From IMG/VR virus record IMGVR_UViG_3300049172_000060, positions 1 to 46,610 of that record: a stretch of 46,610 nt of DNA; one strand, written 5' to 3'. Positions within the stretch are counted from its first letter, which is position 1, and every line of letters starts with the position of its first letter. This DNA is from a virus (lineage: Duplodnaviria > Caudoviricetes). The notes beneath the pieces were generated by a model. The model ran no database searches. It was not told where the DNA came from and saw only the letters and a list, made by a program, of their open reading frames with translations. The position numbers were made by a program, and so were the translations under genes. Of the stretch, positions 1 to 46,610 are shown in pieces.

Positions 1-127
1 ATGGTGTCCAAGACAATTGTATCGAAGCGTTCGCCATCGTAATGGACGAACTTGCCCTCTTCGATAAGCGGAATCATTCTCCGTGTCCAATCCCAGTTTT
101 TAAACGGGATCACACGGACGTTTTTTT
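1..127. repeat. 127-bp terminal direct repeat (identical to 46484-46610); assembly circularisation overlap
   Basis: ATGGTGTCCAAGACAATTG...GGACGTTTTTTT is present at both window ends and falls inside a continuous ORF. Confidence 0.95.
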
Positions 128-341
128 CGATCTCAGGGTGATTTGCCAGAGCCGACGAACCAGCGAGCTCATTCGTAATAAGCGCGATTCGTCTGCCCAA
201 TCGACAGGCGAGAACCGTTTTACCTAGGCCCGCTTCCGAGAAAATCAGAACGACCTTGGCCGTGATTTCATCAGGTCGTCTCGATTTCTTTTCGAGCCAT
301 TTGAGCATCAGGTCATCAAGTGACCGGTCCACTTCCGCCAT
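1..341 (-). CDS. AAA ATPase (Sak4/AAA_24-like recombination protein), N-terminal part; gene continues across the junction into 46483-46042
   Basis: ATG at 341 after AAGGAGG; reads MAEVDRSLDDLMLKWLEKK...VVLIFSEAGLGKT (Walker A) and joins in frame to ...VIPFKNWDW. Confidence 0.8.
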   Translation of the reverse strand, partial: MAEVDRSLDDLMLKWLEKKSRRPDEITAKVVLIFSEAGLGKTVLACRLGRRIALITNELAGSSALANHPEIEKNVRVIPFKNWDWTRRMIPLIEEGKFVHYDGERFDTIVLDT

Positions 342-561
342 TCTCGCCCCCCTCCTTGATTGGAATTAGTGGCGCAACCTCGATTGAATAAATCGTAATT
401 GCGCTCAAGCCGTCCGCAACAAACAGCTCAGCCGCCTTTTTTACTGCGGCTTTTTCGTCGGCCACATTAAATACTCTGCACCACGGATTTGTTGCACCGC
501 GTTCAGAATGCCAAACAGTAGCCGACCAAACAGGCAGATCGAAATCAATGCTACCGCTCAC
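316..561 (-). CDS. hypothetical protein
   Basis: ORF packed between nuclease and ATPase genes; start uncertain (561 or 591). Confidence 0.6.
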   Translation of the reverse strand: MSGSIDFDLPVWSATVWHSERGATNPWCRVFNVADEKAAVKKAAELFVADGLSAITIYSIEVAPLIPIKEGGENGGSGPVT

Positions 562-1507
562 GACGAATCTCTTCCAAGGGCGGATACCCATAGTCGTTCT
601 TCTTCAGCGTTGCCGCAATGACGTCGCTGGGATCCTTGCCCTCAAATGTGATGTCGCAAAGATCCTTGAAGTCGCAATACTGGCAGGCCATTGAACCCAA
701 AGCGGCTCGGGCTTCGGCGACGAATTCCTCCCACGAAAGCCGCTTGTAATAGGCCAGCTTTACCGCCGTCTTCATGTGATTGTTGAAGACGCTTTCGAGA
801 CGAGGGGTGGTGTAATCCTTGAAGCTACGCCGAAACAATGTGAACGGGGTCGCATTGTTGAGGTTCTGAATCTTTGTGTTGATCTGGTTCACAATGACTC
901 GACGAACCACAGGCTTTGGCTTACCCGCAAAACGGGCAGCACGCAGAGCAAGAATGTACAGCGGGAACTGTGAATTCAAATTCAGCTTGTAGTCGGGCCA
1001 AAAGCCAGCGCTGAACTTGTGATCGAGCGGCGACGTTTCACCCTTGAACTTACCAGCCTTCTGGTAAATGGTGACATCAAGCCTGCTCGGCAAATAGAAG
1101 TCGTGCTCACCCTCAAATTCCTGAGCGTGGAAAGCTTCGACTTCGAGAATTTCCCAATACTTGGCGTCGTCCTCATAGTGCAGGAAGTACTTTTCGAGGA
1201 CATCGTGAAGCCAATTGAGCATGTTGAGACGCTTCGGGTCACAAAAGTCACCAGCGAGGATTTCCTCTTCGCGAAGCTTTTGAATCTCCTTCATTGCTTC
1301 GCTTGCGGCGAAATCAGGGTCTTCGCCATCGCGCAGACCCTTATAGTATGTTTCGAGTGCAGTATGTCCAATGATTCCGCGCATGCGGGCATCAGACCCG
1401 CCGGACTTTGTGTAATGCATTTCGGGGTGGAATGCGAAACCCCAAGCCAATTCGCATGCATATGCGCCCATGGCTTCAGTGTTGGAAATGCCAACCTGAT
1501 TGGTCAT
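551..1507 (-). CDS. PD-(D/E)XK exonuclease, Cas4/RecB-AddB-like
   Basis: N-terminal Cys (YACE), GIIGH, E..RLD..DHK nuclease motifs, QFPLY, C-terminal CQYCDFKDLC Fe-S-type cluster. Confidence 0.85.
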   Translation of the reverse strand: MTNQVGISNTEAMGAYACELAWGFAFHPEMHYTKSGGSDARMRGIIGHTALETYYKGLRDGEDPDFAASEAMKEIQKLREEEILAGDFCDPKRLNMLNWLHDVLEKYFLHYEDDAKYWEILEVEAFHAQEFEGEHDFYLPSRLDVTIYQKAGKFKGETSPLDHKFSAGFWPDYKLNLNSQFPLYILALRAARFAGKPKPVVRRVIVNQINTKIQNLNNATPFTLFRRSFKDYTTPRLESVFNNHMKTAVKLAYYKRLSWEEFVAEARAALGSMACQYCDFKDLCDITFEGKDPSDVIAATLKKNDYGYPPLEEIRRER

Positions 1508-1596
1508 GCTCTTACCTTTTCTTTTGTGCGCACATTACCGTCGGCCACAACAGTAATATACTGAGACTTTTTGCGTTACTTCGGACCGGCCAGTCT

Positions 1597-1881
1597 TTAG
1601 TAACAAGGCGGGCAATAAAACGTTCGCTCAATCAGTTTGCCATTTGATAGTGAGACTATTTTGGATTCCCACTTTGGGTCACTGCGAAGCAAAACGAATT
1701 CACCACCACAGTCAGCGCAATCGCGCAAAACGACATCCGGTGATGGCTTGCCACAGAGGCAGCATACCACATGGCCGGTACCCGGTTCGACCACCCATTT
1801 AGCTTGCTTTAGGCCGAATGAGTGATAACAGGCGACTTGGGTGCGTTCAGCCGTGGTTAGGCGTTTTGGTTCGTTTGTCAC
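1597..1881 (-). CDS. hypothetical Cys-rich (zinc-binding) protein
   Basis: CCLC, CADC and CPPC pairs; GTG start at 1881 preferred over the track start. Confidence 0.6.
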   Translation of the reverse strand: MTNEPKRLTTAERTQVACYHSFGLKQAKWVVEPGTGHVVCCLCGKPSPDVVLRDCADCGGEFVLLRSDPKWESKIVSLSNGKLIERTFYCPPCY

Positions 1882-2206
1882 ACTTCGCCCCGTATCGCGA
1901 ATACGCCGCTGTTTTTGAAATGCCCAAGACCCCACCAATGTCATTCCATGACATGTAATTTGGATCAGCCTTTGGGAGATTATTGGCGTCGAAAATTTCG
2001 GTTTCTATGAAAACATTCAGGATGTCAACCATCTTTTGTGCAAGACGAATTCTTTCGCAATGGCTCCCTCGACTTGTTTCGAGAAGTCTGGAAAGAAAAG
2101 CTCCAGCACGAATCAGCTTTTCACGTTGCTGCATGACGCCCCCTATATAACTTAACCTCCTTCCCTTCTCGCCTGAATTCAGGGCTTGAACCGGGTCGCT
2201 GTCCAT
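1847..2206 (-). CDS. helix-turn-helix DNA-binding protein
   Basis: MSWNDIGGVLGISKTAAYSRYG is an actinobacterial-type HTH. Confidence 0.7.
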   Translation of the reverse strand: MDSDPVQALNSGEKGRRLSYIGGVMQQREKLIRAGAFLSRLLETSRGSHCERIRLAQKMVDILNVFIETEIFDANNLPKADPNYMSWNDIGGVLGISKTAAYSRYGAKCDKRTKTPNHG

Positions 2207-2251
2207 TTTTACAGTCCTCTCACCAATCTGTTACGAGGTGACGACATTCGT

Positions 2252-2521
2252 TCACTCGATGGGGTGAACTTCAATGTACTTTGCTTCCATTACCCGAGGC
2301 TTACATGGGTAAAACTCCCCCATCGTGCCCTGAAGAATTACATCGCCAACTCTTGCTTTACTTGTACCTTCAGTTGTCTCAATACACAAGACCTCTCGGC
2401 CATTTGCTTTTTCGATAAAAGCAAGGGGCCCGCAGAAATCGCGGATCTCATCAAAATTATCGCCAGTCCATACAATTCCAGTCACTTCAACTGGTTTGGC
2501 GATGTAGGTTTTAATGGTCAT
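2252..2521 (-). CDS. conserved phage hypothetical protein
   Basis: KPVEV..WTGDN...IETTEG...VGD.I..G..GEFYPCKP pattern is common in small phage proteins; start at MTIK. Confidence 0.75.
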   Translation of the reverse strand: MTIKTYIAKPVEVTGIVWTGDNFDEIRDFCGPLAFIEKANGREVLCIETTEGTSKARVGDVILQGTMGEFYPCKPRVMEAKYIEVHPIE

Positions 2522-2777
2522 AAAGCGCCCCACCCTCATTTTCCCAAGCTGCAATAATTGCTTTTTCCGCCCTAGCCCTTCTCCTTTGCTTCGTACTCTT
2601 TTTCACCCCCTTCCCAGTTCTTGACGTAATGTGCCAAATGTAACCCTCGCAGATATCGCAAAGGTAAGCCCTCAATGGCTTCTTAAGCTTGCCCTGTAAG
2701 CCTGAAATCATGTACTCAGCTTTAGACCTATCCTTAAATACCCATTTCTTTTTGCATTCAGTCCTTCGCCTTGACAA
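2511..2777 (-). CDS. hypothetical protein with RAYxCxxC..WHxTS zinc motif
   Basis: RAYLCDICEGYIWHITS; probable TTG start at 2777. Confidence 0.65.
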   Translation of the reverse strand: MSRRRTECKKKWVFKDRSKAEYMISGLQGKLKKPLRAYLCDICEGYIWHITSRTGKGVKKSTKQRRRARAEKAIIAAWENEGGALYDH

Positions 2778-3318
2778 TCTTTCGGCCTTCCCAGAACTTT
2801 TCGTTTTCCAACAAATCTTCCACAGTCGCCACAATAGGCTGATGCTTCGTGAGAATGTATTCGTCACGAATGTACACTTCGTCATTCAAAGTGTGCCACC
2901 TGTTATGACAACTGTGACAGATTCGGTGAACGTTACCCTTTTCATTGCTGGTGGTGTTTTTATCGGGCCCATGATGACGCGCCTGCTGAACATTCGCAGC
3001 GCAGCCCGTAATTGGGAACTTACCCCCACCGCAATTCTTCTTCATAGCCCATTCGCAAGTGCCCGGGTTAGCTTTGTCAATTGGGTACCAGCGTGCGGCT
3101 TGCTTTCGGCCTGTGCTATTTTGGTCGACGTACGTTGAGGGGTCCTTATAAGTGCGTCGCTCTACTTCTTCCTCATCTTCCGAATCAGTTTGGTCACCAG
3201 CCAAATCGCTAGTGTCCAAAACGTCACCAGAAAGATCAGGCTCAGCAGGTCCATTATTGCATTCCTCTACAGTTCGGCATTCATGTTCAAGACCAACATA
3301 GTGAGCGACGCACTTCAT
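2758..3318 (-). CDS. HNH endonuclease-like protein
   Basis: ARHHGPDKNTTSNEKGNVHRICHSCHNRWH HNH-type motif. Confidence 0.7.
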   Translation of the reverse strand: MKCVAHYVGLEHECRTVEECNNGPAEPDLSGDVLDTSDLAGDQTDSEDEEEVERRTYKDPSTYVDQNSTGRKQAARWYPIDKANPGTCEWAMKKNCGGGKFPITGCAANVQQARHHGPDKNTTSNEKGNVHRICHSCHNRWHTLNDEVYIRDEYILTKHQPIVATVEDLLENEKFWEGRKIVKAKD

Positions 3319-3329
3319 AAGCCCCCAAA

Positions 3330-3569
3330 TTACCTGACTATTGTCTTACGCCCTCGCATGGGGCGAAGAATCAAATTGCGGTCGAGGAGAATTTCCCTCA
3401 CCCTGGTAATGGTATGTTCGCCAACTTTGTAAATATTGACAAGAGCTGCTGTAGTAGGAATCGCTTCCGTCTGCTTATAAAAGCCCTGTTCAATAGCAGC
3501 CTGTAAATCATCTGCGATTTGCCGAGCCTTTGTTTCACTGTAAGGGGTTCGACCCCGCTGCTTTCTCAT
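3330..3569 (-). CDS. GntR-family winged-HTH regulator (DNA-binding domain only)
   Basis: RQIADDLQAAIEQG.Y.....IPTTAALVNIYKVGEHTI.R....L...LI....GRKT.V. Confidence 0.8.
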   Translation of the reverse strand: MRKQRGRTPYSETKARQIADDLQAAIEQGFYKQTEAIPTTAALVNIYKVGEHTITRVREILLDRNLILRPMRGRKTIVR

Positions 3570-3778
3570 TCAGGCATACCATCCTCGTGCCACTTCATGT
3601 GCTGAAACTTAATGTCTTCAGCTTCGTCCTGGTCGTCGGTGAAATCAACTATAGTGTTAATGCACCGCTCGTGATTACAAATGATGTCACGCCAATAGTT
3701 TTTAGGGTTAATCCTAATCATAACCTCAGGTACGTCGCTCAAAGGTTCACTCCGAAATTCCAGCCACGTTGTTGCCAT
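3566..3778 (-). CDS. hypothetical protein
   Basis: MATTWLEF start after AAAGGTGG; the upstream track extension lies in a structured non-coding region. Confidence 0.65.
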   Translation of the reverse strand: MATTWLEFRSEPLSDVPEVMIRINPKNYWRDIICNHERCINTIVDFTDDQDEAEDIKFQHMKWHEDGMPE

Positions 3779-3814
3779 TAGGCCACCTTTTGACAAAACG
3801 GTTTTGGGTACAAA

Positions 3815-4193
3815 ATTAGCGGCACTTTTGGGAGTCTGCGCCACAGTTGTTTGAACATAGTCGGAGAATGTTCAAACGCGTGAAAGTTTTTGGTGGCCGC
3901 CTCAAACTTCACACTGCGCGCACTTGCCAAAAGTGCCGCTAATCTTAAGTTTCCCCTTTCCCCCCGGTGTAAGAAAGGTCAAGAACCACCAGGGGGAATT
4001 AAAGGGAAGCAACTGCCCCAGGTAGTCTCGAACCTAGGGCAACCCGCTCACGAGTAGTATAGCCCAAAGGGCAGGCGTAGGAACCCCTGACAAGCCTCTC
4101 AGATCGTGTGAAATGAGACAACTTGTGTTGTGCGGGGGATCACTCGCCTAGAGTAGTCACCTTGCGTACCGGCCACTAGTGCGCTAGGTGACT
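3815..4193 (-). ncRNA. candidate structured non-coding RNA cluster
   Basis: ORF-free region; perfect 17-bp inverted repeat 3815-3831/3927-3943 encloses two hairpins; further hairpins at 3949-4010, 4014-4041 and 4155-4193; G-U pairs favour the minus strand. Confidence 0.55.
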
Positions 4194-4198
4194 GAAAA

Positions 4199-4378
4199 CT
4201 AACCCTCCAAAAACCAAACCTGATTCAAAACGTTAAGCTCATAATTGAAATGATGCTCAACGCCTTGAACGGTGATGGTTAGCTTTCCGTCTTCGTCTGA
4301 CACTTTTGGCTTGATGCGACGCCTAGCGCAATCAAAAAGTAGCGCCAGCAATCGGCCGACTTCTTTGTCGTCATTCAT
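4199..4378 (-). CDS. hypothetical protein
   Basis: MNDDKEV start overlapping the upstream stop; ends FLEG. Confidence 0.6.
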   Translation of the reverse strand: MNDDKEVGRLLALLFDCARRRIKPKVSDEDGKLTITVQGVEHHFNYELNVLNQVWFLEG

Positions 4379-4631
4379 AGTATTCCTGAAAACCTTCCGG
4401 CATTGCAACGTAAGTGAAGTAACTTTTCACTGTACTGTAATCATTCCGCCATGGGCCCAATCGACGCATATCAAATGGGTAGATAAATCGCTCATCCAGG
4501 AAGCGAACGAAATCGTAACCCATCCAGATGGAGTCTTTGGGGATCGTGGACCGTTGAGAAAACATCTTCAGGTCTACTTCTAAAATGAAGGCCCCAAAGA
4601 TTACTTCACTTTCCTTCAGGTAGAGTCTCAT
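4371..4631 (-). CDS. hypothetical protein downstream of Phd-like antitoxin
   Basis: ATGA overlap with the antitoxin stop; no recognisable toxin motif. Confidence 0.6.
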   Translation of the reverse strand: MRLYLKESEVIFGAFILEVDLKMFSQRSTIPKDSIWMGYDFVRFLDERFIYPFDMRRLGPWRNDYSTVKSYFTYVAMPEGFQEYYE

Positions 4632-4810
4632 CCCTCAAGGAACTTTCGCGCCTGCTTGTAGAATTCCATAGAAACGATTACTGCAACATCCTTACCCTGA
4701 AAGGTGAGGAAAGTTGGTTCGTTTCCATACTGAGCTCTGCCTACCGCCTCTGAAAGTTTAGCCCTCGCTTCCGTCATTGGCAGAGTGTGTTTTTCGTTTT
4801 CAGCCTTCAA
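4628..4810 (-). CDS. Phd/YefM-family antitoxin
   Basis: MTEARAKLSEAVGRAQYGNEPTFLTFQGKDVAVIVSMEFY matches the Phd/YefM N-terminal pattern. Confidence 0.85.
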   Translation of the reverse strand: MKAENEKHTLPMTEARAKLSEAVGRAQYGNEPTFLTFQGKDVAVIVSMEFYKQARKFLEG

Positions 4811-6893
4811 GGAACTTCCTCATCGCCTCGGCCAAATCGACATCGGCCTGGAATCCGTCAAGCATTTGCTTCTTCTGCTCCTGAATTGCATCGATCAATT
4901 CAGTTGCCGTGCCCTTGCAATGCAGCATGTGCACAATGGATTCATAGTCCGAGTCGATTCGACGCAGACGATCCATTGCCTGCTCTTCCTTGCCCGGGTT
5001 CCATTCGCGCTCAATCATGAGCAATTGCTGGGCGCCATTCAGGTTCAGACCCACCGATGCAGTCTTGTACTGGCAAATAAGCACGTCGTACTTGTGGTCG
5101 CCAACCTTTGTATAGTTGGTGTTGAAGTCGTCGATGCATTCTTGGCGAAGCGAATCCGGCATACCGCCAACAATCTTGGCTACACGCAGACCCTTTTCCT
5201 TGCAGCGTCGCTCCAATTCAGTTACCACGCTGCGGAACCAAGTGAACACTACAATGCGGTCGCCATCTTCGACGGCCTCGAAAGTAATGTCCTGCGCCTC
5301 ATCCATAATGATGGATTCACCAATTGGCGGAGTGCCAGGCGGCGGGAAAACAATCTGAGGGCTGTAACACTTACCTGGTTCGTCCTTGTCCTCATTCCAG
5401 CAAAGCGGGTCATGAGGGCAACCCTTGATTTGAATTCCATCCGGCCAACTTGCTGCCTGACGCATTCGCGTATACCACTGCAAAACTGCATCAGTAGTAA
5501 TTTGCTTGTCTTCCGAGAATGCGATTCGCGCCTTATCCCGCAGCAATCGAATGAATTCATGCTGCCTCGGGTACTGCTCCGGATCCAATTCAAGCCAATG
5601 GTGCTTGACTTCCTGTGGTGGCATTTTAACGCCAGCTGAATCACGAGTTCGACCGGTGTACTTCATTCCAAGCTTCTTTAGAAGTCGCTCGGAACCACCA
5701 TTGCCGAAAGTCCAGATGTACTTTTCGGCGCTGTAATCATAATCCCTATGACAATAGTCTTCGAGAAAGTACTTTTCCTTCGGGAAGCCTGTGCGGTCAA
5801 TCATGTTGAGCAGAGGGAACAATTCGGCAGGCTTATTCAGAATTGGCGTACCCGTCATGGGGAATACGTTCTTCACTGAACAGAAGTCGCCAAACTTGTC
5901 CTGCTCGAATTCACACGCGCCGCACATCTTACGACCCATGCGGTCCACGAATTCCTGTGCACCACATTGCGGGCAAAGATTCTCGGCGTAAATGATTTGC
6001 CGGACATCTTGCGAAGTCCTTGACTTTGTATCCTTGAGGACGTGCGCCTCGTCCATGAAAACGGTATCGAAACCACAAGCAATGAGCTTGTCATGGATTG
6101 TACGATCCTTACGCCAAACCTCGTAGTTCGTGATGACTACAATTGGCATTGGAATGTGACGGACCATGTCAAGGATATCCGCCTTTACGCCCCTTGCCGT
6201 TTGGTTCAGAACGTGCACCAAAGTCGGGTCAGTCCACTTTTTGAAAGCCCGCTCAAAATCAGGCAGCACCGACTTCGGCGTAAAGATGAGAACCTTTTGA
6301 GCTTTGCCTTGGGCGCGCAGCATGTCAATTGTAATGATAGCCTGAAGCGTCTTACCCAGGCCTGGCTTATCTGCCAAAAGACCTCGCTCGGCCGAAACCA
6401 AACGATGCGCGCCTTCAAGCTGATGAGGCAAAGCCTTCTTGCCGTCTTCAGTACCTACACGCCAAGGCTTGTTTGCTGTTGATTCATTGAGCGCCTTACG
6501 CATTGCAGCGAGCCGGTCAATTGCTGCCAGCTCTTGCAGAAGACGTGCACGCTCACGCTCGTAGATTTCACGAGTACGCTTGTCTTCACGGTTTTGTGTG
6601 TCGTTGTAGTGAATTGCCTCATCGATTGGCCTACGCCTACGAAGCAATTCAGTTTCGAGCATGCTGAAGTACGCCTTGATTAGACGCACGCGGTCAAGCA
6701 CGTCTTGAACTTCGAGCTTACTGAATTCTAGCTCGTCGTTTTCTTCTTTGCGCAGATCAATGACACCACTGATGTCAGGAATACGTACATTGAGGAAACC
6801 CAAGCGCTCGAAATCGTCATTCGACATACGCTTGTCGTAGCGATCCCCGCCAAATTGTGCTTCGAACGCTGACATATCGATGCGCTCGGACAT
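4800..6893 (-). CDS. SNF2-family (SF2) DNA helicase with zinc-finger insertion
   Basis: LLADKPGLGKT, DEAH, MTGTPILN, SVGLNL, WNP..EEQAMDRLRRI; CPQC/CGAC insert. Confidence 0.92.
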   Translation of the reverse strand: MSERIDMSAFEAQFGGDRYDKRMSNDDFERLGFLNVRIPDISGVIDLRKEENDELEFSKLEVQDVLDRVRLIKAYFSMLETELLRRRRPIDEAIHYNDTQNREDKRTREIYERERARLLQELAAIDRLAAMRKALNESTANKPWRVGTEDGKKALPHQLEGAHRLVSAERGLLADKPGLGKTLQAIITIDMLRAQGKAQKVLIFTPKSVLPDFERAFKKWTDPTLVHVLNQTARGVKADILDMVRHIPMPIVVITNYEVWRKDRTIHDKLIACGFDTVFMDEAHVLKDTKSRTSQDVRQIIYAENLCPQCGAQEFVDRMGRKMCGACEFEQDKFGDFCSVKNVFPMTGTPILNKPAELFPLLNMIDRTGFPKEKYFLEDYCHRDYDYSAEKYIWTFGNGGSERLLKKLGMKYTGRTRDSAGVKMPPQEVKHHWLELDPEQYPRQHEFIRLLRDKARIAFSEDKQITTDAVLQWYTRMRQAASWPDGIQIKGCPHDPLCWNEDKDEPGKCYSPQIVFPPPGTPPIGESIIMDEAQDITFEAVEDGDRIVVFTWFRSVVTELERRCKEKGLRVAKIVGGMPDSLRQECIDDFNTNYTKVGDHKYDVLICQYKTASVGLNLNGAQQLLMIEREWNPGKEEQAMDRLRRIDSDYESIVHMLHCKGTATELIDAIQEQKKQMLDGFQADVDLAEAMRKFLEG

Positions 6894-6899
6894 TTAGGA

Positions 6900-7037
6900 T
6901 TAGCCCTTCTTCTTTGACTTACGCTTGCGGCAGGGATCGCACAATCTGACAAACCCGCTTACCGTACTTGGTGTAAACCGACGCTTACAGTCAATACAAT
7001 TCATCGGGCGGGGGGTGATGTTGTCATACTTTCCCAT
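6900..7037 (-). CDS. small zinc-finger protein (45 aa, not in track)
   Basis: MGKYDNITPRPMNCIDCKRRF...LCDPCRKRKSKKKG fills the gap between flanking genes. Confidence 0.65.
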   Translation of the reverse strand: MGKYDNITPRPMNCIDCKRRFTPSTVSGFVRLCDPCRKRKSKKKG

Positions 7038-7217
7038 TCACTTCACCTTCTTTGTGAAGTAGCCCACAAAAGCATTCACGGTCATGCGCTGATCATTATT
7101 GCTGTGCTGATCTGATTCTTTGACGTATTGATACGTCACTTTACCCTGCTCTAGGTTTCGAACAATGACTTCCGTTCCTGCATTGGCTACCCAAACTTCG
7201 TTTTGCTCTGGTTTCAT
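7038..7217 (-). CDS. hypothetical protein
   Basis: MKPEQNEVW start after AGGAG. Confidence 0.7.
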   Translation of the reverse strand: MKPEQNEVWVANAGTEVIVRNLEQGKVTYQYVKESDQHSNNDQRMTVNAFVGYFTKKVK

Positions 7218-7237
7218 TGCTTTTCTCCTAGGTTGAC

Positions 7238-7373
7238 GTAACACACTGAGCCTCCCACCAATTATGACAGGGGTGGCTTTAACTGGCTTACCGCCAGGCC
7301 AACTCCCTTCGGTCGCTAGCCAGTCGGCAAACCAGCCTGCCATCCCCCGTCAAATTGGCGCTCAGCGTGTTAC
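7238..7373 (-). ncRNA. candidate rod-shaped structured RNA or processing signal
   Basis: nested stems TAACACGCTGAGC/GCTCAGTGTGTTA, GCCAATT/AATTGGT, TGACGGGGG/CCCCTGTCA, GGCTGGTTTGCCG/CGGTAAGCCAGTT; G-U pairs on the minus strand. Confidence 0.55.
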
Positions 7374-7900
7374 TTAACCACGTACCCCTTACGGAAATTG
7401 CCCGGCTCGGCGAATTCGATGAGATCGTCCTCGCGCAGAAGTGAAAACACTTCGCTCGCGGTCTTTGCGGTAATTTCCTTTTCAGCCATCATTTGCTTTT
7501 GGGTGACGAAATTATCCCGCGACACGAAACGCTTGTTAGTCTTACTGGAGATTTCTTCGAAATACTCCTGAGCAATTCGACCAGACAGGTGCTCAACATT
7601 GAACCTAGGCCCAACTTTTCCAGTCGGCTCAAGCTGGCCTTCAATCCTGGTCATTGCCTTCTTTGTTGCCTTTGAAGGGCCGAGCTCATTGATTCGATTG
7701 CGTGCCGGACGCTCATTGCGAACCGAATGCAGCATTGAGCCGATTTCAGCCTTCCTGAAACCGGTCATTGACTCGATTGTCTCGAAATCGAAGTCACGGT
7801 TGAGCTTATCGAGAAGCTTGGCGATTTTGTTCTTTGCTCGCTGCTCGTTGTAGTAACGTACTACTGCGAGCAGTTCCTTTTCAGCGGACGTGAGTGCCAT
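7370..7900 (-). CDS. hypothetical protein, possibly DNA-binding (HTH-like segments)
   Basis: 176-aa ORF; FETIESMTGFRKAEIGSML and a C-terminal winged-helix-like segment. Confidence 0.6.
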   Translation of the reverse strand: MALTSAEKELLAVVRYYNEQRAKNKIAKLLDKLNRDFDFETIESMTGFRKAEIGSMLHSVRNERPARNRINELGPSKATKKAMTRIEGQLEPTGKVGPRFNVEHLSGRIAQEYFEEISSKTNKRFVSRDNFVTQKQMMAEKEITAKTASEVFSLLREDDLIEFAEPGNFRKGYVVK

Positions 7901-8134
7901 TTAGTCCTCCGAGATCTGAACGCTGACATTGTGCTTGTTGGCGATGGGGAACGTGACCACATCACCATCTACCAGGCTTTCGAAGTTGTTGGTGACAACC
8001 TCCTGGCCGTAGGTGTTTTCAAGTTCGCGAAGCAGCGGGTACTTACTTTCGTTTGGGTTGGTTTCGAAGCTGTTCTCGGGAATCTTCTTATCGAGAACCC
8101 GCAGAACATACTTCACTAGCTTGACATTCGCCAT
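7901..8134 (-). CDS. hypothetical protein
   Basis: MANVKLVK start after GAAAGG; the upstream track extension overlaps a tRNA-like element. Confidence 0.7.
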   Translation of the reverse strand: MANVKLVKYVLRVLDKKIPENSFETNPNESKYPLLRELENTYGQEVVTNNFESLVDGDVVTFPIANKHNVSVQISED

Positions 8135-8158
8135 TTGATGGTGCCTTTCACTGGGGAG

Positions 8159-8210
8159 TGGACGTGTGGGATTCGAACCCATTTAGCCAACCATCTAATT
8201 GGCCACGCCC
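8159..8210 (-). ncRNA. miniature D-armless tRNA-like RNA with alanine identity elements
   Basis: GGGCGTG / GCCAATTAGATGGTTGGC hairpin / TAAA / TGGG-TTCGAAT-CCCA / CACGTCC-A, giving G1:C72, G2:C71, G3:U70, A73. Confidence 0.6.
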
Positions 8211-8217
8211 TACCTAT

Positions 8218-8358
8218 TTACTTGTTCGGCATCAGAGCAATCGCCGCAGCAAAGAAGCCAGCGACAAACCAAACGCCACGAGTGACATTGACCTCAAGGC
8301 GAGACATGCTGACCACTCGGTCAGACTTCTTCATCCAAGCCGAAATCGCGTTAACCAC
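8218..8358 (-). CDS. small membrane protein (46 aa, not in track)
   Basis: GTG after GAAAGG; MVNAISAWMKK...GVWFVAGFFAAAIALMPNK with a hydrophobic C-terminus. Confidence 0.6.
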   Translation of the reverse strand: MVNAISAWMKKSDRVVSMSRLEVNVTRGVWFVAGFFAAAIALMPNK

Positions 8359-8394
8359 TTTTGAACCTTTCGTTCAGCTAGCTTTTGCTAGCAG

Positions 8395-8506
8395 TGGCCC
8401 CGTCGGGATTCGAACCCGATGAAATGACCTGGAACGACAAACAATTAGCGGAGACTGGAGCCTTAACGCTAACCATTTGGCTTTCATTTCAATTCCTAGC
8501 GGGGCC
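8395..8506 (-). ncRNA. tRNA-like RNA resembling a tmRNA tRNA-like domain
   Basis: acceptor GGCCCCG/CGGGGCC-A, T-arm TCGGG-TTCGAAT-CCCGA, stemless GG-containing D-loop, long irregular central arm. Confidence 0.65.
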
Positions 8507-8533
8507 TTGACCCCCATTGCTGGGGGCGTTTAG

Positions 8534-8866
8534 CTAGATAGCCGGAATCAAGTGCGGGTAACCCCACGGCTCTTGAGTCTCGACCAATACATGTCCGTCG
8601 CCACCGATTCGACGAAAGTCCTTACTGAACTTCATGCAGTAAGGACCGACCGAATCGCCGCCCATTCCTCCACGCTCTACAACCTCTTCGCGCGTGGGGA
8701 TTTCCCATTCCTCTTCGGTGTAATACTTCCCACCCTTCTTGAAGAGAATCACCTTTGCCTTAGGTCGTTCAACCTTTGGTGAAGTGAGCGAATCAATCGC
8801 CAACTTTTCACCGGGCGGGTATGGTGTACGTCCGTGCTCGCTGAATTCAGCGTCGTGGCTTTGCAT
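8534..8866 (-). CDS. hypothetical protein
   Basis: 110-aa ORF with LFKKGGKYY and PWGYPHL motifs typical of small actinophage proteins. Confidence 0.7.
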   Translation of the reverse strand: MQSHDAEFSEHGRTPYPPGEKLAIDSLTSPKVERPKAKVILFKKGGKYYTEEEWEIPTREEVVERGGMGGDSVGPYCMKFSKDFRRIGGDGHVLVETQEPWGYPHLIPAI

Positions 8867-9034
8867 TTACCTACTCTTCTTTCGCGGCTTGACCTGGGCT
8901 GAAATTGTAATACCTGGGCCTTCGGGGTAATTTGGTTCCTTCTTCGCTAGATCCATTGCCTCGTTTGCACTGTACGCTTTGATTTCCCAGCGGGTGAAAT
9001 TGTTTACCTTCACCAGGTAGGTTTTGCGATTCAA
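8867..9034 (-). CDS. hypothetical protein (55 aa, not in track)
   Basis: TTG start; MNRKTYLVKVNNFTRWEIKAYSANEAMDLAK...; abuts both neighbours. Confidence 0.6.
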   Translation of the reverse strand: MNRKTYLVKVNNFTRWEIKAYSANEAMDLAKKEPNYPEGPGITISAQVKPRKKSR

Positions 9035-9181
9035 TTACGCTCCAGGAATGCAGAAGATGCAAGTGCAGTCGACACAATGCGTTTCCGGGTCGTCAGGGTC
9101 GTAACCCAGAAACGGACATGGGTCGCATTCGCATTCGGGGTTTGGCTCTTCGGGTTGCTTTGTGATTTCGCCGCTGCTCAC
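9035..9181 (-). CDS. small Cys-rich protein
   Basis: GTG start overlapping the upstream stop; CECDPC...CVDCTCIFC. Confidence 0.5.
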   Translation of the reverse strand: MSSGEITKQPEEPNPECECDPCPFLGYDPDDPETHCVDCTCIFCIPGA

Positions 9182-9336
9182 TGCCACATCATTCCGCACG
9201 AATTGCAGGTCCAGGGGCCATTTCCACTTGCGGAGCCACCGCAAACGGGGCAATTGACCCTGCATTCCGAACCACTCGGAACACTGCGCAGCGCAATGAC
9301 AAAACGCTGCCAGATGGTATACTTCTTGCGCATCAT
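9178..9336 (-). CDS. small zinc-ribbon protein (52 aa, not in track)
   Basis: MMRKKYTIWQRF...CPVCGG...WTCNSCG. Confidence 0.6.
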   Translation of the reverse strand: MMRKKYTIWQRFVIALRSVPSGSECRVNCPVCGGSASGNGPWTCNSCGMMWQ

Positions 9337-9339
9337 GTT

Positions 9340-9567
9340 TCAGTCCTCGATTTCGAGATGAATTGTGCCGTGACCCTTGAAAGTAATTGCATCCCCACGG
9401 AGCAAGTTCTTCCATGTTTCTTCTGACAGGTTGTAATCTAGCCAGTAGGCCTCAATGAACTCGCGAAGCCTTTCATCAGTCGAAGCAATGAATTCTTTTA
9501 CTTCAACTTCGAGTTGGCAAGTTGTTAAGTTCTTGTAGGTGGCTTCTTTGAACGCATGATATTTCAA
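9340..9567 (-). CDS. hypothetical protein
   Basis: ORF coupled to neighbours. Confidence 0.65.
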   Translation of the reverse strand: MKYHAFKEATYKNLTTCQLEVEVKEFIASTDERLREFIEAYWLDYNLSEETWKNLLRGDAITFKGHGTIHLEIED

Positions 9568-10058
9568 TGGTTCCCCTCAATGTGCGGGAACATCTTACGC
9601 ATGAGTTCATGCTCGGTTTCGTGTGCGCCCATAAATCCAGCCACGGCGCTTTCCATGAACGGCCCCAATTCGGCACGGAACTTGAGGAACCGAATGTTGG
9701 GCAGGTCGACACTAGGTTGAGATGAATGCTTCACTCGCATTACAATGAAAGCCTGAGTGAATCGCAAATTGTTGCGCGACGCATCATCACGCGTTGAGTG
9801 ATGTTCCACCTCAACGTTACCGTTCGGCATAAAATACACCGTAGTGTAGGGCCAATTGGTTGGGTCGCTGTCGGTTGAAAGCTCTTCGCGAAGTTCGCTT
9901 TCGAGTTCGCGATTCAGCTTTGCCCTTTCGAGCAGGCCTTCAATTGGCGAGCCGCTAACCCTTTCGGTTCGCATCATCTCTGCGTACAGATGAATTTGCG
10001 AATCACTCGGGGCGTTGCCCTTGAGTTCATTTGCGTGGGGAAGTTCTTCATGCGTCAC
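9564..10058 (-). CDS. hypothetical protein
   Basis: 164-aa ORF in a tight operon. Confidence 0.7.
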   Translation of the reverse strand: MTHEELPHANELKGNAPSDSQIHLYAEMMRTERVSGSPIEGLLERAKLNRELESELREELSTDSDPTNWPYTTVYFMPNGNVEVEHHSTRDDASRNNLRFTQAFIVMRVKHSSQPSVDLPNIRFLKFRAELGPFMESAVAGFMGAHETEHELMRKMFPHIEGNH

Positions 10059-10060
10059 GT

Positions 10061-10333
10061 TTAGGCGACCTTTCTTTTATGGAGAACAATCTTGCGCTCT
10101 AGGCCAATATCGTCGTTCACGTCAACTGTGTAGTCAATTTTCCAGTCGACTACTCGCAAGAATGAAAGTTCCTTCGCGTGCTCGGTAAGCACACTACGAA
10201 CAAACTCTCCTGCAATTTTGAAGTCATAGCATTGTGCAATCTGGCAGCACACTTCCAAGAAGTCGTGTGTTGTGCCATGATGTATGAATGGCCCATCCCC
10301 ATCATCTAGGCCATGGAACCAAAACTCAAACAT
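10061..10333 (-). CDS. hypothetical protein
   Basis: MFEFWFHG start after AAGGAGG. Confidence 0.65.
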   Translation of the reverse strand: MFEFWFHGLDDGDGPFIHHGTTHDFLEVCCQIAQCYDFKIAGEFVRSVLTEHAKELSFLRVVDWKIDYTVDVNDDIGLERKIVLHKRKVA

Positions 10334-10730
10334 CGCTCTCAGGGTCCTCCTTTTCAAATGAACACTCGCCATGCTCATTGTGATGGCGTCGGTGAGTTGC
10401 TGACGCCTTCCAAATCTTTGGGTAGTTGCAATTGGCGGGGGTGCTTTCAATGTCACCCTTGAATTCAGCCCAGCGAATTGCACCAAGAATTGCACCAGCT
10501 GTGCGGCTAATTGAACCGTCCTTTCGATCTGCCCATGCTACAAGTGCGGCAGCAATTTCACGGGCAGTGCGGGGATTAACGGACGGCGCAACCAATTCAC
10601 CACCCTGTTCGTCAATGAAACTGAAATCAGTCTCCCGGAGCTTAAGGTAGGTTGCTGAGTCAATTTCCAATTCGTATGGCATGCCCTCGGTGATTGCGTC
10701 GATCATTTCGACCACTTTACGCGTTTCCAT
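10326..10730 (-). CDS. hypothetical protein, paralog of 11002-11505
   Basis: shares Y.(L/F).ID.AT...(I/V)DEQG..LV......T.R..A.A...W with 11002-11505. Confidence 0.75.
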   Translation of the reverse strand: METRKVVEMIDAITEGMPYELEIDSATYLKLRETDFSFIDEQGGELVAPSVNPRTAREIAAALVAWADRKDGSISRTAGAILGAIRWAEFKGDIESTPANCNYPKIWKASATHRRHHNEHGECSFEKEDPESDV

Positions 10731-10839
10731 TAATGCACTCCTCCTGGCATTCGTCAGAGCAAAAGATACCGTACTGGCGTGCGTTATTTTTACAATTCTC
10801 GTTAACGCACTTCATTTCGATGACTTCTTCAGTGGTCAC
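10717..10839 (-). CDS. small Cys-rich protein (40 aa, not in track)
   Basis: MTTEEVIEMKCVNENC...FCSDEC. Confidence 0.5.
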   Translation of the reverse strand: MTTEEVIEMKCVNENCKNNARQYGIFCSDECQEECINGNA

Positions 10840-10841
10840 GC

Positions 10842-11012
10842 CTATTCACCATTTCGTTCATCGCAAGAAACGCTGTGGCCCTGACGAGTTTGGCAACGTG
10901 CGCAGCAAAAGCCCACAAAGTTAAATTTTGCTCTTGCGTATTGCTTTCGGTTACAGATTTCGTCTTCGCACTTTTCTGACTTCAAGTCAGGGTGCCTATT
11001 TTCAGTGTTCAT
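10842..11012 (-). CDS. small Cys/His-rich protein
   Basis: MNTENRH...CEDEIC...FCCARC...HSVSC. Confidence 0.55.
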   Translation of the reverse strand: MNTENRHPDLKSEKCEDEICNRKQYARAKFNFVGFCCARCQTRQGHSVSCDERNGE

Positions 11013-11505
11013 GTCCGCATGCACCCTTCTTCTTGAGCTCGTAGTGAATGTAATCGAGAGCGCGATTGGCGTCCCGAAGGGTTGCGTGGTCGCGTTCCTT
11101 GTTGGCTTGAAGTGCAATCTTTCGCAGGTCGCTCTCATTGCGCTTCAAAGTTTCGACGCTCATAATGGGCGTCATTCGTGCGTACCAATCGGCACGCGAA
11201 CCATTGACCGGGTGACCCTTCTGGGGCAATTCGAATAGGGCGCAGAACTTAATCAGCGCGTTCATTTCGTCGCCGTTTTCGGGGCGCATGTCCTGCTTGA
11301 CGTTACACCAAAGAATGAACGCCCCGGCCAATTGGCGAATTGTGGTGACATCGTAAAAATTGTCAACAAGTCGATGCCCCTGTTCGTCGACCATGTCGAT
11401 TCCCTCGGGGCAAATGCGAACCCAAGTGGCTTCATCGATTTGGAAGTCGTATTGTTCCTCCTTCTGAATTGCACTGACCATTGCGCGCACGTCTTCAACG
11501 TTCAC
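11002..11505 (-). CDS. hypothetical protein, paralog of 10326-10730
   Basis: same shared N-terminal domain as 10326-10730. Confidence 0.75.
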   Translation of the reverse strand: MNVEDVRAMVSAIQKEEQYDFQIDEATWVRICPEGIDMVDEQGHRLVDNFYDVTTIRQLAGAFILWCNVKQDMRPENGDEMNALIKFCALFELPQKGHPVNGSRADWYARMTPIMSVETLKRNESDLRKIALQANKERDHATLRDANRALDYIHYELKKKGACGHEH

Positions 11506-11666
11506 TTGTCCAGCTTTCCATAGTAGAAGAACATTCCAACAACAGCAGCCAGAAAACCAATGGCCACAAGCGCCATTTCCATTCGAGTGTCGGAATAGAC
11601 TAGCGCGCCAATGAATGCGAAATAAATGGCGGCCAATCCGTAGCCGAACTTAATTGTTGCTTTCAC
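11502..11666 (-). CDS. small two-TM membrane protein (54 aa, not in track)
   Basis: MKATIKFGYGLAAIYFAFIGALVY...MALVAIGFLAAVVGMFFYY; GTGA overlap with the next gene. Confidence 0.65.
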   Translation of the reverse strand: MKATIKFGYGLAAIYFAFIGALVYSDTRMEMALVAIGFLAAVVGMFFYYGKLDK

Positions 11667-11688
11667 TTCTCACCTAACCTTTCAAGGC

Positions 11689-11718
11689 CCGGCTCAAAGC
11701 TGGGAGACTTTGAGCCGG
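11689..11718. other. perfect 11-bp intergenic hairpin
   Basis: CCGGCTCAAAG-CTGGGAGA-CTTTGAGCCGG. Confidence 0.5.
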
Positions 11719-11730
11719 ACGTTCAATGGA

Positions 11731-11916
11731 TCAGGGCTCCATTTCAATTCTGACTTGAATTCCCTTGAAGGCTGCGCCTACCATTGCTGCGCCGCACAGT
11801 ATTGCGACCAGTACGAGCACCTTTGAGAAAGTCCGCCGAGCGGAGCGCTCGTTTGAAATTGAATGGTGCGCTACTTGGTAGCTGTGCTTCGGTTTCCGGT
11901 GTTTCCCCCGTGCCAT
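11731..11916 (-). CDS. small membrane protein
   Basis: basic MARGKHRK N-terminus and one hydrophobic helix. Confidence 0.6.
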   Translation of the reverse strand: MARGKHRKPKHSYQVAHHSISNERSARRTFSKVLVLVAILCGAAMVGAAFKGIQVRIEMEP

Positions 11917-11921
11917 TTGTA

Positions 11922-12755
11922 CTAGCGCCTCTCATTCGGAGCCCCCAACATTTCCCGAGCATGCCGAATGCGCATAAGCTCATGGGTTTCACGGGCTGCG
12001 AAATGGTCGACGCAAAGGAAACCAATCTTACCGCCATCATTACGAATTGCGCGTTCACGTTCATCGTGAATTGCTACAAGCGTATTCATCGCACTACGGT
12101 ACGTGGTCAGAAATGATTCTACTTCAGGCTTGCCAAACTTGTTGGTGAGCGTCAAAAGCCAAAACTTACTGACATTGGCATTAGGGTAAACGTCGACCTC
12201 GTCGACAGGGTCATCCCTGCGAACAACAAAGTCATCGAGCCCGTAGAATTCGAGGAAGTCTTCACGACTTTCCTTTGAACAGAAAGCGAACCTTGTTTCA
12301 CCGTGCGTTTCGGCGTATTCGTCAACCGTGGAGACAGTCATGTCGCGCTTAAAGGGATTTAGATTCCACGCTTCAAGCAATTCGACGAAATGGAAGTGAA
12401 TGTGCTTCGTGTGCGTAGGCAGCTCATCAGGCCAATTGAGCGAAGTCTTGTAACCTGAAAGACGATCGTGGTCGGCAATGTCGGCAGCCATCTTCGGAAT
12501 GATTTCATCGAGTCGGTCTTCGATGAGCTTCATTGCCCCCGCGATTTCCACCCGATCCGATTCGGTGAGCATCATGACATTTTGGTCAGCCAGCTCAATC
12601 ATTCGCTCATACTCGACATAATGGCGGCGCAGAACCTGTGGGGTCATTTGGTGAACATGTTCGGTAATTCGCTCAACCAAACCAGGTTCGTACTTGTTGC
12701 CCGGGTAGTCAACTACAAAGTTTGCGATGTCTTTCGTTTCAGTCACTATACCCAC
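11922..12755 (-). CDS. hypothetical protein
   Basis: 277-aa ORF. Confidence 0.75.
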   Translation of the reverse strand: MGIVTETKDIANFVVDYPGNKYEPGLVERITEHVHQMTPQVLRRHYVEYERMIELADQNVMMLTESDRVEIAGAMKLIEDRLDEIIPKMAADIADHDRLSGYKTSLNWPDELPTHTKHIHFHFVELLEAWNLNPFKRDMTVSTVDEYAETHGETRFAFCSKESREDFLEFYGLDDFVVRRDDPVDEVDVYPNANVSKFWLLTLTNKFGKPEVESFLTTYRSAMNTLVAIHDERERAIRNDGGKIGFLCVDHFAARETHELMRIRHAREMLGAPNERR

Positions 12756-12838
12756 CTAACTGGTGCGAGACTTTGTTTGGTGACTGTGGGGGTAAATCAG
12801 CCTAGCGAAATGGCCACTAGATCACCAGGCTGAGAGGT

Positions 12839-13051
12839 TTAGTGATGGTGCGGAAAAGCGCAGCCCCACGATGTATTACATTCCGCCAAATGATGCTCTC
12901 GGCTCTTACTTTCGTCGCTTGCGACTACTTCACGACAACTAATGCACATGCGGTCTGTCAGTTCAGGGTTGGTGCTGCAAACGCCATTATCAACATGGAT
13001 TTTGCGCAGCTCTTCGGGGGTTGGCGTTTCGAAAGGGGGTTCATAGTCCAT
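12839..13051 (-). CDS. small Cys/His-rich protein
   Basis: CISC, C..WGC..PHHH. Confidence 0.6.
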   Translation of the reverse strand: MDYEPPFETPTPEELRKIHVDNGVCSTNPELTDRMCISCREVVASDESKSREHHLAECNTSWGCAFPHHH

Positions 13052-13053
13052 TA

Positions 13054-13710
13054 CTACTCCGACCTCATGTATTCGACTGCCAACTTGAAAAGCTCGGGGT
13101 CTTCCTTTGTGAGCTCACGAACTGCAAGCCCAATTTTGTCGCGGTAGTCTTCAAACCAAACAGCTGAATCAACAAAGCCCCTAAGTTGCGTCAAAGCGAA
13201 CTCAAGGTCTTGAATTGCCGTGTGCAATTGGGTGTTGACGTTCTTTAGGGCTTCTGAATTACCAGCCTCGCCAGCCGACAAAATGGCAAACAACATCATG
13301 CGTCGAATGCCATGCTGCGACTTTTCACTAAGCAGGTTGATGCTCTTTTTGAGAGGCCTCAAATCAGGGTCACTCATCAGCTTGACGAATTCGCCCACGC
13401 CGATCAAATTTCCACCGAATGGGACCAATTCATCCTTTGGGTTGCCTGCGAATGTAGCGCTCAACTTGCCATAAGTTTGAGCATTACCCCCAGACTTACC
13501 AAATTCTTTGAGCTGCCCAACCTTGCAAAGGCTGGTTACCGCGCGGCGAATAGTTTGTTCGCTCAATCGGTTCACGTGATCAAGCTTGTCATTTACTCGA
13601 TGCGTGATTTCGCGAATGGTCAGCTTGTCACCATCGCCGAAAACCTCATAAACCCTGCTTCGGTTTGTGAGCTTAACAACTTCCTTTGTGCTTACATTGT
13701 CTGTCATCAA
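13054..13710 (-). CDS. winged-HTH protein, candidate replication initiator or regulator
   Basis: LTIREITHRV...LSEQTIRRAVTSLCKVGQL; lies next to an iteron-like repeat array. Confidence 0.6.
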   Translation of the reverse strand: MMTDNVSTKEVVKLTNRSRVYEVFGDGDKLTIREITHRVNDKLDHVNRLSEQTIRRAVTSLCKVGQLKEFGKSGGNAQTYGKLSATFAGNPKDELVPFGGNLIGVGEFVKLMSDPDLRPLKKSINLLSEKSQHGIRRMMLFAILSAGEAGNSEALKNVNTQLHTAIQDLEFALTQLRGFVDSAVWFEDYRDKIGLAVRELTKEDPELFKLAVEYMRSE

Positions 13711-13772
13711 TTTGATGGTTCACCACCTTTCAATGTTCCAGAAGTTTCGAGGGGTGGTCGGTATGCCCGTTT

Positions 13773-13983
13773 TTACACGTGGAAGAGAACGTGTCACTCA
13801 CGTGTAAGGGAACGTGTAAGTCATTTTGGCAATGTGTAAAAGTCGCAGGTCAGAGGGGGTCTGATGTGTAAAAGTCATAGCCGGGCTGCGAGATCGACAC
13901 TCCTTTCAGTCGGTCTCTCAGCCCCGGCGTCCTGTCTTACAGATGATACAGGAAGTGTCATACACGTTGGGCGGAACGTGTAA
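13773..13983. repeat. iteron/operator-like array, candidate replication origin
   Basis: A(C/T)GTGT(A/C)A at 13789, 13800, 13812, 13832, 13864 and 13976, inverted at 13773 and 13961; ATGTGTAAAAGTC occurs twice. Confidence 0.6.
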
Positions 13984-14111
13984 ATGTCCGATTCGGGGTG
14001 TGTTGACCCTCTCTGCCCTGAGTTGGTCTGCTATGGCCCTAGTTAGCCTAGTTGGGGTAGTAATGCTACTAACAAGGCGTTTGGGCTAATTCAAATGTTG
14101 AGGGCAAATGT

Positions 14112-14255
14112 TTAGGGGTGACACTTACAAGTGAACATCCACGAAAACCAATCGCACACTTCATTGCCATCGTCGTCGACATGCTTGCCATCGAATTCGC
14201 TGTCATGCTTGATGCAAACATCGTGCTGGTTCTTTCGACAAGCGTTTTCGGGCAT
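14112..14255 (-). CDS. small Cys/His-rich protein (47 aa, not in track)
   Basis: MPENACRKNQHDVC...CKCHP after GGGAG. Confidence 0.5.
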   Translation of the reverse strand: MPENACRKNQHDVCIKHDSEFDGKHVDDDGNEVCDWFSWMFTCKCHP

Positions 14256-14371
14256 TGCTGCTCCCATGCGATTCGCTACGGAAATTCCACGCGGCGAGTG
14301 CCTTCACTTATAGGCGGCCGGCCAAGTGCTTTCAATTATAGGTGCGTGGTGGCAACATATATTTGGGCATG

Positions 14372-14402
14372 AAAAAACCCCCAACCATTTCGGTTGGGGG
14401 TT
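14372..14402 (-). terminator. intrinsic terminator
   Basis: AACCCCCAACC/GGTTGGGGGTT stem with a U-run on the minus strand. Confidence 0.75.
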
Positions 14403-14405
14403 AGA

Positions 14406-14528
14406 TCATTCGTCGCTAGCGGCTTGAATTGCCTCTGCCACCTCAATGTAATCGCGGGGGTCAAGGTCTTTGATTGCGTTGGCAGGCCAATGCGATTCGA
14501 CTAGTTCAATTGCTTCATCGGCTGTCAT
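14406..14528 (-). CDS. small acidic protein (40 aa, not in track)
   Basis: AGGAGG then MTADEAIELVESHWPANAIKD... Confidence 0.6.
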   Translation of the reverse strand: MTADEAIELVESHWPANAIKDLDPRDYIEVAEAIQAASDE

Positions 14529-14547
14529 TGCGTTGCCTCCTACCCAG

Positions 14548-14574
14548 AAAAGCCCCACCCATTTGGGTGAGGCT
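14548..14574 (-). terminator. intrinsic terminator
   Basis: AGCCTCACCCA/TGGGTGGGGCT followed by TTT. Confidence 0.7.
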
Positions 14575-14599
14575 CACTGGTTTTACTTGGTGGTGCTAT

Positions 14600-15679
14600 T
14601 TACTTGGTCGCAGGCTTTGCTTCCGGCTTTGCAGCAGGCTGCTTGTTGCTTTCGCTCGCCTTGCGCGTCTCCGACTTAGTGTCAATCTTCATCGGCTCCG
14701 GCGCAGCACCAACATTGGCAGCCTTGGGCTCATTGCCATTGGCGTCAACAGGCTTGGTGCTTTCGGCGTTGGTTCCTTCGTCCTTCGCCTTACCAAACTC
14801 GGTCGATCGAATGACAACCTTCACATTCTGCGGAACCTCAGTGAAGCTGTCGTCGTTCTTGTTCTGCACACGAATCGTCTTGCTGAAAGTGAACGTGTGC
14901 TCTTCGGGAATCTCAGTCGAACTCAGTCCACGGAATGCAACCGGGTTCCCATTGCTGTCCTTGAGGCTGGCAAAGTACGCCTCCTCAAGTTCTTCCTTGG
15001 TGACCTTATTCGTAGGCACGCTCTTGCCGTTGAACATTTCGGTGAGCTTATCGGCCGCGTAGGAGAATCGGCCCTTGCCATCGATGTTCGTGCTTTCGCC
15101 ATTGATGAAGGCTTCACCAATGCGAGTGACGTACTGCTTTCCTTCGCCCGAAGCAGTCGCAGCCTTTCGACCACGCGTCGACTTGAGCGAATCGGCCGTA
15201 GGCAGGAATTCCACCAGGCCACCCTCGGGAAGCTTTGCTCCCGTGAGCTTCAGAATGTTCTCGACCATTTCGAACTGCGCCTGAATTCCCTTTCGGGTTT
15301 CAGCAATTACCGGCGCAGCATCATTGACCTTCTTGCGGGTGTCGCGCGCCTCCTCCTCAGAAAGCGGAGGCTGCACCTTGGTCTTTGCGAATTCGCGAAG
15401 CTCCTTCAGCTTCTTTTCGCTCTCTGCAATGAGGGTCTGATACTCCTCCTCAATTGCAGCCATCTTTTCGTCGCTCGGAGCGTGCGTCGCCCAAAGCGAG
15501 TCGAGGTAATCAACATTGTTCGGGTCCTGCGCCCTAGCGGCACTCACCTGTGCAACCCAAATGTTCGACTGGGTCACAAGCGAATTGTACTTGTCGATCT
15601 TATCCGTCAGAGGCTTAAGACCAGCCTCCTGAATCCCCGTCGACTTGAGCAGATCAGACAGTTCCTGCATACCCGGCAT
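14600..15679 (-). CDS. hypothetical protein (coiled coil, central RGRK motif, K/A/P-rich tail)
   Basis: 359-aa ORF with RBS GGAGAG, upstream TGcTAGAAT and a downstream terminator. Confidence 0.8.
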   Translation of the reverse strand: MPGMQELSDLLKSTGIQEAGLKPLTDKIDKYNSLVTQSNIWVAQVSAARAQDPNNVDYLDSLWATHAPSDEKMAAIEEEYQTLIAESEKKLKELREFAKTKVQPPLSEEEARDTRKKVNDAAPVIAETRKGIQAQFEMVENILKLTGAKLPEGGLVEFLPTADSLKSTRGRKAATASGEGKQYVTRIGEAFINGESTNIDGKGRFSYAADKLTEMFNGKSVPTNKVTKEELEEAYFASLKDSNGNPVAFRGLSSTEIPEEHTFTFSKTIRVQNKNDDSFTEVPQNVKVVIRSTEFGKAKDEGTNAESTKPVDANGNEPKAANVGAAPEPMKIDTKSETRKASESNKQPAAKPEAKPATK

Positions 15680-15724
15680 GACACTCTCCCATGAGTTGGG
15701 TTTCGGTTGCTTCCCTGGGGCTCA

Positions 15725-15733
15725 TTCTAGCAT
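15725..15733 (-). promoter_or_regulatory. extended -10 promoter element (TGcTAGAAT)
   Basis: about 45 bp upstream of the 15679 start; no clear -35. Confidence 0.4.
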
Positions 15734-15738
15734 GGATG

Positions 15739-16127
15739 GAAGCGAGAATGGCCACACTTCACCCCTAGTCCAAAAGGGTTCACATGTGTGACCAAACTTG
15801 CTGCCACCTAAGCAGATGCTTAGGGGTAGCTTGTCAAGCATTTGGGGATAGCCGAACCACGGAACACCAAAAGGTGACGTTGGCTCAGCTATTCAAACGG
15901 GCCTGCTGATTTGACCATTGCTTCCGACGGTTTCAACTTATGCGGTGTGGGAGTACAAACTTCCCAGGGAAGGCAATTTCTGACCTGTCGAATGCGGTGA
16001 ACCAGTGGGTTCCCGTCGAATGTGCTTGTGAAAGCTGCGCACGTTTCACAACGTTCACGCCTTCAAATGGCAGCAGTATTTAGTTCACAAGTAACGAGCA
16101 GCTTTCACCACAATCGCCGTGAGGCGA
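15739..16127 (-). ncRNA. candidate structured non-coding RNA cluster
   Basis: consecutive stems at about 15796-15831, 15848-15892 (12 bp), 15923-16020 and 16028-16108 (11-bp perfect); no credible ORF. Confidence 0.5.
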
Positions 16128-16139
16128 CGAATTTGGCCC

Positions 16140-16366
16140 GCGCGACCCAATGGACTCGAACCACCTGCAATCGCGCAGCGCTGCAATTCAAATGTAAGGC
16201 AGGTCAAACAATGCCAAGTCGGGAGTAAACCCGTAAGGGAGGTACGCGCAGAATGCACGCGCACACTCAATCCTCTCTTGGCTGTCGTCCGTGTTGGCCC
16301 GACACCGAGAACATTACGACTGGGGGCTACTAGGTGCAAAAATTCCACCCGCTTTTCCAGCCGCGC
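16140..16366 (-). ncRNA. candidate 227-nt RNA closed by an acceptor-like stem and T-arm
   Basis: GCGCGGCT/GGTCGCGC terminal stem, GGTGG-TTCGAGT-CCATT T-arm, multibranched interior. Confidence 0.45.
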
Positions 16367-16371
16367 CTATG

Positions 16372-16398
16372 AAAAAACCCGGGGCCGGAACCCCGGGT
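16372..16398 (-). terminator. intrinsic terminator
   Basis: ACCCGGGG-TTCCGG-CCCCGGGT followed by TTTTT. Confidence 0.75.
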
Positions 16399-16415
16399 CA
16401 ATTCAATTGCTGCGC

Positions 16416-16664
16416 CTAGTCGCGAGTGATTTCGATTGACTGCACTCCGCGCTCACCTTCGAGCACATCAATCGTGATGCTGCTCACATCCATTGTCTGG
16501 ATGCCAAATCGGAAGAACCCCTGCGCCTGAGTCGCCACATCGAATGCATCCGACGCGAGCAAATCATTCTGCGTCGAGAGAACCGATGCACCGGGAGTCT
16601 TACCGCTCGTGGTGTACGTCGTAATGACGACGCGCCAATTGTTGAGACCCTGAATGCGAACCAT
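16416..16664 (-). CDS. hypothetical protein
   Basis: MVRIQGL start after GAAAGG. Confidence 0.7.
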   Translation of the reverse strand: MVRIQGLNNWRVVITTYTTSGKTPGASVLSTQNDLLASDAFDVATQAQGFFRFGIQTMDVSSITIDVLEGERGVQSIEITRD

Positions 16665-16707
16665 TGTTCTTACCTTTCGTTGTGAGGCACGGCCATGCCT
16701 CAATTGG

Positions 16708-16944
16708 CTACGCCTTGGCGACGAACTTGAATGACTTGTCACCAGGGCGACGAATCATGCTGCGCCCATTCTTGCTGCGCTTGAATTCGAGCGCAGCAAA
16801 GATGGCAGTGAATTCGTCGGTGTACTCCTGAACAGCAATGGCGTGGAACTCGGACCACTGCTGCTCTTCAATCGCAGCAGCGACGGTGGGGAGAATGACC
16901 AGGGCGAATGCGATCGTGAGCGCGACCCAAATTGCCTTGAACAT
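16708..16944 (-). CDS. membrane-anchored or secreted small protein
   Basis: GGAGG then MFKAIWVALTIAFALVILPTVAAA. Confidence 0.7.
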   Translation of the reverse strand: MFKAIWVALTIAFALVILPTVAAAIEEQQWSEFHAIAVQEYTDEFTAIFAALEFKRSKNGRSMIRRPGDKSFKFVAKA

Positions 16945-17000
16945 TGACGCCTCCGAATTGAGCTGCTGCGAACTGACAAGCAACATTCAACAGGGGTGGC

Positions 17001-17258
17001 TTAATGTTGTCTAGAATTCCACTCGCGTTTCCTTTTTATGGTCCACATAGATCGGTATACCTTTTTCAAAGTGTCAACCAAAATCCGCAATGCAATATAC
17101 GCCCCCAAACCAATTACACACCCCACAAACCAAATTATTGGACCACGTTGAAGTACCCATTGAAATATTGTCACAACACCACCCAAAGCAAGTATGCACA
17201 ACAATAGAAATGCGGCGAAAGGATCATCGCAAGCGACGGAATACAACAGGTCGAACAC
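17001..17258 (-). CDS. putative two-TM membrane protein
   Basis: two hydrophobic segments; AT-rich region. Confidence 0.45.
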   Translation of the reverse strand: MFDLLYSVACDDPFAAFLLLCILALGGVVTIFQWVLQRGPIIWFVGCVIGLGAYIALRILVDTLKKVYRSMWTIKRKREWNSRQH

Positions 17259-17290
17259 TTAGCCTTACCCACTATTTTTGTTTAGAAGCT

Positions 17291-17343
17291 CTGGTCAACC
17301 AAAACTGTTACAAGTAGTATTGAACCACTGGTCAACCAAAACT
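17291..17343. promoter_or_regulatory. 16-bp direct repeat operator pair at the divergence point
   Basis: CTGGTCAACCAAAACT at 17291 and 17328, core GTCAACCAAAA also at 17073; the pair flanks TGGTCA-17-TAGTAT. Confidence 0.6.
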
Positions 17344-17357
17344 TAAAGAGGAGGCAA

Positions 17358-17888
17358 TTGTCAATTAATCATAGTTTCACAGGTGAGATCGCTAACCCAA
17401 TTGTGCAAGCGCGAGTAGACATTGCTATTAGCGCGAATGCTTTGGCTCGACGACTTGGATTTTCGAAGCAATACCTTTCACGCGCCGAACAAGGCACTTA
17501 CAGCAGTTTGAACCCAGCATTGTTGCGCTGGACGGCAAATGCACTTGGTTGGACATCTGAAAGCGTTGTGAAACGTTACGTGGCATTTCAAAAGGCAACG
17601 CGACGAGCAACAGTAGAACGAATTGAACCTGCACCTTTGGTTAGACATTCGAGTGACCCTGGCAATGTGATTTTTGAGCGTTGGCGTTCAGGCTATTGGG
17701 TTTCGCCAACAGCTTTTGCAAATGACTTTTGCATTCACCCCGACCTTGTTCAAAAGTATGAGGAGGGAATCACCAAGACGATGCCAAAGCATTTGAAGGC
17801 AGCGATGATTGAATTGAAGCTGCTCGATGACAATTGGAAAGATGACATGTTTTTGCCCCAGAAGTCGAGGCCGCAGACGGCCGTGTGA
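17358..17888 (+). CDS. XRE-family regulator with two HTH domains
   Basis: IVQARVDIAISANALARRLGFSKQYLSRAEQG and FERWR...SPTAFANDFCIHPDLVQKYEEG. Confidence 0.75.
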   Translation: MSINHSFTGEIANPIVQARVDIAISANALARRLGFSKQYLSRAEQGTYSSLNPALLRWTANALGWTSESVVKRYVAFQKATRRATVERIEPAPLVRHSSDPGNVIFERWRSGYWVSPTAFANDFCIHPDLVQKYEEGITKTMPKHLKAAMIELKLLDDNWKDDMFLPQKSRPQTAV

Positions 17889-18049
17889 GAGCCTCGCAGG
17901 CAACGCCCTACGGTAAGTACCTGGGAGGGGGTCAAGTCCGCGAGAGGGGCCGTTACTCGGGGTATTGGCCTATGAACTGGGCTGATCGGGCTTTCCAGCC
18001 GCCTACAGCCCAGCTAGTTGAAAACCACTTTCAGTAAGGAGCTCGGGGC

Positions 18050-18286
18050 ATGAATGTTGCTCGCAAGATTTGGCACAGCATCAAAAGAAACCCCGTAGTG
18101 AACTTCTTTGTACTCACTGCGATTGGTCAAATGTCCCAGGATTATCTGACAGGGCAAATTGATTTCGAGCATATCACTGGCTATATTGCTACAGTGCTGA
18201 TTGGTATTATTGCTCGAATGTTCACTGTACCGGTGACGGAGCACGAGGACATGATTGACAAGATTCGGGGTGACCGCCTTGCCTGA
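18050..18286 (+). CDS. putative holin or membrane protein
   Basis: 78 aa, two hydrophobic helices, IARMFTVPV ending typical of actinophage holins. Confidence 0.55.
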   Translation: MNVARKIWHSIKRNPVVNFFVLTAIGQMSQDYLTGQIDFEHITGYIATVLIGIIARMFTVPVTEHEDMIDKIRGDRLA

Positions 18287-19019
18287 GCTTTCAACCCTCA
18301 CCGACATTGAACTCGACGTCATCTTTTTCATTGAGCGCTTCACCTCAACAAATGGTGTAGCGCCAACCCGTAGCCAAATTGACCAAAGGTTCACCGGGCT
18401 TAGTGACGAATGGTTTGCCGGGTTCAATGCAAACCCACTTGTGCAAAAGAGCTTTGCGGCTAGGGGTATTGTTTACCCAGCCATGCAAGACAAACTCACC
18501 GACCAGCAAATGCATGCCATCGCTGTAATGCTCGACAGCTATGATCGACGCAGCGATACCAAAAAGCTGAGCGACATTGGCATCACAACTCGACAATGGT
18601 CGACGTGGATGCTGGAAGAAGACTTCGCAAGTTATGTGCGTGACCGTTCGGAACGAATGCTTGAGGGCAGTATTTTCGAAGCTCACAAGGGTCTTGTAAA
18701 AGGTGCACGCAATGGCAACATTGCAGCTGTCAAAACGTTGTACGAAATCACCAACCGTTACAGGCCCGACCAAGAACAGCAAATCGATATCCGACGCGTG
18801 TTGCATACTTTCATCGAGGTCATCCAGCGTTACGTAAAAGACCCGGTTGTTTTGCAGCACATTGCCATGGACCTTTCAGCAGTGTCGACGGCTGAAAGCT
18901 ACGCAAACGGTTTGACCAACCAAATGATGAGCGGTGCCCAGAATTATCAAATGAGGCAAGTGGCGGGTCAAACCCAAAGTAACCTGCCCATGCCTGCATC
19001 ACTTGATGGCGGTGAATGA
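18279..19019 (+). CDS. putative terminase small subunit (HTH)
   Basis: LTDQQMHAI...LSDIGITTRQWSTWM..EDF; G...AVKTLYEIT.RY; probable TTG start at 18279. Confidence 0.6.
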   Translation: MPELSTLTDIELDVIFFIERFTSTNGVAPTRSQIDQRFTGLSDEWFAGFNANPLVQKSFAARGIVYPAMQDKLTDQQMHAIAVMLDSYDRRSDTKKLSDIGITTRQWSTWMLEEDFASYVRDRSERMLEGSIFEAHKGLVKGARNGNIAAVKTLYEITNRYRPDQEQQIDIRRVLHTFIEVIQRYVKDPVVLQHIAMDLSAVSTAESYANGLTNQMMSGAQNYQMRQVAGQTQSNLPMPASLDGGE

Positions 19020-19402
19020 TGGAACTGAAGCCCACAAAGTTCGGCATCAAGCCAGGCCAAACAAACCAACAAGAAAACAAGCCTGACCAATTTGGGCAGG
19101 TGCACAATAATCAAAATGATGCTACATCAGGTAATGTTCCAAGTGGAATGGAAAGCCGCCTTCAGCATCGACAGAGCGACGTAGATAGCGCAAAGACTGC
19201 ACAGCACCACACATTGGGTACCGGACGAAACCAAAGCAGCCCTGGTGACCATATTCATGACGGGGTAACCTCAAAGAAGCTAGGCCCGCTCGAAATGGAC
19301 CCCACCAACCCTGGTAAAACAAGGCCAGCGCTCACATTGGCTGCCGACGCGGCTTCAATTCGAGCCTTCCTGCATAACTTCATCGAATTTAGGGACGTGT
19401 GA
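19016..19402 (+). CDS. hypothetical virion-associated protein
   Basis: HHTLGTGRNQSSPGDHIHDG motif resembles actinophage minor structural proteins. Confidence 0.65.
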   Translation: MMELKPTKFGIKPGQTNQQENKPDQFGQVHNNQNDATSGNVPSGMESRLQHRQSDVDSAKTAQHHTLGTGRNQSSPGDHIHDGVTSKKLGPLEMDPTNPGKTRPALTLAADAASIRAFLHNFIEFRDV

Positions 19403-19491
19403 TGAATAACATCAACCCGAACTTTTGGCTCGTAATCATTAGCGTTCTGCTGCTGCTCATTCTGCTGCTTGGAACGGGTGTAGCGCGTTGA
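19402..19491 (+). CDS. 29-aa single-TM peptide (not in track)
   Basis: MNNINPNFWLVIISVLLLLILLLGTGVAR; TGATG and TTGA coupling to both neighbours. Confidence 0.55.
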   Translation: MNNINPNFWLVIISVLLLLILLLGTGVAR

Positions 19492-19706
19492 TTTCACGGG
19501 AAGATTTGGTTAGGGCCATCGATAATTCGACGCCCTATCCAATCGAAATGAGCTATGACGTCATGTATTACATGGCAGGCAAGCTGATGGAGATGTGTCT
19601 TATCGAAAAGAACGAATCGCACGAACTTTGGCAGCCTGAGCCCGAACCTGAGCCGGGCCCCGAGCCAGTTGAAATTCCACCCGGAGCACCGAACCCAAAT
19701 GGTTGA
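19488..19706 (+). CDS. hypothetical protein with Pro/Glu tail
   Basis: coupled ORF; PEPEPEPGPEP. Confidence 0.6.
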   Translation: MISREDLVRAIDNSTPYPIEMSYDVMYYMAGKLMEMCLIEKNESHELWQPEPEPEPGPEPVEIPPGAPNPNG

Positions 19707-19845
19707 AGAAATAACCCGAGCCTGGCGTTTCATTTTCAATCATCACCCCCGCGGTGATGAAATAATGACCCTGGTAATGGAAGCGCCAGAACAAATCACC
19801 ACAGCACGATTCCGTAAATGGTTTAACGAGGCTAGGGGGAACTAA
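19699..19845 (+). CDS. hypothetical protein (48 aa, not in track)
   Basis: MVEEITRAWRFIFNHHPRG...; TAATG overlap with the endolysin start. Confidence 0.55.
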   Translation: MVEEITRAWRFIFNHHPRGDEIMTLVMEAPEQITTARFRKWFNEARGN

Positions 19846-20684
19846 TGGCAAGACCGATGACCCATACACAGTTTACTGACCTCATGAAGACATGGGGTAT
19901 TGACACGGTCGACAATTCGCGTGGCGGGGTAAAGTGGTACAACCATAATCGCAATTCAAAAGGTAAGTGGGGCGAAGTTTATGGCTCCATGAATCACCAC
20001 ACCGGCGCAGCCGATAACAAAGCTGGTCGTGACGTGCTTTGGAATGGTTACGCTAGCCTTCCTGGCCCCCTTTGTCATGGCGGCATTACAGCTGACGGCA
20101 AAGTTCTTTTGAATGGTTGGGGTCGAACTAATCACGCAGGTCTTGGTGATGATGACATTCTTGACCTCGTCATTAGTGAAGATTACACAGGACTCCCCCG
20201 CCCAAATGAAGCAAACACTGACGGGAACCGACGTTTCTATGGTTGGGAGTGGATGTACGACGGTCTTTCAGACCCGATCGAAGAATATCCCAAGCTTTAC
20301 AAGACTGCTGTCCGACTAAATGCAGCTATTTGCACATTCCATAACTGGACTGCAAAGTCATGCATTGGTCACGGCAATTGGCAGCAGGGTAAATGGGATC
20401 CCGGCGTCCGCAAGGGCATAATGTTCTCAATCCCTCAGTTTCAAAACCATGTCGAGCAGGCAATCAAGGAAGGCCCCAACCCAAAGAAGCCACTCCCCCA
20501 GCGGCCTACAAACCCTGCGCCTACAAAGCCTGGCTCAATTACAATTGCCAAGGGTGACACTTTGATGAGCCTCGCTGAAAAGCACCTTGGTGACGCAAAG
20601 CGTTGGGCTGAATTTGTTCCCGGCAATCCTTCGCTTGTTCGTTCACTTCGAATTGGTGAAAAGCTCACAGTCCCTAAGAAGTAG
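19845..20684 (+). CDS. endolysin: N-acetylmuramoyl-L-alanine amidase with C-terminal LysM
   Basis: NHHT...LPGPLCH...GRTNHAG...YGWE...IGH...KWDP amidase_2 motifs; ITIAKGDTLMSLAEKHLG LysM. Confidence 0.9.
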   Translation: MARPMTHTQFTDLMKTWGIDTVDNSRGGVKWYNHNRNSKGKWGEVYGSMNHHTGAADNKAGRDVLWNGYASLPGPLCHGGITADGKVLLNGWGRTNHAGLGDDDILDLVISEDYTGLPRPNEANTDGNRRFYGWEWMYDGLSDPIEEYPKLYKTAVRLNAAICTFHNWTAKSCIGHGNWQQGKWDPGVRKGIMFSIPQFQNHVEQAIKEGPNPKKPLPQRPTNPAPTKPGSITIAKGDTLMSLAEKHLGDAKRWAEFVPGNPSLVRSLRIGEKLTVPKK

Positions 20685-20688
20685 GTGA

Positions 20689-21351
20689 ATGGGAACACTT
20701 ACAACCAATCTGAAGTTCTACAAACCAGCAGCGAGCGAATTCATTGACCCAGAGGTTCAGCTAAATCGCAACTGGGATATTTCTGATGCTGCTTTGAAGA
20801 GGCTATTGGAGTACGAATACACCACGGCTACGGTGCCGAACGTTACAAACTCGGTTGACCGTGCCAGGTTTTACAAAACGTACTCCAATAGCTTCATGGC
20901 TTACTTCAAGTCTGGCAACTTCTTTTACCAGGACCCTAACGCTTTCGTTTCAACGTGGGTGTCAGCCAAAAGTCTTTTGCAGCCTGGCTGGATTGAGCAC
21001 CCAGATATGCCGCTCTATTACAGGCAAGTCAAAAGGACCGGCGTTGCGAACACAACAGTTGAATGGATCGGGGCCATTCAAAACAATGACCAGGTCACCA
21101 TTGATGTCAATACCAACATGACATTGATGGACGTCGACAAAATCCCAGTCGGCATTAGGCCTGTTGTGGCGAAGTATTTCGACGTAAACGCTGGCAACAC
21201 AACAGCCAATTACAGCTTTGCCCGAGTTTTCATTGGCAGCAACGGCACCATGGAAATGAAACGATACGGCGCCAACCCAACAAGCCCCGGCACCGAAAAC
21301 AGAATTGAACTCACCGGCATCAAATACAGCGTTGAAGTGACGGGAGCTTAA
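20689..21351 (+). CDS. putative tail fibre / receptor-binding protein 1
   Basis: TTNLKFYKP...QLNRNWD N-terminal anchor; IPVGIRP beta-rich C-terminus. Confidence 0.6.
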   Translation: MGTLTTNLKFYKPAASEFIDPEVQLNRNWDISDAALKRLLEYEYTTATVPNVTNSVDRARFYKTYSNSFMAYFKSGNFFYQDPNAFVSTWVSAKSLLQPGWIEHPDMPLYYRQVKRTGVANTTVEWIGAIQNNDQVTIDVNTNMTLMDVDKIPVGIRPVVAKYFDVNAGNTTANYSFARVFIGSNGTMEMKRYGANPTSPGTENRIELTGIKYSVEVTGA

Positions 21352-21983
21352 TGGCCTACTTCAACTTCAATAAGATCACCCCACCAGCGCCAAATGACCC
21401 ACTTGTCAATGAAGTAATCCAACTCAATGACAATTGGGACCACCTGGATACAAAGCTAGCACCCTACATGAATGGTGGCTCAATTGTAGGGCTTGAAACC
21501 GGGCAAGAATACTTTAGTGGCGCTGGTTTTAACTTTACCGTATGGGATGGTGCAGCAAGTGTCGTGCCCGACGACATTGCAAACAGCTGGTCAGCTTGGA
21601 CCAACTTTCCAATGGCTACCGGACGGTTCATTCGATCGGGCTTCCAGCCCAAATGGCGCAACAATCCACTTTTGCGAATGGTCGAATGTGCTGGTGGCGT
21701 AGCATTTGATGCAGTCGCGGGCGCCTGGCCAATGGGAACCCTATTCCTCATTAATGCTGATTCGGCTGGCAGTCCGCCACTTTCAATGTTGCCCGTAGGT
21801 GGCAAGCATGTTGGTCAACTCGCAACTGCTTTGACCGGTGGAACTTCTGTGGCTGCCGGAGCCTACGCAATTGTCGAAAACCCCAGCGGAACAAGTTCAT
21901 TTACACGCATCAGGCTACAGTATTTGGGTGGCGGCGGTGGAGGTAACTTCATCATGCTCGACCAACTTTGGTGGTGGTATTAA
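21351..21983 (+). CDS. putative tail fibre / receptor-binding protein 2
   Basis: FNFNKITP...QLNDNWD anchor shared with neighbours. Confidence 0.6.
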   Translation: MAYFNFNKITPPAPNDPLVNEVIQLNDNWDHLDTKLAPYMNGGSIVGLETGQEYFSGAGFNFTVWDGAASVVPDDIANSWSAWTNFPMATGRFIRSGFQPKWRNNPLLRMVECAGGVAFDAVAGAWPMGTLFLINADSAGSPPLSMLPVGGKHVGQLATALTGGTSVAAGAYAIVENPSGTSSFTRIRLQYLGGGGGGNFIMLDQLWWWY

Positions 21984-22660
21984 TGGCTGAACCACCCACG
22001 CCATTTTACGGGCTGAACAAACCTGAAAAGACCGACGCTATGTCGGACTTCGATACATGGCTCAATGACAATTGGGACACCATTACCGACGTCCCTGCTC
22101 CACCAAATGGCGTAACACTCCCCCAGGCTGGCGACTTTGAAGTCGGCGACAGGTTTTACAAAACTGACACCAAGTCCATTTACATTCTAGTCACCAAAGA
22201 CGCCAATTGGGGTTGGCATTGGCGCCCAATTCAAGACGCCATGTCACCTTGGCTTGCTGTGCCAAACACGTGCATGGAAATCGCCGGTTGGACTTTGAAC
22301 CCAGTCGCAACTAACCCATTTGCAATCGCCCTCGACAATCGTGGCCGTTGCTATTGGCGTGGCGTCATTGGAACAATCGCAGGCAACATTTCACGCAATG
22401 TATCACATCAAGTTTTCAAACCTGTACCACTGGGCATTCGGCCTCGCGAACGTGGTGCACATATGCTCGGTCATGAAACATTGGCCGTAGGTGTCGACGG
22501 TACCAATCTGAATTGCTGGCAGGGCGCCCGCATCTTCCTGTTTGATACCGAAGTCGACTTCCCGAGCATACGTTGTTTCGGTGGCACCGCGGATTTTAAC
22601 CGCATTCACCTGAGTGGAATCAATTACGCGGTAGGATCAGCACGATATACAGCACCGTGA
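21983..22660 (+). CDS. putative tail fibre / receptor-binding protein 3
   Basis: YGLNKPE...WLNDNWD anchor; VPLGIRP. Confidence 0.6.
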   Translation: MAEPPTPFYGLNKPEKTDAMSDFDTWLNDNWDTITDVPAPPNGVTLPQAGDFEVGDRFYKTDTKSIYILVTKDANWGWHWRPIQDAMSPWLAVPNTCMEIAGWTLNPVATNPFAIALDNRGRCYWRGVIGTIAGNISRNVSHQVFKPVPLGIRPRERGAHMLGHETLAVGVDGTNLNCWQGARIFLFDTEVDFPSIRCFGGTADFNRIHLSGINYAVGSARYTAP

Positions 22661-22795
22661 GAAAGATTTGAACTCGCCATTTGACGCGGGGCGTAGCAAT
22701 GTAGGCTGGTGACGCCGGGCAGGTGTACGGAACGAAGTGGAGTGGGCCTGGCCGTCGTTGCCTGCCGTATTGCGAAGCTAGGGACCCGCGTCATA

Positions 22796-24373
22796 ATGAA
22801 GCGAGTTCAAATCTTTCGAACAATAAGAAGGAGGCGTCTGCCTAAAAAGGTTGAGAAGAAGATTACGTCTATTCATGACGCCTTCAAAGATTTGAGCGAG
22901 AATCTTGCACGAGTTGCCGATTTCCCAGACATCAACTCATATGTTCCCCACGCAAAGCAAAGAAAGTTTCACGATAGCGCTAAGCGAATCCGCTTGTACA
23001 TTGGTGGAAACCGTTCTGGAAAAACTACAGGCGGAATTGTCGAAGATATCTGGTGGCTCACACGAACTCACCCTTTTCAGCGGATTCCGGATCGACCAAT
23101 TGCCGGACGAATTGTGTCAGTTGACTTTCTCAACGGAATTGAGAAAATCATCAAACCCCAACTCAAGCAATGGCTGCCCCCAAGTCAATTGCGAGGAGGC
23201 TCTTGGTTTTCTGCTTATGAAAGTAGTACTAGAACCCTCTATTTGGAAAATGGCTCATTCGTTGAGCTCATGTCCTACGACCAAGACCTCGATAAGTTTG
23301 CTGGAACAAGTCGGGATTTCGTTCATTTTGATGAAGAACCTCCGGAAACAATCTACACCGAAAACATGGCACGACTCATCGACCGAAAAGGACATTGCTG
23401 GATCACAATGACGCCCGTTGAGGGCATGACATGGATTTATGACACCATTTATGAAAAGGGCATGCTAGGCGACGACGGAATTGACATTGTCGAAGTCGAC
23501 ATGGCCGAAAACCCTCACCTCGACAAAGAGGAAGTCGACATCTTCCTCGGTTCACTTTCAGATGATGAACGTGAAGCCCGAGGTAAAGGCAAGTTCGTTC
23601 AAATGGGTGGTTTGGTCTACAAGGCGTTCAACCCAAAAATTCACCTTATCGACCCAATTGATTTCGCTGAATTGAAGGGCTCGCAGTACAAGCATTACAT
23701 GTCGCTTGACCATGGCTTTAATAACCCGACGTCTGTGCATTGGCACGCGGCTAACACAGACAACGAAGTCATCACATTTGACGAGCATTACGAAGCTGGT
23801 CAAATCATTGAGTACCACGCTCAAGTAATTCACGGTAAGGAAAAAATACACGGTCGTACGCCTGACATCCGTATTTGTGATCCTGCTCTAGCTCAAAAGA
23901 ATGCCGTTACTGGAACTTCCATCCAAACCGAGTATGCAATTCGTGGTATTGGAATGGTTCTTGGCAATAATGATGTAATGACTGGTGTGGCAAAAGTCAA
24001 TCAATATTTGGCCTTGCGTAAGGATGGAACACCGTCCTGGCGTATCACCAAGAACTGCGCTAACCTGATTCGTGAAATCAGTCGCCTGCGATGGAAGACT
24101 TGGGCTTCTAAAAAGCAGGCTTCACAGAACAATCCATATGATCAGATCCACAAAAAGGACGATCACGCATGCGATGAATGTCGGTACTTCTTCAGTTTCA
24201 TGCCAGAGCTAAAGCAAACAGTGAAAATGCCCGAACGGTCTCAGCTTCCAGAAATTGGAGGTTCATCGGCAAAGCTTGCGGGAATGGGTAGCTGGAACAC
24301 CGATCCTAATTTGAATCCCCGTGCTTTGTCCGAACGGCAGACTAGTTGGAAAGTTTCTCTCAATGACGACTAG
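22796..24373 (+). CDS. terL: terminase large subunit
   Basis: GGNRSGKT Walker A, VHFDEEP Walker B, TMTP, SLDHG, DDHACDECRY nuclease motifs; true start may be CTG at 22838. Confidence 0.93.
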   Translation: MKRVQIFRTIRRRRLPKKVEKKITSIHDAFKDLSENLARVADFPDINSYVPHAKQRKFHDSAKRIRLYIGGNRSGKTTGGIVEDIWWLTRTHPFQRIPDRPIAGRIVSVDFLNGIEKIIKPQLKQWLPPSQLRGGSWFSAYESSTRTLYLENGSFVELMSYDQDLDKFAGTSRDFVHFDEEPPETIYTENMARLIDRKGHCWITMTPVEGMTWIYDTIYEKGMLGDDGIDIVEVDMAENPHLDKEEVDIFLGSLSDDEREARGKGKFVQMGGLVYKAFNPKIHLIDPIDFAELKGSQYKHYMSLDHGFNNPTSVHWHAANTDNEVITFDEHYEAGQIIEYHAQVIHGKEKIHGRTPDIRICDPALAQKNAVTGTSIQTEYAIRGIGMVLGNNDVMTGVAKVNQYLALRKDGTPSWRITKNCANLIREISRLRWKTWASKKQASQNNPYDQIHKKDDHACDECRYFFSFMPELKQTVKMPERSQLPEIGGSSAKLAGMGSWNTDPNLNPRALSERQTSWKVSLNDD

Positions 24374-24506
24374 CTTTATTTGCTCTCCATGCCAAAATGC
24401 AGCTGATACGAAAACAGTTTCATTTCATATTGACTGCTTCGGCTGCGATTGTCAGCATCACCCCGTGGGCACTCGTCAAATCATCAAGAAGGAGTCAAAT
24501 GACTGA
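24363..24506 (+). CDS. small Cys-rich protein
   Basis: MTTSFICSPC...H.DC.GCDCQH. Confidence 0.55.
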   Translation: MTTSFICSPCQNAADTKTVSFHIDCFGCDCQHHPVGTRQIIKKESND

Positions 24507-24939
24507 TCTTAACCCTGAAATCTGGAATAACCCGACCCTTGGCAAGGCTGCTCACAATGAGCGACTGGATCGCCTTGAAAAGCAGCAGCATGAAGACCGT
24601 GCCGCACGACTTGAGAATCGTGAACCGCGCGAAGTTGTCGTAGAGAATGATTACCCTGATTGGACTCCGCAGGTTCAGGAGCGAACGGGCACTGTTCCCT
24701 CAAATGCCGTTGTCGTGCATTTTGCCGACGAGCAGCCGCATGACGTTGTTCAGACCGGCCCCAACATTAAGCCGGAGGGAATGAGTGATGAGGAATGGGC
24801 GGCACAGGAGAATAGTCCCGAATCCGAGGAGGGAGCTGAAGAGCCTTTCGTTTCTTCGGATAACGAAACCCCGACTGACGACAACGAATCGAATGGCCCT
24901 GTCAGCTCTGAGGAAAGTGATTCCACGCAGTGGACGTAA
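24499..24939 (+). CDS. hypothetical acidic protein
   Basis: MTDLNPEIW start after AAGGAG. Confidence 0.75.
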   Translation: MTDLNPEIWNNPTLGKAAHNERLDRLEKQQHEDRAARLENREPREVVVENDYPDWTPQVQERTGTVPSNAVVVHFADEQPHDVVQTGPNIKPEGMSDEEWAAQENSPESEEGAEEPFVSSDNETPTDDNESNGPVSSEESDSTQWT

Positions 24940-25481
24940 CTAACATCGAACCCGTCGATGTCGAAAAGGTGGCTGCGGAAAACCCGCAGTCACGTTTTCG
25001 CATTGTCGAGAATGCGAACCTGAAGCCTGGCGTTTGTGCTCTTTGTGGAAGCGCAGGAGGTGATGGCCGCCAATTCATTGATTTCGGCAAGACGATGGAA
25101 TGGTATGGCGTCGTTTACTTCTGCACTTTCTGCGTTGGCGAAGCTGCTCACCTTTTGGGTCTCGGTAACGTTTTGACTCTGAAGGAAATGCTTTCGGACC
25201 AAAGCGAACGCTACCAAACAGCCCTTTATGAAAATGCTGAACTTCAGGAGCAGCTAAATGCAGCTCGTATTCTACTTCGCAATTGCCATTGTGGCGATGA
25301 CGTCGCTGTCCCTGTCGGCGATGTGGTTGATGTGGAAGCAATTGAAGAGCCAGAATCAGACGATCCAGACTCTGACGAACCTGGCGGCGGCGAGGGATCT
25401 GACGACATTCCAGAGTCTCCAGCGGACGACGAATCAAATCCCCCAAAGCGAAGTAGTCGAGCCCGTAAGTCCACTGAATGA
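24930..25481 (+). CDS. hypothetical protein (zinc ribbon, coiled coil, acidic tail)
   Basis: CALC...YFCTFC. Confidence 0.7.
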   Translation: MDVTNIEPVDVEKVAAENPQSRFRIVENANLKPGVCALCGSAGGDGRQFIDFGKTMEWYGVVYFCTFCVGEAAHLLGLGNVLTLKEMLSDQSERYQTALYENAELQEQLNAARILLRNCHCGDDVAVPVGDVVDVEAIEEPESDDPDSDEPGGGEGSDDIPESPADDESNPPKRSSRARKSTE

Positions 25482-25596
25482 TGAAGCCGCAGCAATGGCG
25501 CTAGCCGAACATTACCGTTCAAAGGGCATGGACCCGTCTATGGCCTACGCTAAAGATGACGACGTAGATTTTCTCGGCGAATTCGGCCTTAAGTAA
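25258..25596 (+). CDS. membrane-anchored protein overlapping the previous gene
   Basis: CAGGAG RBS, N-terminal TM, stop 15 bp before the portal start. Confidence 0.6.
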   Translation: MQLVFYFAIAIVAMTSLSLSAMWLMWKQLKSQNQTIQTLTNLAAARDLTTFQSLQRTTNQIPQSEVVEPVSPLNDEAAAMALAEHYRSKGMDPSMAYAKDDDVDFLGEFGLK

Positions 25597-25610
25597 TTAA
25601 GAGGAGGTGA

Positions 25611-27866
25611 ATGGCAACATCTTCAGTTGTACCCGGGGCAAACACTGAGCCGTATTCCACTGAGCAGCTTTCGGAACTCGCAAGCCGTTCAAAGCAAAAG
25701 GATTTCGAGAACAGGGTAATTTCCTGGACAAAGTCAGCTCACCTCCGATGCCGGACGACTCGTCAGCAAATTGAACGCCAGTGGTATTTGAACTTGGCGT
25801 TTTACGCAGGGAAGCAAAATGTTCAGCTTGTACCTACGTCGAATTCTAGTGGTTCTAACGTTGGCGTTCGGCTATACATTCCCCCCGCTCCATACTATCG
25901 TTCTCGCCCTGTTGTCAATCGCATTCGTCCAATCATTCGTACGGAACTATCCAAACTGACGGCTCAAAAGCCAACGGCCACGGTGGTTCCCGCGACAAGC
26001 GAAGATTCGGATCTTTCTGCTGCTCAGGCCGCCGAGCAGATTTGGAATTCGATTTACTGGGAAAAGAAGATTCGAAGCATTTTCAGGCAGTCGATGCTTT
26101 GGACTCTTTGTTGCGGTACAGGCTTCATGAAGGTGTATTGGGATCCGAAAAAGAAGAGTTCCCAGTATAAAGACTTTTCGCCTGAAGAAAAAATGATGCT
26201 GTCAGCTATGCCTGGCGCACCAAAAGAAAAGCCTGCCGACGGCGACTTTTGCTTTGAGAGTGTAACGCCATTTCACATTCTTGTGCCTGACATGCTTCAA
26301 GAAGAAATTGAAGACCAGCCGTATGTGATTCAGGTGCAGACGCGAACCCCTGAATGGGTCAAGCTAAATTACGGTCTGAATATCCCCCCCAATGTCATGG
26401 AAGCAACTGACATTCTCAATGACAGCTTCCTGAATCTTGTTGGGGCAGGCGAATTCCGCAAGGACTCAATTCTTTGCTATGAGGTTTGGGTCAAGCCCGG
26501 CAATGTTGAATTCATGCCCAATGGTGGAATGTTCACCATCATTGGCGACAAGCTGGTTCAATTCGTCGAAGGCAACCCGTACATTCATCAGCAGTACCCG
26601 TTCGCGAAGATCCCCCACATTCCCACGGGTCGCTTTTATGCCGATAGCGTCATTGCTGACCTGATCCCAATTCAGCGTGAATACAATCGGACGCGTGGTC
26701 AGATCGTGGAAGCCAAGAACAAAATGGCTCACCCGCAATTGATGGCTGCCAAGGGTTCGATTGTTGCGTCAAAGATTTCGACCGAACCCGGTCAGGTTAT
26801 CGAATATGAATTGGGCTACCCGACACCCGAGCCTTTGCCTCTTCAGGGATTGCCTGCATATGTTTTGCAAGAGCTTGATCGCTCCCTTATGGATTTTGAA
26901 GACATCTCGGGTCAGCATCAGGTTTCAAAGGGTCAGGTTCCTTCTGGCGTTACTGCTGCGACTGCAATTAACTTCTTGCAGGAGCAGGACGAATCAATGC
27001 TTTCGGTTACGCATGAAGGCATTGAGGAAGCTTTCCAAAAGCTCGGTTACCAAACGCTTTGCTATGTGAAGCAGTATTGGGATTTGCCGCGTCAGGTAAA
27101 GGTCACGGGCAAGGATGGCTTTTACAATGTCATTAGTTTTCGCGGTTCTGATTTGCGCGACAATACTGACATTCGCATTGAGGCTGGAAGTTCGCTGCCG
27201 ACGTCAAAGGCAGCCAAGCAAGCATTCCTGATGGACATGATGACTCAAGGTTTCATCCCCCCTGAAAAGGGACTTGAGCTCATGGACATGGGTGGCGTAC
27301 AACGCCTCTATGAGGAAATTCAGGTTGATGCTGCTCAAGCTTCGCGCGAAAATATGCGAATGGCTGCGGTAACGCAGGAGCAAATGTCGCAGTACGCTTT
27401 GACGTTTGTTCCTAAGGACCCAATGACGGGCCAGCCGAATCCTGAAATGGGTTTGATTGACCCCAATACCGGTCAGCCTTTGCAGGACATGGCTGGCAAC
27501 CCTACTGAGCCGCCACTTATTGTTCCAGTCAATTCGTATGACGCACATCAGGTTCACATTCAAATTCACAATACTTATCGCAAGTCTCAGGAATTTGAAC
27601 AGCTCCCCCAGGAAACTAAGAACCTTTTTGAGCAGCATGTGAATCAGCACATGATGGCACTCGGAATGATTCCTGGGCAGCCTGCTCCTCAACAGGGGCA
27701 AAATGCTGTAACATCTGGTGGAATGGAACAGGGCCAGGCTCCAGAGGAAATGCTTCAGCAGATTGTTGCTGGAGGCGGATCTCCTGAAGGAATGCCTGCT
27801 GAAATGCCAACAGAGGGAGGTGTGCAAAGTGGCCCAGAAGCAAATGGGGACGTTCCCCAGCTCTAA
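25611..27866 (+). CDS. portal protein
   Basis: 751 aa after terminase; VVNRIRPII...KLT, LIPIQREYNR, ISGQHQVSKG..PSGVTAATAI P22-like portal motifs. Confidence 0.88.
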   Translation: MATSSVVPGANTEPYSTEQLSELASRSKQKDFENRVISWTKSAHLRCRTTRQQIERQWYLNLAFYAGKQNVQLVPTSNSSGSNVGVRLYIPPAPYYRSRPVVNRIRPIIRTELSKLTAQKPTATVVPATSEDSDLSAAQAAEQIWNSIYWEKKIRSIFRQSMLWTLCCGTGFMKVYWDPKKKSSQYKDFSPEEKMMLSAMPGAPKEKPADGDFCFESVTPFHILVPDMLQEEIEDQPYVIQVQTRTPEWVKLNYGLNIPPNVMEATDILNDSFLNLVGAGEFRKDSILCYEVWVKPGNVEFMPNGGMFTIIGDKLVQFVEGNPYIHQQYPFAKIPHIPTGRFYADSVIADLIPIQREYNRTRGQIVEAKNKMAHPQLMAAKGSIVASKISTEPGQVIEYELGYPTPEPLPLQGLPAYVLQELDRSLMDFEDISGQHQVSKGQVPSGVTAATAINFLQEQDESMLSVTHEGIEEAFQKLGYQTLCYVKQYWDLPRQVKVTGKDGFYNVISFRGSDLRDNTDIRIEAGSSLPTSKAAKQAFLMDMMTQGFIPPEKGLELMDMGGVQRLYEEIQVDAAQASRENMRMAAVTQEQMSQYALTFVPKDPMTGQPNPEMGLIDPNTGQPLQDMAGNPTEPPLIVPVNSYDAHQVHIQIHNTYRKSQEFEQLPQETKNLFEQHVNQHMMALGMIPGQPAPQQGQNAVTSGGMEQGQAPEEMLQQIVAGGGSPEGMPAEMPTEGGVQSGPEANGDVPQL

Positions 27867-28107
27867 GTTTCCGAATTCGCTTCGAGCTATCGAAACGGGT
27901 TCTTCGACCGCTGGTCTTTCCAGCCCGGGAACTTTCAGTAACCTGACCGGACTTCGAAATGCTCTTTCGACGTTCGACGCTTTCACTTACACTACTGCCG
28001 TACTGGACCAGATGACGGTAAACGACATGATTTTCGCTTACCGTAACATTGGTGATCCGACGACAATTGCAAATTACATTCCTGCGCAGACTGCTCGGGT
28101 TTCGTAA
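27844..28107 (+). CDS. hypothetical structural protein
   Basis: MGTFPSSKFP start; LDQMTVNDMIFAYR. Confidence 0.65.
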   Translation: MGTFPSSKFPNSLRAIETGSSTAGLSSPGTFSNLTGLRNALSTFDAFTYTTAVLDQMTVNDMIFAYRNIGDPTTIANYIPAQTARVS

Positions 28108-28334
28108 TGGCGGGAGATTCGGGAGGCGCAACAATGGCCTCCCAATCTTCAATACTCAAAGAGATTTACGAGAAGAAAGGTAAAGGGATGCAGAACAACA
28201 TGGGGCAGCTCCCAAAGAAGGGCGTCCCAGCTTTCATGAAGAACAGGCAGAATGACCGGCCCGACCCAAAGATGGACGCTCGAAAGAAGGTAGCCGCAAA
28301 GCGTCTGGAGCAGCTTAAGAGCAAGGGGAAGTGA
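28107..28334 (+). CDS. small basic protein
   Basis: K-rich coupled ORF. Confidence 0.6.
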   Translation: MAGDSGGATMASQSSILKEIYEKKGKGMQNNMGQLPKKGVPAFMKNRQNDRPDPKMDARKKVAAKRLEQLKSKGK

Positions 28335-28335
28335 A

Positions 28336-28587
28336 ATGCATCAGTCGCATGAGCGTGTGAGTAATGATTTTAATTTTCACCCTGCGACTGATATGACAGC
28401 TGAGATACACCAGGCGACGCGAGCCAACTTTGCTCAGCTTGCACATTGGGTAATAGACAATGTGCCCAAGGGCTTGGCTCGGGAACAATGCGTCATTCGA
28501 CTCCGTGAAGCAATGTTCTGGGCAAATGGTGCAATCGCTTGTGACAGTAGTCCGCCAGAGGTTGTGCTGCGCGAGACAGGGCAGTAA
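28336..28587 (+). CDS. Acb2/Tad1-like helical-hairpin protein (candidate signal sponge)
   Basis: F.FHP......H...R..F..LA.......P....RE......L.EAMFWANGAIA pattern. Confidence 0.6.
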   Translation: MHQSHERVSNDFNFHPATDMTAEIHQATRANFAQLAHWVIDNVPKGLAREQCVIRLREAMFWANGAIACDSSPPEVVLRETGQ

Positions 28588-28606
28588 CTTGTAAACGGGT
28601 CTAGGG

Positions 28607-28681
28607 CCTCTTGAGGTCCCACCCTCAGACGCAGTCAATCGTGTGGCGACTGTTGAATGGTCTGAGGGTGGGTCTTTGAGG
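28607..28681 (+). promoter_or_regulatory. long leader hairpin upstream of the scaffold gene
   Basis: perfect CCCACCCTCAGAC/GTCTGAGGGTGGG plus flanking pairs. Confidence 0.5.
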
Positions 28682-28704
28682 GTACGGGCCAGAAAAGGGG
28701 AAAA

Positions 28705-29505
28705 ATGGGAACGCCAATTGAAGATGGATCGGTACAGGGCGATATTGGTGCCGAAAATGGTGCCGAAGCTCCAGGGCCAAATCCAGCTTGGAATGACGTT
28801 CTGAGCGTACTGCCGGAACAGTTTCACGAGGCAGTGACTCCACATTTTCAGAAGTGGGATCAATCGGCTCAGCAGCGAATTGAACAGGCGAACTCGCAAA
28901 TTAGCCAGTTCGAACCTTTCAAGCCGTTTGTTGAGAACGGGATTTCCCCTGAAGATTTGGAGCAGGGGATTCAGCTCATGTATCACATGAATACGAATCC
29001 CCAGGCTGTTTACCAGGCACTCGCAGAAGCTCACGGTTTTGGTGCAAACCAAATCGAGAGTGAGGAGACCGAGGAAGAGGAAGACGGTTTCCAGGACCCG
29101 CGCTTTGAGCAATTCCAGTCCGAGCAAGCTCAGCTTCGCGAAGGTCTGGATCTAGTCGCTCAGACAATTCTTCAACAGAAGCAGCGTGAAACTGAAGCCG
29201 AAGCAGAGGCTGAAATTGACGCTGAAATGAAGGCTCTGAGTGAAAAGCATCCAGGCATTTCTGAAGAGTTCGCACTTTCGCTGATGCTGAATGGCTTCGA
29301 TGCCAATCAGATTGGTGAAAGGTGGGCTGCAATGACTCAAGGCATCCTTTCGTCGAACCCCCGCCCATTTGCCCCCACGGTAATGGGAAGTTCGTCGGGA
29401 GGAACGGGTCTCCCTTCTCAGGCAATTGACCCGAAGACGCTTGGCGACAAGGAAACTCGAAACCTCGTGGTTCAGATGTTGAATGCCGCTAATCGCGAAT
29501 CTTAA
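28705..29505 (+). CDS. capsid scaffolding protein
   Basis: acidic helical protein directly upstream of the major capsid gene. Confidence 0.75.
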   Translation: MGTPIEDGSVQGDIGAENGAEAPGPNPAWNDVLSVLPEQFHEAVTPHFQKWDQSAQQRIEQANSQISQFEPFKPFVENGISPEDLEQGIQLMYHMNTNPQAVYQALAEAHGFGANQIESEETEEEEDGFQDPRFEQFQSEQAQLREGLDLVAQTILQQKQRETEAEAEAEIDAEMKALSEKHPGISEEFALSLMLNGFDANQIGERWAAMTQGILSSNPRPFAPTVMGSSSGGTGLPSQAIDPKTLGDKETRNLVVQMLNAANRES

Positions 29506-29516
29506 ATTGGAGGTCC

Positions 29517-30704
29517 GTGGGGGCAACTCTCACGACAGCAACAAACATTCTTAAGGAAATCTACGAGCCCAAGATTCAGGATCAGCTTCAGAATGAGCTG
29601 ACGACTTCCAAGAGGCTTGAAAGCACTTCGGAGGGTGTCACTTCTGAAGTTGGTGGCAAGTATGTCGTGTTTCCGATTCACGTTAGGCGTAACCACGGAA
29701 TCGGTGCCCGACTTGAAATGGAGCAGCTCCCCACTGCTCAGAATCAGGGTTACGCGTCTGCGCGAGTTGGTCTCGCTTACCTTTACGGTGCGGTGCGTCT
29801 TTCCGGTCAGACCATGGAACTGGCAAAGACGAATGCTCAGGCTTTCGCTTCGGTACTCGACCAGGAAATGAGTGGCCTTCGCGAAGATGTTGCGAAGGAC
29901 ATGAACCGGCAGGTATTTGGAACTTCCGTCGGTGTTCTCATGACCACGTCTGCCGCTTACGCGGTAAACACTCTTACTTCGACGAATACGCAGTACATGG
30001 AAGTCGGCATGATTGTCGACATTTATGATTCTACTGGCGTTACACAGCGAGCAACTGGTCGAACTGTTACGGCGGTAACTCCGACCACAATTGTTGTTGA
30101 TGGCGCTGCAATTGCTACGGGTGCTTCTGGTGACATTGTCGTTCGCCAGGGAAACCTTAACCGTGAGACAATTGGTCTTCAGCAGATTGTTTCCGATACC
30201 GGTGTGCTTTACAACATTGACCCCGCTGTTGAGGCAAAATGGAAGTCGGTTGTAAATGCCAATGGTGGCGTGAACCGTGCAATGTCTGAGTCGCTCATGA
30301 TTAAGATGGTCGACGACATTCGGGCCAATGGTGGAAAGACTACCCTCATTTCGACCACCATGGGTGTTCGTCGGTCGTATTTCAACCTGCTTGTTCAGCA
30401 GCGCGAATACCACAACACCACTCAGTTTGAGGGCGGTTTCACCGGACTCAAGTTCACCACTGACAATGGTGAAATCCCGGTCATTTCTGACTTCGACTGC
30501 CAGCCCAACCGAATGTACTTCATTAATGAGAAGGCGCTGAAGTACTATCGCGAAAGCGATTGGTCGTTCATGGACCGCGACGGTTCAAAGTGGCAGCGTG
30601 TCATTGGTTTTGATGCCTACGATGCAACGCTTTACACTTATCGTCAGCTTGGTTGTCACCGGCGTAATTCGCAGGGCGTTGTGCGTGACGTGACGGAGAG
30701 CTAA
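29517..30704 (+). CDS. major capsid protein
   Basis: 395 aa; ILKEIYEPKIQDQL, G.G.R.E...LP, DVAKDMNRQVFG HK97-type pattern; followed by a terminator. Confidence 0.9.
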   Translation: MGATLTTATNILKEIYEPKIQDQLQNELTTSKRLESTSEGVTSEVGGKYVVFPIHVRRNHGIGARLEMEQLPTAQNQGYASARVGLAYLYGAVRLSGQTMELAKTNAQAFASVLDQEMSGLREDVAKDMNRQVFGTSVGVLMTTSAAYAVNTLTSTNTQYMEVGMIVDIYDSTGVTQRATGRTVTAVTPTTIVVDGAAIATGASGDIVVRQGNLNRETIGLQQIVSDTGVLYNIDPAVEAKWKSVVNANGGVNRAMSESLMIKMVDDIRANGGKTTLISTTMGVRRSYFNLLVQQREYHNTTQFEGGFTGLKFTTDNGEIPVISDFDCQPNRMYFINEKALKYYRESDWSFMDRDGSKWQRVIGFDAYDATLYTYRQLGCHRRNSQGVVRDVTES

Positions 30705-30725
30705 ACTGGCTTTGCGTCGGTTGAT

Positions 30726-30763
30726 GGGGCGGTTGTGGGAGAATTCCCCATAGCCGCCCCTTT
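30726..30763 (+). terminator. intrinsic terminator after the capsid gene
   Basis: GGGGCGGTTGTGGG...CCCATAGCCGCCCC followed by TTT. Confidence 0.75.
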
Positions 30764-30781
30764 AATTGTATCTGGAGGAAA

Positions 30782-31228
30782 ATGGCAGACAGTTTGAATG
30801 ACCTTCTTTACAAGTATTACAGTGCAGTTGTTACCGGGGCTGGCTCAATATTTGGAGCCATCAATGTTTCGCGTGCTGCTGTTGGGGTTGAAGCAACAAC
30901 ATCCGTGACTGCATATGGCGCAGATGACGATGCGGCGGCAGCGGCAACAATTGCAGCCACTCCAGATCTTTCGGCCGGAACGTGGGAAGTTAACGTTTAC
31001 ACTTTGGCCACTGGAACGGTTTCCGACACTGAAGCCGGAAACATGAAGTTTCACATTGGCGCCACTCCGGTAGCTACAATTCTGACCCCAATTGACACGA
31101 GCACAGGTCATTTGCAGATCAGGGTAAACCTTGCTGCAACTGCACCGGTTTCGGTTCGGGCTGCCGCAACTGCCACAGTTGGCTCAAAGTATCATGCTTC
31201 AATTGTTGCTTCGAAGATTGGCTATTAA
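30782..31228 (+). CDS. putative capsid decoration / minor structural protein
   Basis: A/T-rich beta protein after the major capsid gene. Confidence 0.55.
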   Translation: MADSLNDLLYKYYSAVVTGAGSIFGAINVSRAAVGVEATTSVTAYGADDDAAAAATIAATPDLSAGTWEVNVYTLATGTVSDTEAGNMKFHIGATPVATILTPIDTSTGHLQIRVNLAATAPVSVRAAATATVGSKYHASIVASKIGY

Positions 31229-31717
31229 GTGGACCTGACAGACGACGGTCACATTTACTTCCCTTCAAATGATGGGAAGACGTGGATTTCAGAAAAGCAG
31301 CGCAGGATCAATGAAATCCTTCAGGATTATGATCCGAAGCTTCAGCTTCAATGGATCCCCCCTGGTCGTCGCAATGAGAAGGACGAGCCTTTCAGAGTCG
31401 TTTGTTTTCCACCTAATGGCCATGCATATCTCATTTGCACGGCAATGGAAGCAGACGAACGCCTTTTGGCTACCGTCTTTCAATCCGACCAAAAGAAGCG
31501 CACTGGTAATCTCCTTTCCTGGATTGACAATTACAACAGTGCGCGCGAAATTTACAACGCCAAGGTCAATCACGAGCGCCGCCAAGAGCAGCGTGAAATA
31601 GCGGTATCTGCAATTCGAAACAACAAGAGCTCCTACAAGGTTCACAATCATCGAGGGGAGTTGATTGACCTTGAACGTATCGGACGTCGCGACTCGGGTA
31701 CGACGTACATTTGGTGA
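31229..31717 (+). CDS. hypothetical protein
   Basis: 162-aa ORF in the structural operon. Confidence 0.7.
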   Translation: MDLTDDGHIYFPSNDGKTWISEKQRRINEILQDYDPKLQLQWIPPGRRNEKDEPFRVVCFPPNGHAYLICTAMEADERLLATVFQSDQKKRTGNLLSWIDNYNSAREIYNAKVNHERRQEQREIAVSAIRNNKSSYKVHNHRGELIDLERIGRRDSGTTYIW

Positions 31718-32348
31718 TGATGCTGGCGTTCAGGTAACTGATGCCGACATTTTCCACTGGATCAATGACGCACAGCTTCAGATTTCAGTTGATAATGAAG
31801 AGCTTCTTGAAACTGTGGCTACGGCTGACATTGTATCTGGGCAGGCAGATTATTCAACGCCTACCGATATGAATGTTCTCCGTTCTCTCATGGTGAAGAA
31901 CTTCAAAGTCAAGGGTCTGAGTTTTGCGGACTTTAACGAATACCTTGACGGTTTTAAGGCTCCTGTTTCACAAGGTGGTTTTGGGCCTGGTCGACCCGAA
32001 GTGTACATGCTTTACGGCGGAACCATCACTTTGTTTCCAACGCCTAACGAAGACATCACCGACGGGCTTCGAATTTACTATTCGAAGCACCCTGCAAGCG
32101 TCGGCAATTTGGCGGATGGGCTTGGAGTGCCTGACCGGTATCACAATTCAGTCGTTGAGTATTGTTTGCAGCGCGCATATGAAATGGATGAGAATCCTGA
32201 TATGGCCGCGTACAAGAAGGGTGAATTCTCAGCTCAGATCCAAAAGCTGAAGAATCAGGAAAAGAAGTCGCAGACCGAATTGTACCCTACCATTACAACG
32301 CTCCCCCAGGACGACATGTACTTGGATGCTGGTGGGTTCTATGGCTAA
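31665..32348 (+). CDS. head-to-tail adaptor (tail tubular A-like)
   Basis: VRRTFGD...WINDAQ...G..DY..P.D...ITLFPTP...YY..P...VP.RYH..VV.YC adaptor pattern. Confidence 0.7.
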   Translation: MTLNVSDVATRVRRTFGDDAGVQVTDADIFHWINDAQLQISVDNEELLETVATADIVSGQADYSTPTDMNVLRSLMVKNFKVKGLSFADFNEYLDGFKAPVSQGGFGPGRPEVYMLYGGTITLFPTPNEDITDGLRIYYSKHPASVGNLADGLGVPDRYHNSVVEYCLQRAYEMDENPDMAAYKKGEFSAQIQKLKNQEKKSQTELYPTITTLPQDDMYLDAGGFYG

Positions 32349-34035
32349 AAGTCCAGTACAAGAATTGAAGATTGGCCCCTATTCGGGTGGGATCAATACC
32401 TATTCGGACATGTCCGCCATCAATGATGATGAAATGGTGGACTGCGCCAACTTTGACATTGACCTCGATGGCTCGCTGAAGAGTCGTCCACCGTGGAAAT
32501 TGCTTTACGGTTCTTCGACGACAATCACAACTGGCACACTTCCGCCCGAAAGCCACCAGCTTATCTTGGGGTCATTCGTTTATGAGGGTGTCCAGTTCAT
32601 TATCTTCAATTCGTGCCACAGCGGAGTTTTCGCAGCCTGGGTTTACTTCCTCGGTGGTGTCAATGATGGCACAATCCAAAAGATTGCCGATGGAACTTAT
32701 CAGGCAGCAATTCGTTACGCCGACGACATTTACCTTGCCCCCGGCCCTGAAGGCGGAAGTGCCTCACTCGGTACCGGCCAAAAATACAGCCTCAATGACG
32801 GATTGGTCACTGCGCTGCCGAACATGCCGCGCGGGTATGCTGCGTGCGTATACAAGGACCGTCTATGGATTTCAGGGCGTCGAGGGATTGCGAATAGCTC
32901 TCGCGTCTTTTTCTCAAACCTTGCGGTTTTTGGAACATTTTCGGGGTCTGATTTCTTCGACATCAACCCAGGTGACGGAGATGCCGTCAATGAGCTTTTG
33001 ACTTACCAGGACAACCTGGTCGTCATGAAGGACAATAAAAGCTACGTCCTCACATATGACCAGGGTCCGCCCCAAGCTGTTTTGCAGAAGATTAGCGAAA
33101 CAATTGGCGTCATGGGGCGTAATTGTGCTGTAGCATATGAGAATTCAATTTTCATGCTTCAGTACAATGAAGTCTACGAAATGACCAACTACACGTTCAC
33201 GCGCGTATCGGTCAAAATTCCATTCGAGTACGACCACACCACACCATTTGAGGGTCAAACCTCAACGGTTGACGAATGGTGGAAATTTGCCCAATCACTT
33301 TCACTTGTGGGAGACCGACTTTACGCACGGTTCTTCAATCGACTCTATGTTTATCACCTTCGACTTCGGGCCTGGACGAGGTACGAAAGTGACGATGAAA
33401 GTATTCACTACATCGGGAAAGCAGTACGACTCGACAATACAAACACGGATCTCAATAGGGGGTATGAAAGCTACGTCGCTGCAAGCGCTTTGGCAAAAGT
33501 CACTGACCCGGCAGGATTCGGAACCTCCGGGGCCTGGAAAGCGTACCTGAAGCTTTACATTATGGAAGACCGTTACGAAGACACCATTCAAGAGAACGGT
33601 GCAATTGTAGCGGCGCCAGTCGATATCAAATGTTCTATGGCAACCAAAGCCTATGACGTTGGCCTTTCGCATAGGTTCAAAAGGCTCATGCATTGGGGCA
33701 TTGACTGCATCACCGGACGCGACGTCACCGGAACTTTGTACCCGTTTACCATTGCTTACAAAGTGACGTGGGGCGAATTGCATTTGTACAAATGGAGCCA
33801 GCTCAATACGTGGGGTTACCCATTGTTTGCCATTCCTGAAATTGTTGTTTCGCAACCTCAGGGTGCAGGTTTGGCACGTCGTTACATTCGTTTTGGTCGG
33901 TCACTTCGCTTTAGGCTCATTCAGTTCCAAGTTCAAATGCTGACGACTGGTAATTCGTCTGATGGTCCTGCTAGACTTTACTCCATCACAGCATTTATTG
34001 CGTCGAAGCAACTTACGCCAGAGGCGGTGAACTAA
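32341..34035 (+). CDS. tail nozzle / tail tubular B-like protein
   Basis: GGIN...NFDID.DGSLKSRP, YKDRLW, RVFFS beta-propeller pattern of podovirus nozzles. Confidence 0.7.
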   Translation: MAKSPVQELKIGPYSGGINTYSDMSAINDDEMVDCANFDIDLDGSLKSRPPWKLLYGSSTTITTGTLPPESHQLILGSFVYEGVQFIIFNSCHSGVFAAWVYFLGGVNDGTIQKIADGTYQAAIRYADDIYLAPGPEGGSASLGTGQKYSLNDGLVTALPNMPRGYAACVYKDRLWISGRRGIANSSRVFFSNLAVFGTFSGSDFFDINPGDGDAVNELLTYQDNLVVMKDNKSYVLTYDQGPPQAVLQKISETIGVMGRNCAVAYENSIFMLQYNEVYEMTNYTFTRVSVKIPFEYDHTTPFEGQTSTVDEWWKFAQSLSLVGDRLYARFFNRLYVYHLRLRAWTRYESDDESIHYIGKAVRLDNTNTDLNRGYESYVAASALAKVTDPAGFGTSGAWKAYLKLYIMEDRYEDTIQENGAIVAAPVDIKCSMATKAYDVGLSHRFKRLMHWGIDCITGRDVTGTLYPFTIAYKVTWGELHLYKWSQLNTWGYPLFAIPEIVVSQPQGAGLARRYIRFGRSLRFRLIQFQVQMLTTGNSSDGPARLYSITAFIASKQLTPEAVN

Positions 34036-34304
34036 TGGATTGGTTTGGCAACCAAAGGGTTCCCGACAAGCCACCTGGCTTTCGTGGCTTCAACAAATAC
34101 GCCGCTGGTCGCAAAGTTTACGGTGGCGGACGCTCAATGCCAAACATTGGGCCCATGGGTGGACAGGGTCAAGCTGGCTACAATGAGCGCGATAACAAAG
34201 CAGCGGCACGCAAAAAGGTAATGCTGAAGAGGCTTCAAGGGCAAATGTCCGGAAGCCCCATGAACCCAAAGATTTTGACGGCAGATTGGAAGGGGGGATA
34301 CTAA
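34035..34304 (+). CDS. small basic virion protein
   Basis: FNKYAAGRKVYGGGRSMPN.G; coupled ORF. Confidence 0.65.
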   Translation: MDWFGNQRVPDKPPGFRGFNKYAAGRKVYGGGRSMPNIGPMGGQGQAGYNERDNKAAARKKVMLKRLQGQMSGSPMNPKILTADWKGGY

Positions 34305-34652
34305 ATGGCAAAGAAGGCAACATATAAGCGGCCGCCTAAGAAGCCAATTCGATACAAGCCTGCTGACTTTTTGCGCGGCTCTCAAATGGTCGGCGAAAAG
34401 TATACGGCGTGGGATTCCCACGGGCAGGGGAAGCCAGACTTCGGGAAGGGTGCTGGACCAGGAGAGCCCTACAGGGAGGTCCAGAAGACCAACAGGAAGC
34501 CCCCGAAGGCTTCTCCGGGGTCTAGTGCCGCCAAGGGGGTCATGCCCTCACAGGGCAACGTGACAGGTCCTAGCTGGATCGCAAAAGGTCCCATGGCGAA
34601 TCGTAATGATCCTCGAATTGCTGCCATTCGAAAGCGTTTGGGGTGGTCGTAA
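34305..34652 (+). CDS. small basic protein
   Basis: K/P-rich coupled ORF. Confidence 0.6.
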   Translation: MAKKATYKRPPKKPIRYKPADFLRGSQMVGEKYTAWDSHGQGKPDFGKGAGPGEPYREVQKTNRKPPKASPGSSAAKGVMPSQGNVTGPSWIAKGPMANRNDPRIAAIRKRLGWS

Positions 34653-35216
34653 ATGGCCACAGTCTCCCAAAATGTTCTAGGCGCACTGAAGCCGAAGATT
34701 TCAAATGTTGGCGCAACTGCACCACCAAAGGTGACTGTTGCGAAGCCTAAGCCAAAGCCAAAGCCTAAGCCCAAAAAGAAGGCACCGGCCAAAAAGAAGA
34801 AGCCTTCGGCAACTCAAAAGTATTTGGCTGGCGACACGACGTATCAGCAGCAATTGGCTGATTACAACAAGTCGAAGGCCGAGTATGAAAGCAATTACAA
34901 ACGGCAGAGCAGCATCGTCAATCGGGATTATGCGGAAAGTCAGCGAGCGCTCAATCGCCAAGGCGCGCAGGACCGAATTGACCAGCAGAATGACTTTGCT
35001 GGAAGAGGGATTCTGCACTCAGGAGTCTTTGCGAAGGCGCTTGGGGATTACAACACCGATTTCAATTCCCGAATCAAGCAATTGACAACCGGTAAAACTG
35101 ACCAGCTGGGTGATTTGGGTGCGCAGCGAAGCAGTTTCCTGCGTCAACTCCAAATTGAACAAAACAATGCCCGTGAAGATGCGATTCGTCGCCGTGCCGC
35201 TAGATTGGGGATTTAA
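34653..35216 (+). CDS. putative internal virion protein
   Basis: PK-repeat N-terminus, helical Q-rich body, AGRGILHSG motif. Confidence 0.65.
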   Translation: MATVSQNVLGALKPKISNVGATAPPKVTVAKPKPKPKPKPKKKAPAKKKKPSATQKYLAGDTTYQQQLADYNKSKAEYESNYKRQSSIVNRDYAESQRALNRQGAQDRIDQQNDFAGRGILHSGVFAKALGDYNTDFNSRIKQLTTGKTDQLGDLGAQRSSFLRQLQIEQNNAREDAIRRRAARLGI

Positions 35217-36580
35217 TGCCTGACGTGAGGCAGGAGAATAATTCCAAAAAGACCATTATGAAGAAGAGGAAGAAGGCCAGCAGCAAGAAGAAGAGTTCTG
35301 GTGGCATTCTTTCTGGTCTTGCTTCAAACCCTATGGCTGCACTTTTGAACCCGCGCAATCAGGCGGGCTCAATGGCCGAAGTAATTGAAAAGCAGGCGGC
35401 AGCTCAGAAGCGTCAGGCTGAAGAAAGGGCGCTTTCGAATAGCCCTGCTTTCGCTAACCCTTTTCAGTCGCTTCAGGATCAGCTTTTTGGTGCAGTCAAC
35501 AACATTAATGTTGCGCCGACACCACTTGAGCAGCTTCGAAAGATGGCTGAAAGTCAGGTGGCTGCTCAATTCGACCCAATGATTACTGCCTTGGGTCAGG
35601 AAATGAAGACCCGCGAAACGCGTGCTGGACGTTCACAGAATACAGCACGCGACATGTATGGCGCACTGTCAAAGGATTACCTTTCGCAGCTCCCCGAAAT
35701 GACGCAGCAATTTGCTGCTGAAGATGCGGCGACAAACCAAAGGTATGACCAGGCTCAACAGCAAATGGAAGCTGGCTACGAGCAGAACGCCAACGAGCAG
35801 AATGCAGTTTTGAAGCAGCTTGGAATTCAGGCCGCAGCGCCTGATGCCTCAAAGCAAATGAACGAGGATCAGCAGTATTTTCAGAACCAGGCTGAACTCG
35901 ATCAGCAGTCTGCTATGAGTGCGCTAAATGAACAGCAAATGGCGCAGCAGAATTACCAGCAGAACCTGGGCAGCAATGCAAAGATGGCGGGAGCGAATCT
36001 TGCTTCTGACATTGGTCAGCAGCTAGAAGATTACATGGGTCAGGCCACTGGCCAAATGACGCAGCTTCGAGGTCAAAAGGGATCTGCCCTGGCCGCTCTG
36101 CTTGCTCAATTGCAGCAGCAGGATGCAGAGCGTGTTTCAAATACGCGGCAGCAGGAATTTGACAACATGATGAAGATGTTCAATTTCCAGTTGTCGGCTC
36201 AGGACTCAATGATGGACAACATGCCAAAGCCTGGCGCAGGTGCCGGTGGAGGTTTTGGCGCTGAAGGAACTTTGACTTCGGGTCTGCCTGGAGCTCAAAA
36301 CTACCTTGCCAGCATTTACCCTGACCAGCCAATTATGGCCGGTAATCTTTACGACCAACTTACCGATGTGCTTCAGAACAAGAATGTCACTCAGGGTAAG
36401 TTTGTTTTGGACCCTGGCGATCCCGCAATGGGCAAGGCGCCAAAGTATTCCGACGTCGGCCAGGAATACATGATGGATTTGCTTAAGAAGGAATTCGAAA
36501 AGGAGGGCAGCCGTTACGGGCAGCGGGACATCAATGCTACTATGGCGGCTCTTCAGGCGTATCTAGGAAAGCTGAGGTGA
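35216..36580 (+). CDS. putative internal virion (ejection) protein
   Basis: 454 aa, Q/A/M-rich helical; position after nozzle. Confidence 0.65.
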   Translation: MPDVRQENNSKKTIMKKRKKASSKKKSSGGILSGLASNPMAALLNPRNQAGSMAEVIEKQAAAQKRQAEERALSNSPAFANPFQSLQDQLFGAVNNINVAPTPLEQLRKMAESQVAAQFDPMITALGQEMKTRETRAGRSQNTARDMYGALSKDYLSQLPEMTQQFAAEDAATNQRYDQAQQQMEAGYEQNANEQNAVLKQLGIQAAAPDASKQMNEDQQYFQNQAELDQQSAMSALNEQQMAQQNYQQNLGSNAKMAGANLASDIGQQLEDYMGQATGQMTQLRGQKGSALAALLAQLQQQDAERVSNTRQQEFDNMMKMFNFQLSAQDSMMDNMPKPGAGAGGGFGAEGTLTSGLPGAQNYLASIYPDQPIMAGNLYDQLTDVLQNKNVTQGKFVLDPGDPAMGKAPKYSDVGQEYMMDLLKKEFEKEGSRYGQRDINATMAALQAYLGKLR

Positions 36581-36581
36581 A

Positions 36582-39500
36582 ATGGTATACCGACCCCTAG
36601 ACCTCAGTTTCATGCAAAACCAGTATTCGCCGCAGCGTGATTCAATTGCGAATACCGCCGCCATGATTATGGCGAATTCTGGGTGGTCGAAGCCGTCTCA
36701 GGCCACAATGCGTGAAATTGCCAAGGCCAATAAAAAGGCCAAGGCTGAATACAACGCTGCTCACAAGCAAAGTTTCCTGAGTAGCATCTTTGATTTGCTT
36801 CAAACGCCACTTTACGGTGTCGCAAATGCATTGGATGAAGCGCTTGCGGGTCATCAGGAAGATAATGACGACAGTGTGCTTGATGACGTCGGCAAAACAA
36901 TCGGAGGTGTCGTCACCGGAGCTGGACGAGGAATTGGTGCAGGCCTTCGAGGAGCTACGGGAATTGCTGACCTCATTCCCGGTATCGACATCAATGACGA
37001 ATGGCAGTCCAACCCAGAAGACAAAACCCATTTCTCCGATGTAGCAATTCGCAACACGGTTGGAATGGCAACCGGCGATGCAATGAAGCCGAAAAACTGG
37101 GAAGAAGTCAAGGGTAAGCTTCAAAAGGTCAATGACAAGTCGACATGGGACAAAACATTTTTTGAGCTCTTTGTTCCCGACGACCTCGAAAGTGAAGATG
37201 CCCGCGAAAAGTACTTTCGCAATCAGGCTCTTGCTGGAATTCCAGTCGACATTGGCGCTGACCCGCTAAACCTTGTGCTGCCTGGAATTGGTGGTGCCCG
37301 AGCCGCAACAAAGGGTATCACTGAAGGCCTTGATGCGGCTCGCGCTTCTGAAGGCACGGAAGCAATTGCTGCTGGCCTTAATTCAAAGGCTGCTCGCGAG
37401 CTTGAAATCAAACCTCAATTTGATGCTGGCCACGCTCCCCCGGTTCAGGCAATTGACGAAACTGTTCAGCCTGGCGTTGCAGCCAACATTGCTGACGTAC
37501 CGCTTAATTTGCCTAAGGGTAAGTTCAAAACCCTGGCCAACATTGGTCGTCGGGAGGAAGTCCCCGACGTACCCGTGCAGGGCGAAATGCCTTTCAAGGT
37601 GCAGGGTAAGCTAGCGAAAACAATTGTGACCCTAGCGGCAACCGGTGAAAAGGGTTGGCTTTACAGGGCCGCTGACATTTTGCGCCAAGCTCCTGGCAAT
37701 GTTAAATGGGCGAACACTGAAGGTTTTCTTCAGCGTGCCGACAAGGCAATTCGCGCCAAGCCTGGAATGCGGCACAACCCAGAGCGAATGTACCCGGTAC
37801 TTTTCGAAGCTATCGGAAAAGACCTTGCGGCCGCTAGGAAACCAGTCAACGCAGAGCGACGAATTGCAAATACTGGCGAAGCTGCAATTGGGGCTGGCGT
37901 CAAGGGTGGCAGAATTGTCGCCGAGGGTGAAGCAGTAGCGGGTCTTAAGAAGTCTGAGGCAATCCTTGCGAACAAGGTCGTCGGCAAATTTGAAAATGAA
38001 ATCCTGGGAACGACACGGGCTCCCGGAACTTATGAAGGCCTTGCTAGAGCCATTACCGGAGGAAGAAACGTTCGTTATTCAGGTCCTCAACAGGCCCGAA
38101 TGTGGAACCAAATCACAAGTAGTCTCAAGTATGGAGATGCCCGTAAGTTTGATAAGGCCGTTCGGGTTTTGCGGTCTGTTGAAGATTATTTCATCTCAAA
38201 GGGAATGAAACCGCATTCGGCCACCAAAGTTGATGGCCCGGATGCAAGCGTTCCCCTTCGACTTTCAAAGGTAATTGAAGCTCTTGGCGCTCAATCGGTT
38301 GCAAAGAATCATGCGTATCTCACTGGAATTCTTCGGGGTGACCCCAAAGCATTGGCTCACCTCACGCCGGAAGAGCTCAACATTCTGCGTGAGGTGCGAG
38401 CAGGCGAGGCAATTGAGGCTGCTCCAGCTGTACAGAAGGGAATAACGGCAGGGCGTGAAGTTGCCGAACTTTTGGCAAAAATGCCTGCCAGCGCCGGGCG
38501 TAAAGCTGCTGCCATCAACACGGCAATTCGGGATGTCAAAACATTCACCGCTGCTCAAGGTGGTGGCGATGTTGGCGCACATGTTGTCGGCGAATACATG
38601 GGCAACATTTTGGGTAAGACTGACCCAATCAATGCCGCCCTGCACGCCAATAAATTGGACACAGAAGCTTGGCTCGGAACGGCAGGCAAGGGCGTAATGT
38701 CTGCCGGAAAGGGTCGCGGAAAGGTCGGTGCGTCTGGTGGTTTTGTTAATGATCCTGAGTTTGTGCGCAGCGTCACCAATGCAATTGGCAAGGCAGCAGA
38801 TTTGCCTTCGCCTGCCCAATTGGGTCGACTTGTTGGACCAGCGGCAAAGGTAACCGATTGGCTCGGCGCACGATTTAACGCAGCATACGGCGTTCAGGAC
38901 ATGCGGCCGATTTTTCTTCGAGAGCAAGCCTCCGCAATGAGCACTACCGGCAGGAGGGCGAAACTTCTAAATGGATTGGCTCGCAAGTACCCTCCGGCAA
39001 ATGTTGACCTTTGGCATGAGGCTTTTCGTGCAGCGCAACAGAATGGTGTTTCGAGTGGCCAGGTTGCTGAGCTTCAGCGTGAAATTGCAAAGGTCATGGA
39101 AAACCTCTTCGGGGGCACTGGTCTTCGTGCTGGCGCAGTTGCTGACTCTACCGTCATTGGGCGCAATCGCCTACTTTTGGATGAACTCAACACGAACCTG
39201 AAGCGATTTGGTTTGGGCAAGTACCAATTTGATGCCGGTAAAAAGGTCACGGCAGCCGATGGTACGGTACATGACTTTTCGCAGGGCCTCGATTGGATGA
39301 AGTCCTGGGAAGTTTGGGACATTGCCAAGCCGTATGAATTCTTGCATCAGGTTCAGAATGCAATTGAGTTCACCGTTCGAGAAAAGAACATGTTCGATGA
39401 CATCATCAGCAGATTCGCCAGCCCCAAAAAGGCCGGTGACGTCAAATACGGGGTCAGCCATCCTCGCCTGAAGGGATACTATTTCACCCAGGAAGGCGCA

Positions 39501-40808
39501 AAGCAGGCTCAGGTATTTGTGCGTATGCTGGAAGAAGTTTCAACGCCGAATTCGAAGGCGCTCCAGCATTTCGATCACGTGCTTTCGAAGCTAAAGGCAG
39601 CACTAACGATTTACATTCCGTCCCACCACTGGACGAACCTTATTGGCTCCAATTACATGAACTGGATCGCTGGCGTCAATAAGCCAGTTCGGTACGAGCA
39701 GGCCATTAAGGTTATGCTTGCCCAAAAGGGCCGGTATGGTGATTTTGCAACGCTCGACAAATTGACTGGCCCCAAAGCACTTGAGCAAGCAATGGCAAGA
39801 AGTTTGGTTAAACCTGATGCGGGTCTCAATTTGCCTGCGGCCGGTAATAAAACTATCGTCACAATGCAAAATGGCACCAAAGTGACGGCCGACATGGTTT
39901 ACACGGCCGCATACAAAGCTGGCATTCTGCCCTCGTCGAGGGTATTGGAAGAAGTCGCCAGCGACGTCACAAATGTGCTTGATAAGTTCCGACCTTTGGG
40001 TGGGCAAGGCCAAAGAGCGGTCCATGCAATTTCGGAAGTTCGCGAACACATTCCACGTCTAGCGCTCTTTGTTGACCGCATCGCAAAGCATAAGGGTAGC
40101 TTTGAAAGTGCTGTCGAAAATGGTTCACGCGCGGTACGCAAATGGCATCCCGACGGCCTAGACCTCACAAAGTTCGAGCGCAATGTAATGAAGCGCGTTT
40201 TCCCATTCTATTCCTGGACGCGAAAGGCTATCCCCCTGGCAATTGAGGCAACCCTTTTCGCCGGGCCGAAGGTAATGGCATATCCCCGAGTGATGGAAGC
40301 GATTGCACTTTCAAATGGAATCGACCCAGCACAAGGCCCAACGGACATGTTTCCGACTGATCAAATGTTCCCTGATTGGGTTCGCGATCGGGGTATTGGT
40401 CCAATCATGGGGGGTGCCGGGTCTTACAAGGTAATTAACCCCTCGACACCAATTCTCGACACGCTCACCCTTTTGGGTCACCCCGGTCAAAGTTCAATCG
40501 ACATGCTTAACCCAATGATGAAGGTTCCAATTGAAGTCAATCAAGGTTCTACCCTTGGCCGAAGCATTCCAATTGACAGCTACCCGGACTATGCCGCCAA
40601 GCAAATTCCGGGCCTATCCCAACTTGGAAGGACCTCGGGGCAGTTTGGCGTTTCGGACTCAACTAAAGCTGAAGGTTTCCCCAACTATGCAAACATCAGG
40701 AACCTTCTATTTGGAATAAAGGAAATCAACACCGGCAAGTACCAAAAGTCGGCGCAGTTTGATTTGCGTGATTACCTCAAAGCAAAGGGCGAGCAGCAAG
40801 GGAGGTAA
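36582..40808 (+). CDS. large internal virion (ejection) protein
   Basis: 1408 aa; DPLN.V motif and C-terminal LT.FER..MKR.FPFYSW..K motif typical of podovirus ejection proteins. Confidence 0.7.
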   Translation: MVYRPLDLSFMQNQYSPQRDSIANTAAMIMANSGWSKPSQATMREIAKANKKAKAEYNAAHKQSFLSSIFDLLQTPLYGVANALDEALAGHQEDNDDSVLDDVGKTIGGVVTGAGRGIGAGLRGATGIADLIPGIDINDEWQSNPEDKTHFSDVAIRNTVGMATGDAMKPKNWEEVKGKLQKVNDKSTWDKTFFELFVPDDLESEDAREKYFRNQALAGIPVDIGADPLNLVLPGIGGARAATKGITEGLDAARASEGTEAIAAGLNSKAARELEIKPQFDAGHAPPVQAIDETVQPGVAANIADVPLNLPKGKFKTLANIGRREEVPDVPVQGEMPFKVQGKLAKTIVTLAATGEKGWLYRAADILRQAPGNVKWANTEGFLQRADKAIRAKPGMRHNPERMYPVLFEAIGKDLAAARKPVNAERRIANTGEAAIGAGVKGGRIVAEGEAVAGLKKSEAILANKVVGKFENEILGTTRAPGTYEGLARAITGGRNVRYSGPQQARMWNQITSSLKYGDARKFDKAVRVLRSVEDYFISKGMKPHSATKVDGPDASVPLRLSKVIEALGAQSVAKNHAYLTGILRGDPKALAHLTPEELNILREVRAGEAIEAAPAVQKGITAGREVAELLAKMPASAGRKAAAINTAIRDVKTFTAAQGGGDVGAHVVGEYMGNILGKTDPINAALHANKLDTEAWLGTAGKGVMSAGKGRGKVGASGGFVNDPEFVRSVTNAIGKAADLPSPAQLGRLVGPAAKVTDWLGARFNAAYGVQDMRPIFLREQASAMSTTGRRAKLLNGLARKYPPANVDLWHEAFRAAQQNGVSSGQVAELQREIAKVMENLFGGTGLRAGAVADSTVIGRNRLLLDELNTNLKRFGLGKYQFDAGKKVTAADGTVHDFSQGLDWMKSWEVWDIAKPYEFLHQVQNAIEFTVREKNMFDDIISRFASPKKAGDVKYGVSHPRLKGYYFTQEGAKQAQVFVRMLEEVSTPNSKALQHFDHVLSKLKAALTIYIPSHHWTNLIGSNYMNWIAGVNKPVRYEQAIKVMLAQKGRYGDFATLDKLTGPKALEQAMARSLVKPDAGLNLPAAGNKTIVTMQNGTKVTADMVYTAAYKAGILPSSRVLEEVASDVTNVLDKFRPLGGQGQRAVHAISEVREHIPRLALFVDRIAKHKGSFESAVENGSRAVRKWHPDGLDLTKFERNVMKRVFPFYSWTRKAIPLAIEATLFAGPKVMAYPRVMEAIALSNGIDPAQGPTDMFPTDQMFPDWVRDRGIGPIMGGAGSYKVINPSTPILDTLTLLGHPGQSSIDMLNPMMKVPIEVNQGSTLGRSIPIDSYPDYAAKQIPGLSQLGRTSGQFGVSDSTKAEGFPNYANIRNLLFGIKEINTGKYQKSAQFDLRDYLKAKGEQQGR

Positions 40809-41648
40809 ATGGCCACAGGGTTTGATAGTTTCAAAGCTAAGCTAGGCATCGGTAGTCCGACGATGCGTGGCAAGGGTTTCAATTACACGCCGACCATTAT
40901 GGCCCAGGGTCAAACGACTGATTCAATTGGTCAAAGCGTGCTTGACAAATTGGGTCAACGCAAAGACGCGGGCCAGTCGATTTATGACAATATGAAACAG
41001 CAGGGCACAAATCGCCTTGCAACTGATTTGGTAAATAAATCGGCCGGCCTGAAGTTTGACGAATTCGGCAAGCCTGAACTTAAGCTCGGCGATTTCGGTA
41101 ACCTATTTCAAAGCCGAGTCAAAGGCATTAGCGAACGCGGTGATTTGGCAACCCAGGCTGCCGAAAGTAGACAGGCCTACAAAAACGCAGTCAACATGCA
41201 AAACCTGGGCCAATACGGTTTCACTGGCGAATTCAGTGTTGGCCCGAGTGGCAGTACCGGAACTGACATTCCTGGAGCGTCATCGAACAATGTCGGTGCT
41301 AAAGCTGCATCAATGGCAATGCAGGTCGACAAGAATGGCACCGGCTATGTCTGGGGCGGTAATTCACTTTCAACCGGCGTCGATTGTTCCGGCCTCGTGC
41401 AGCAAATTTACCGACGTCTTGGCGTAAGTGTACCGCGAACCACTTACGAACAGGCCAAGCACGGCAGGAAAGTTTCAGTTGCCCAAATCAGGCCTGGCGA
41501 TTTGGTATTTTACCGAGGCCTCGACCACGTTGGTATTTACATCGGTAACGGCAAAATTGTGCACGCTGCAAATCGAAACCTAGGCGTAATCACTTCGGGC
41601 TTGAACAATAGCAACGGTGCGCCTAGTCTGGTATTGCGACCCTACTAA
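40809..41648 (+). CDS. NlpC/P60 cell-wall peptidase
   Basis: YVWGG...GVDCSGLVQ...PRTT...PGDLVFY...HVGIYIGNGKIVHA. Confidence 0.93.
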   Translation: MATGFDSFKAKLGIGSPTMRGKGFNYTPTIMAQGQTTDSIGQSVLDKLGQRKDAGQSIYDNMKQQGTNRLATDLVNKSAGLKFDEFGKPELKLGDFGNLFQSRVKGISERGDLATQAAESRQAYKNAVNMQNLGQYGFTGEFSVGPSGSTGTDIPGASSNNVGAKAASMAMQVDKNGTGYVWGGNSLSTGVDCSGLVQQIYRRLGVSVPRTTYEQAKHGRKVSVAQIRPGDLVFYRGLDHVGIYIGNGKIVHAANRNLGVITSGLNNSNGAPSLVLRPY

Positions 41649-41664
41649 TGAAGGAGGTGTAAAG

Positions 41665-42234
41665 ATGGCCGTAAGTTTCGGTTCAGAGAACAATTTGAAT
41701 TCGATTATGAGCCAGCTGGGACAGATCGGACAAAGAGGCACATATACGCCCCAAATGAAGCTGCCCAAGCCAAAGGCTCCACAGGCCCTACAGCCGTTCT
41801 CAGGACTGCCCTCGGGCCTTGGGTCCAATTCCCAGGTTACCGCCGGTACAGGGTCGGTTCCGGGCGATCTCGGGCGTCTCATGAGGGCTATCCGGGGCCA
41901 GGAGTCGGGGGGCAACTACCGGGCCACAAATCCCTCAGGAGCCTCTGGAGCATATCAAATCCTTCAGAGTAACTTTGTCAATTCGGGGGGTTGGGACAAA
42001 GAAGCTCTGGGATATGACATTTCGTACAACCAATTTATGAACAGCCCTCAAATCCAAGACAAGATTGCTGCCTACAAGTTGGGGCAGTATTTGAAGTCGC
42101 GTGGAATGGCTGGCGCTGCCGCAACATGGTATGGCGGCGATTGGGGCTATAAAAACATGTACAACAAGCGCCCTCAGAATGGCTACCCGTCGATGTACGA
42201 ATACGTGATGAGCATTCTGAATAGAGCTAAGTAG
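41665..42234 (+). CDS. lytic transglycosylase-like protein
   Basis: AIRGQESGGNY.ATNPSGASGAYQI...QDKIA...WY.G. Confidence 0.85.
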   Translation: MAVSFGSENNLNSIMSQLGQIGQRGTYTPQMKLPKPKAPQALQPFSGLPSGLGSNSQVTAGTGSVPGDLGRLMRAIRGQESGGNYRATNPSGASGAYQILQSNFVNSGGWDKEALGYDISYNQFMNSPQIQDKIAAYKLGQYLKSRGMAGAAATWYGGDWGYKNMYNKRPQNGYPSMYEYVMSILNRAK

Positions 42235-42245
42235 AGGGGGGTCCT

Positions 42246-42449
42246 ATTTCTGACGAGCACCCGAAAACATTTCGCGAGGTTGGAATCATGCTCAACCAAA
42301 TGCGAAATGAGCAGACCGCCGCAAGAGATGAATTTCGCGATGGACTTCGTGATATCAAATCAGGCCAGCAAAAGGTAATTTGGTGGGTCGCTGGAATGGT
42401 TTCTTCACTTGTTGTTGGTGGCATCCTGGGGTGGGTGTTCCAAAAATAG
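42246..42449 (+). CDS. XhlA-like small membrane protein (not in track; probable ATT start)
   Basis: ISDEHPKTFREVG...IKSGQQKVIWWVAGMVSSLVVGGILGWVFQK: coiled coil plus C-terminal TM. Confidence 0.6.
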   Translation: MSDEHPKTFREVGIMLNQMRNEQTAARDEFRDGLRDIKSGQQKVIWWVAGMVSSLVVGGILGWVFQK

Positions 42450-42577
42450 AACGACCTAGAAAGGTGACCCTAAGCTTTAGTCTTTAACTAGGCTTTAGGT
42501 CGGGCAAAGTAGAGTAAAGTCGGCAGATGAAAAAATCCGTTCAACACGCTGTCACCACACTGGACACAAGTTGAGCG

Positions 42578-42913
42578 TTGTCTTACCGTATACATGTGCC
42601 TAGCCAATTCGGATGGCAAGCAGGCGCAGCGTGCAAAGGAGTACCGTCATACCTATTCTTCCCTGAAGAAATGGAGCGGGAAGGTTTCAAGGAAAACCCG
42701 CAATTCAAAGGTAGAAGCGGTAAAGACTACTGCGCCAATTGCCCGGTAGAAGCAATATGCCGTGAATTCTCCGTGCTGCACGACGAAGAAGGCATATGGG
42801 GGAATACCACAACGGGCCAAAGAGCTCGTAGGTATCCACGGGATGAAAGGTTTGAAATGCGAAACGACCAGGAAGATTTGGGGAATTATTACCCCCTCTA
42901 CGGTCATAGCTGA
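42578..42913 (+). CDS. whiB: WhiB-family Fe-S transcription factor
   Basis: WQAGAACKG...FFP...CANCPV...C...EGIWG.TT..QR. Confidence 0.9.
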   Translation: MSYRIHVPSQFGWQAGAACKGVPSYLFFPEEMEREGFKENPQFKGRSGKDYCANCPVEAICREFSVLHDEEGIWGNTTTGQRARRYPRDERFEMRNDQEDLGNYYPLYGHS

Positions 42914-42947
42914 AGTGGCCATCAGCTAAAACCCAACCCCCCACATG

Positions 42948-42983
42948 CAAAAACCCCCTTGCAAAGATGCAGGGGGGTTTTTG
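42948..42983. terminator. bidirectional intrinsic terminator at the convergence point
   Basis: CAAAAACCCCCTTGCA-AAGA-TGCAGGGGGGTTTTTG. Confidence 0.85.
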
Positions 42984-43178
42984 TTATTGCTCGTAGGACT
43001 TTGCTCTAGCTTCTGCCCTTTTAACTTCGCGCTTCAGTTTTCGAATTGCTTGTTCTTGAGTGAGGTATCCAATGTCTACACCCCACTCGTATGCAGTGTG
43101 CTCAATTTGGGCCATCGTCATTTTGTCGAGCTCGCCACTGTCTACAATCTCGATGGCTAGTTTTAGCTCGTCCCTCAC
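42984..43178 (-). CDS. hypothetical protein
   Basis: coupled ORF ending at the terminator. Confidence 0.65.
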   Translation of the reverse strand: MRDELKLAIEIVDSGELDKMTMAQIEHTAYEWGVDIGYLTQEQAIRKLKREVKRAEARAKSYEQ

Positions 43179-43675
43179 AGCAACCTTTCCTGCCCCTTCA
43201 TTGTGATTTGGTCAGGGTTGTGAATCCACTGGCGACGCTTCATCCAATACACGGCGTGGCACCATGCGCTTTGGTCGTCCTTGGGATGCTGTGCCATTTT
43301 GAATGGTGCCCACTTTCGAGCCATGGGCAGAACGTCTTTTGGTTCCTGGAGAGTTATTTTTGCATTACTCCACTTTGCGGCTAGCTCAATTGCACCAATG
43401 ATTCGAATCGTCTTGACCTCGTCCCAAAACCAGGTCTTCTTGCGAGGGTCATCATTTGAATTGACCCTGAAGTTTTCGACGGCGAAGAACATCTCACCAT
43501 CTGGGTTTGCCTGCCTAATCCCCCATACGGTATGCAGAATGTCATGCAGCCCGTCGGTTGTGTAAATGTCCATGATCTTTGTGTCGCCGGTTCTGGTTTC
43601 GGTGTTGTATTTGATGTACACGAAACCATTGTTAACTTCGCCCGGGTCGATACCGAAAACGTGTTTAAATACCAC
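43175..43675 (-). CDS. RuvC-like Holliday junction resolvase
   Basis: VFGIDPG...G, AVENF, IIGAIE, H..DDQSA RNase H-fold acidic residues. Confidence 0.75.
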   Translation of the reverse strand: MVFKHVFGIDPGEVNNGFVYIKYNTETRTGDTKIMDIYTTDGLHDILHTVWGIRQANPDGEMFFAVENFRVNSNDDPRKKTWFWDEVKTIRIIGAIELAAKWSNAKITLQEPKDVLPMARKWAPFKMAQHPKDDQSAWCHAVYWMKRRQWIHNPDQITMKGQERLL

Positions 43676-43866
43676 TACTCCCCCTTTGCCTTATTAATTT
43701 CTTTGACCTTTTCCATCAACTTGTCGAAAGCCGTGTCGCCGCCAGTCTCAAATAGTTTTTGGACGTACGGCAAATTTCCAGTCAGCTTTCTGACAATGCG
43801 AACAATGTTGGCTAGGGCTTTAATTTCACCCTCAGTCAACATTACAACATGGCGTCTAGTCATCAT
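43675..43866 (-). CDS. hypothetical protein
   Basis: coupled ORF. Confidence 0.55.
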   Translation of the reverse strand: MMTRRHVVMLTEGEIKALANIVRIVRKLTGNLPYVQKLFETGGDTAFDKLMEKVKEINKAKGE

Positions 43867-44926
43867 CGTCCAATGACCCGAAGTCGATACCATCCATGAG
43901 GTCTGCCAAATCGGTTTTGGCTAGCACCTTATCCGCCTTACGCTTCGCTTCATCCGTCATGGCAATAGGAATCGCGTTGCGACGGAACATGAGCGGCTCA
44001 CCCTTATCGACACCATTTTTGGAGGTTAGATGTGAAACGAAGGCTCCACCATTAGCGGAAAAGCGAGCCTTACAATTGATGATATGGACCTTCTTTTCGA
44101 CTTCCCTTTGATCAAGGCCTCGCTTAATAACATCTTTCCTTTGGGCATCGTCTTCGACCATGATGATAATGGTTGAAGCGCTTTGAGCTACGCCCGAATG
44201 CCCGAAAAGTTCATTAAGAGTGATTTCAGCTGGATTACTAGCAATTCCAGCTGGCGGCTTTCGAGTGTGCGCTACAATGACCTGAGCCCAATTATATTTA
44301 GCCCTGACCATTCGAAGGAAATCAAGACTCTTGTTCACCTGAGCCTGATTGTTCATCTCTTCGCCAAATGAAACTGAGGCTGAGTCGATCAGTTGAATTT
44401 GAGCGCCACTCGCTTGAACGGTTCGAATGAATTCAAGCTGATGGGTTGACTCCCAAAGCTTGAACGGTGCAGGCTCCGAATAAGTAATAAACCTCTCCGA
44501 GAAAACTTTCTTCTCGTCGTCGTTCAAATTGGGGTACATATGGCGGAGCCGCTCGCCCAGCTCTAGCTCATTCATTTCAAGCGAGAACATGAGGGCTTTC
44601 ATGTCCTCCGTGGCGGATTCACCCAGCGCCCACGTCATGCATGGGCGTCCCAAAATGATGTCAGCTACTAGCTGAATTGCGAGAATTGTTTTACCAGTTC
44701 CCGAAAGTCCGCCAAAGTAAATCAGGCCGCTATCAGGCAAGATATCCTGAACGATATACGATAGCTTTGTGTCATTCTCCATGACGTCCAAAGCATTTGA
44801 TAGGCGCCTTGAACTTGCAATCTTTTCAGCAATTGAATTTTCTGTGGGTGCTGTTGCCTGTTTCGGAATAAATGCTCTACCAAACTCACTTTCGTCATCG
44901 CCGTCATCCGGCCCTACAGACCCCAT
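43856..44926 (-). CDS. RecA/DnaB-like (AAA_25, RepA-type) replicative helicase
   Basis: GLSGTGKT, FSLEM, LIDS, VAHTRK, ELFGHS, KARF; start MGSVG after GAGGAG. Confidence 0.85.
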   Translation of the reverse strand: MGSVGPDDGDDESEFGRAFIPKQATAPTENSIAEKIASSRRLSNALDVMENDTKLSYIVQDILPDSGLIYFGGLSGTGKTILAIQLVADIILGRPCMTWALGESATEDMKALMFSLEMNELELGERLRHMYPNLNDDEKKVFSERFITYSEPAPFKLWESTHQLEFIRTVQASGAQIQLIDSASVSFGEEMNNQAQVNKSLDFLRMVRAKYNWAQVIVAHTRKPPAGIASNPAEITLNELFGHSGVAQSASTIIIMVEDDAQRKDVIKRGLDQREVEKKVHIINCKARFSANGGAFVSHLTSKNGVDKGEPLMFRRNAIPIAMTDEAKRKADKVLAKTDLADLMDGIDFGSLDDDD

Positions 44927-44978
44927 TTGAAACTCCTCAACCAAACCAGGTCCTTTCTTAGTCCGCAGGGCTGAGCTG

Positions 44979-45027
44979 AAAAGAAACCCCCCAGGAGGCA
45001 AGGGCCGACTTGTTTACTCCTGGGGGG
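44979..45027 (-). terminator. intrinsic terminator or attenuator upstream of the helicase
   Basis: CCCCCCAGGAG...CTCCTGGGGGG followed by TTTCTTTT. Confidence 0.7.
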
Positions 45028-45049
45028 CGACTTTAGGGCTCAGGCCAGA

Positions 45050-45340
45050 TTAGATCAGATTGACTTCAGCCTGAAGCGCATTTTCACCATCAATTGAAAC
45101 CGTGACGGTTCCCGAAATTGTTGCCTTGCCGAGGAGCTCCTCAATGATTTCCTGCTTCTGCTCGTCCGTGATCTGAGACTTCGACTCGGCCTCATCTGCA
45201 ATGTTCGTGTTGAACGATCCCTCAACGTGATCATCGTCCATGTCCTGAACAACTTCAGCAAGCGCAGAATTCAGGTTGTCCAGCTCATTCTCAGACCAGG
45301 GAGCGTCAGACTTGAAGCTGAAAGTAATGATGTTCGCCAT
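45050..45340 (-). CDS. hypothetical acidic protein
   Basis: 96 aa, RBS AAGGA. Confidence 0.7.
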   Translation of the reverse strand: MANIITFSFKSDAPWSENELDNLNSALAEVVQDMDDDHVEGSFNTNIADEAESKSQITDEQKQEIIEELLGKATISGTVTVSIDGENALQAEVNLI

Positions 45341-45385
45341 TTGATTTTGTCCTTACGTCTCTGCGTCGATTGATTTGAGAGGGGC

Positions 45386-45426
45386 GGGGCGAGGGAAGCT
45401 CCGGGGGTTTGAACTTCCCTCGCCCC
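45386..45426. other. perfect 13-bp intergenic hairpin
   Basis: GGGGCGAGGGAAG/CTTCCCTCGCCCC. Confidence 0.5.
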
Positions 45427-45448
45427 TATTCAGTTGGCTTTGTTTTGA

Positions 45449-46045
45449 CTAGCCGAGCTCGCGCTCAAGCTCTTCCTTTGCGAGCTGCTCAGCAGTCTTC
45501 CCGCCATTCGAATTGCTCGAACCAGACGGAGTGAATTCGTCCGCACCATCCGAATTCGGCTCGTACGGCTTGTGACCGAAGATGTTGAACTGCCAGAAAC
45601 CTTCAGGCGTCTTCTTTGCCTTGATCTTCGCAAGACAAATCTTGTGCACCAGATCGGAAGGCTTAACACCCCTCATCTGGTCCTTTGAAAAGCCCAGGGC
45701 CAGGTACAGATCGCGAAGGTCAATCAGAACCTGCTTATCCTTCGGCTCATTCTCCGGGTCCCAAGGAATCTGACCCTGAAGTGCCTTCGGAACCGGCAGG
45801 CGCGTCCAATTGCCGTTGCCGAGCTTTTCCGAAACCGGGTGGCCATCGTACTTCGGGTGCTCAACAGCCCACTTGACCATCATGCCAATCTTATCCTTAT
45901 TGGCAGTCACCTTCGGCGGACCAACTTCAATGACACGGATCGGCCAGAAGTTATTTCCGAAGTCGAACGAATCGTCCGGGATGTTGTTGAGGTCAACACC
46001 AGCGTCATCAAAGATGCCGCCCTCGAACTCAATCTCGTCACTCAT
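45449..46045 (-). CDS. putative single-stranded DNA-binding protein
   Basis: follows the Sak4-like ATPase; OB-fold-like core with acidic termini. Confidence 0.55.
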   Translation of the reverse strand: MSDEIEFEGGIFDDAGVDLNNIPDDSFDFGNNFWPIRVIEVGPPKVTANKDKIGMMVKWAVEHPKYDGHPVSEKLGNGNWTRLPVPKALQGQIPWDPENEPKDKQVLIDLRDLYLALGFSKDQMRGVKPSDLVHKICLAKIKAKKTPEGFWQFNIFGHKPYEPNSDGADEFTPSGSSNSNGGKTAEQLAKEELERELG

Positions 46046-46610
46046 GCGTCAGTCTTACCTTTCTTCCATGCTTCAATGTGCTTCACGAATTCATCGTCCG
46101 AAACGAATACATCCGGGAAGTGGTACCGAGTCTTCACGGCAACACCATTGCCATTTGGCATTACCTGAAGTACACGCTTATTCGGGCCGTCCATCTTCAA
46201 ATACGCCATCACTGAAACGTACTTGTTAATTTCCTTGAAAGCTGCTGCATGTGCATCAGCTCTCGTATTTGCACCGGGCGTGAGCTTATCCCCAATCCTC
46301 TGATGCGACAACATCACGACACTGCACCTTTCAAGGTTTGCAATGTCGGTGAGAATTGGCCTTATGCGCCCCTCAGACACAAGGTAATCGGGGCGACCGG
46401 CAACCTCGGCCGAGACTTTGCCTTTTTCGGTTGCCGCTCCGCTCTTTACAATCTCCTGGAGTTCATCACCAATCATTCCTGAAATGGTGTCCAAGACAAT
46501 TGTATCGAAGCGTTCGCCATCGTAATGGACGAACTTGCCCTCTTCGATAAGCGGAATCATTCTCCGTGTCCAATCCCAGTTTTTAAACGGGATCACACGG
46601 ACGTTTTTTT
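46042..46610 (-). CDS. AAA ATPase (Sak4/AAA_24-like), C-terminal part (starts at 341 across the junction)
   Basis: FDTIVLDTIS Walker B, PDY, VVMLSH, VKTR. Confidence 0.8.
   Translation of the reverse strand, partial: KNVRVIPFKNWDWTRRMIPLIEEGKFVHYDGERFDTIVLDTISGMIGDELQEIVKSGAATEKGKVSAEVAGRPDYLVSEGRIRPILTDIANLERCSVVMLSHQRIGDKLTPGANTRADAHAAAFKEINKYVSVMAYLKMDGPNKRVLQVMPNGNGVAVKTRYHFPDVFVSDDEFVKHIEAWKKGKTDA
46484..46610. repeat. 127-bp terminal direct repeat (copy of 1-127)
   Basis: exact match to the window start. Confidence 0.95.

Follow-up and report, generated by a model that had tools for sequence, protein, structure and literature searches.

The DNA analysed here (the window, 46,610 nt) comes from what is likely a soil phage of Streptomyces. 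A first-pass annotation had described six hairpins with unrelated stems and a shared G-UGGC-C tetraloop, as well as a near variant, always on the sense strand, and had read them as a dispersed RNA regulon bound by a protein. This raises the question whether the hairpins form a genuine RNA element and, if so, what recognises their loops.

The dispersed GUGGCC hairpins

All seven stretches were recovered, the near variant at 16683-16702 included, and each carries the hexamer at its apex when folded. The loop is not always a tetraloop: the minimum-energy fold has apical loops of 7 nt at 4155, 13 nt at 12797 and 8 nt at 42907, the predicted size ranges from 4 to 13 nt across the hairpins, and a 7-nt N-GUGGCC loop is frequent in relatives.

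As a word, GTGGCC is not in excess in the window: it occurs 27 times and the reversed control 25 times. In the window by itself, five of the 14 sense copies lie at strong apices, against a background of 2.8%; this places GTGGCC first of 4046 apex hexamers (P = 2.8e-5), a result that is not significant after Bonferroni correction (0.12) and a rank that is lost at a laxer apex threshold. The significance of the apex enrichment derives from the relatives. In G001-G004 GTGGCC is the first of all apex hexamers (21/50, P = 4e-15), with sense and antisense assigned automatically and at least two true sense sites binned as antisense, and it again ranks first in a second, independent set (G019, G023 and G034; 13/48, P = 9e-7). 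GTG-GCC starts after a Shine-Dalgarno-like word were counted at 9/25 versus 0/18 (P = 0.006), a count that includes doubtful frames and on which we place no weight.

The orthologous stems are rewritten (~33% identity) around the fixed loop, own arms beat swapped arms at sites A1, A2 and D, and a UGGY core is retained in the variants seen at orthologous sites. A chance origin is ruled out by the two out-of-sample rankings together with these swapped-arm controls. As had been proposed, the G-U pairs favour the transcribed orientation: the GUGGCC strand of 43 hairpins outside protein matches has 63 G-T against 34 A-C pairs (P = 0.004). None of the 13 antisense copies in the window lies at a strong apex, but the strict sense-strand rule has one conserved exception, on the plus strand at 3893.

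Most sites adjoin gene boundaries on the minus strand. Site A2 (1533-1558, minus) lies 5' of the exonuclease ribosome-binding site; GUGGCC occupies it in 11 of 12 close relatives and GUGGUC in the remaining one, and it is absent from all five sister-clade genomes. Its own arms fold at -14.6 kcal versus -5.2 kcal when swapped, at an arm identity of 0.33. Directly past the 1597 stop lies A1 (1583-1596, minus), a weak tandem hairpin with the variant CUGGCCG that had been overlooked; the orthologous hairpin has GUGGCC in eight relatives, and the loop deviates from it in the window, L068, L069 and G004. Site B (4155-4193, minus; hexamer at 4171) begins 5 nt past the 4199 stop and is present in eight genomes, in one of them as GUGGUC. 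Its swap control is weak (20/56), since the arms are partly conserved (identity 0.63). Site D (12797-12833, minus), past the 12839 stop and upstream of the gene at 11922-12755, occurs in five genomes (own arms -16.5 versus swapped -6.8 kcal) and was not found in G004. Site E (15739-15765, minus) lies upstream of an extended -10 box and is not conserved, with no hairpin at the orthologous position in any of 10 relatives. Site F (16683-16702, minus) is an AUGGCCG variant between a stop and the following ribosome-binding site; GUGGCC stands there in six relatives (G002, G003, G004, G007, G012 and G034) and is absent in G001 and G019. Site G (42907-42928, plus) spans the whiB stop codon, and another strong hairpin, distinct from it, follows downstream. 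It carries GUGGCC in G001, G003, G004, G019 and L069 and AUGGCC in G002, and no such hairpin was seen in G023 or G025. Site H (3768-3799, minus; hexamer at 3781) covers AAGG and the AUG at 3778, as had been reported, but it folds as a hairpin only in the window. The hexamer itself is often retained there in relatives: it lies within 45 nt of the end of the RNA described below in 6/10 genomes, with the GUGGC core in 8/10, mostly unpaired. Judged from sequence context (the terminator scan did not score sites B and H), none of the window hairpins is followed by a U tract, so that they fall outside the canonical intrinsic terminators.

We regard the GUGGCC hairpins as almost certainly a real RNA element. 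Stem covariation, the fixed loop, the G-U bias and the lack of an Rfam match support their being an uncatalogued element dispersed over gene boundaries, which would act at the RNA level.

A predicted structured RNA with a complementary tip

The exception at 3893 belongs to a separate RNA that the first-pass annotation had overlooked, and reads GGCCAC on the transcribed strand. We predict a non-coding RNA of ~240 nt on the minus strand, with putative ends at 3809 and 4049 and immediately followed by site H. The fold comprises a hairpin P1 (4008-4049), the loop of which we take to be T-loop-like, a long pyrimidine/purine hairpin P2 (3952-4007) and a rod P3 (3811-3947), all on the minus strand. 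P3 consists of a 21-bp basal helix, a conserved 4x4 internal loop (CAAG 3923-3926 / GACU 3833-3836), an apical hairpin and an optional side hairpin. Its apical loop GGCCAC (3893-3898, minus), a predicted kissing loop, is identical in 9/9 aligned RNAs and is the exact complement of the dispersed GUGGCC loops.

The predicted fold is unusually stable (minimum free energy -119.9, z -8.79; none of 200 shuffles was as good), 26 of the 39 consensus pairs show double-sided changes among nine sequences, and the transcript strand folds 5-25 kcal more stably than its reverse in 5/5 cases. In the apical hairpin alone the count of G-T versus A-C, 3 versus 5 (n=7), does not discriminate. Two DNA sequencing runs showed no differences across 1400-4400. 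A TATACT -10 box (4056-4061, minus), downstream of site B and without a canonical -35, is kept in 5/5 aligned genomes, and boxes of the type TA[TC][AGC]CT occupy the corresponding position in both clades; the promoter scan found no full -35/-10 pair. We infer that the RNA would be transcribed from this box.

The covariance model R1 recovers the held-out G002, G023 and L068 and matches one of 101 Streptomyces genomes, in a phage contig only. In 400 kb of host chromosome GTGGCC stands at apices in 143/670 cases versus 19-29% for nine control hexamers, which is no enrichment; this and the restriction of R1 to the phage contig argue against a host-wide Streptomyces loop motif. A close relative with both the RNA and the hairpins is a whole contig in the assembly of the culture-collection strain S. 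griseosporeus JCM 4766. In Streptomyces isolates, two relatives are represented by whole contigs whose ends overlap.

In the sister clade of the tree the corresponding locus holds an RNA of similar build whose tip differs, and 27 of its 43 pairs covary. The models of the two clades find neither each other's RNA nor that of G025, and the homology of the two RNAs therefore rests on synteny and build. The sister-clade tip is complementary to the loop of a terminator directly after the RNA, a hairpin with U tract of the canonical intrinsic type, and tip and loop vary in step (GAGGCG:CGCCUC, UGAGGC:GCCUCA, GGGCG:CGCCC and AGGAGU:ACUCCU). GUGGCC is not found at sister-clade apices (0/18 and 0/7), nor were dispersed partner hairpins found there (CGCCTC 0/14).

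G024, G026, G027, G029 and G033 have no convincing apex motif (G031 was outside the scan), and Jasmine, Shocker and DS1 have no model match and, by inspection, no top-ranked GUGGCC apex pattern. G005 carries GGGCAC at 5/6 apices, without an evident partner. A pattern scan returned 17 stretches, five of them relatives and 12 dropped for lack of a match to window proteins; the sister-clade pattern search recovered only the known G021.

The motif had not been recognised as a described one, and the searches agree. Against Rfam 15 the whole window gave one unrelated sub-threshold match at E<=5, region 3700-4250 one miRNA fragment of 14.7 bits at E<=10, and the loci of five relatives no gathering-score match, so that no known RNA family was matched. 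BLAST against annotated phages returned nothing for window positions 1-20000 or for the RNA of either clade. No description of the motif or the RNA was found in the literature, with limited coverage of subscription papers and the Weinberg supplements, and the accessible parts of PMC11979758 and PMC5737381 contain nothing bearing on either.

Probable loop-loop pairing and its alternatives

Loop variants in the relatives mostly retain six base pairs with their own RNA. CUGGCCG or AUGGCCG is found where the RNA has a C before GGCCAC (the window, L068 and L069), UGUGGCG in G004, whose RNA has an A after GGCCAC, and in G025 GGUGGCAC stands opposite the presumed loop CGCCACC; six pairs are kept in each case. 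GUGGUC (G003 and G019) forms a wobble with the tip; C-to-U is a common mutation anyway, which makes this variant weaker as pairing evidence. The whiB loop of G002 has just 5 bp with the RNA, and GGGGCC, at 8/35 apices in G001-G004, would mispair with the tip. The own-partner pairing score is 100 versus 77.4 when permuted (0/20000 permutations as high), which mostly reflects a few lineage switches and not 17 independent points. Within the sister clade the score reaches P = 0.024; the window clade gives no such signal (57 versus 56.0, P = 0.37) because its tip is invariant. Only the clade whose RNA bears the GGCCAC tip has the hairpins. A second RNA-hairpin contact or duplex, which six base pairs usually require, was not found.

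On this complementarity, the RNA loop is probably the partner of the hairpin loops. The dispersed RNA element of the original proposal thus stands, but the partner first indicated is a complementary phage RNA and not a protein. Since the tip complements loops on many messages, it is likely that a single RNA docks there and so controls these messages. The hairpins would be its docking sites, and loop-to-loop pairing with the tip would damp expression at those gene boundaries, in cis at sites B (just upstream) and H (just downstream) and in trans at the remaining sites, whiB on the opposite strand included. The outcome is the least certain step: early, recombination and replication genes would most likely be repressed, which may proceed by stabilising the U-less terminator-like hairpins, by blocking initiation or by creating an RNase III substrate. 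Such repression would suit a plasmid-like carrier state; no integrase match was obtained among the window proteins scanned. We lean towards the view that one phage RNA regulates several gene boundaries by predicted loop-loop kissing, repressing in trans.

A reading to which we give a low probability confines the function to cis. The tip would hold the start of the next gene, or the terminator in the sister clade, and the dispersed hairpins would be decoys that draw it away as other transcripts accumulate. This would fit the position of a partner right after the RNA in both clades (7/7 sister-clade sequences; GUGGC near the next start, before genes unrelated by eye, in 8/10 of the window clade with G025) and the lack of a scored 3' terminator for the window-clade RNA. 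However, in G004 and G023 the RNA and the dispersed hairpins persist with no partner immediately downstream, and decoys need neither tandem copies nor a position only a few bases from stops or ribosome-binding sites.

It is also rather unlikely that the UGGY loop is recognised by an RNA-binding protein or nuclease, of phage or host origin, with the RNA loop incidental or secondary. Protein sites typically combine a fixed loop with a free stem, the UGGY core is kept, and many proteins of the clade belong to no family. Such a protein nevertheless leaves unexplained the invariant complementary tip, the register-shifting variants and the sister-clade covariation, and it agrees poorly with the variable loop size and the lack of enrichment in the host chromosome; a Pfam scan of 30 proteins matched no RNA-binding family.

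We consider it very improbable that uncharged tRNA is bound by the UGGC loops through its free NCCA end, with the RNA tip (core GCCA) as a mimic. UGGN:NCCA pairing is the T-box rule (accessible part of PMC7778990), and this phage also carries tRNA-like RNAs, but the variants conserve six pairs with the RNA and not four, and a host tRNA would be available to both clades, whereas the hairpins are confined to one. Hairpins in single-stranded DNA (N4-like promoters or priming signals, with 3893 the same element reversed) are scarcely credible: several sites fold on both strands and the G-T bias by itself cannot separate RNA from single-stranded DNA, but hairpin orientation tracks transcription on both genome arms, the sites adjoin stops and ribosome-binding sites, 3893 is part of a larger fold, which is energetically favoured on the transcript strand, and no RNA polymerase match was found among the window proteins.

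If regulation by the phage RNA is true, the Streptomyces phages harbour an uncatalogued RNA family with a genome-wide set of docking hairpins, and the two sister clades appear to capture how a cis contact between loop and terminator became a regulon with many targets. More speculatively, this could be a new class of RNA machine, in which a folded RNA finds "zip-code" hairpins, built for this purpose on both strands, by a six-base kiss and, either unaided or through an enzyme that it recruits, causes cleavage or termination or permits translation at gene boundaries; such an RNA would have arisen from cis contact with its own terminator and be retargetable by six bases. Such a portable address could serve as a tool for gene control in Streptomyces. 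To our knowledge, P4 and P1 are the main phages in which RNA is known to control lifestyle.

Comparison with known RNA systems

The lambda nut system consists of boxA, boxB and an N-like protein. The phi29 pRNA is a phage RNA with kissing loops that pairs with itself for DNA packaging, whereas the partner loops of the present RNA belong to mRNA and the phage encodes terminase subunits. The T-box antiterminator bulge likewise presents a UGGN core complementary to NCCA, but a T-box structure (stem I specifier, UGGN bulge) and a T-box Rfam match are absent here, UGGC stands in terminal loops, and the partner is clade-restricted.

In the C4 system of phage, a structured RNA pairs with a separate target motif. 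The P1/P7 C4 antisense RNA (RF01695) and its c4-a1b1 targets are listed in this way, as an RNA and a separate motif, in the accessible part of PMC2864571. The present RNA does not match RF01695, and hosts and build differ.

According to the accessible part of PMC2837412, S. aureus RNAIII is one structured RNA that binds several mRNA hairpin loops of shared signature (coa, rot), forming stacked loop-loop helices cut by RNase III. Complementary apical loops in a regulator RNA and in several targets are found here as well. The target loop, however, is GUGGCC and not a Shine-Dalgarno sequence; at A2 and F it precedes the ribosome-binding site, and only at H does it overlap a start region. The stems moreover appear to serve only loop display, and the system is internal to the phage.

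The P4 CI immunity RNA is flanked by complementary targets within an operon that continues into replication-type genes (accessible part of PMC4825925). The present RNA differs in having no Rfam or model match to CI or C4, and in a predicted 6-nt loop-loop contact with 6-8 targets over both strands. The P4 CI RNA is also smaller, and in its processed form it brings about premature termination and immunity. As with P4 CI and its seqA/seqC targets, a structured phage RNA is here flanked by complementary sites upstream (B, 4171) and downstream (H, 3781).

The phage, its relatives and its host

The complete 46.6-kb virus record carries direct terminal repeats, and its genes include whiB, terminase, helicase and exonuclease; neither an integrase nor a DNA polymerase was matched among the proteins scanned. 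The capsid protein is 42-46% identical to those of the Arthrobacter phages Jasmine and Adat, Microbacterium phage Shocker and Cellulosimicrobium phage DS1. Jasmine, Shocker and DS1 differ from the window in having a DNA polymerase match, and the window's primase/helicase frame spans only 381 aa. Since the top endolysin matches are Streptomyces phages, and two relatives turn up as entire contigs in assemblies of Streptomyces isolates, namely S. griseosporeus JCM 4766 (capsid at 88%) and NPDC012769, the host is likely a Streptomyces. The ends of these contigs overlap by 132 and 95 nt, and the phage may be able to persist in a plasmid-like carrier state.

A Phd/YefM antitoxin is encoded at 4628-4810 (-) (Pfam E 7e-10), with no toxin partner recognised among the neighbours scanned. 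The head module holds an Acb2/Tad1 hairpin-domain protein (28336-28587 (+), at the Pfam cut-off), possibly an anti-defence sponge. AATT-containing words are abundant (GAATTC 51, CAATTG 69, versus ~11 expected per random hexamer).

Hairpins capped by GUGGCC

Every hairpin listed in the first-pass annotation is present in the window. The apex hexamer is indeed shared, but the strict G-UGGC-C tetraloop did not hold up, the loops measuring 4-13 nt and often reading N-GUGGCC. The supposed restriction to the sense strand fits the strong apices (5/14 sense versus 0/13 antisense copies) but not a conserved antisense copy at 3893 (+). The G-U pairs said to favour the transcript orientation were recovered (G-T 63 versus A-C 34 on the GUGGCC strand).

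As a word, GTGGCC is not enriched in the window (27 copies versus 25 for the control). When each position was tested for a stem centred on it, GTGGCC ranked first of 4046 hexamers at strong apices, though not significantly after correction (Bonferroni 0.12). With the motif fixed beforehand, it ranked first in two sets of relatives: 21/50 in four complete genomes against a 4.8% background (P 4e-15), and 13/48 in three further ones (P 9e-7, slightly different thresholds).

For the hairpin ahead of the exonuclease gene (1533-1558 (-)), a search anchored on that gene's start without the motif covered 12 close relatives: 11 have a GUGGCC hairpin and the remaining one has GUGGUC. Arm identity there is 33%; own arms fold at -14.6 kcal versus -5.2 for swapped arms, the own mean being reached by 1/132 swaps. 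The sites at 1583-1596 (-) and 12797-12833 (-) behave likewise in this control, which is weak at 4155-4193 (-), where the arms are rather conserved; the hairpin at 15739-15765 (-) was conserved in 0/10 relatives. Each hairpin is either no more than ~30 nt away from a stop or 10-35 nt ahead of a ribosome-binding site, and none has a U tract.

An extended -10 box, TGCTAGAAT, lies at ~15722-15730 (-), upstream of the gene at 14600-15679; similar boxes occur in the related genomes G002, G003, G012, G019 and G034. Sense-strand TTACGA occupies 4-5 of 13 apices in the window and 6/19 in G034, and may form UNCG-like loops. At ~8393-8508 (-) lies a tRNA-like RNA not called by ARAGORN, with a 7-bp acceptor, a D region without a stem, a T-arm and a long irregular helix replacing the anticodon arm; it resembles the tRNA-like domain of tmRNA, and has counterparts in G001, G004, G021, G022, G023, G034 and G035. 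A ~60-nt mini-tRNA at ~8155-8214 (-), also found in G003, G004 and G005, comprises acceptor, single hairpin and T-arm, its 5' strand holding the 8201 GTGGCC copy in a paired state.

A predicted structured RNA with a GGCCAC tip

Read on the transcribed strand, the antisense 3893 copy is GGCCAC and forms the apex of a non-coding region, which begins directly after a conserved TATACT box. The predicted fold of 3809-4049 (-119.9 kcal, z -8.79, matched by 0/200 shuffles) combines two hairpins with a long rod, in which a base of 21 bp is followed by a conserved 4x4 internal loop and, at the end, by the GGCCAC apical loop; the transcript strand folds more stably than the reverse in 5/5. Across nine aligned sequences the tip is invariant, whereas both sides have changed in 26 of the 39 consensus pairs. 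Rfam gave no match for the RNA; the rod model detects three relatives held out from it, and its sole match in 101 Streptomyces genomes is the phage contig.

In the helicase tree nine of the GGCCAC sequences group together (95/92), adjoined by the related genome G025, and seven others form a sister group (98/96; joining branch 86/83). The sister-group RNA occupies the same locus, covaries in 27/43 pairs and has a different tip; the loop of the U-tract terminator that follows is complementary to this tip, and the tip-loop combination occurs in four sequence versions. GUGGCC apices (0/18 and 0/7) and dispersed partner hairpins were not found in this group. Since the two RNA models do not cross-detect, we infer a common origin from position and build. 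In G005, GGGCAC is found at 5/6 sense hairpin apices (P 7e-7, uncorrected), with no partner identified. A structured non-coding stretch unlike these RNAs is common to G027 and G029 (regions L111 12378 and L113 12284); it lies downstream of the helicase, behind a -10-like box, and is matched by neither model.

Proposed loop-loop pairing and its alternatives

The GUGGCC of the hairpin loops is the exact complement of the GGCCAC tip. Loop variants at orthologous sites mostly retain six pairs with the RNA of their own genome: GUGGUC through wobble, CUGGCCG and AUGGCCG with C-GGCCAC, UGUGGCG with GGCCAC-A, and GGUGGCAC with the CGCCACC loop of G025, whose RNA is assigned by position alone; the exception is the whiB loop of G002, with five. 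When each tip was scored against the 45 nt downstream of each RNA, own partners reached 100 versus 77.4 for permuted ones (0/20000 permutations), over 17 non-independent points that represent few lineage switches. Within the sister group P was 0.024, and within the window's group no signal was seen (P 0.37). GUGGC lies within 45 nt downstream in 8/10 genomes (the window's group plus G025; absent in G004 and G023), and it frequently seems to be the GUG with which the following gene starts. Probable GTG starts reading GTGGCC, at 465 (-) and 27829 (+), could be further unpaired targets.

We propose that the RNA would dock loop-to-loop on the hairpins, in cis at 4155-4193 (-) and 3768-3799 (-) and in trans elsewhere; at whiB (42907-42928 (+)) the contact would have to be in trans, since that gene is on the opposite strand. 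Six pairs are few, no second contact between RNA and hairpins was found, and GGGGCC at 8/35 apices is at odds with a kissing model. The missing downstream GUGGC in G004 and G023 and the absence of dispersed partners in the sister group also count against it. It is rather improbable that the RNA is instead a cis leader whose tip is titrated by decoy hairpins, and a protein reading the loops seems no likelier, given that 400 kb of host chromosome lacks enrichment of the hairpins. Binding of the loops to tRNA ends, as described for T-boxes (PMC7778990), and action as DNA hairpins are both very unlikely.

The hairpins and the RNA are a real, uncatalogued element, and would represent a variant form of loop-loop RNA regulation. 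The literature searched gave no description of it; motifs that Rfam lacks could be described in subscription literature or in supplements to PMC2864571 and PMC5737381. Docking would most likely be repressive, whether by terminating transcription, by hindering initiation or by RNase III cutting, a direction guessed by analogy with P4 CI (PMC4825925) and RNAIII (PMC2837412). The phage RNA would work like both, but it is a member of neither CI nor RNAIII.

Follow-up and report, generated by a model that had tools for sequence, protein, structure and literature searches.

Compact tRNA-like units can be excised from longer RNAs, as in the eukaryotic mascRNA and menRNA (RF01684), in which a unit of ~55 to 60 nt is cut out by RNase P and RNase Z. 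Plant mitochondria have t-elements, non-canonical tRNA-like structures that retain a conserved T arm. In the available text of Forner et al. (2007, PMC1920247), their ends correspond to mRNA ends produced by RNase P and RNase Z; the released pieces gain non-encoded C and A residues (PMC1920247). Bacterial RNase P cleaves model substrates composed of an acceptor stem and a T arm and is considered to count out 12 bp from the T-loop (PMC11143913, as available), and RNase Z and the A-adding enzymes gauge distance from the elbow (PMC4919913). Prokaryotic tRNAs are described, with few exceptions, as having a 12-bp acceptor-T stack (PMC5389517). Some tmRNAs lack a decoding part altogether; in the accessible descriptions, the TLD-only tmRNA of mycobacteriophage DS6A (PMC4131195) and the reduced tmRNAs of jakobids (PMC3590771) have an acceptor stem and T arm with G3·U70 and A73 and neither an anticodon nor a tag frame.

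The locus that we compare with these systems, element A, comes from an uncultured soil phage. The window (the whole stretch of DNA analysed, a 46.6-kb phage record) has genes for terminase, portal, capsid, helicase, primase and endolysin, among others. We infer an actinobacterial host from two genes: the capsid protein shares 42-46% identity with its counterparts in Cellulosimicrobium phage DS1, Microbacterium phage Shocker, and Arthrobacter phages Jasmine and Adat, and all 320 endolysin matches were to phages of Streptomyces, Mycobacterium or Gordonia. Element A belongs to a run of small leftward genes located upstream of the helicase gene, and its parts and flanking open reading frames (ORFs) are as follows:

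8159..8210, minus strand: element A, a 52-nt anticodon-less tRNA mimic with a 7-bp acceptor stem, an inner hairpin, a 4-bp T stem and N73
8204..8210, minus strand: acceptor 5' strand (G1 = 8210, G3 = 8208), invariant in all three copies
8186..8203, minus strand: inner hairpin of 18 nt, with 3-4 pairs common to all copies and UGG in the loop
8167..8181, minus strand: T arm, a 4-bp stem with a canonical 7-nt T-loop (8171-8177)
8158..8166, minus strand: acceptor 3' strand (U70 = 8162), with an unpaired A at 8159 and a C at 8158
8218..8358, minus strand: 46-aa ORF with a hydrophobic C-terminus, whose stop codon ends 7 nt ahead of element A
7901..8134, minus strand: 77-aa ORF that begins 24 nt past element A

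A purine-rich, ribosome-binding-like motif (8144-8149) lies ahead of the 77-aa ORF. The 46-aa ORF has no Pfam family, and the ORFs at 7370-7900 and 7901-8134 had no relative in viral contigs when used as queries for protein-anchored searches. A coding role for an ORF at 7901-8182, whose ATG falls inside the T arm, was rejected, since in the related record G001 this ATG is followed by an in-frame stop. The sequence of the locus is reproduced in a contig from a second study (independent soil run X2, depth ~2.5), which spans 8150-8300 without a single different letter. The contig graph of the source run is interrupted at 7849-7878, where a side branch of low depth (3.9 versus ~500-640) is probably a rare variant or an error. 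A blastn search of the 2.2-kb region against annotated phages returned no match, and short blastn queries matched through the T arm only. A search of sequencing runs listed no RNA data set containing the locus, which has no bearing on whether it is expressed.

A preliminary description of this DNA gave the coordinates, strand, letters and fold of element A correctly, with seven acceptor pairs, a short hairpin and a canonical 7-nt T-loop, and the acceptor stem is indeed followed by an A and then by no encoded CCA; a 4-nt linker makes up the remainder. That description overlooked that the T stem has only four pairs, and hence that the acceptor-T stack is 11 bp (7+4) rather than the canonical 12 (7/5). 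The predicted fold has a free energy of -22.4 kcal/mol (z = -2.57 for a 60-nt stretch), and 3 of 200 shuffles folded as stably. When the window was shuffled with dinucleotide frequencies preserved and searched with a descriptor written post hoc, once the element was known, any 7-bp acceptor stem plus T arm within 40 nt appeared in 2 of 1,000 shuffles, and in none of the 1,000 did that combination also include an inner hairpin or the G1/G2/G3·U70 letters. ARAGORN called no gene at element A, as had been expected; the element has a single inner hairpin and no cloverleaf. Lowering the ARAGORN threshold gave 1,910 calls in nine genomes and was uninformative, and an Rfam search of the whole window found no match at element A. 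The label "D-armless" given in the preliminary description is open to doubt. The inner hairpin of every copy has a short stem with UGG in the loop (read by eye), as in D-loops, which suggests that it is a D-arm relic and that the anticodon arm is more likely the missing one; against this, the usual two-base connector is missing, and the GG of two copies can form pairs inside the hairpin.

Two further copies were found in related actinobacterial podoviruses. One, at 1500-1549 of locus L015 (minus strand, record G001), was the single homologue among six loci from a pattern scan of viral contigs, and the other, at 8938-8987 of locus L165 (plus strand, record G006), came from a helicase-anchored scan that also yielded six loci. 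A strict pattern scan of viral sequences found none, and a covariance model (R1) with the three copies as training found no additional copy in 32 phage loci; its best non-training matches were a gene annotated "tRNA-OTHER" in Curtobacterium phage Parvaparticeps (31.5 bits) and a phage tRNA-His (28.4 bits). The strict pattern had no match in 185,579 species genomes. Its relaxed form returned 34 loci in the genome scan, 22 of them tRNA-Sec genes by ARAGORN and none A-type, and a metagenome scan covering 11 of 64 parts, in which tRNA-Sec genes dominated, returned no A-type locus among 118. With the window counted, element A is present in three of seven complete related genomes (two more records are incomplete) and missing from the other four, including the nearest by helicase identity. 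No full cloverleaf occupies its place in any relative examined, and ARAGORN found no tRNA in the scanned regions of the seven complete genomes.

All 14 counted base pairs are intact in all three copies (42 of 42 cells). One T-stem pair (in L165) and one inner-stem pair have changed on both sides, and the acceptor stem is constant; a fourth inner pair also varies by eye (A-U, G-C, U·G) but was left uncounted because an alignment gap displaces it. The covariation across these three sequences does not reach significance (51 of 500 shuffles), although slid controls pair at only 36-60%. The copies are 71-79% identical to one another, compared with 37-58% for their 100-nt flanks, and the helicases of these genomes are only 64-66% identical. 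In the G006 copy, the ensemble favours 6+5 over the 7+4 seen elsewhere; the constant is therefore the total of 11 stacked pairs. Base 73 is A in two copies and U in G006, followed by C in all three. Each copy lies between genes in the coding-strand orientation, starting 7 nt past a stop codon and ending 21-29 nt short of a start codon. A purine-rich, ribosome-binding-like motif comes just after it; the flanking genes differ, and no partner gene is common to the three loci. A tRNA-like fold with a conserved T-arm motif thus recurs at gene boundaries. Element A is a real, conserved tRNA mimic, non-decoding as the preliminary description held, and the check proposed there, conservation of G3·U70 and the T-loop in related phages, gave G3·U70 in all three copies with the T-loop kept. 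It is apparently undescribed: the literature searched, whose coverage leaves out most subscription journals, held no description of it.

The preliminary description credited element A with the complete alanine identity set and called it a natural alanyl-minihelix. In bacterial tRNA-Ala this set is given as A73, G2-C71, G3·U70, G4-C69 and G20, with G3·U70 the major determinant (PMC9976931, as available). When position 8210 is taken as G1, element A shares G1:C72, G2:C71 and G3·U70 with tRNA-Ala and with synthetic Ala mini- and microhelices (PMC9976931), the latter two pairs in all three copies, and A73 in two of three. Unlike tRNA-Ala, it has C4:G69 in all three copies, no assignable G20, U73 in one homologue, and 7+4 (or 6+5) stacked pairs instead of 7+5. 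The identity set is therefore partial, and the minihelix claim retains the wobble pair but is weakened by U73, C4:G69 and the 11-bp stack. Among 82 distinct non-Sec tRNAs from the fetched loci, a non-random sample of mostly phage tRNAs, G3·U70 occurred in all three tRNA-Ala and in none of the 79 others, while G4·U69 occurred in 7 of these 79; thus, the register matters. Counted with a 12-bp ruler, the RNA would instead begin with a mismatched pair and carry G4·U69 and C73; with an 11-bp stack, the mature ends, and hence the wobble position, depend on the register chosen. The register with 8210 as G1 is favoured by the G1:C72 pair and by the tmRNA model alignment, and the N73-C pattern would suit the RCCA contact; on balance, we lean somewhat toward this register. 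An RNA released from this site might be alanylated.

Among described systems, element A would work most like the plant mitochondrial t-elements. It too is a non-canonical tRNA-like structure with a conserved T arm; unlike the t-elements in the available account, it belongs to a phage of Actinobacteria with host enzymes, is 50-52 nt long, carries an Ala-type wobble and has predicted ends. It resembles the DS6A and jakobid tmRNAs in having an acceptor stem and T arm with G3·U70 and, in two of three copies, A73, but no anticodon or tag frame, and the DS6A example is likewise from an actinophage (PMC4131195). Unlike the TLD-only tmRNA as there described, it has a stemmed hairpin, not a stemless D-loop, after the acceptor, and an 11-bp stack. 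The Rfam tmRNA model (RF00023) aligned to element A with the D-loop columns deleted, its scores (17.2 and 11.4 bits) were far from the gathering threshold of 47, and ARAGORN reported no tmRNA. Against RF01684, the G001 copy scored 13.1 bits, compared with a gathering threshold of 42.5.

Irregular tRNA genes of cluster-EA Microbacterium phages and of Parvaparticeps come from actinophages as well. They are intergenic and share G2:C71, U70, A73 and mostly C4:G69 with element A; they differ from it in their length (67-83 nt), 7/5 stack and remnant anticodon arm, in their siphovirus carriers, and in being annotated as ordinary tRNAs. In the accessible text of the published accounts, a single tRNA-Ala is reported for several cluster-EA phages (PMC7302621), and the EA4 anticodons are listed as AAA and CGG (PMC6856279). 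We read 12 cluster-EA loci (L173-L184, three of them near-identical), picked by BLAST with two queries and from the table in PMC6856279. All 12 units have a T arm and acceptor with an irregular anticodon arm. Pair 3:70 is G·U in seven, A-U in four and G:C in one; C4:G69 is present in nine, and A73 and U70 are each present in 11, with both retained in all 11 non-EA1 units. Actinophages therefore do contain Ala-type acceptors with C4:G69, from which element A could plausibly derive, and the variation at 3:70 indicates that loss of the wobble need not disrupt the fold. The shared ends suggest that element A may be homologous to these units; tRNA-His and the 3' halves of tRNA-Sec are rival sources. 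The Parvaparticeps tRNA-OTHER combines G3·U70 and A73 with a D arm and an anticodon arm that is degenerate. In the cluster-EA phages, the locus lies before DNA polymerase I, the units are annotated as Ala, Phe, Pro, OTHER or nothing, and several have an Ala-anticodon-like triplet in a displaced loop. Unannotated tRNA-like units are also present in the interval from the AAA-ATPase/recombinase to the primase gene in Parvaparticeps (L168, ~2650-2750) and Shocker (L002, 36095-36160); these two seem to have a common internal motif upstream of the T arm.

A second mimic sits 185 bases upstream of element A:

8395..8506, minus strand: element B, a 112-nt tRNA mimic with a 7/5 acceptor-T stack and C3:G70

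In element B, an 8-nt GG-containing stemless loop and a long helix replace the D and anticodon arms, giving it the TLD outline without G3·U70. We found eight B-type copies in six records: the window, G001, G002, G004 (two), G005 (two) and G008, with G004 and G005 near-identical. The loci include L005 (8386-8492), L035, L007, L009 and L167 (8817-8914). Their T stems covary, their long helices are unrelated, and the units share G2:C71, C4:G69, A73 and the following C with element A. Pair 3:70 is C:G in four copies, G:C in two and U·G in two, and G·U in none of the eight; the acceptor pairs of the G008 copy are the same as those of the tRNA-Leu of DS1. A relaxed B pattern returned 15 viral loci, of which 11 were ordinary tRNA-Lys or tRNA-Arg genes. 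Within this phage group, element B is arguably more widespread than element A. In six of the seven complete genomes, A, B or both lie within ~2-3 kb upstream of the helicase gene, and all 11 A and B copies are on one strand relative to neighbouring genes at the loci read. The spacing between A and B, in the window and in G001, is 185-250 nt. The seventh complete genome, with neither A nor B, has a long near-perfect intergenic hairpin in that place (L166, ~8640-8690), possibly an RNase III site or a terminator.

The preliminary description offered four roles for element A, and of these it is the processing signal that we tentatively adopt. We give somewhat less than an even chance to the reading that element A is a t-element-like signal for RNase P and 3' trimming, with probable descent from tRNA-Ala. 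A leftward polycistronic transcript would pass through element A in the sense orientation, host RNase P would make the 5' cut and host tRNA 3'-trimming enzymes the 3' cut, and this cleavage would punctuate the long transcript and free an RNA of 50-55 nt, to which CCA may be added. Descent from a tRNA-Ala-like unit would account for G3·U70, and alanylation of the released piece would be possible, yet not the selected trait. A consensus scan found no promoter or terminator at the ends of element A, although the promoter scan is weak (7 promoter-like sites, compared with 8.1 expected). Under any model, then, both ends of a discrete RNA would have to be made by cutting, so processing is common to this reading and to its leading rival, in which the released RNA was itself selected for alanylation, as a non-decoding alanyl carrier or a decoy for AlaRS, EF-Tu, SmpB/tmRNA or tRNA-targeting defences. 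We chose the cutting mark because the kept features, the acceptor-T stack and T-loop, are those that tRNA-processing enzymes read, and because the Ala wobble is not universal; the intergenic, coding-strand position of all three copies and the lack of G3·U70 in the B-type units also favour it. Several observations run against a mark for cutting: the stack, at 11 bp, falls short of the 12 bp by which RNase P, RNase Z and the A-adding enzymes would measure, the acceptor stem including G3·U70 is invariant beyond what such a mark needs, no non-Ala tRNA checked (0 of 79) has this wobble, the covariation falls short of significance with three sequences, and A and B, so close together in two genomes, seem redundant for one job. 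These constant G3·U70 and G2:C71 pairs are also what the alanyl carrier has in its favour, together with the weak tmRNA alignment in the matching register, the Parvaparticeps gene with G3·U70 and A73 as best non-training match of R1, the retention of U70 and A73 in the non-EA1 cluster-EA units, and the precedent of DS6A and the jakobids. We nevertheless consider it unlikely. One copy has U73, C4:G69 replaces the bacterial G4-C69, and the 12-bp ruler would give G4·U69 (found in some non-Ala tRNAs) and C73; EF-Tu is described as recognising the 12-bp branch (PMC5389517, as available), and the stemless D-loop required for SmpB binding (PMC3968760) is lacking. Furthermore, element A is absent from most of the complete genomes, its three loci have no partner gene in common, and G3·U70 is missing from 8 of 8 B-type mimics and from 5 of 12 cluster-EA units. 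No aminoacyl-transferase family was detected among 54 window ORFs with Pfam or 55 with PHROGs, most ORFs being without any family. The broader proposal, an actinophage family of non-decoding Ala-type mimics, ranging from near-complete cluster-EA units whose anticodon arm is free to the 50-52-nt form, that would be cut by RNase P, CCA-tailed and alanylated to serve as decoys or alanyl donors, with element A as an 11-bp-branch alanyl-minihelix paired in two genomes with a non-chargeable, TLD-shaped B, is rather doubtful.

Instead of being released, the fold could stay uncut in the mRNA and act in cis, as an exonuclease barrier, in coupling translation from the stop codon to the ribosome-binding site or as the site of a T-loop-reading protein. 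The constant 7 nt to the upstream stop codon and the close next start would suit this, and nucleases may cleave a non-canonical stack of 11 bp poorly. However, a plain hairpin would suffice as a barrier, whereas every A and B copy retains processing features, namely, a canonical T-loop, G1:C72 and an unpaired N73 with C after it, and we regard a cis role as improbable. A functionless, decaying remnant of tRNA-Ala, of tRNA-His or of the 3' half of tRNA-Sec would explain the patchy presence; the related phage DS1 has two intact tRNA genes, both ends of element A align with the phage tRNA-His (28.4 bits), and tRNA-Sec 3' halves, selected by the pattern, align with up to 44.5 bits. Decay is quite improbable given 14 pairs that remain intact in three copies with double-sided changes, despite the divergence of the helicases and flanking genes, and given the lack of ARAGORN tRNAs in the relatives' scanned regions. 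Sites of the attP type typically contain T-arm fragments, and element A could in principle be such a DNA feature, or a chance fold. The ORFs scanned with Pfam and PHROGs include no integrase family, the strict pattern was absent from the species genomes, none of the 1,000 shuffles gave the full fold, the A and B copies keep one strand relative to neighbouring genes, and the conserved pairing largely refutes both; we consider either very improbable. Should the cutting mark be correct, actinobacterial phages would use tRNA mimics to punctuate their messages, as happens in mitochondria, and such units would be missed or mislabelled by tRNA finders, as the assorted cluster-EA annotations illustrate. 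Were the piece alanylated, it would offer a natural test of the minimal size of an aminoacylated RNA in a bacterium and of whether the 12-bp ruler can be broken. The window phage is uncultured, but the general question can already be addressed in cluster-EA phages, which are cultured on Microbacterium foliorum.

Another T-loop structure was found in the early region of the window:

16138..16178, minus strand: element C, a 10-bp stem, 3-nt bulge, 5-bp stem and T-loop in an early non-coding region

Element C is present in three genomes, namely, the window, G001 (~10920) and G007 (L166, 3273), with the 3-nt bulge conserved and with compensatory changes. It is related to element A but separate. 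It is part of a non-coding stretch of 700 nt in which conserved hairpins are also found past a terminator, and it may belong to a larger non-coding RNA. In DS1, a lone 7-bp T-loop hairpin directly follows tRNA-Glu (L001, 24390-24410). Finally, a 17-base stretch is inverted on either side of the terminase start in the window (22672, minus strand, and 22806, plus strand).
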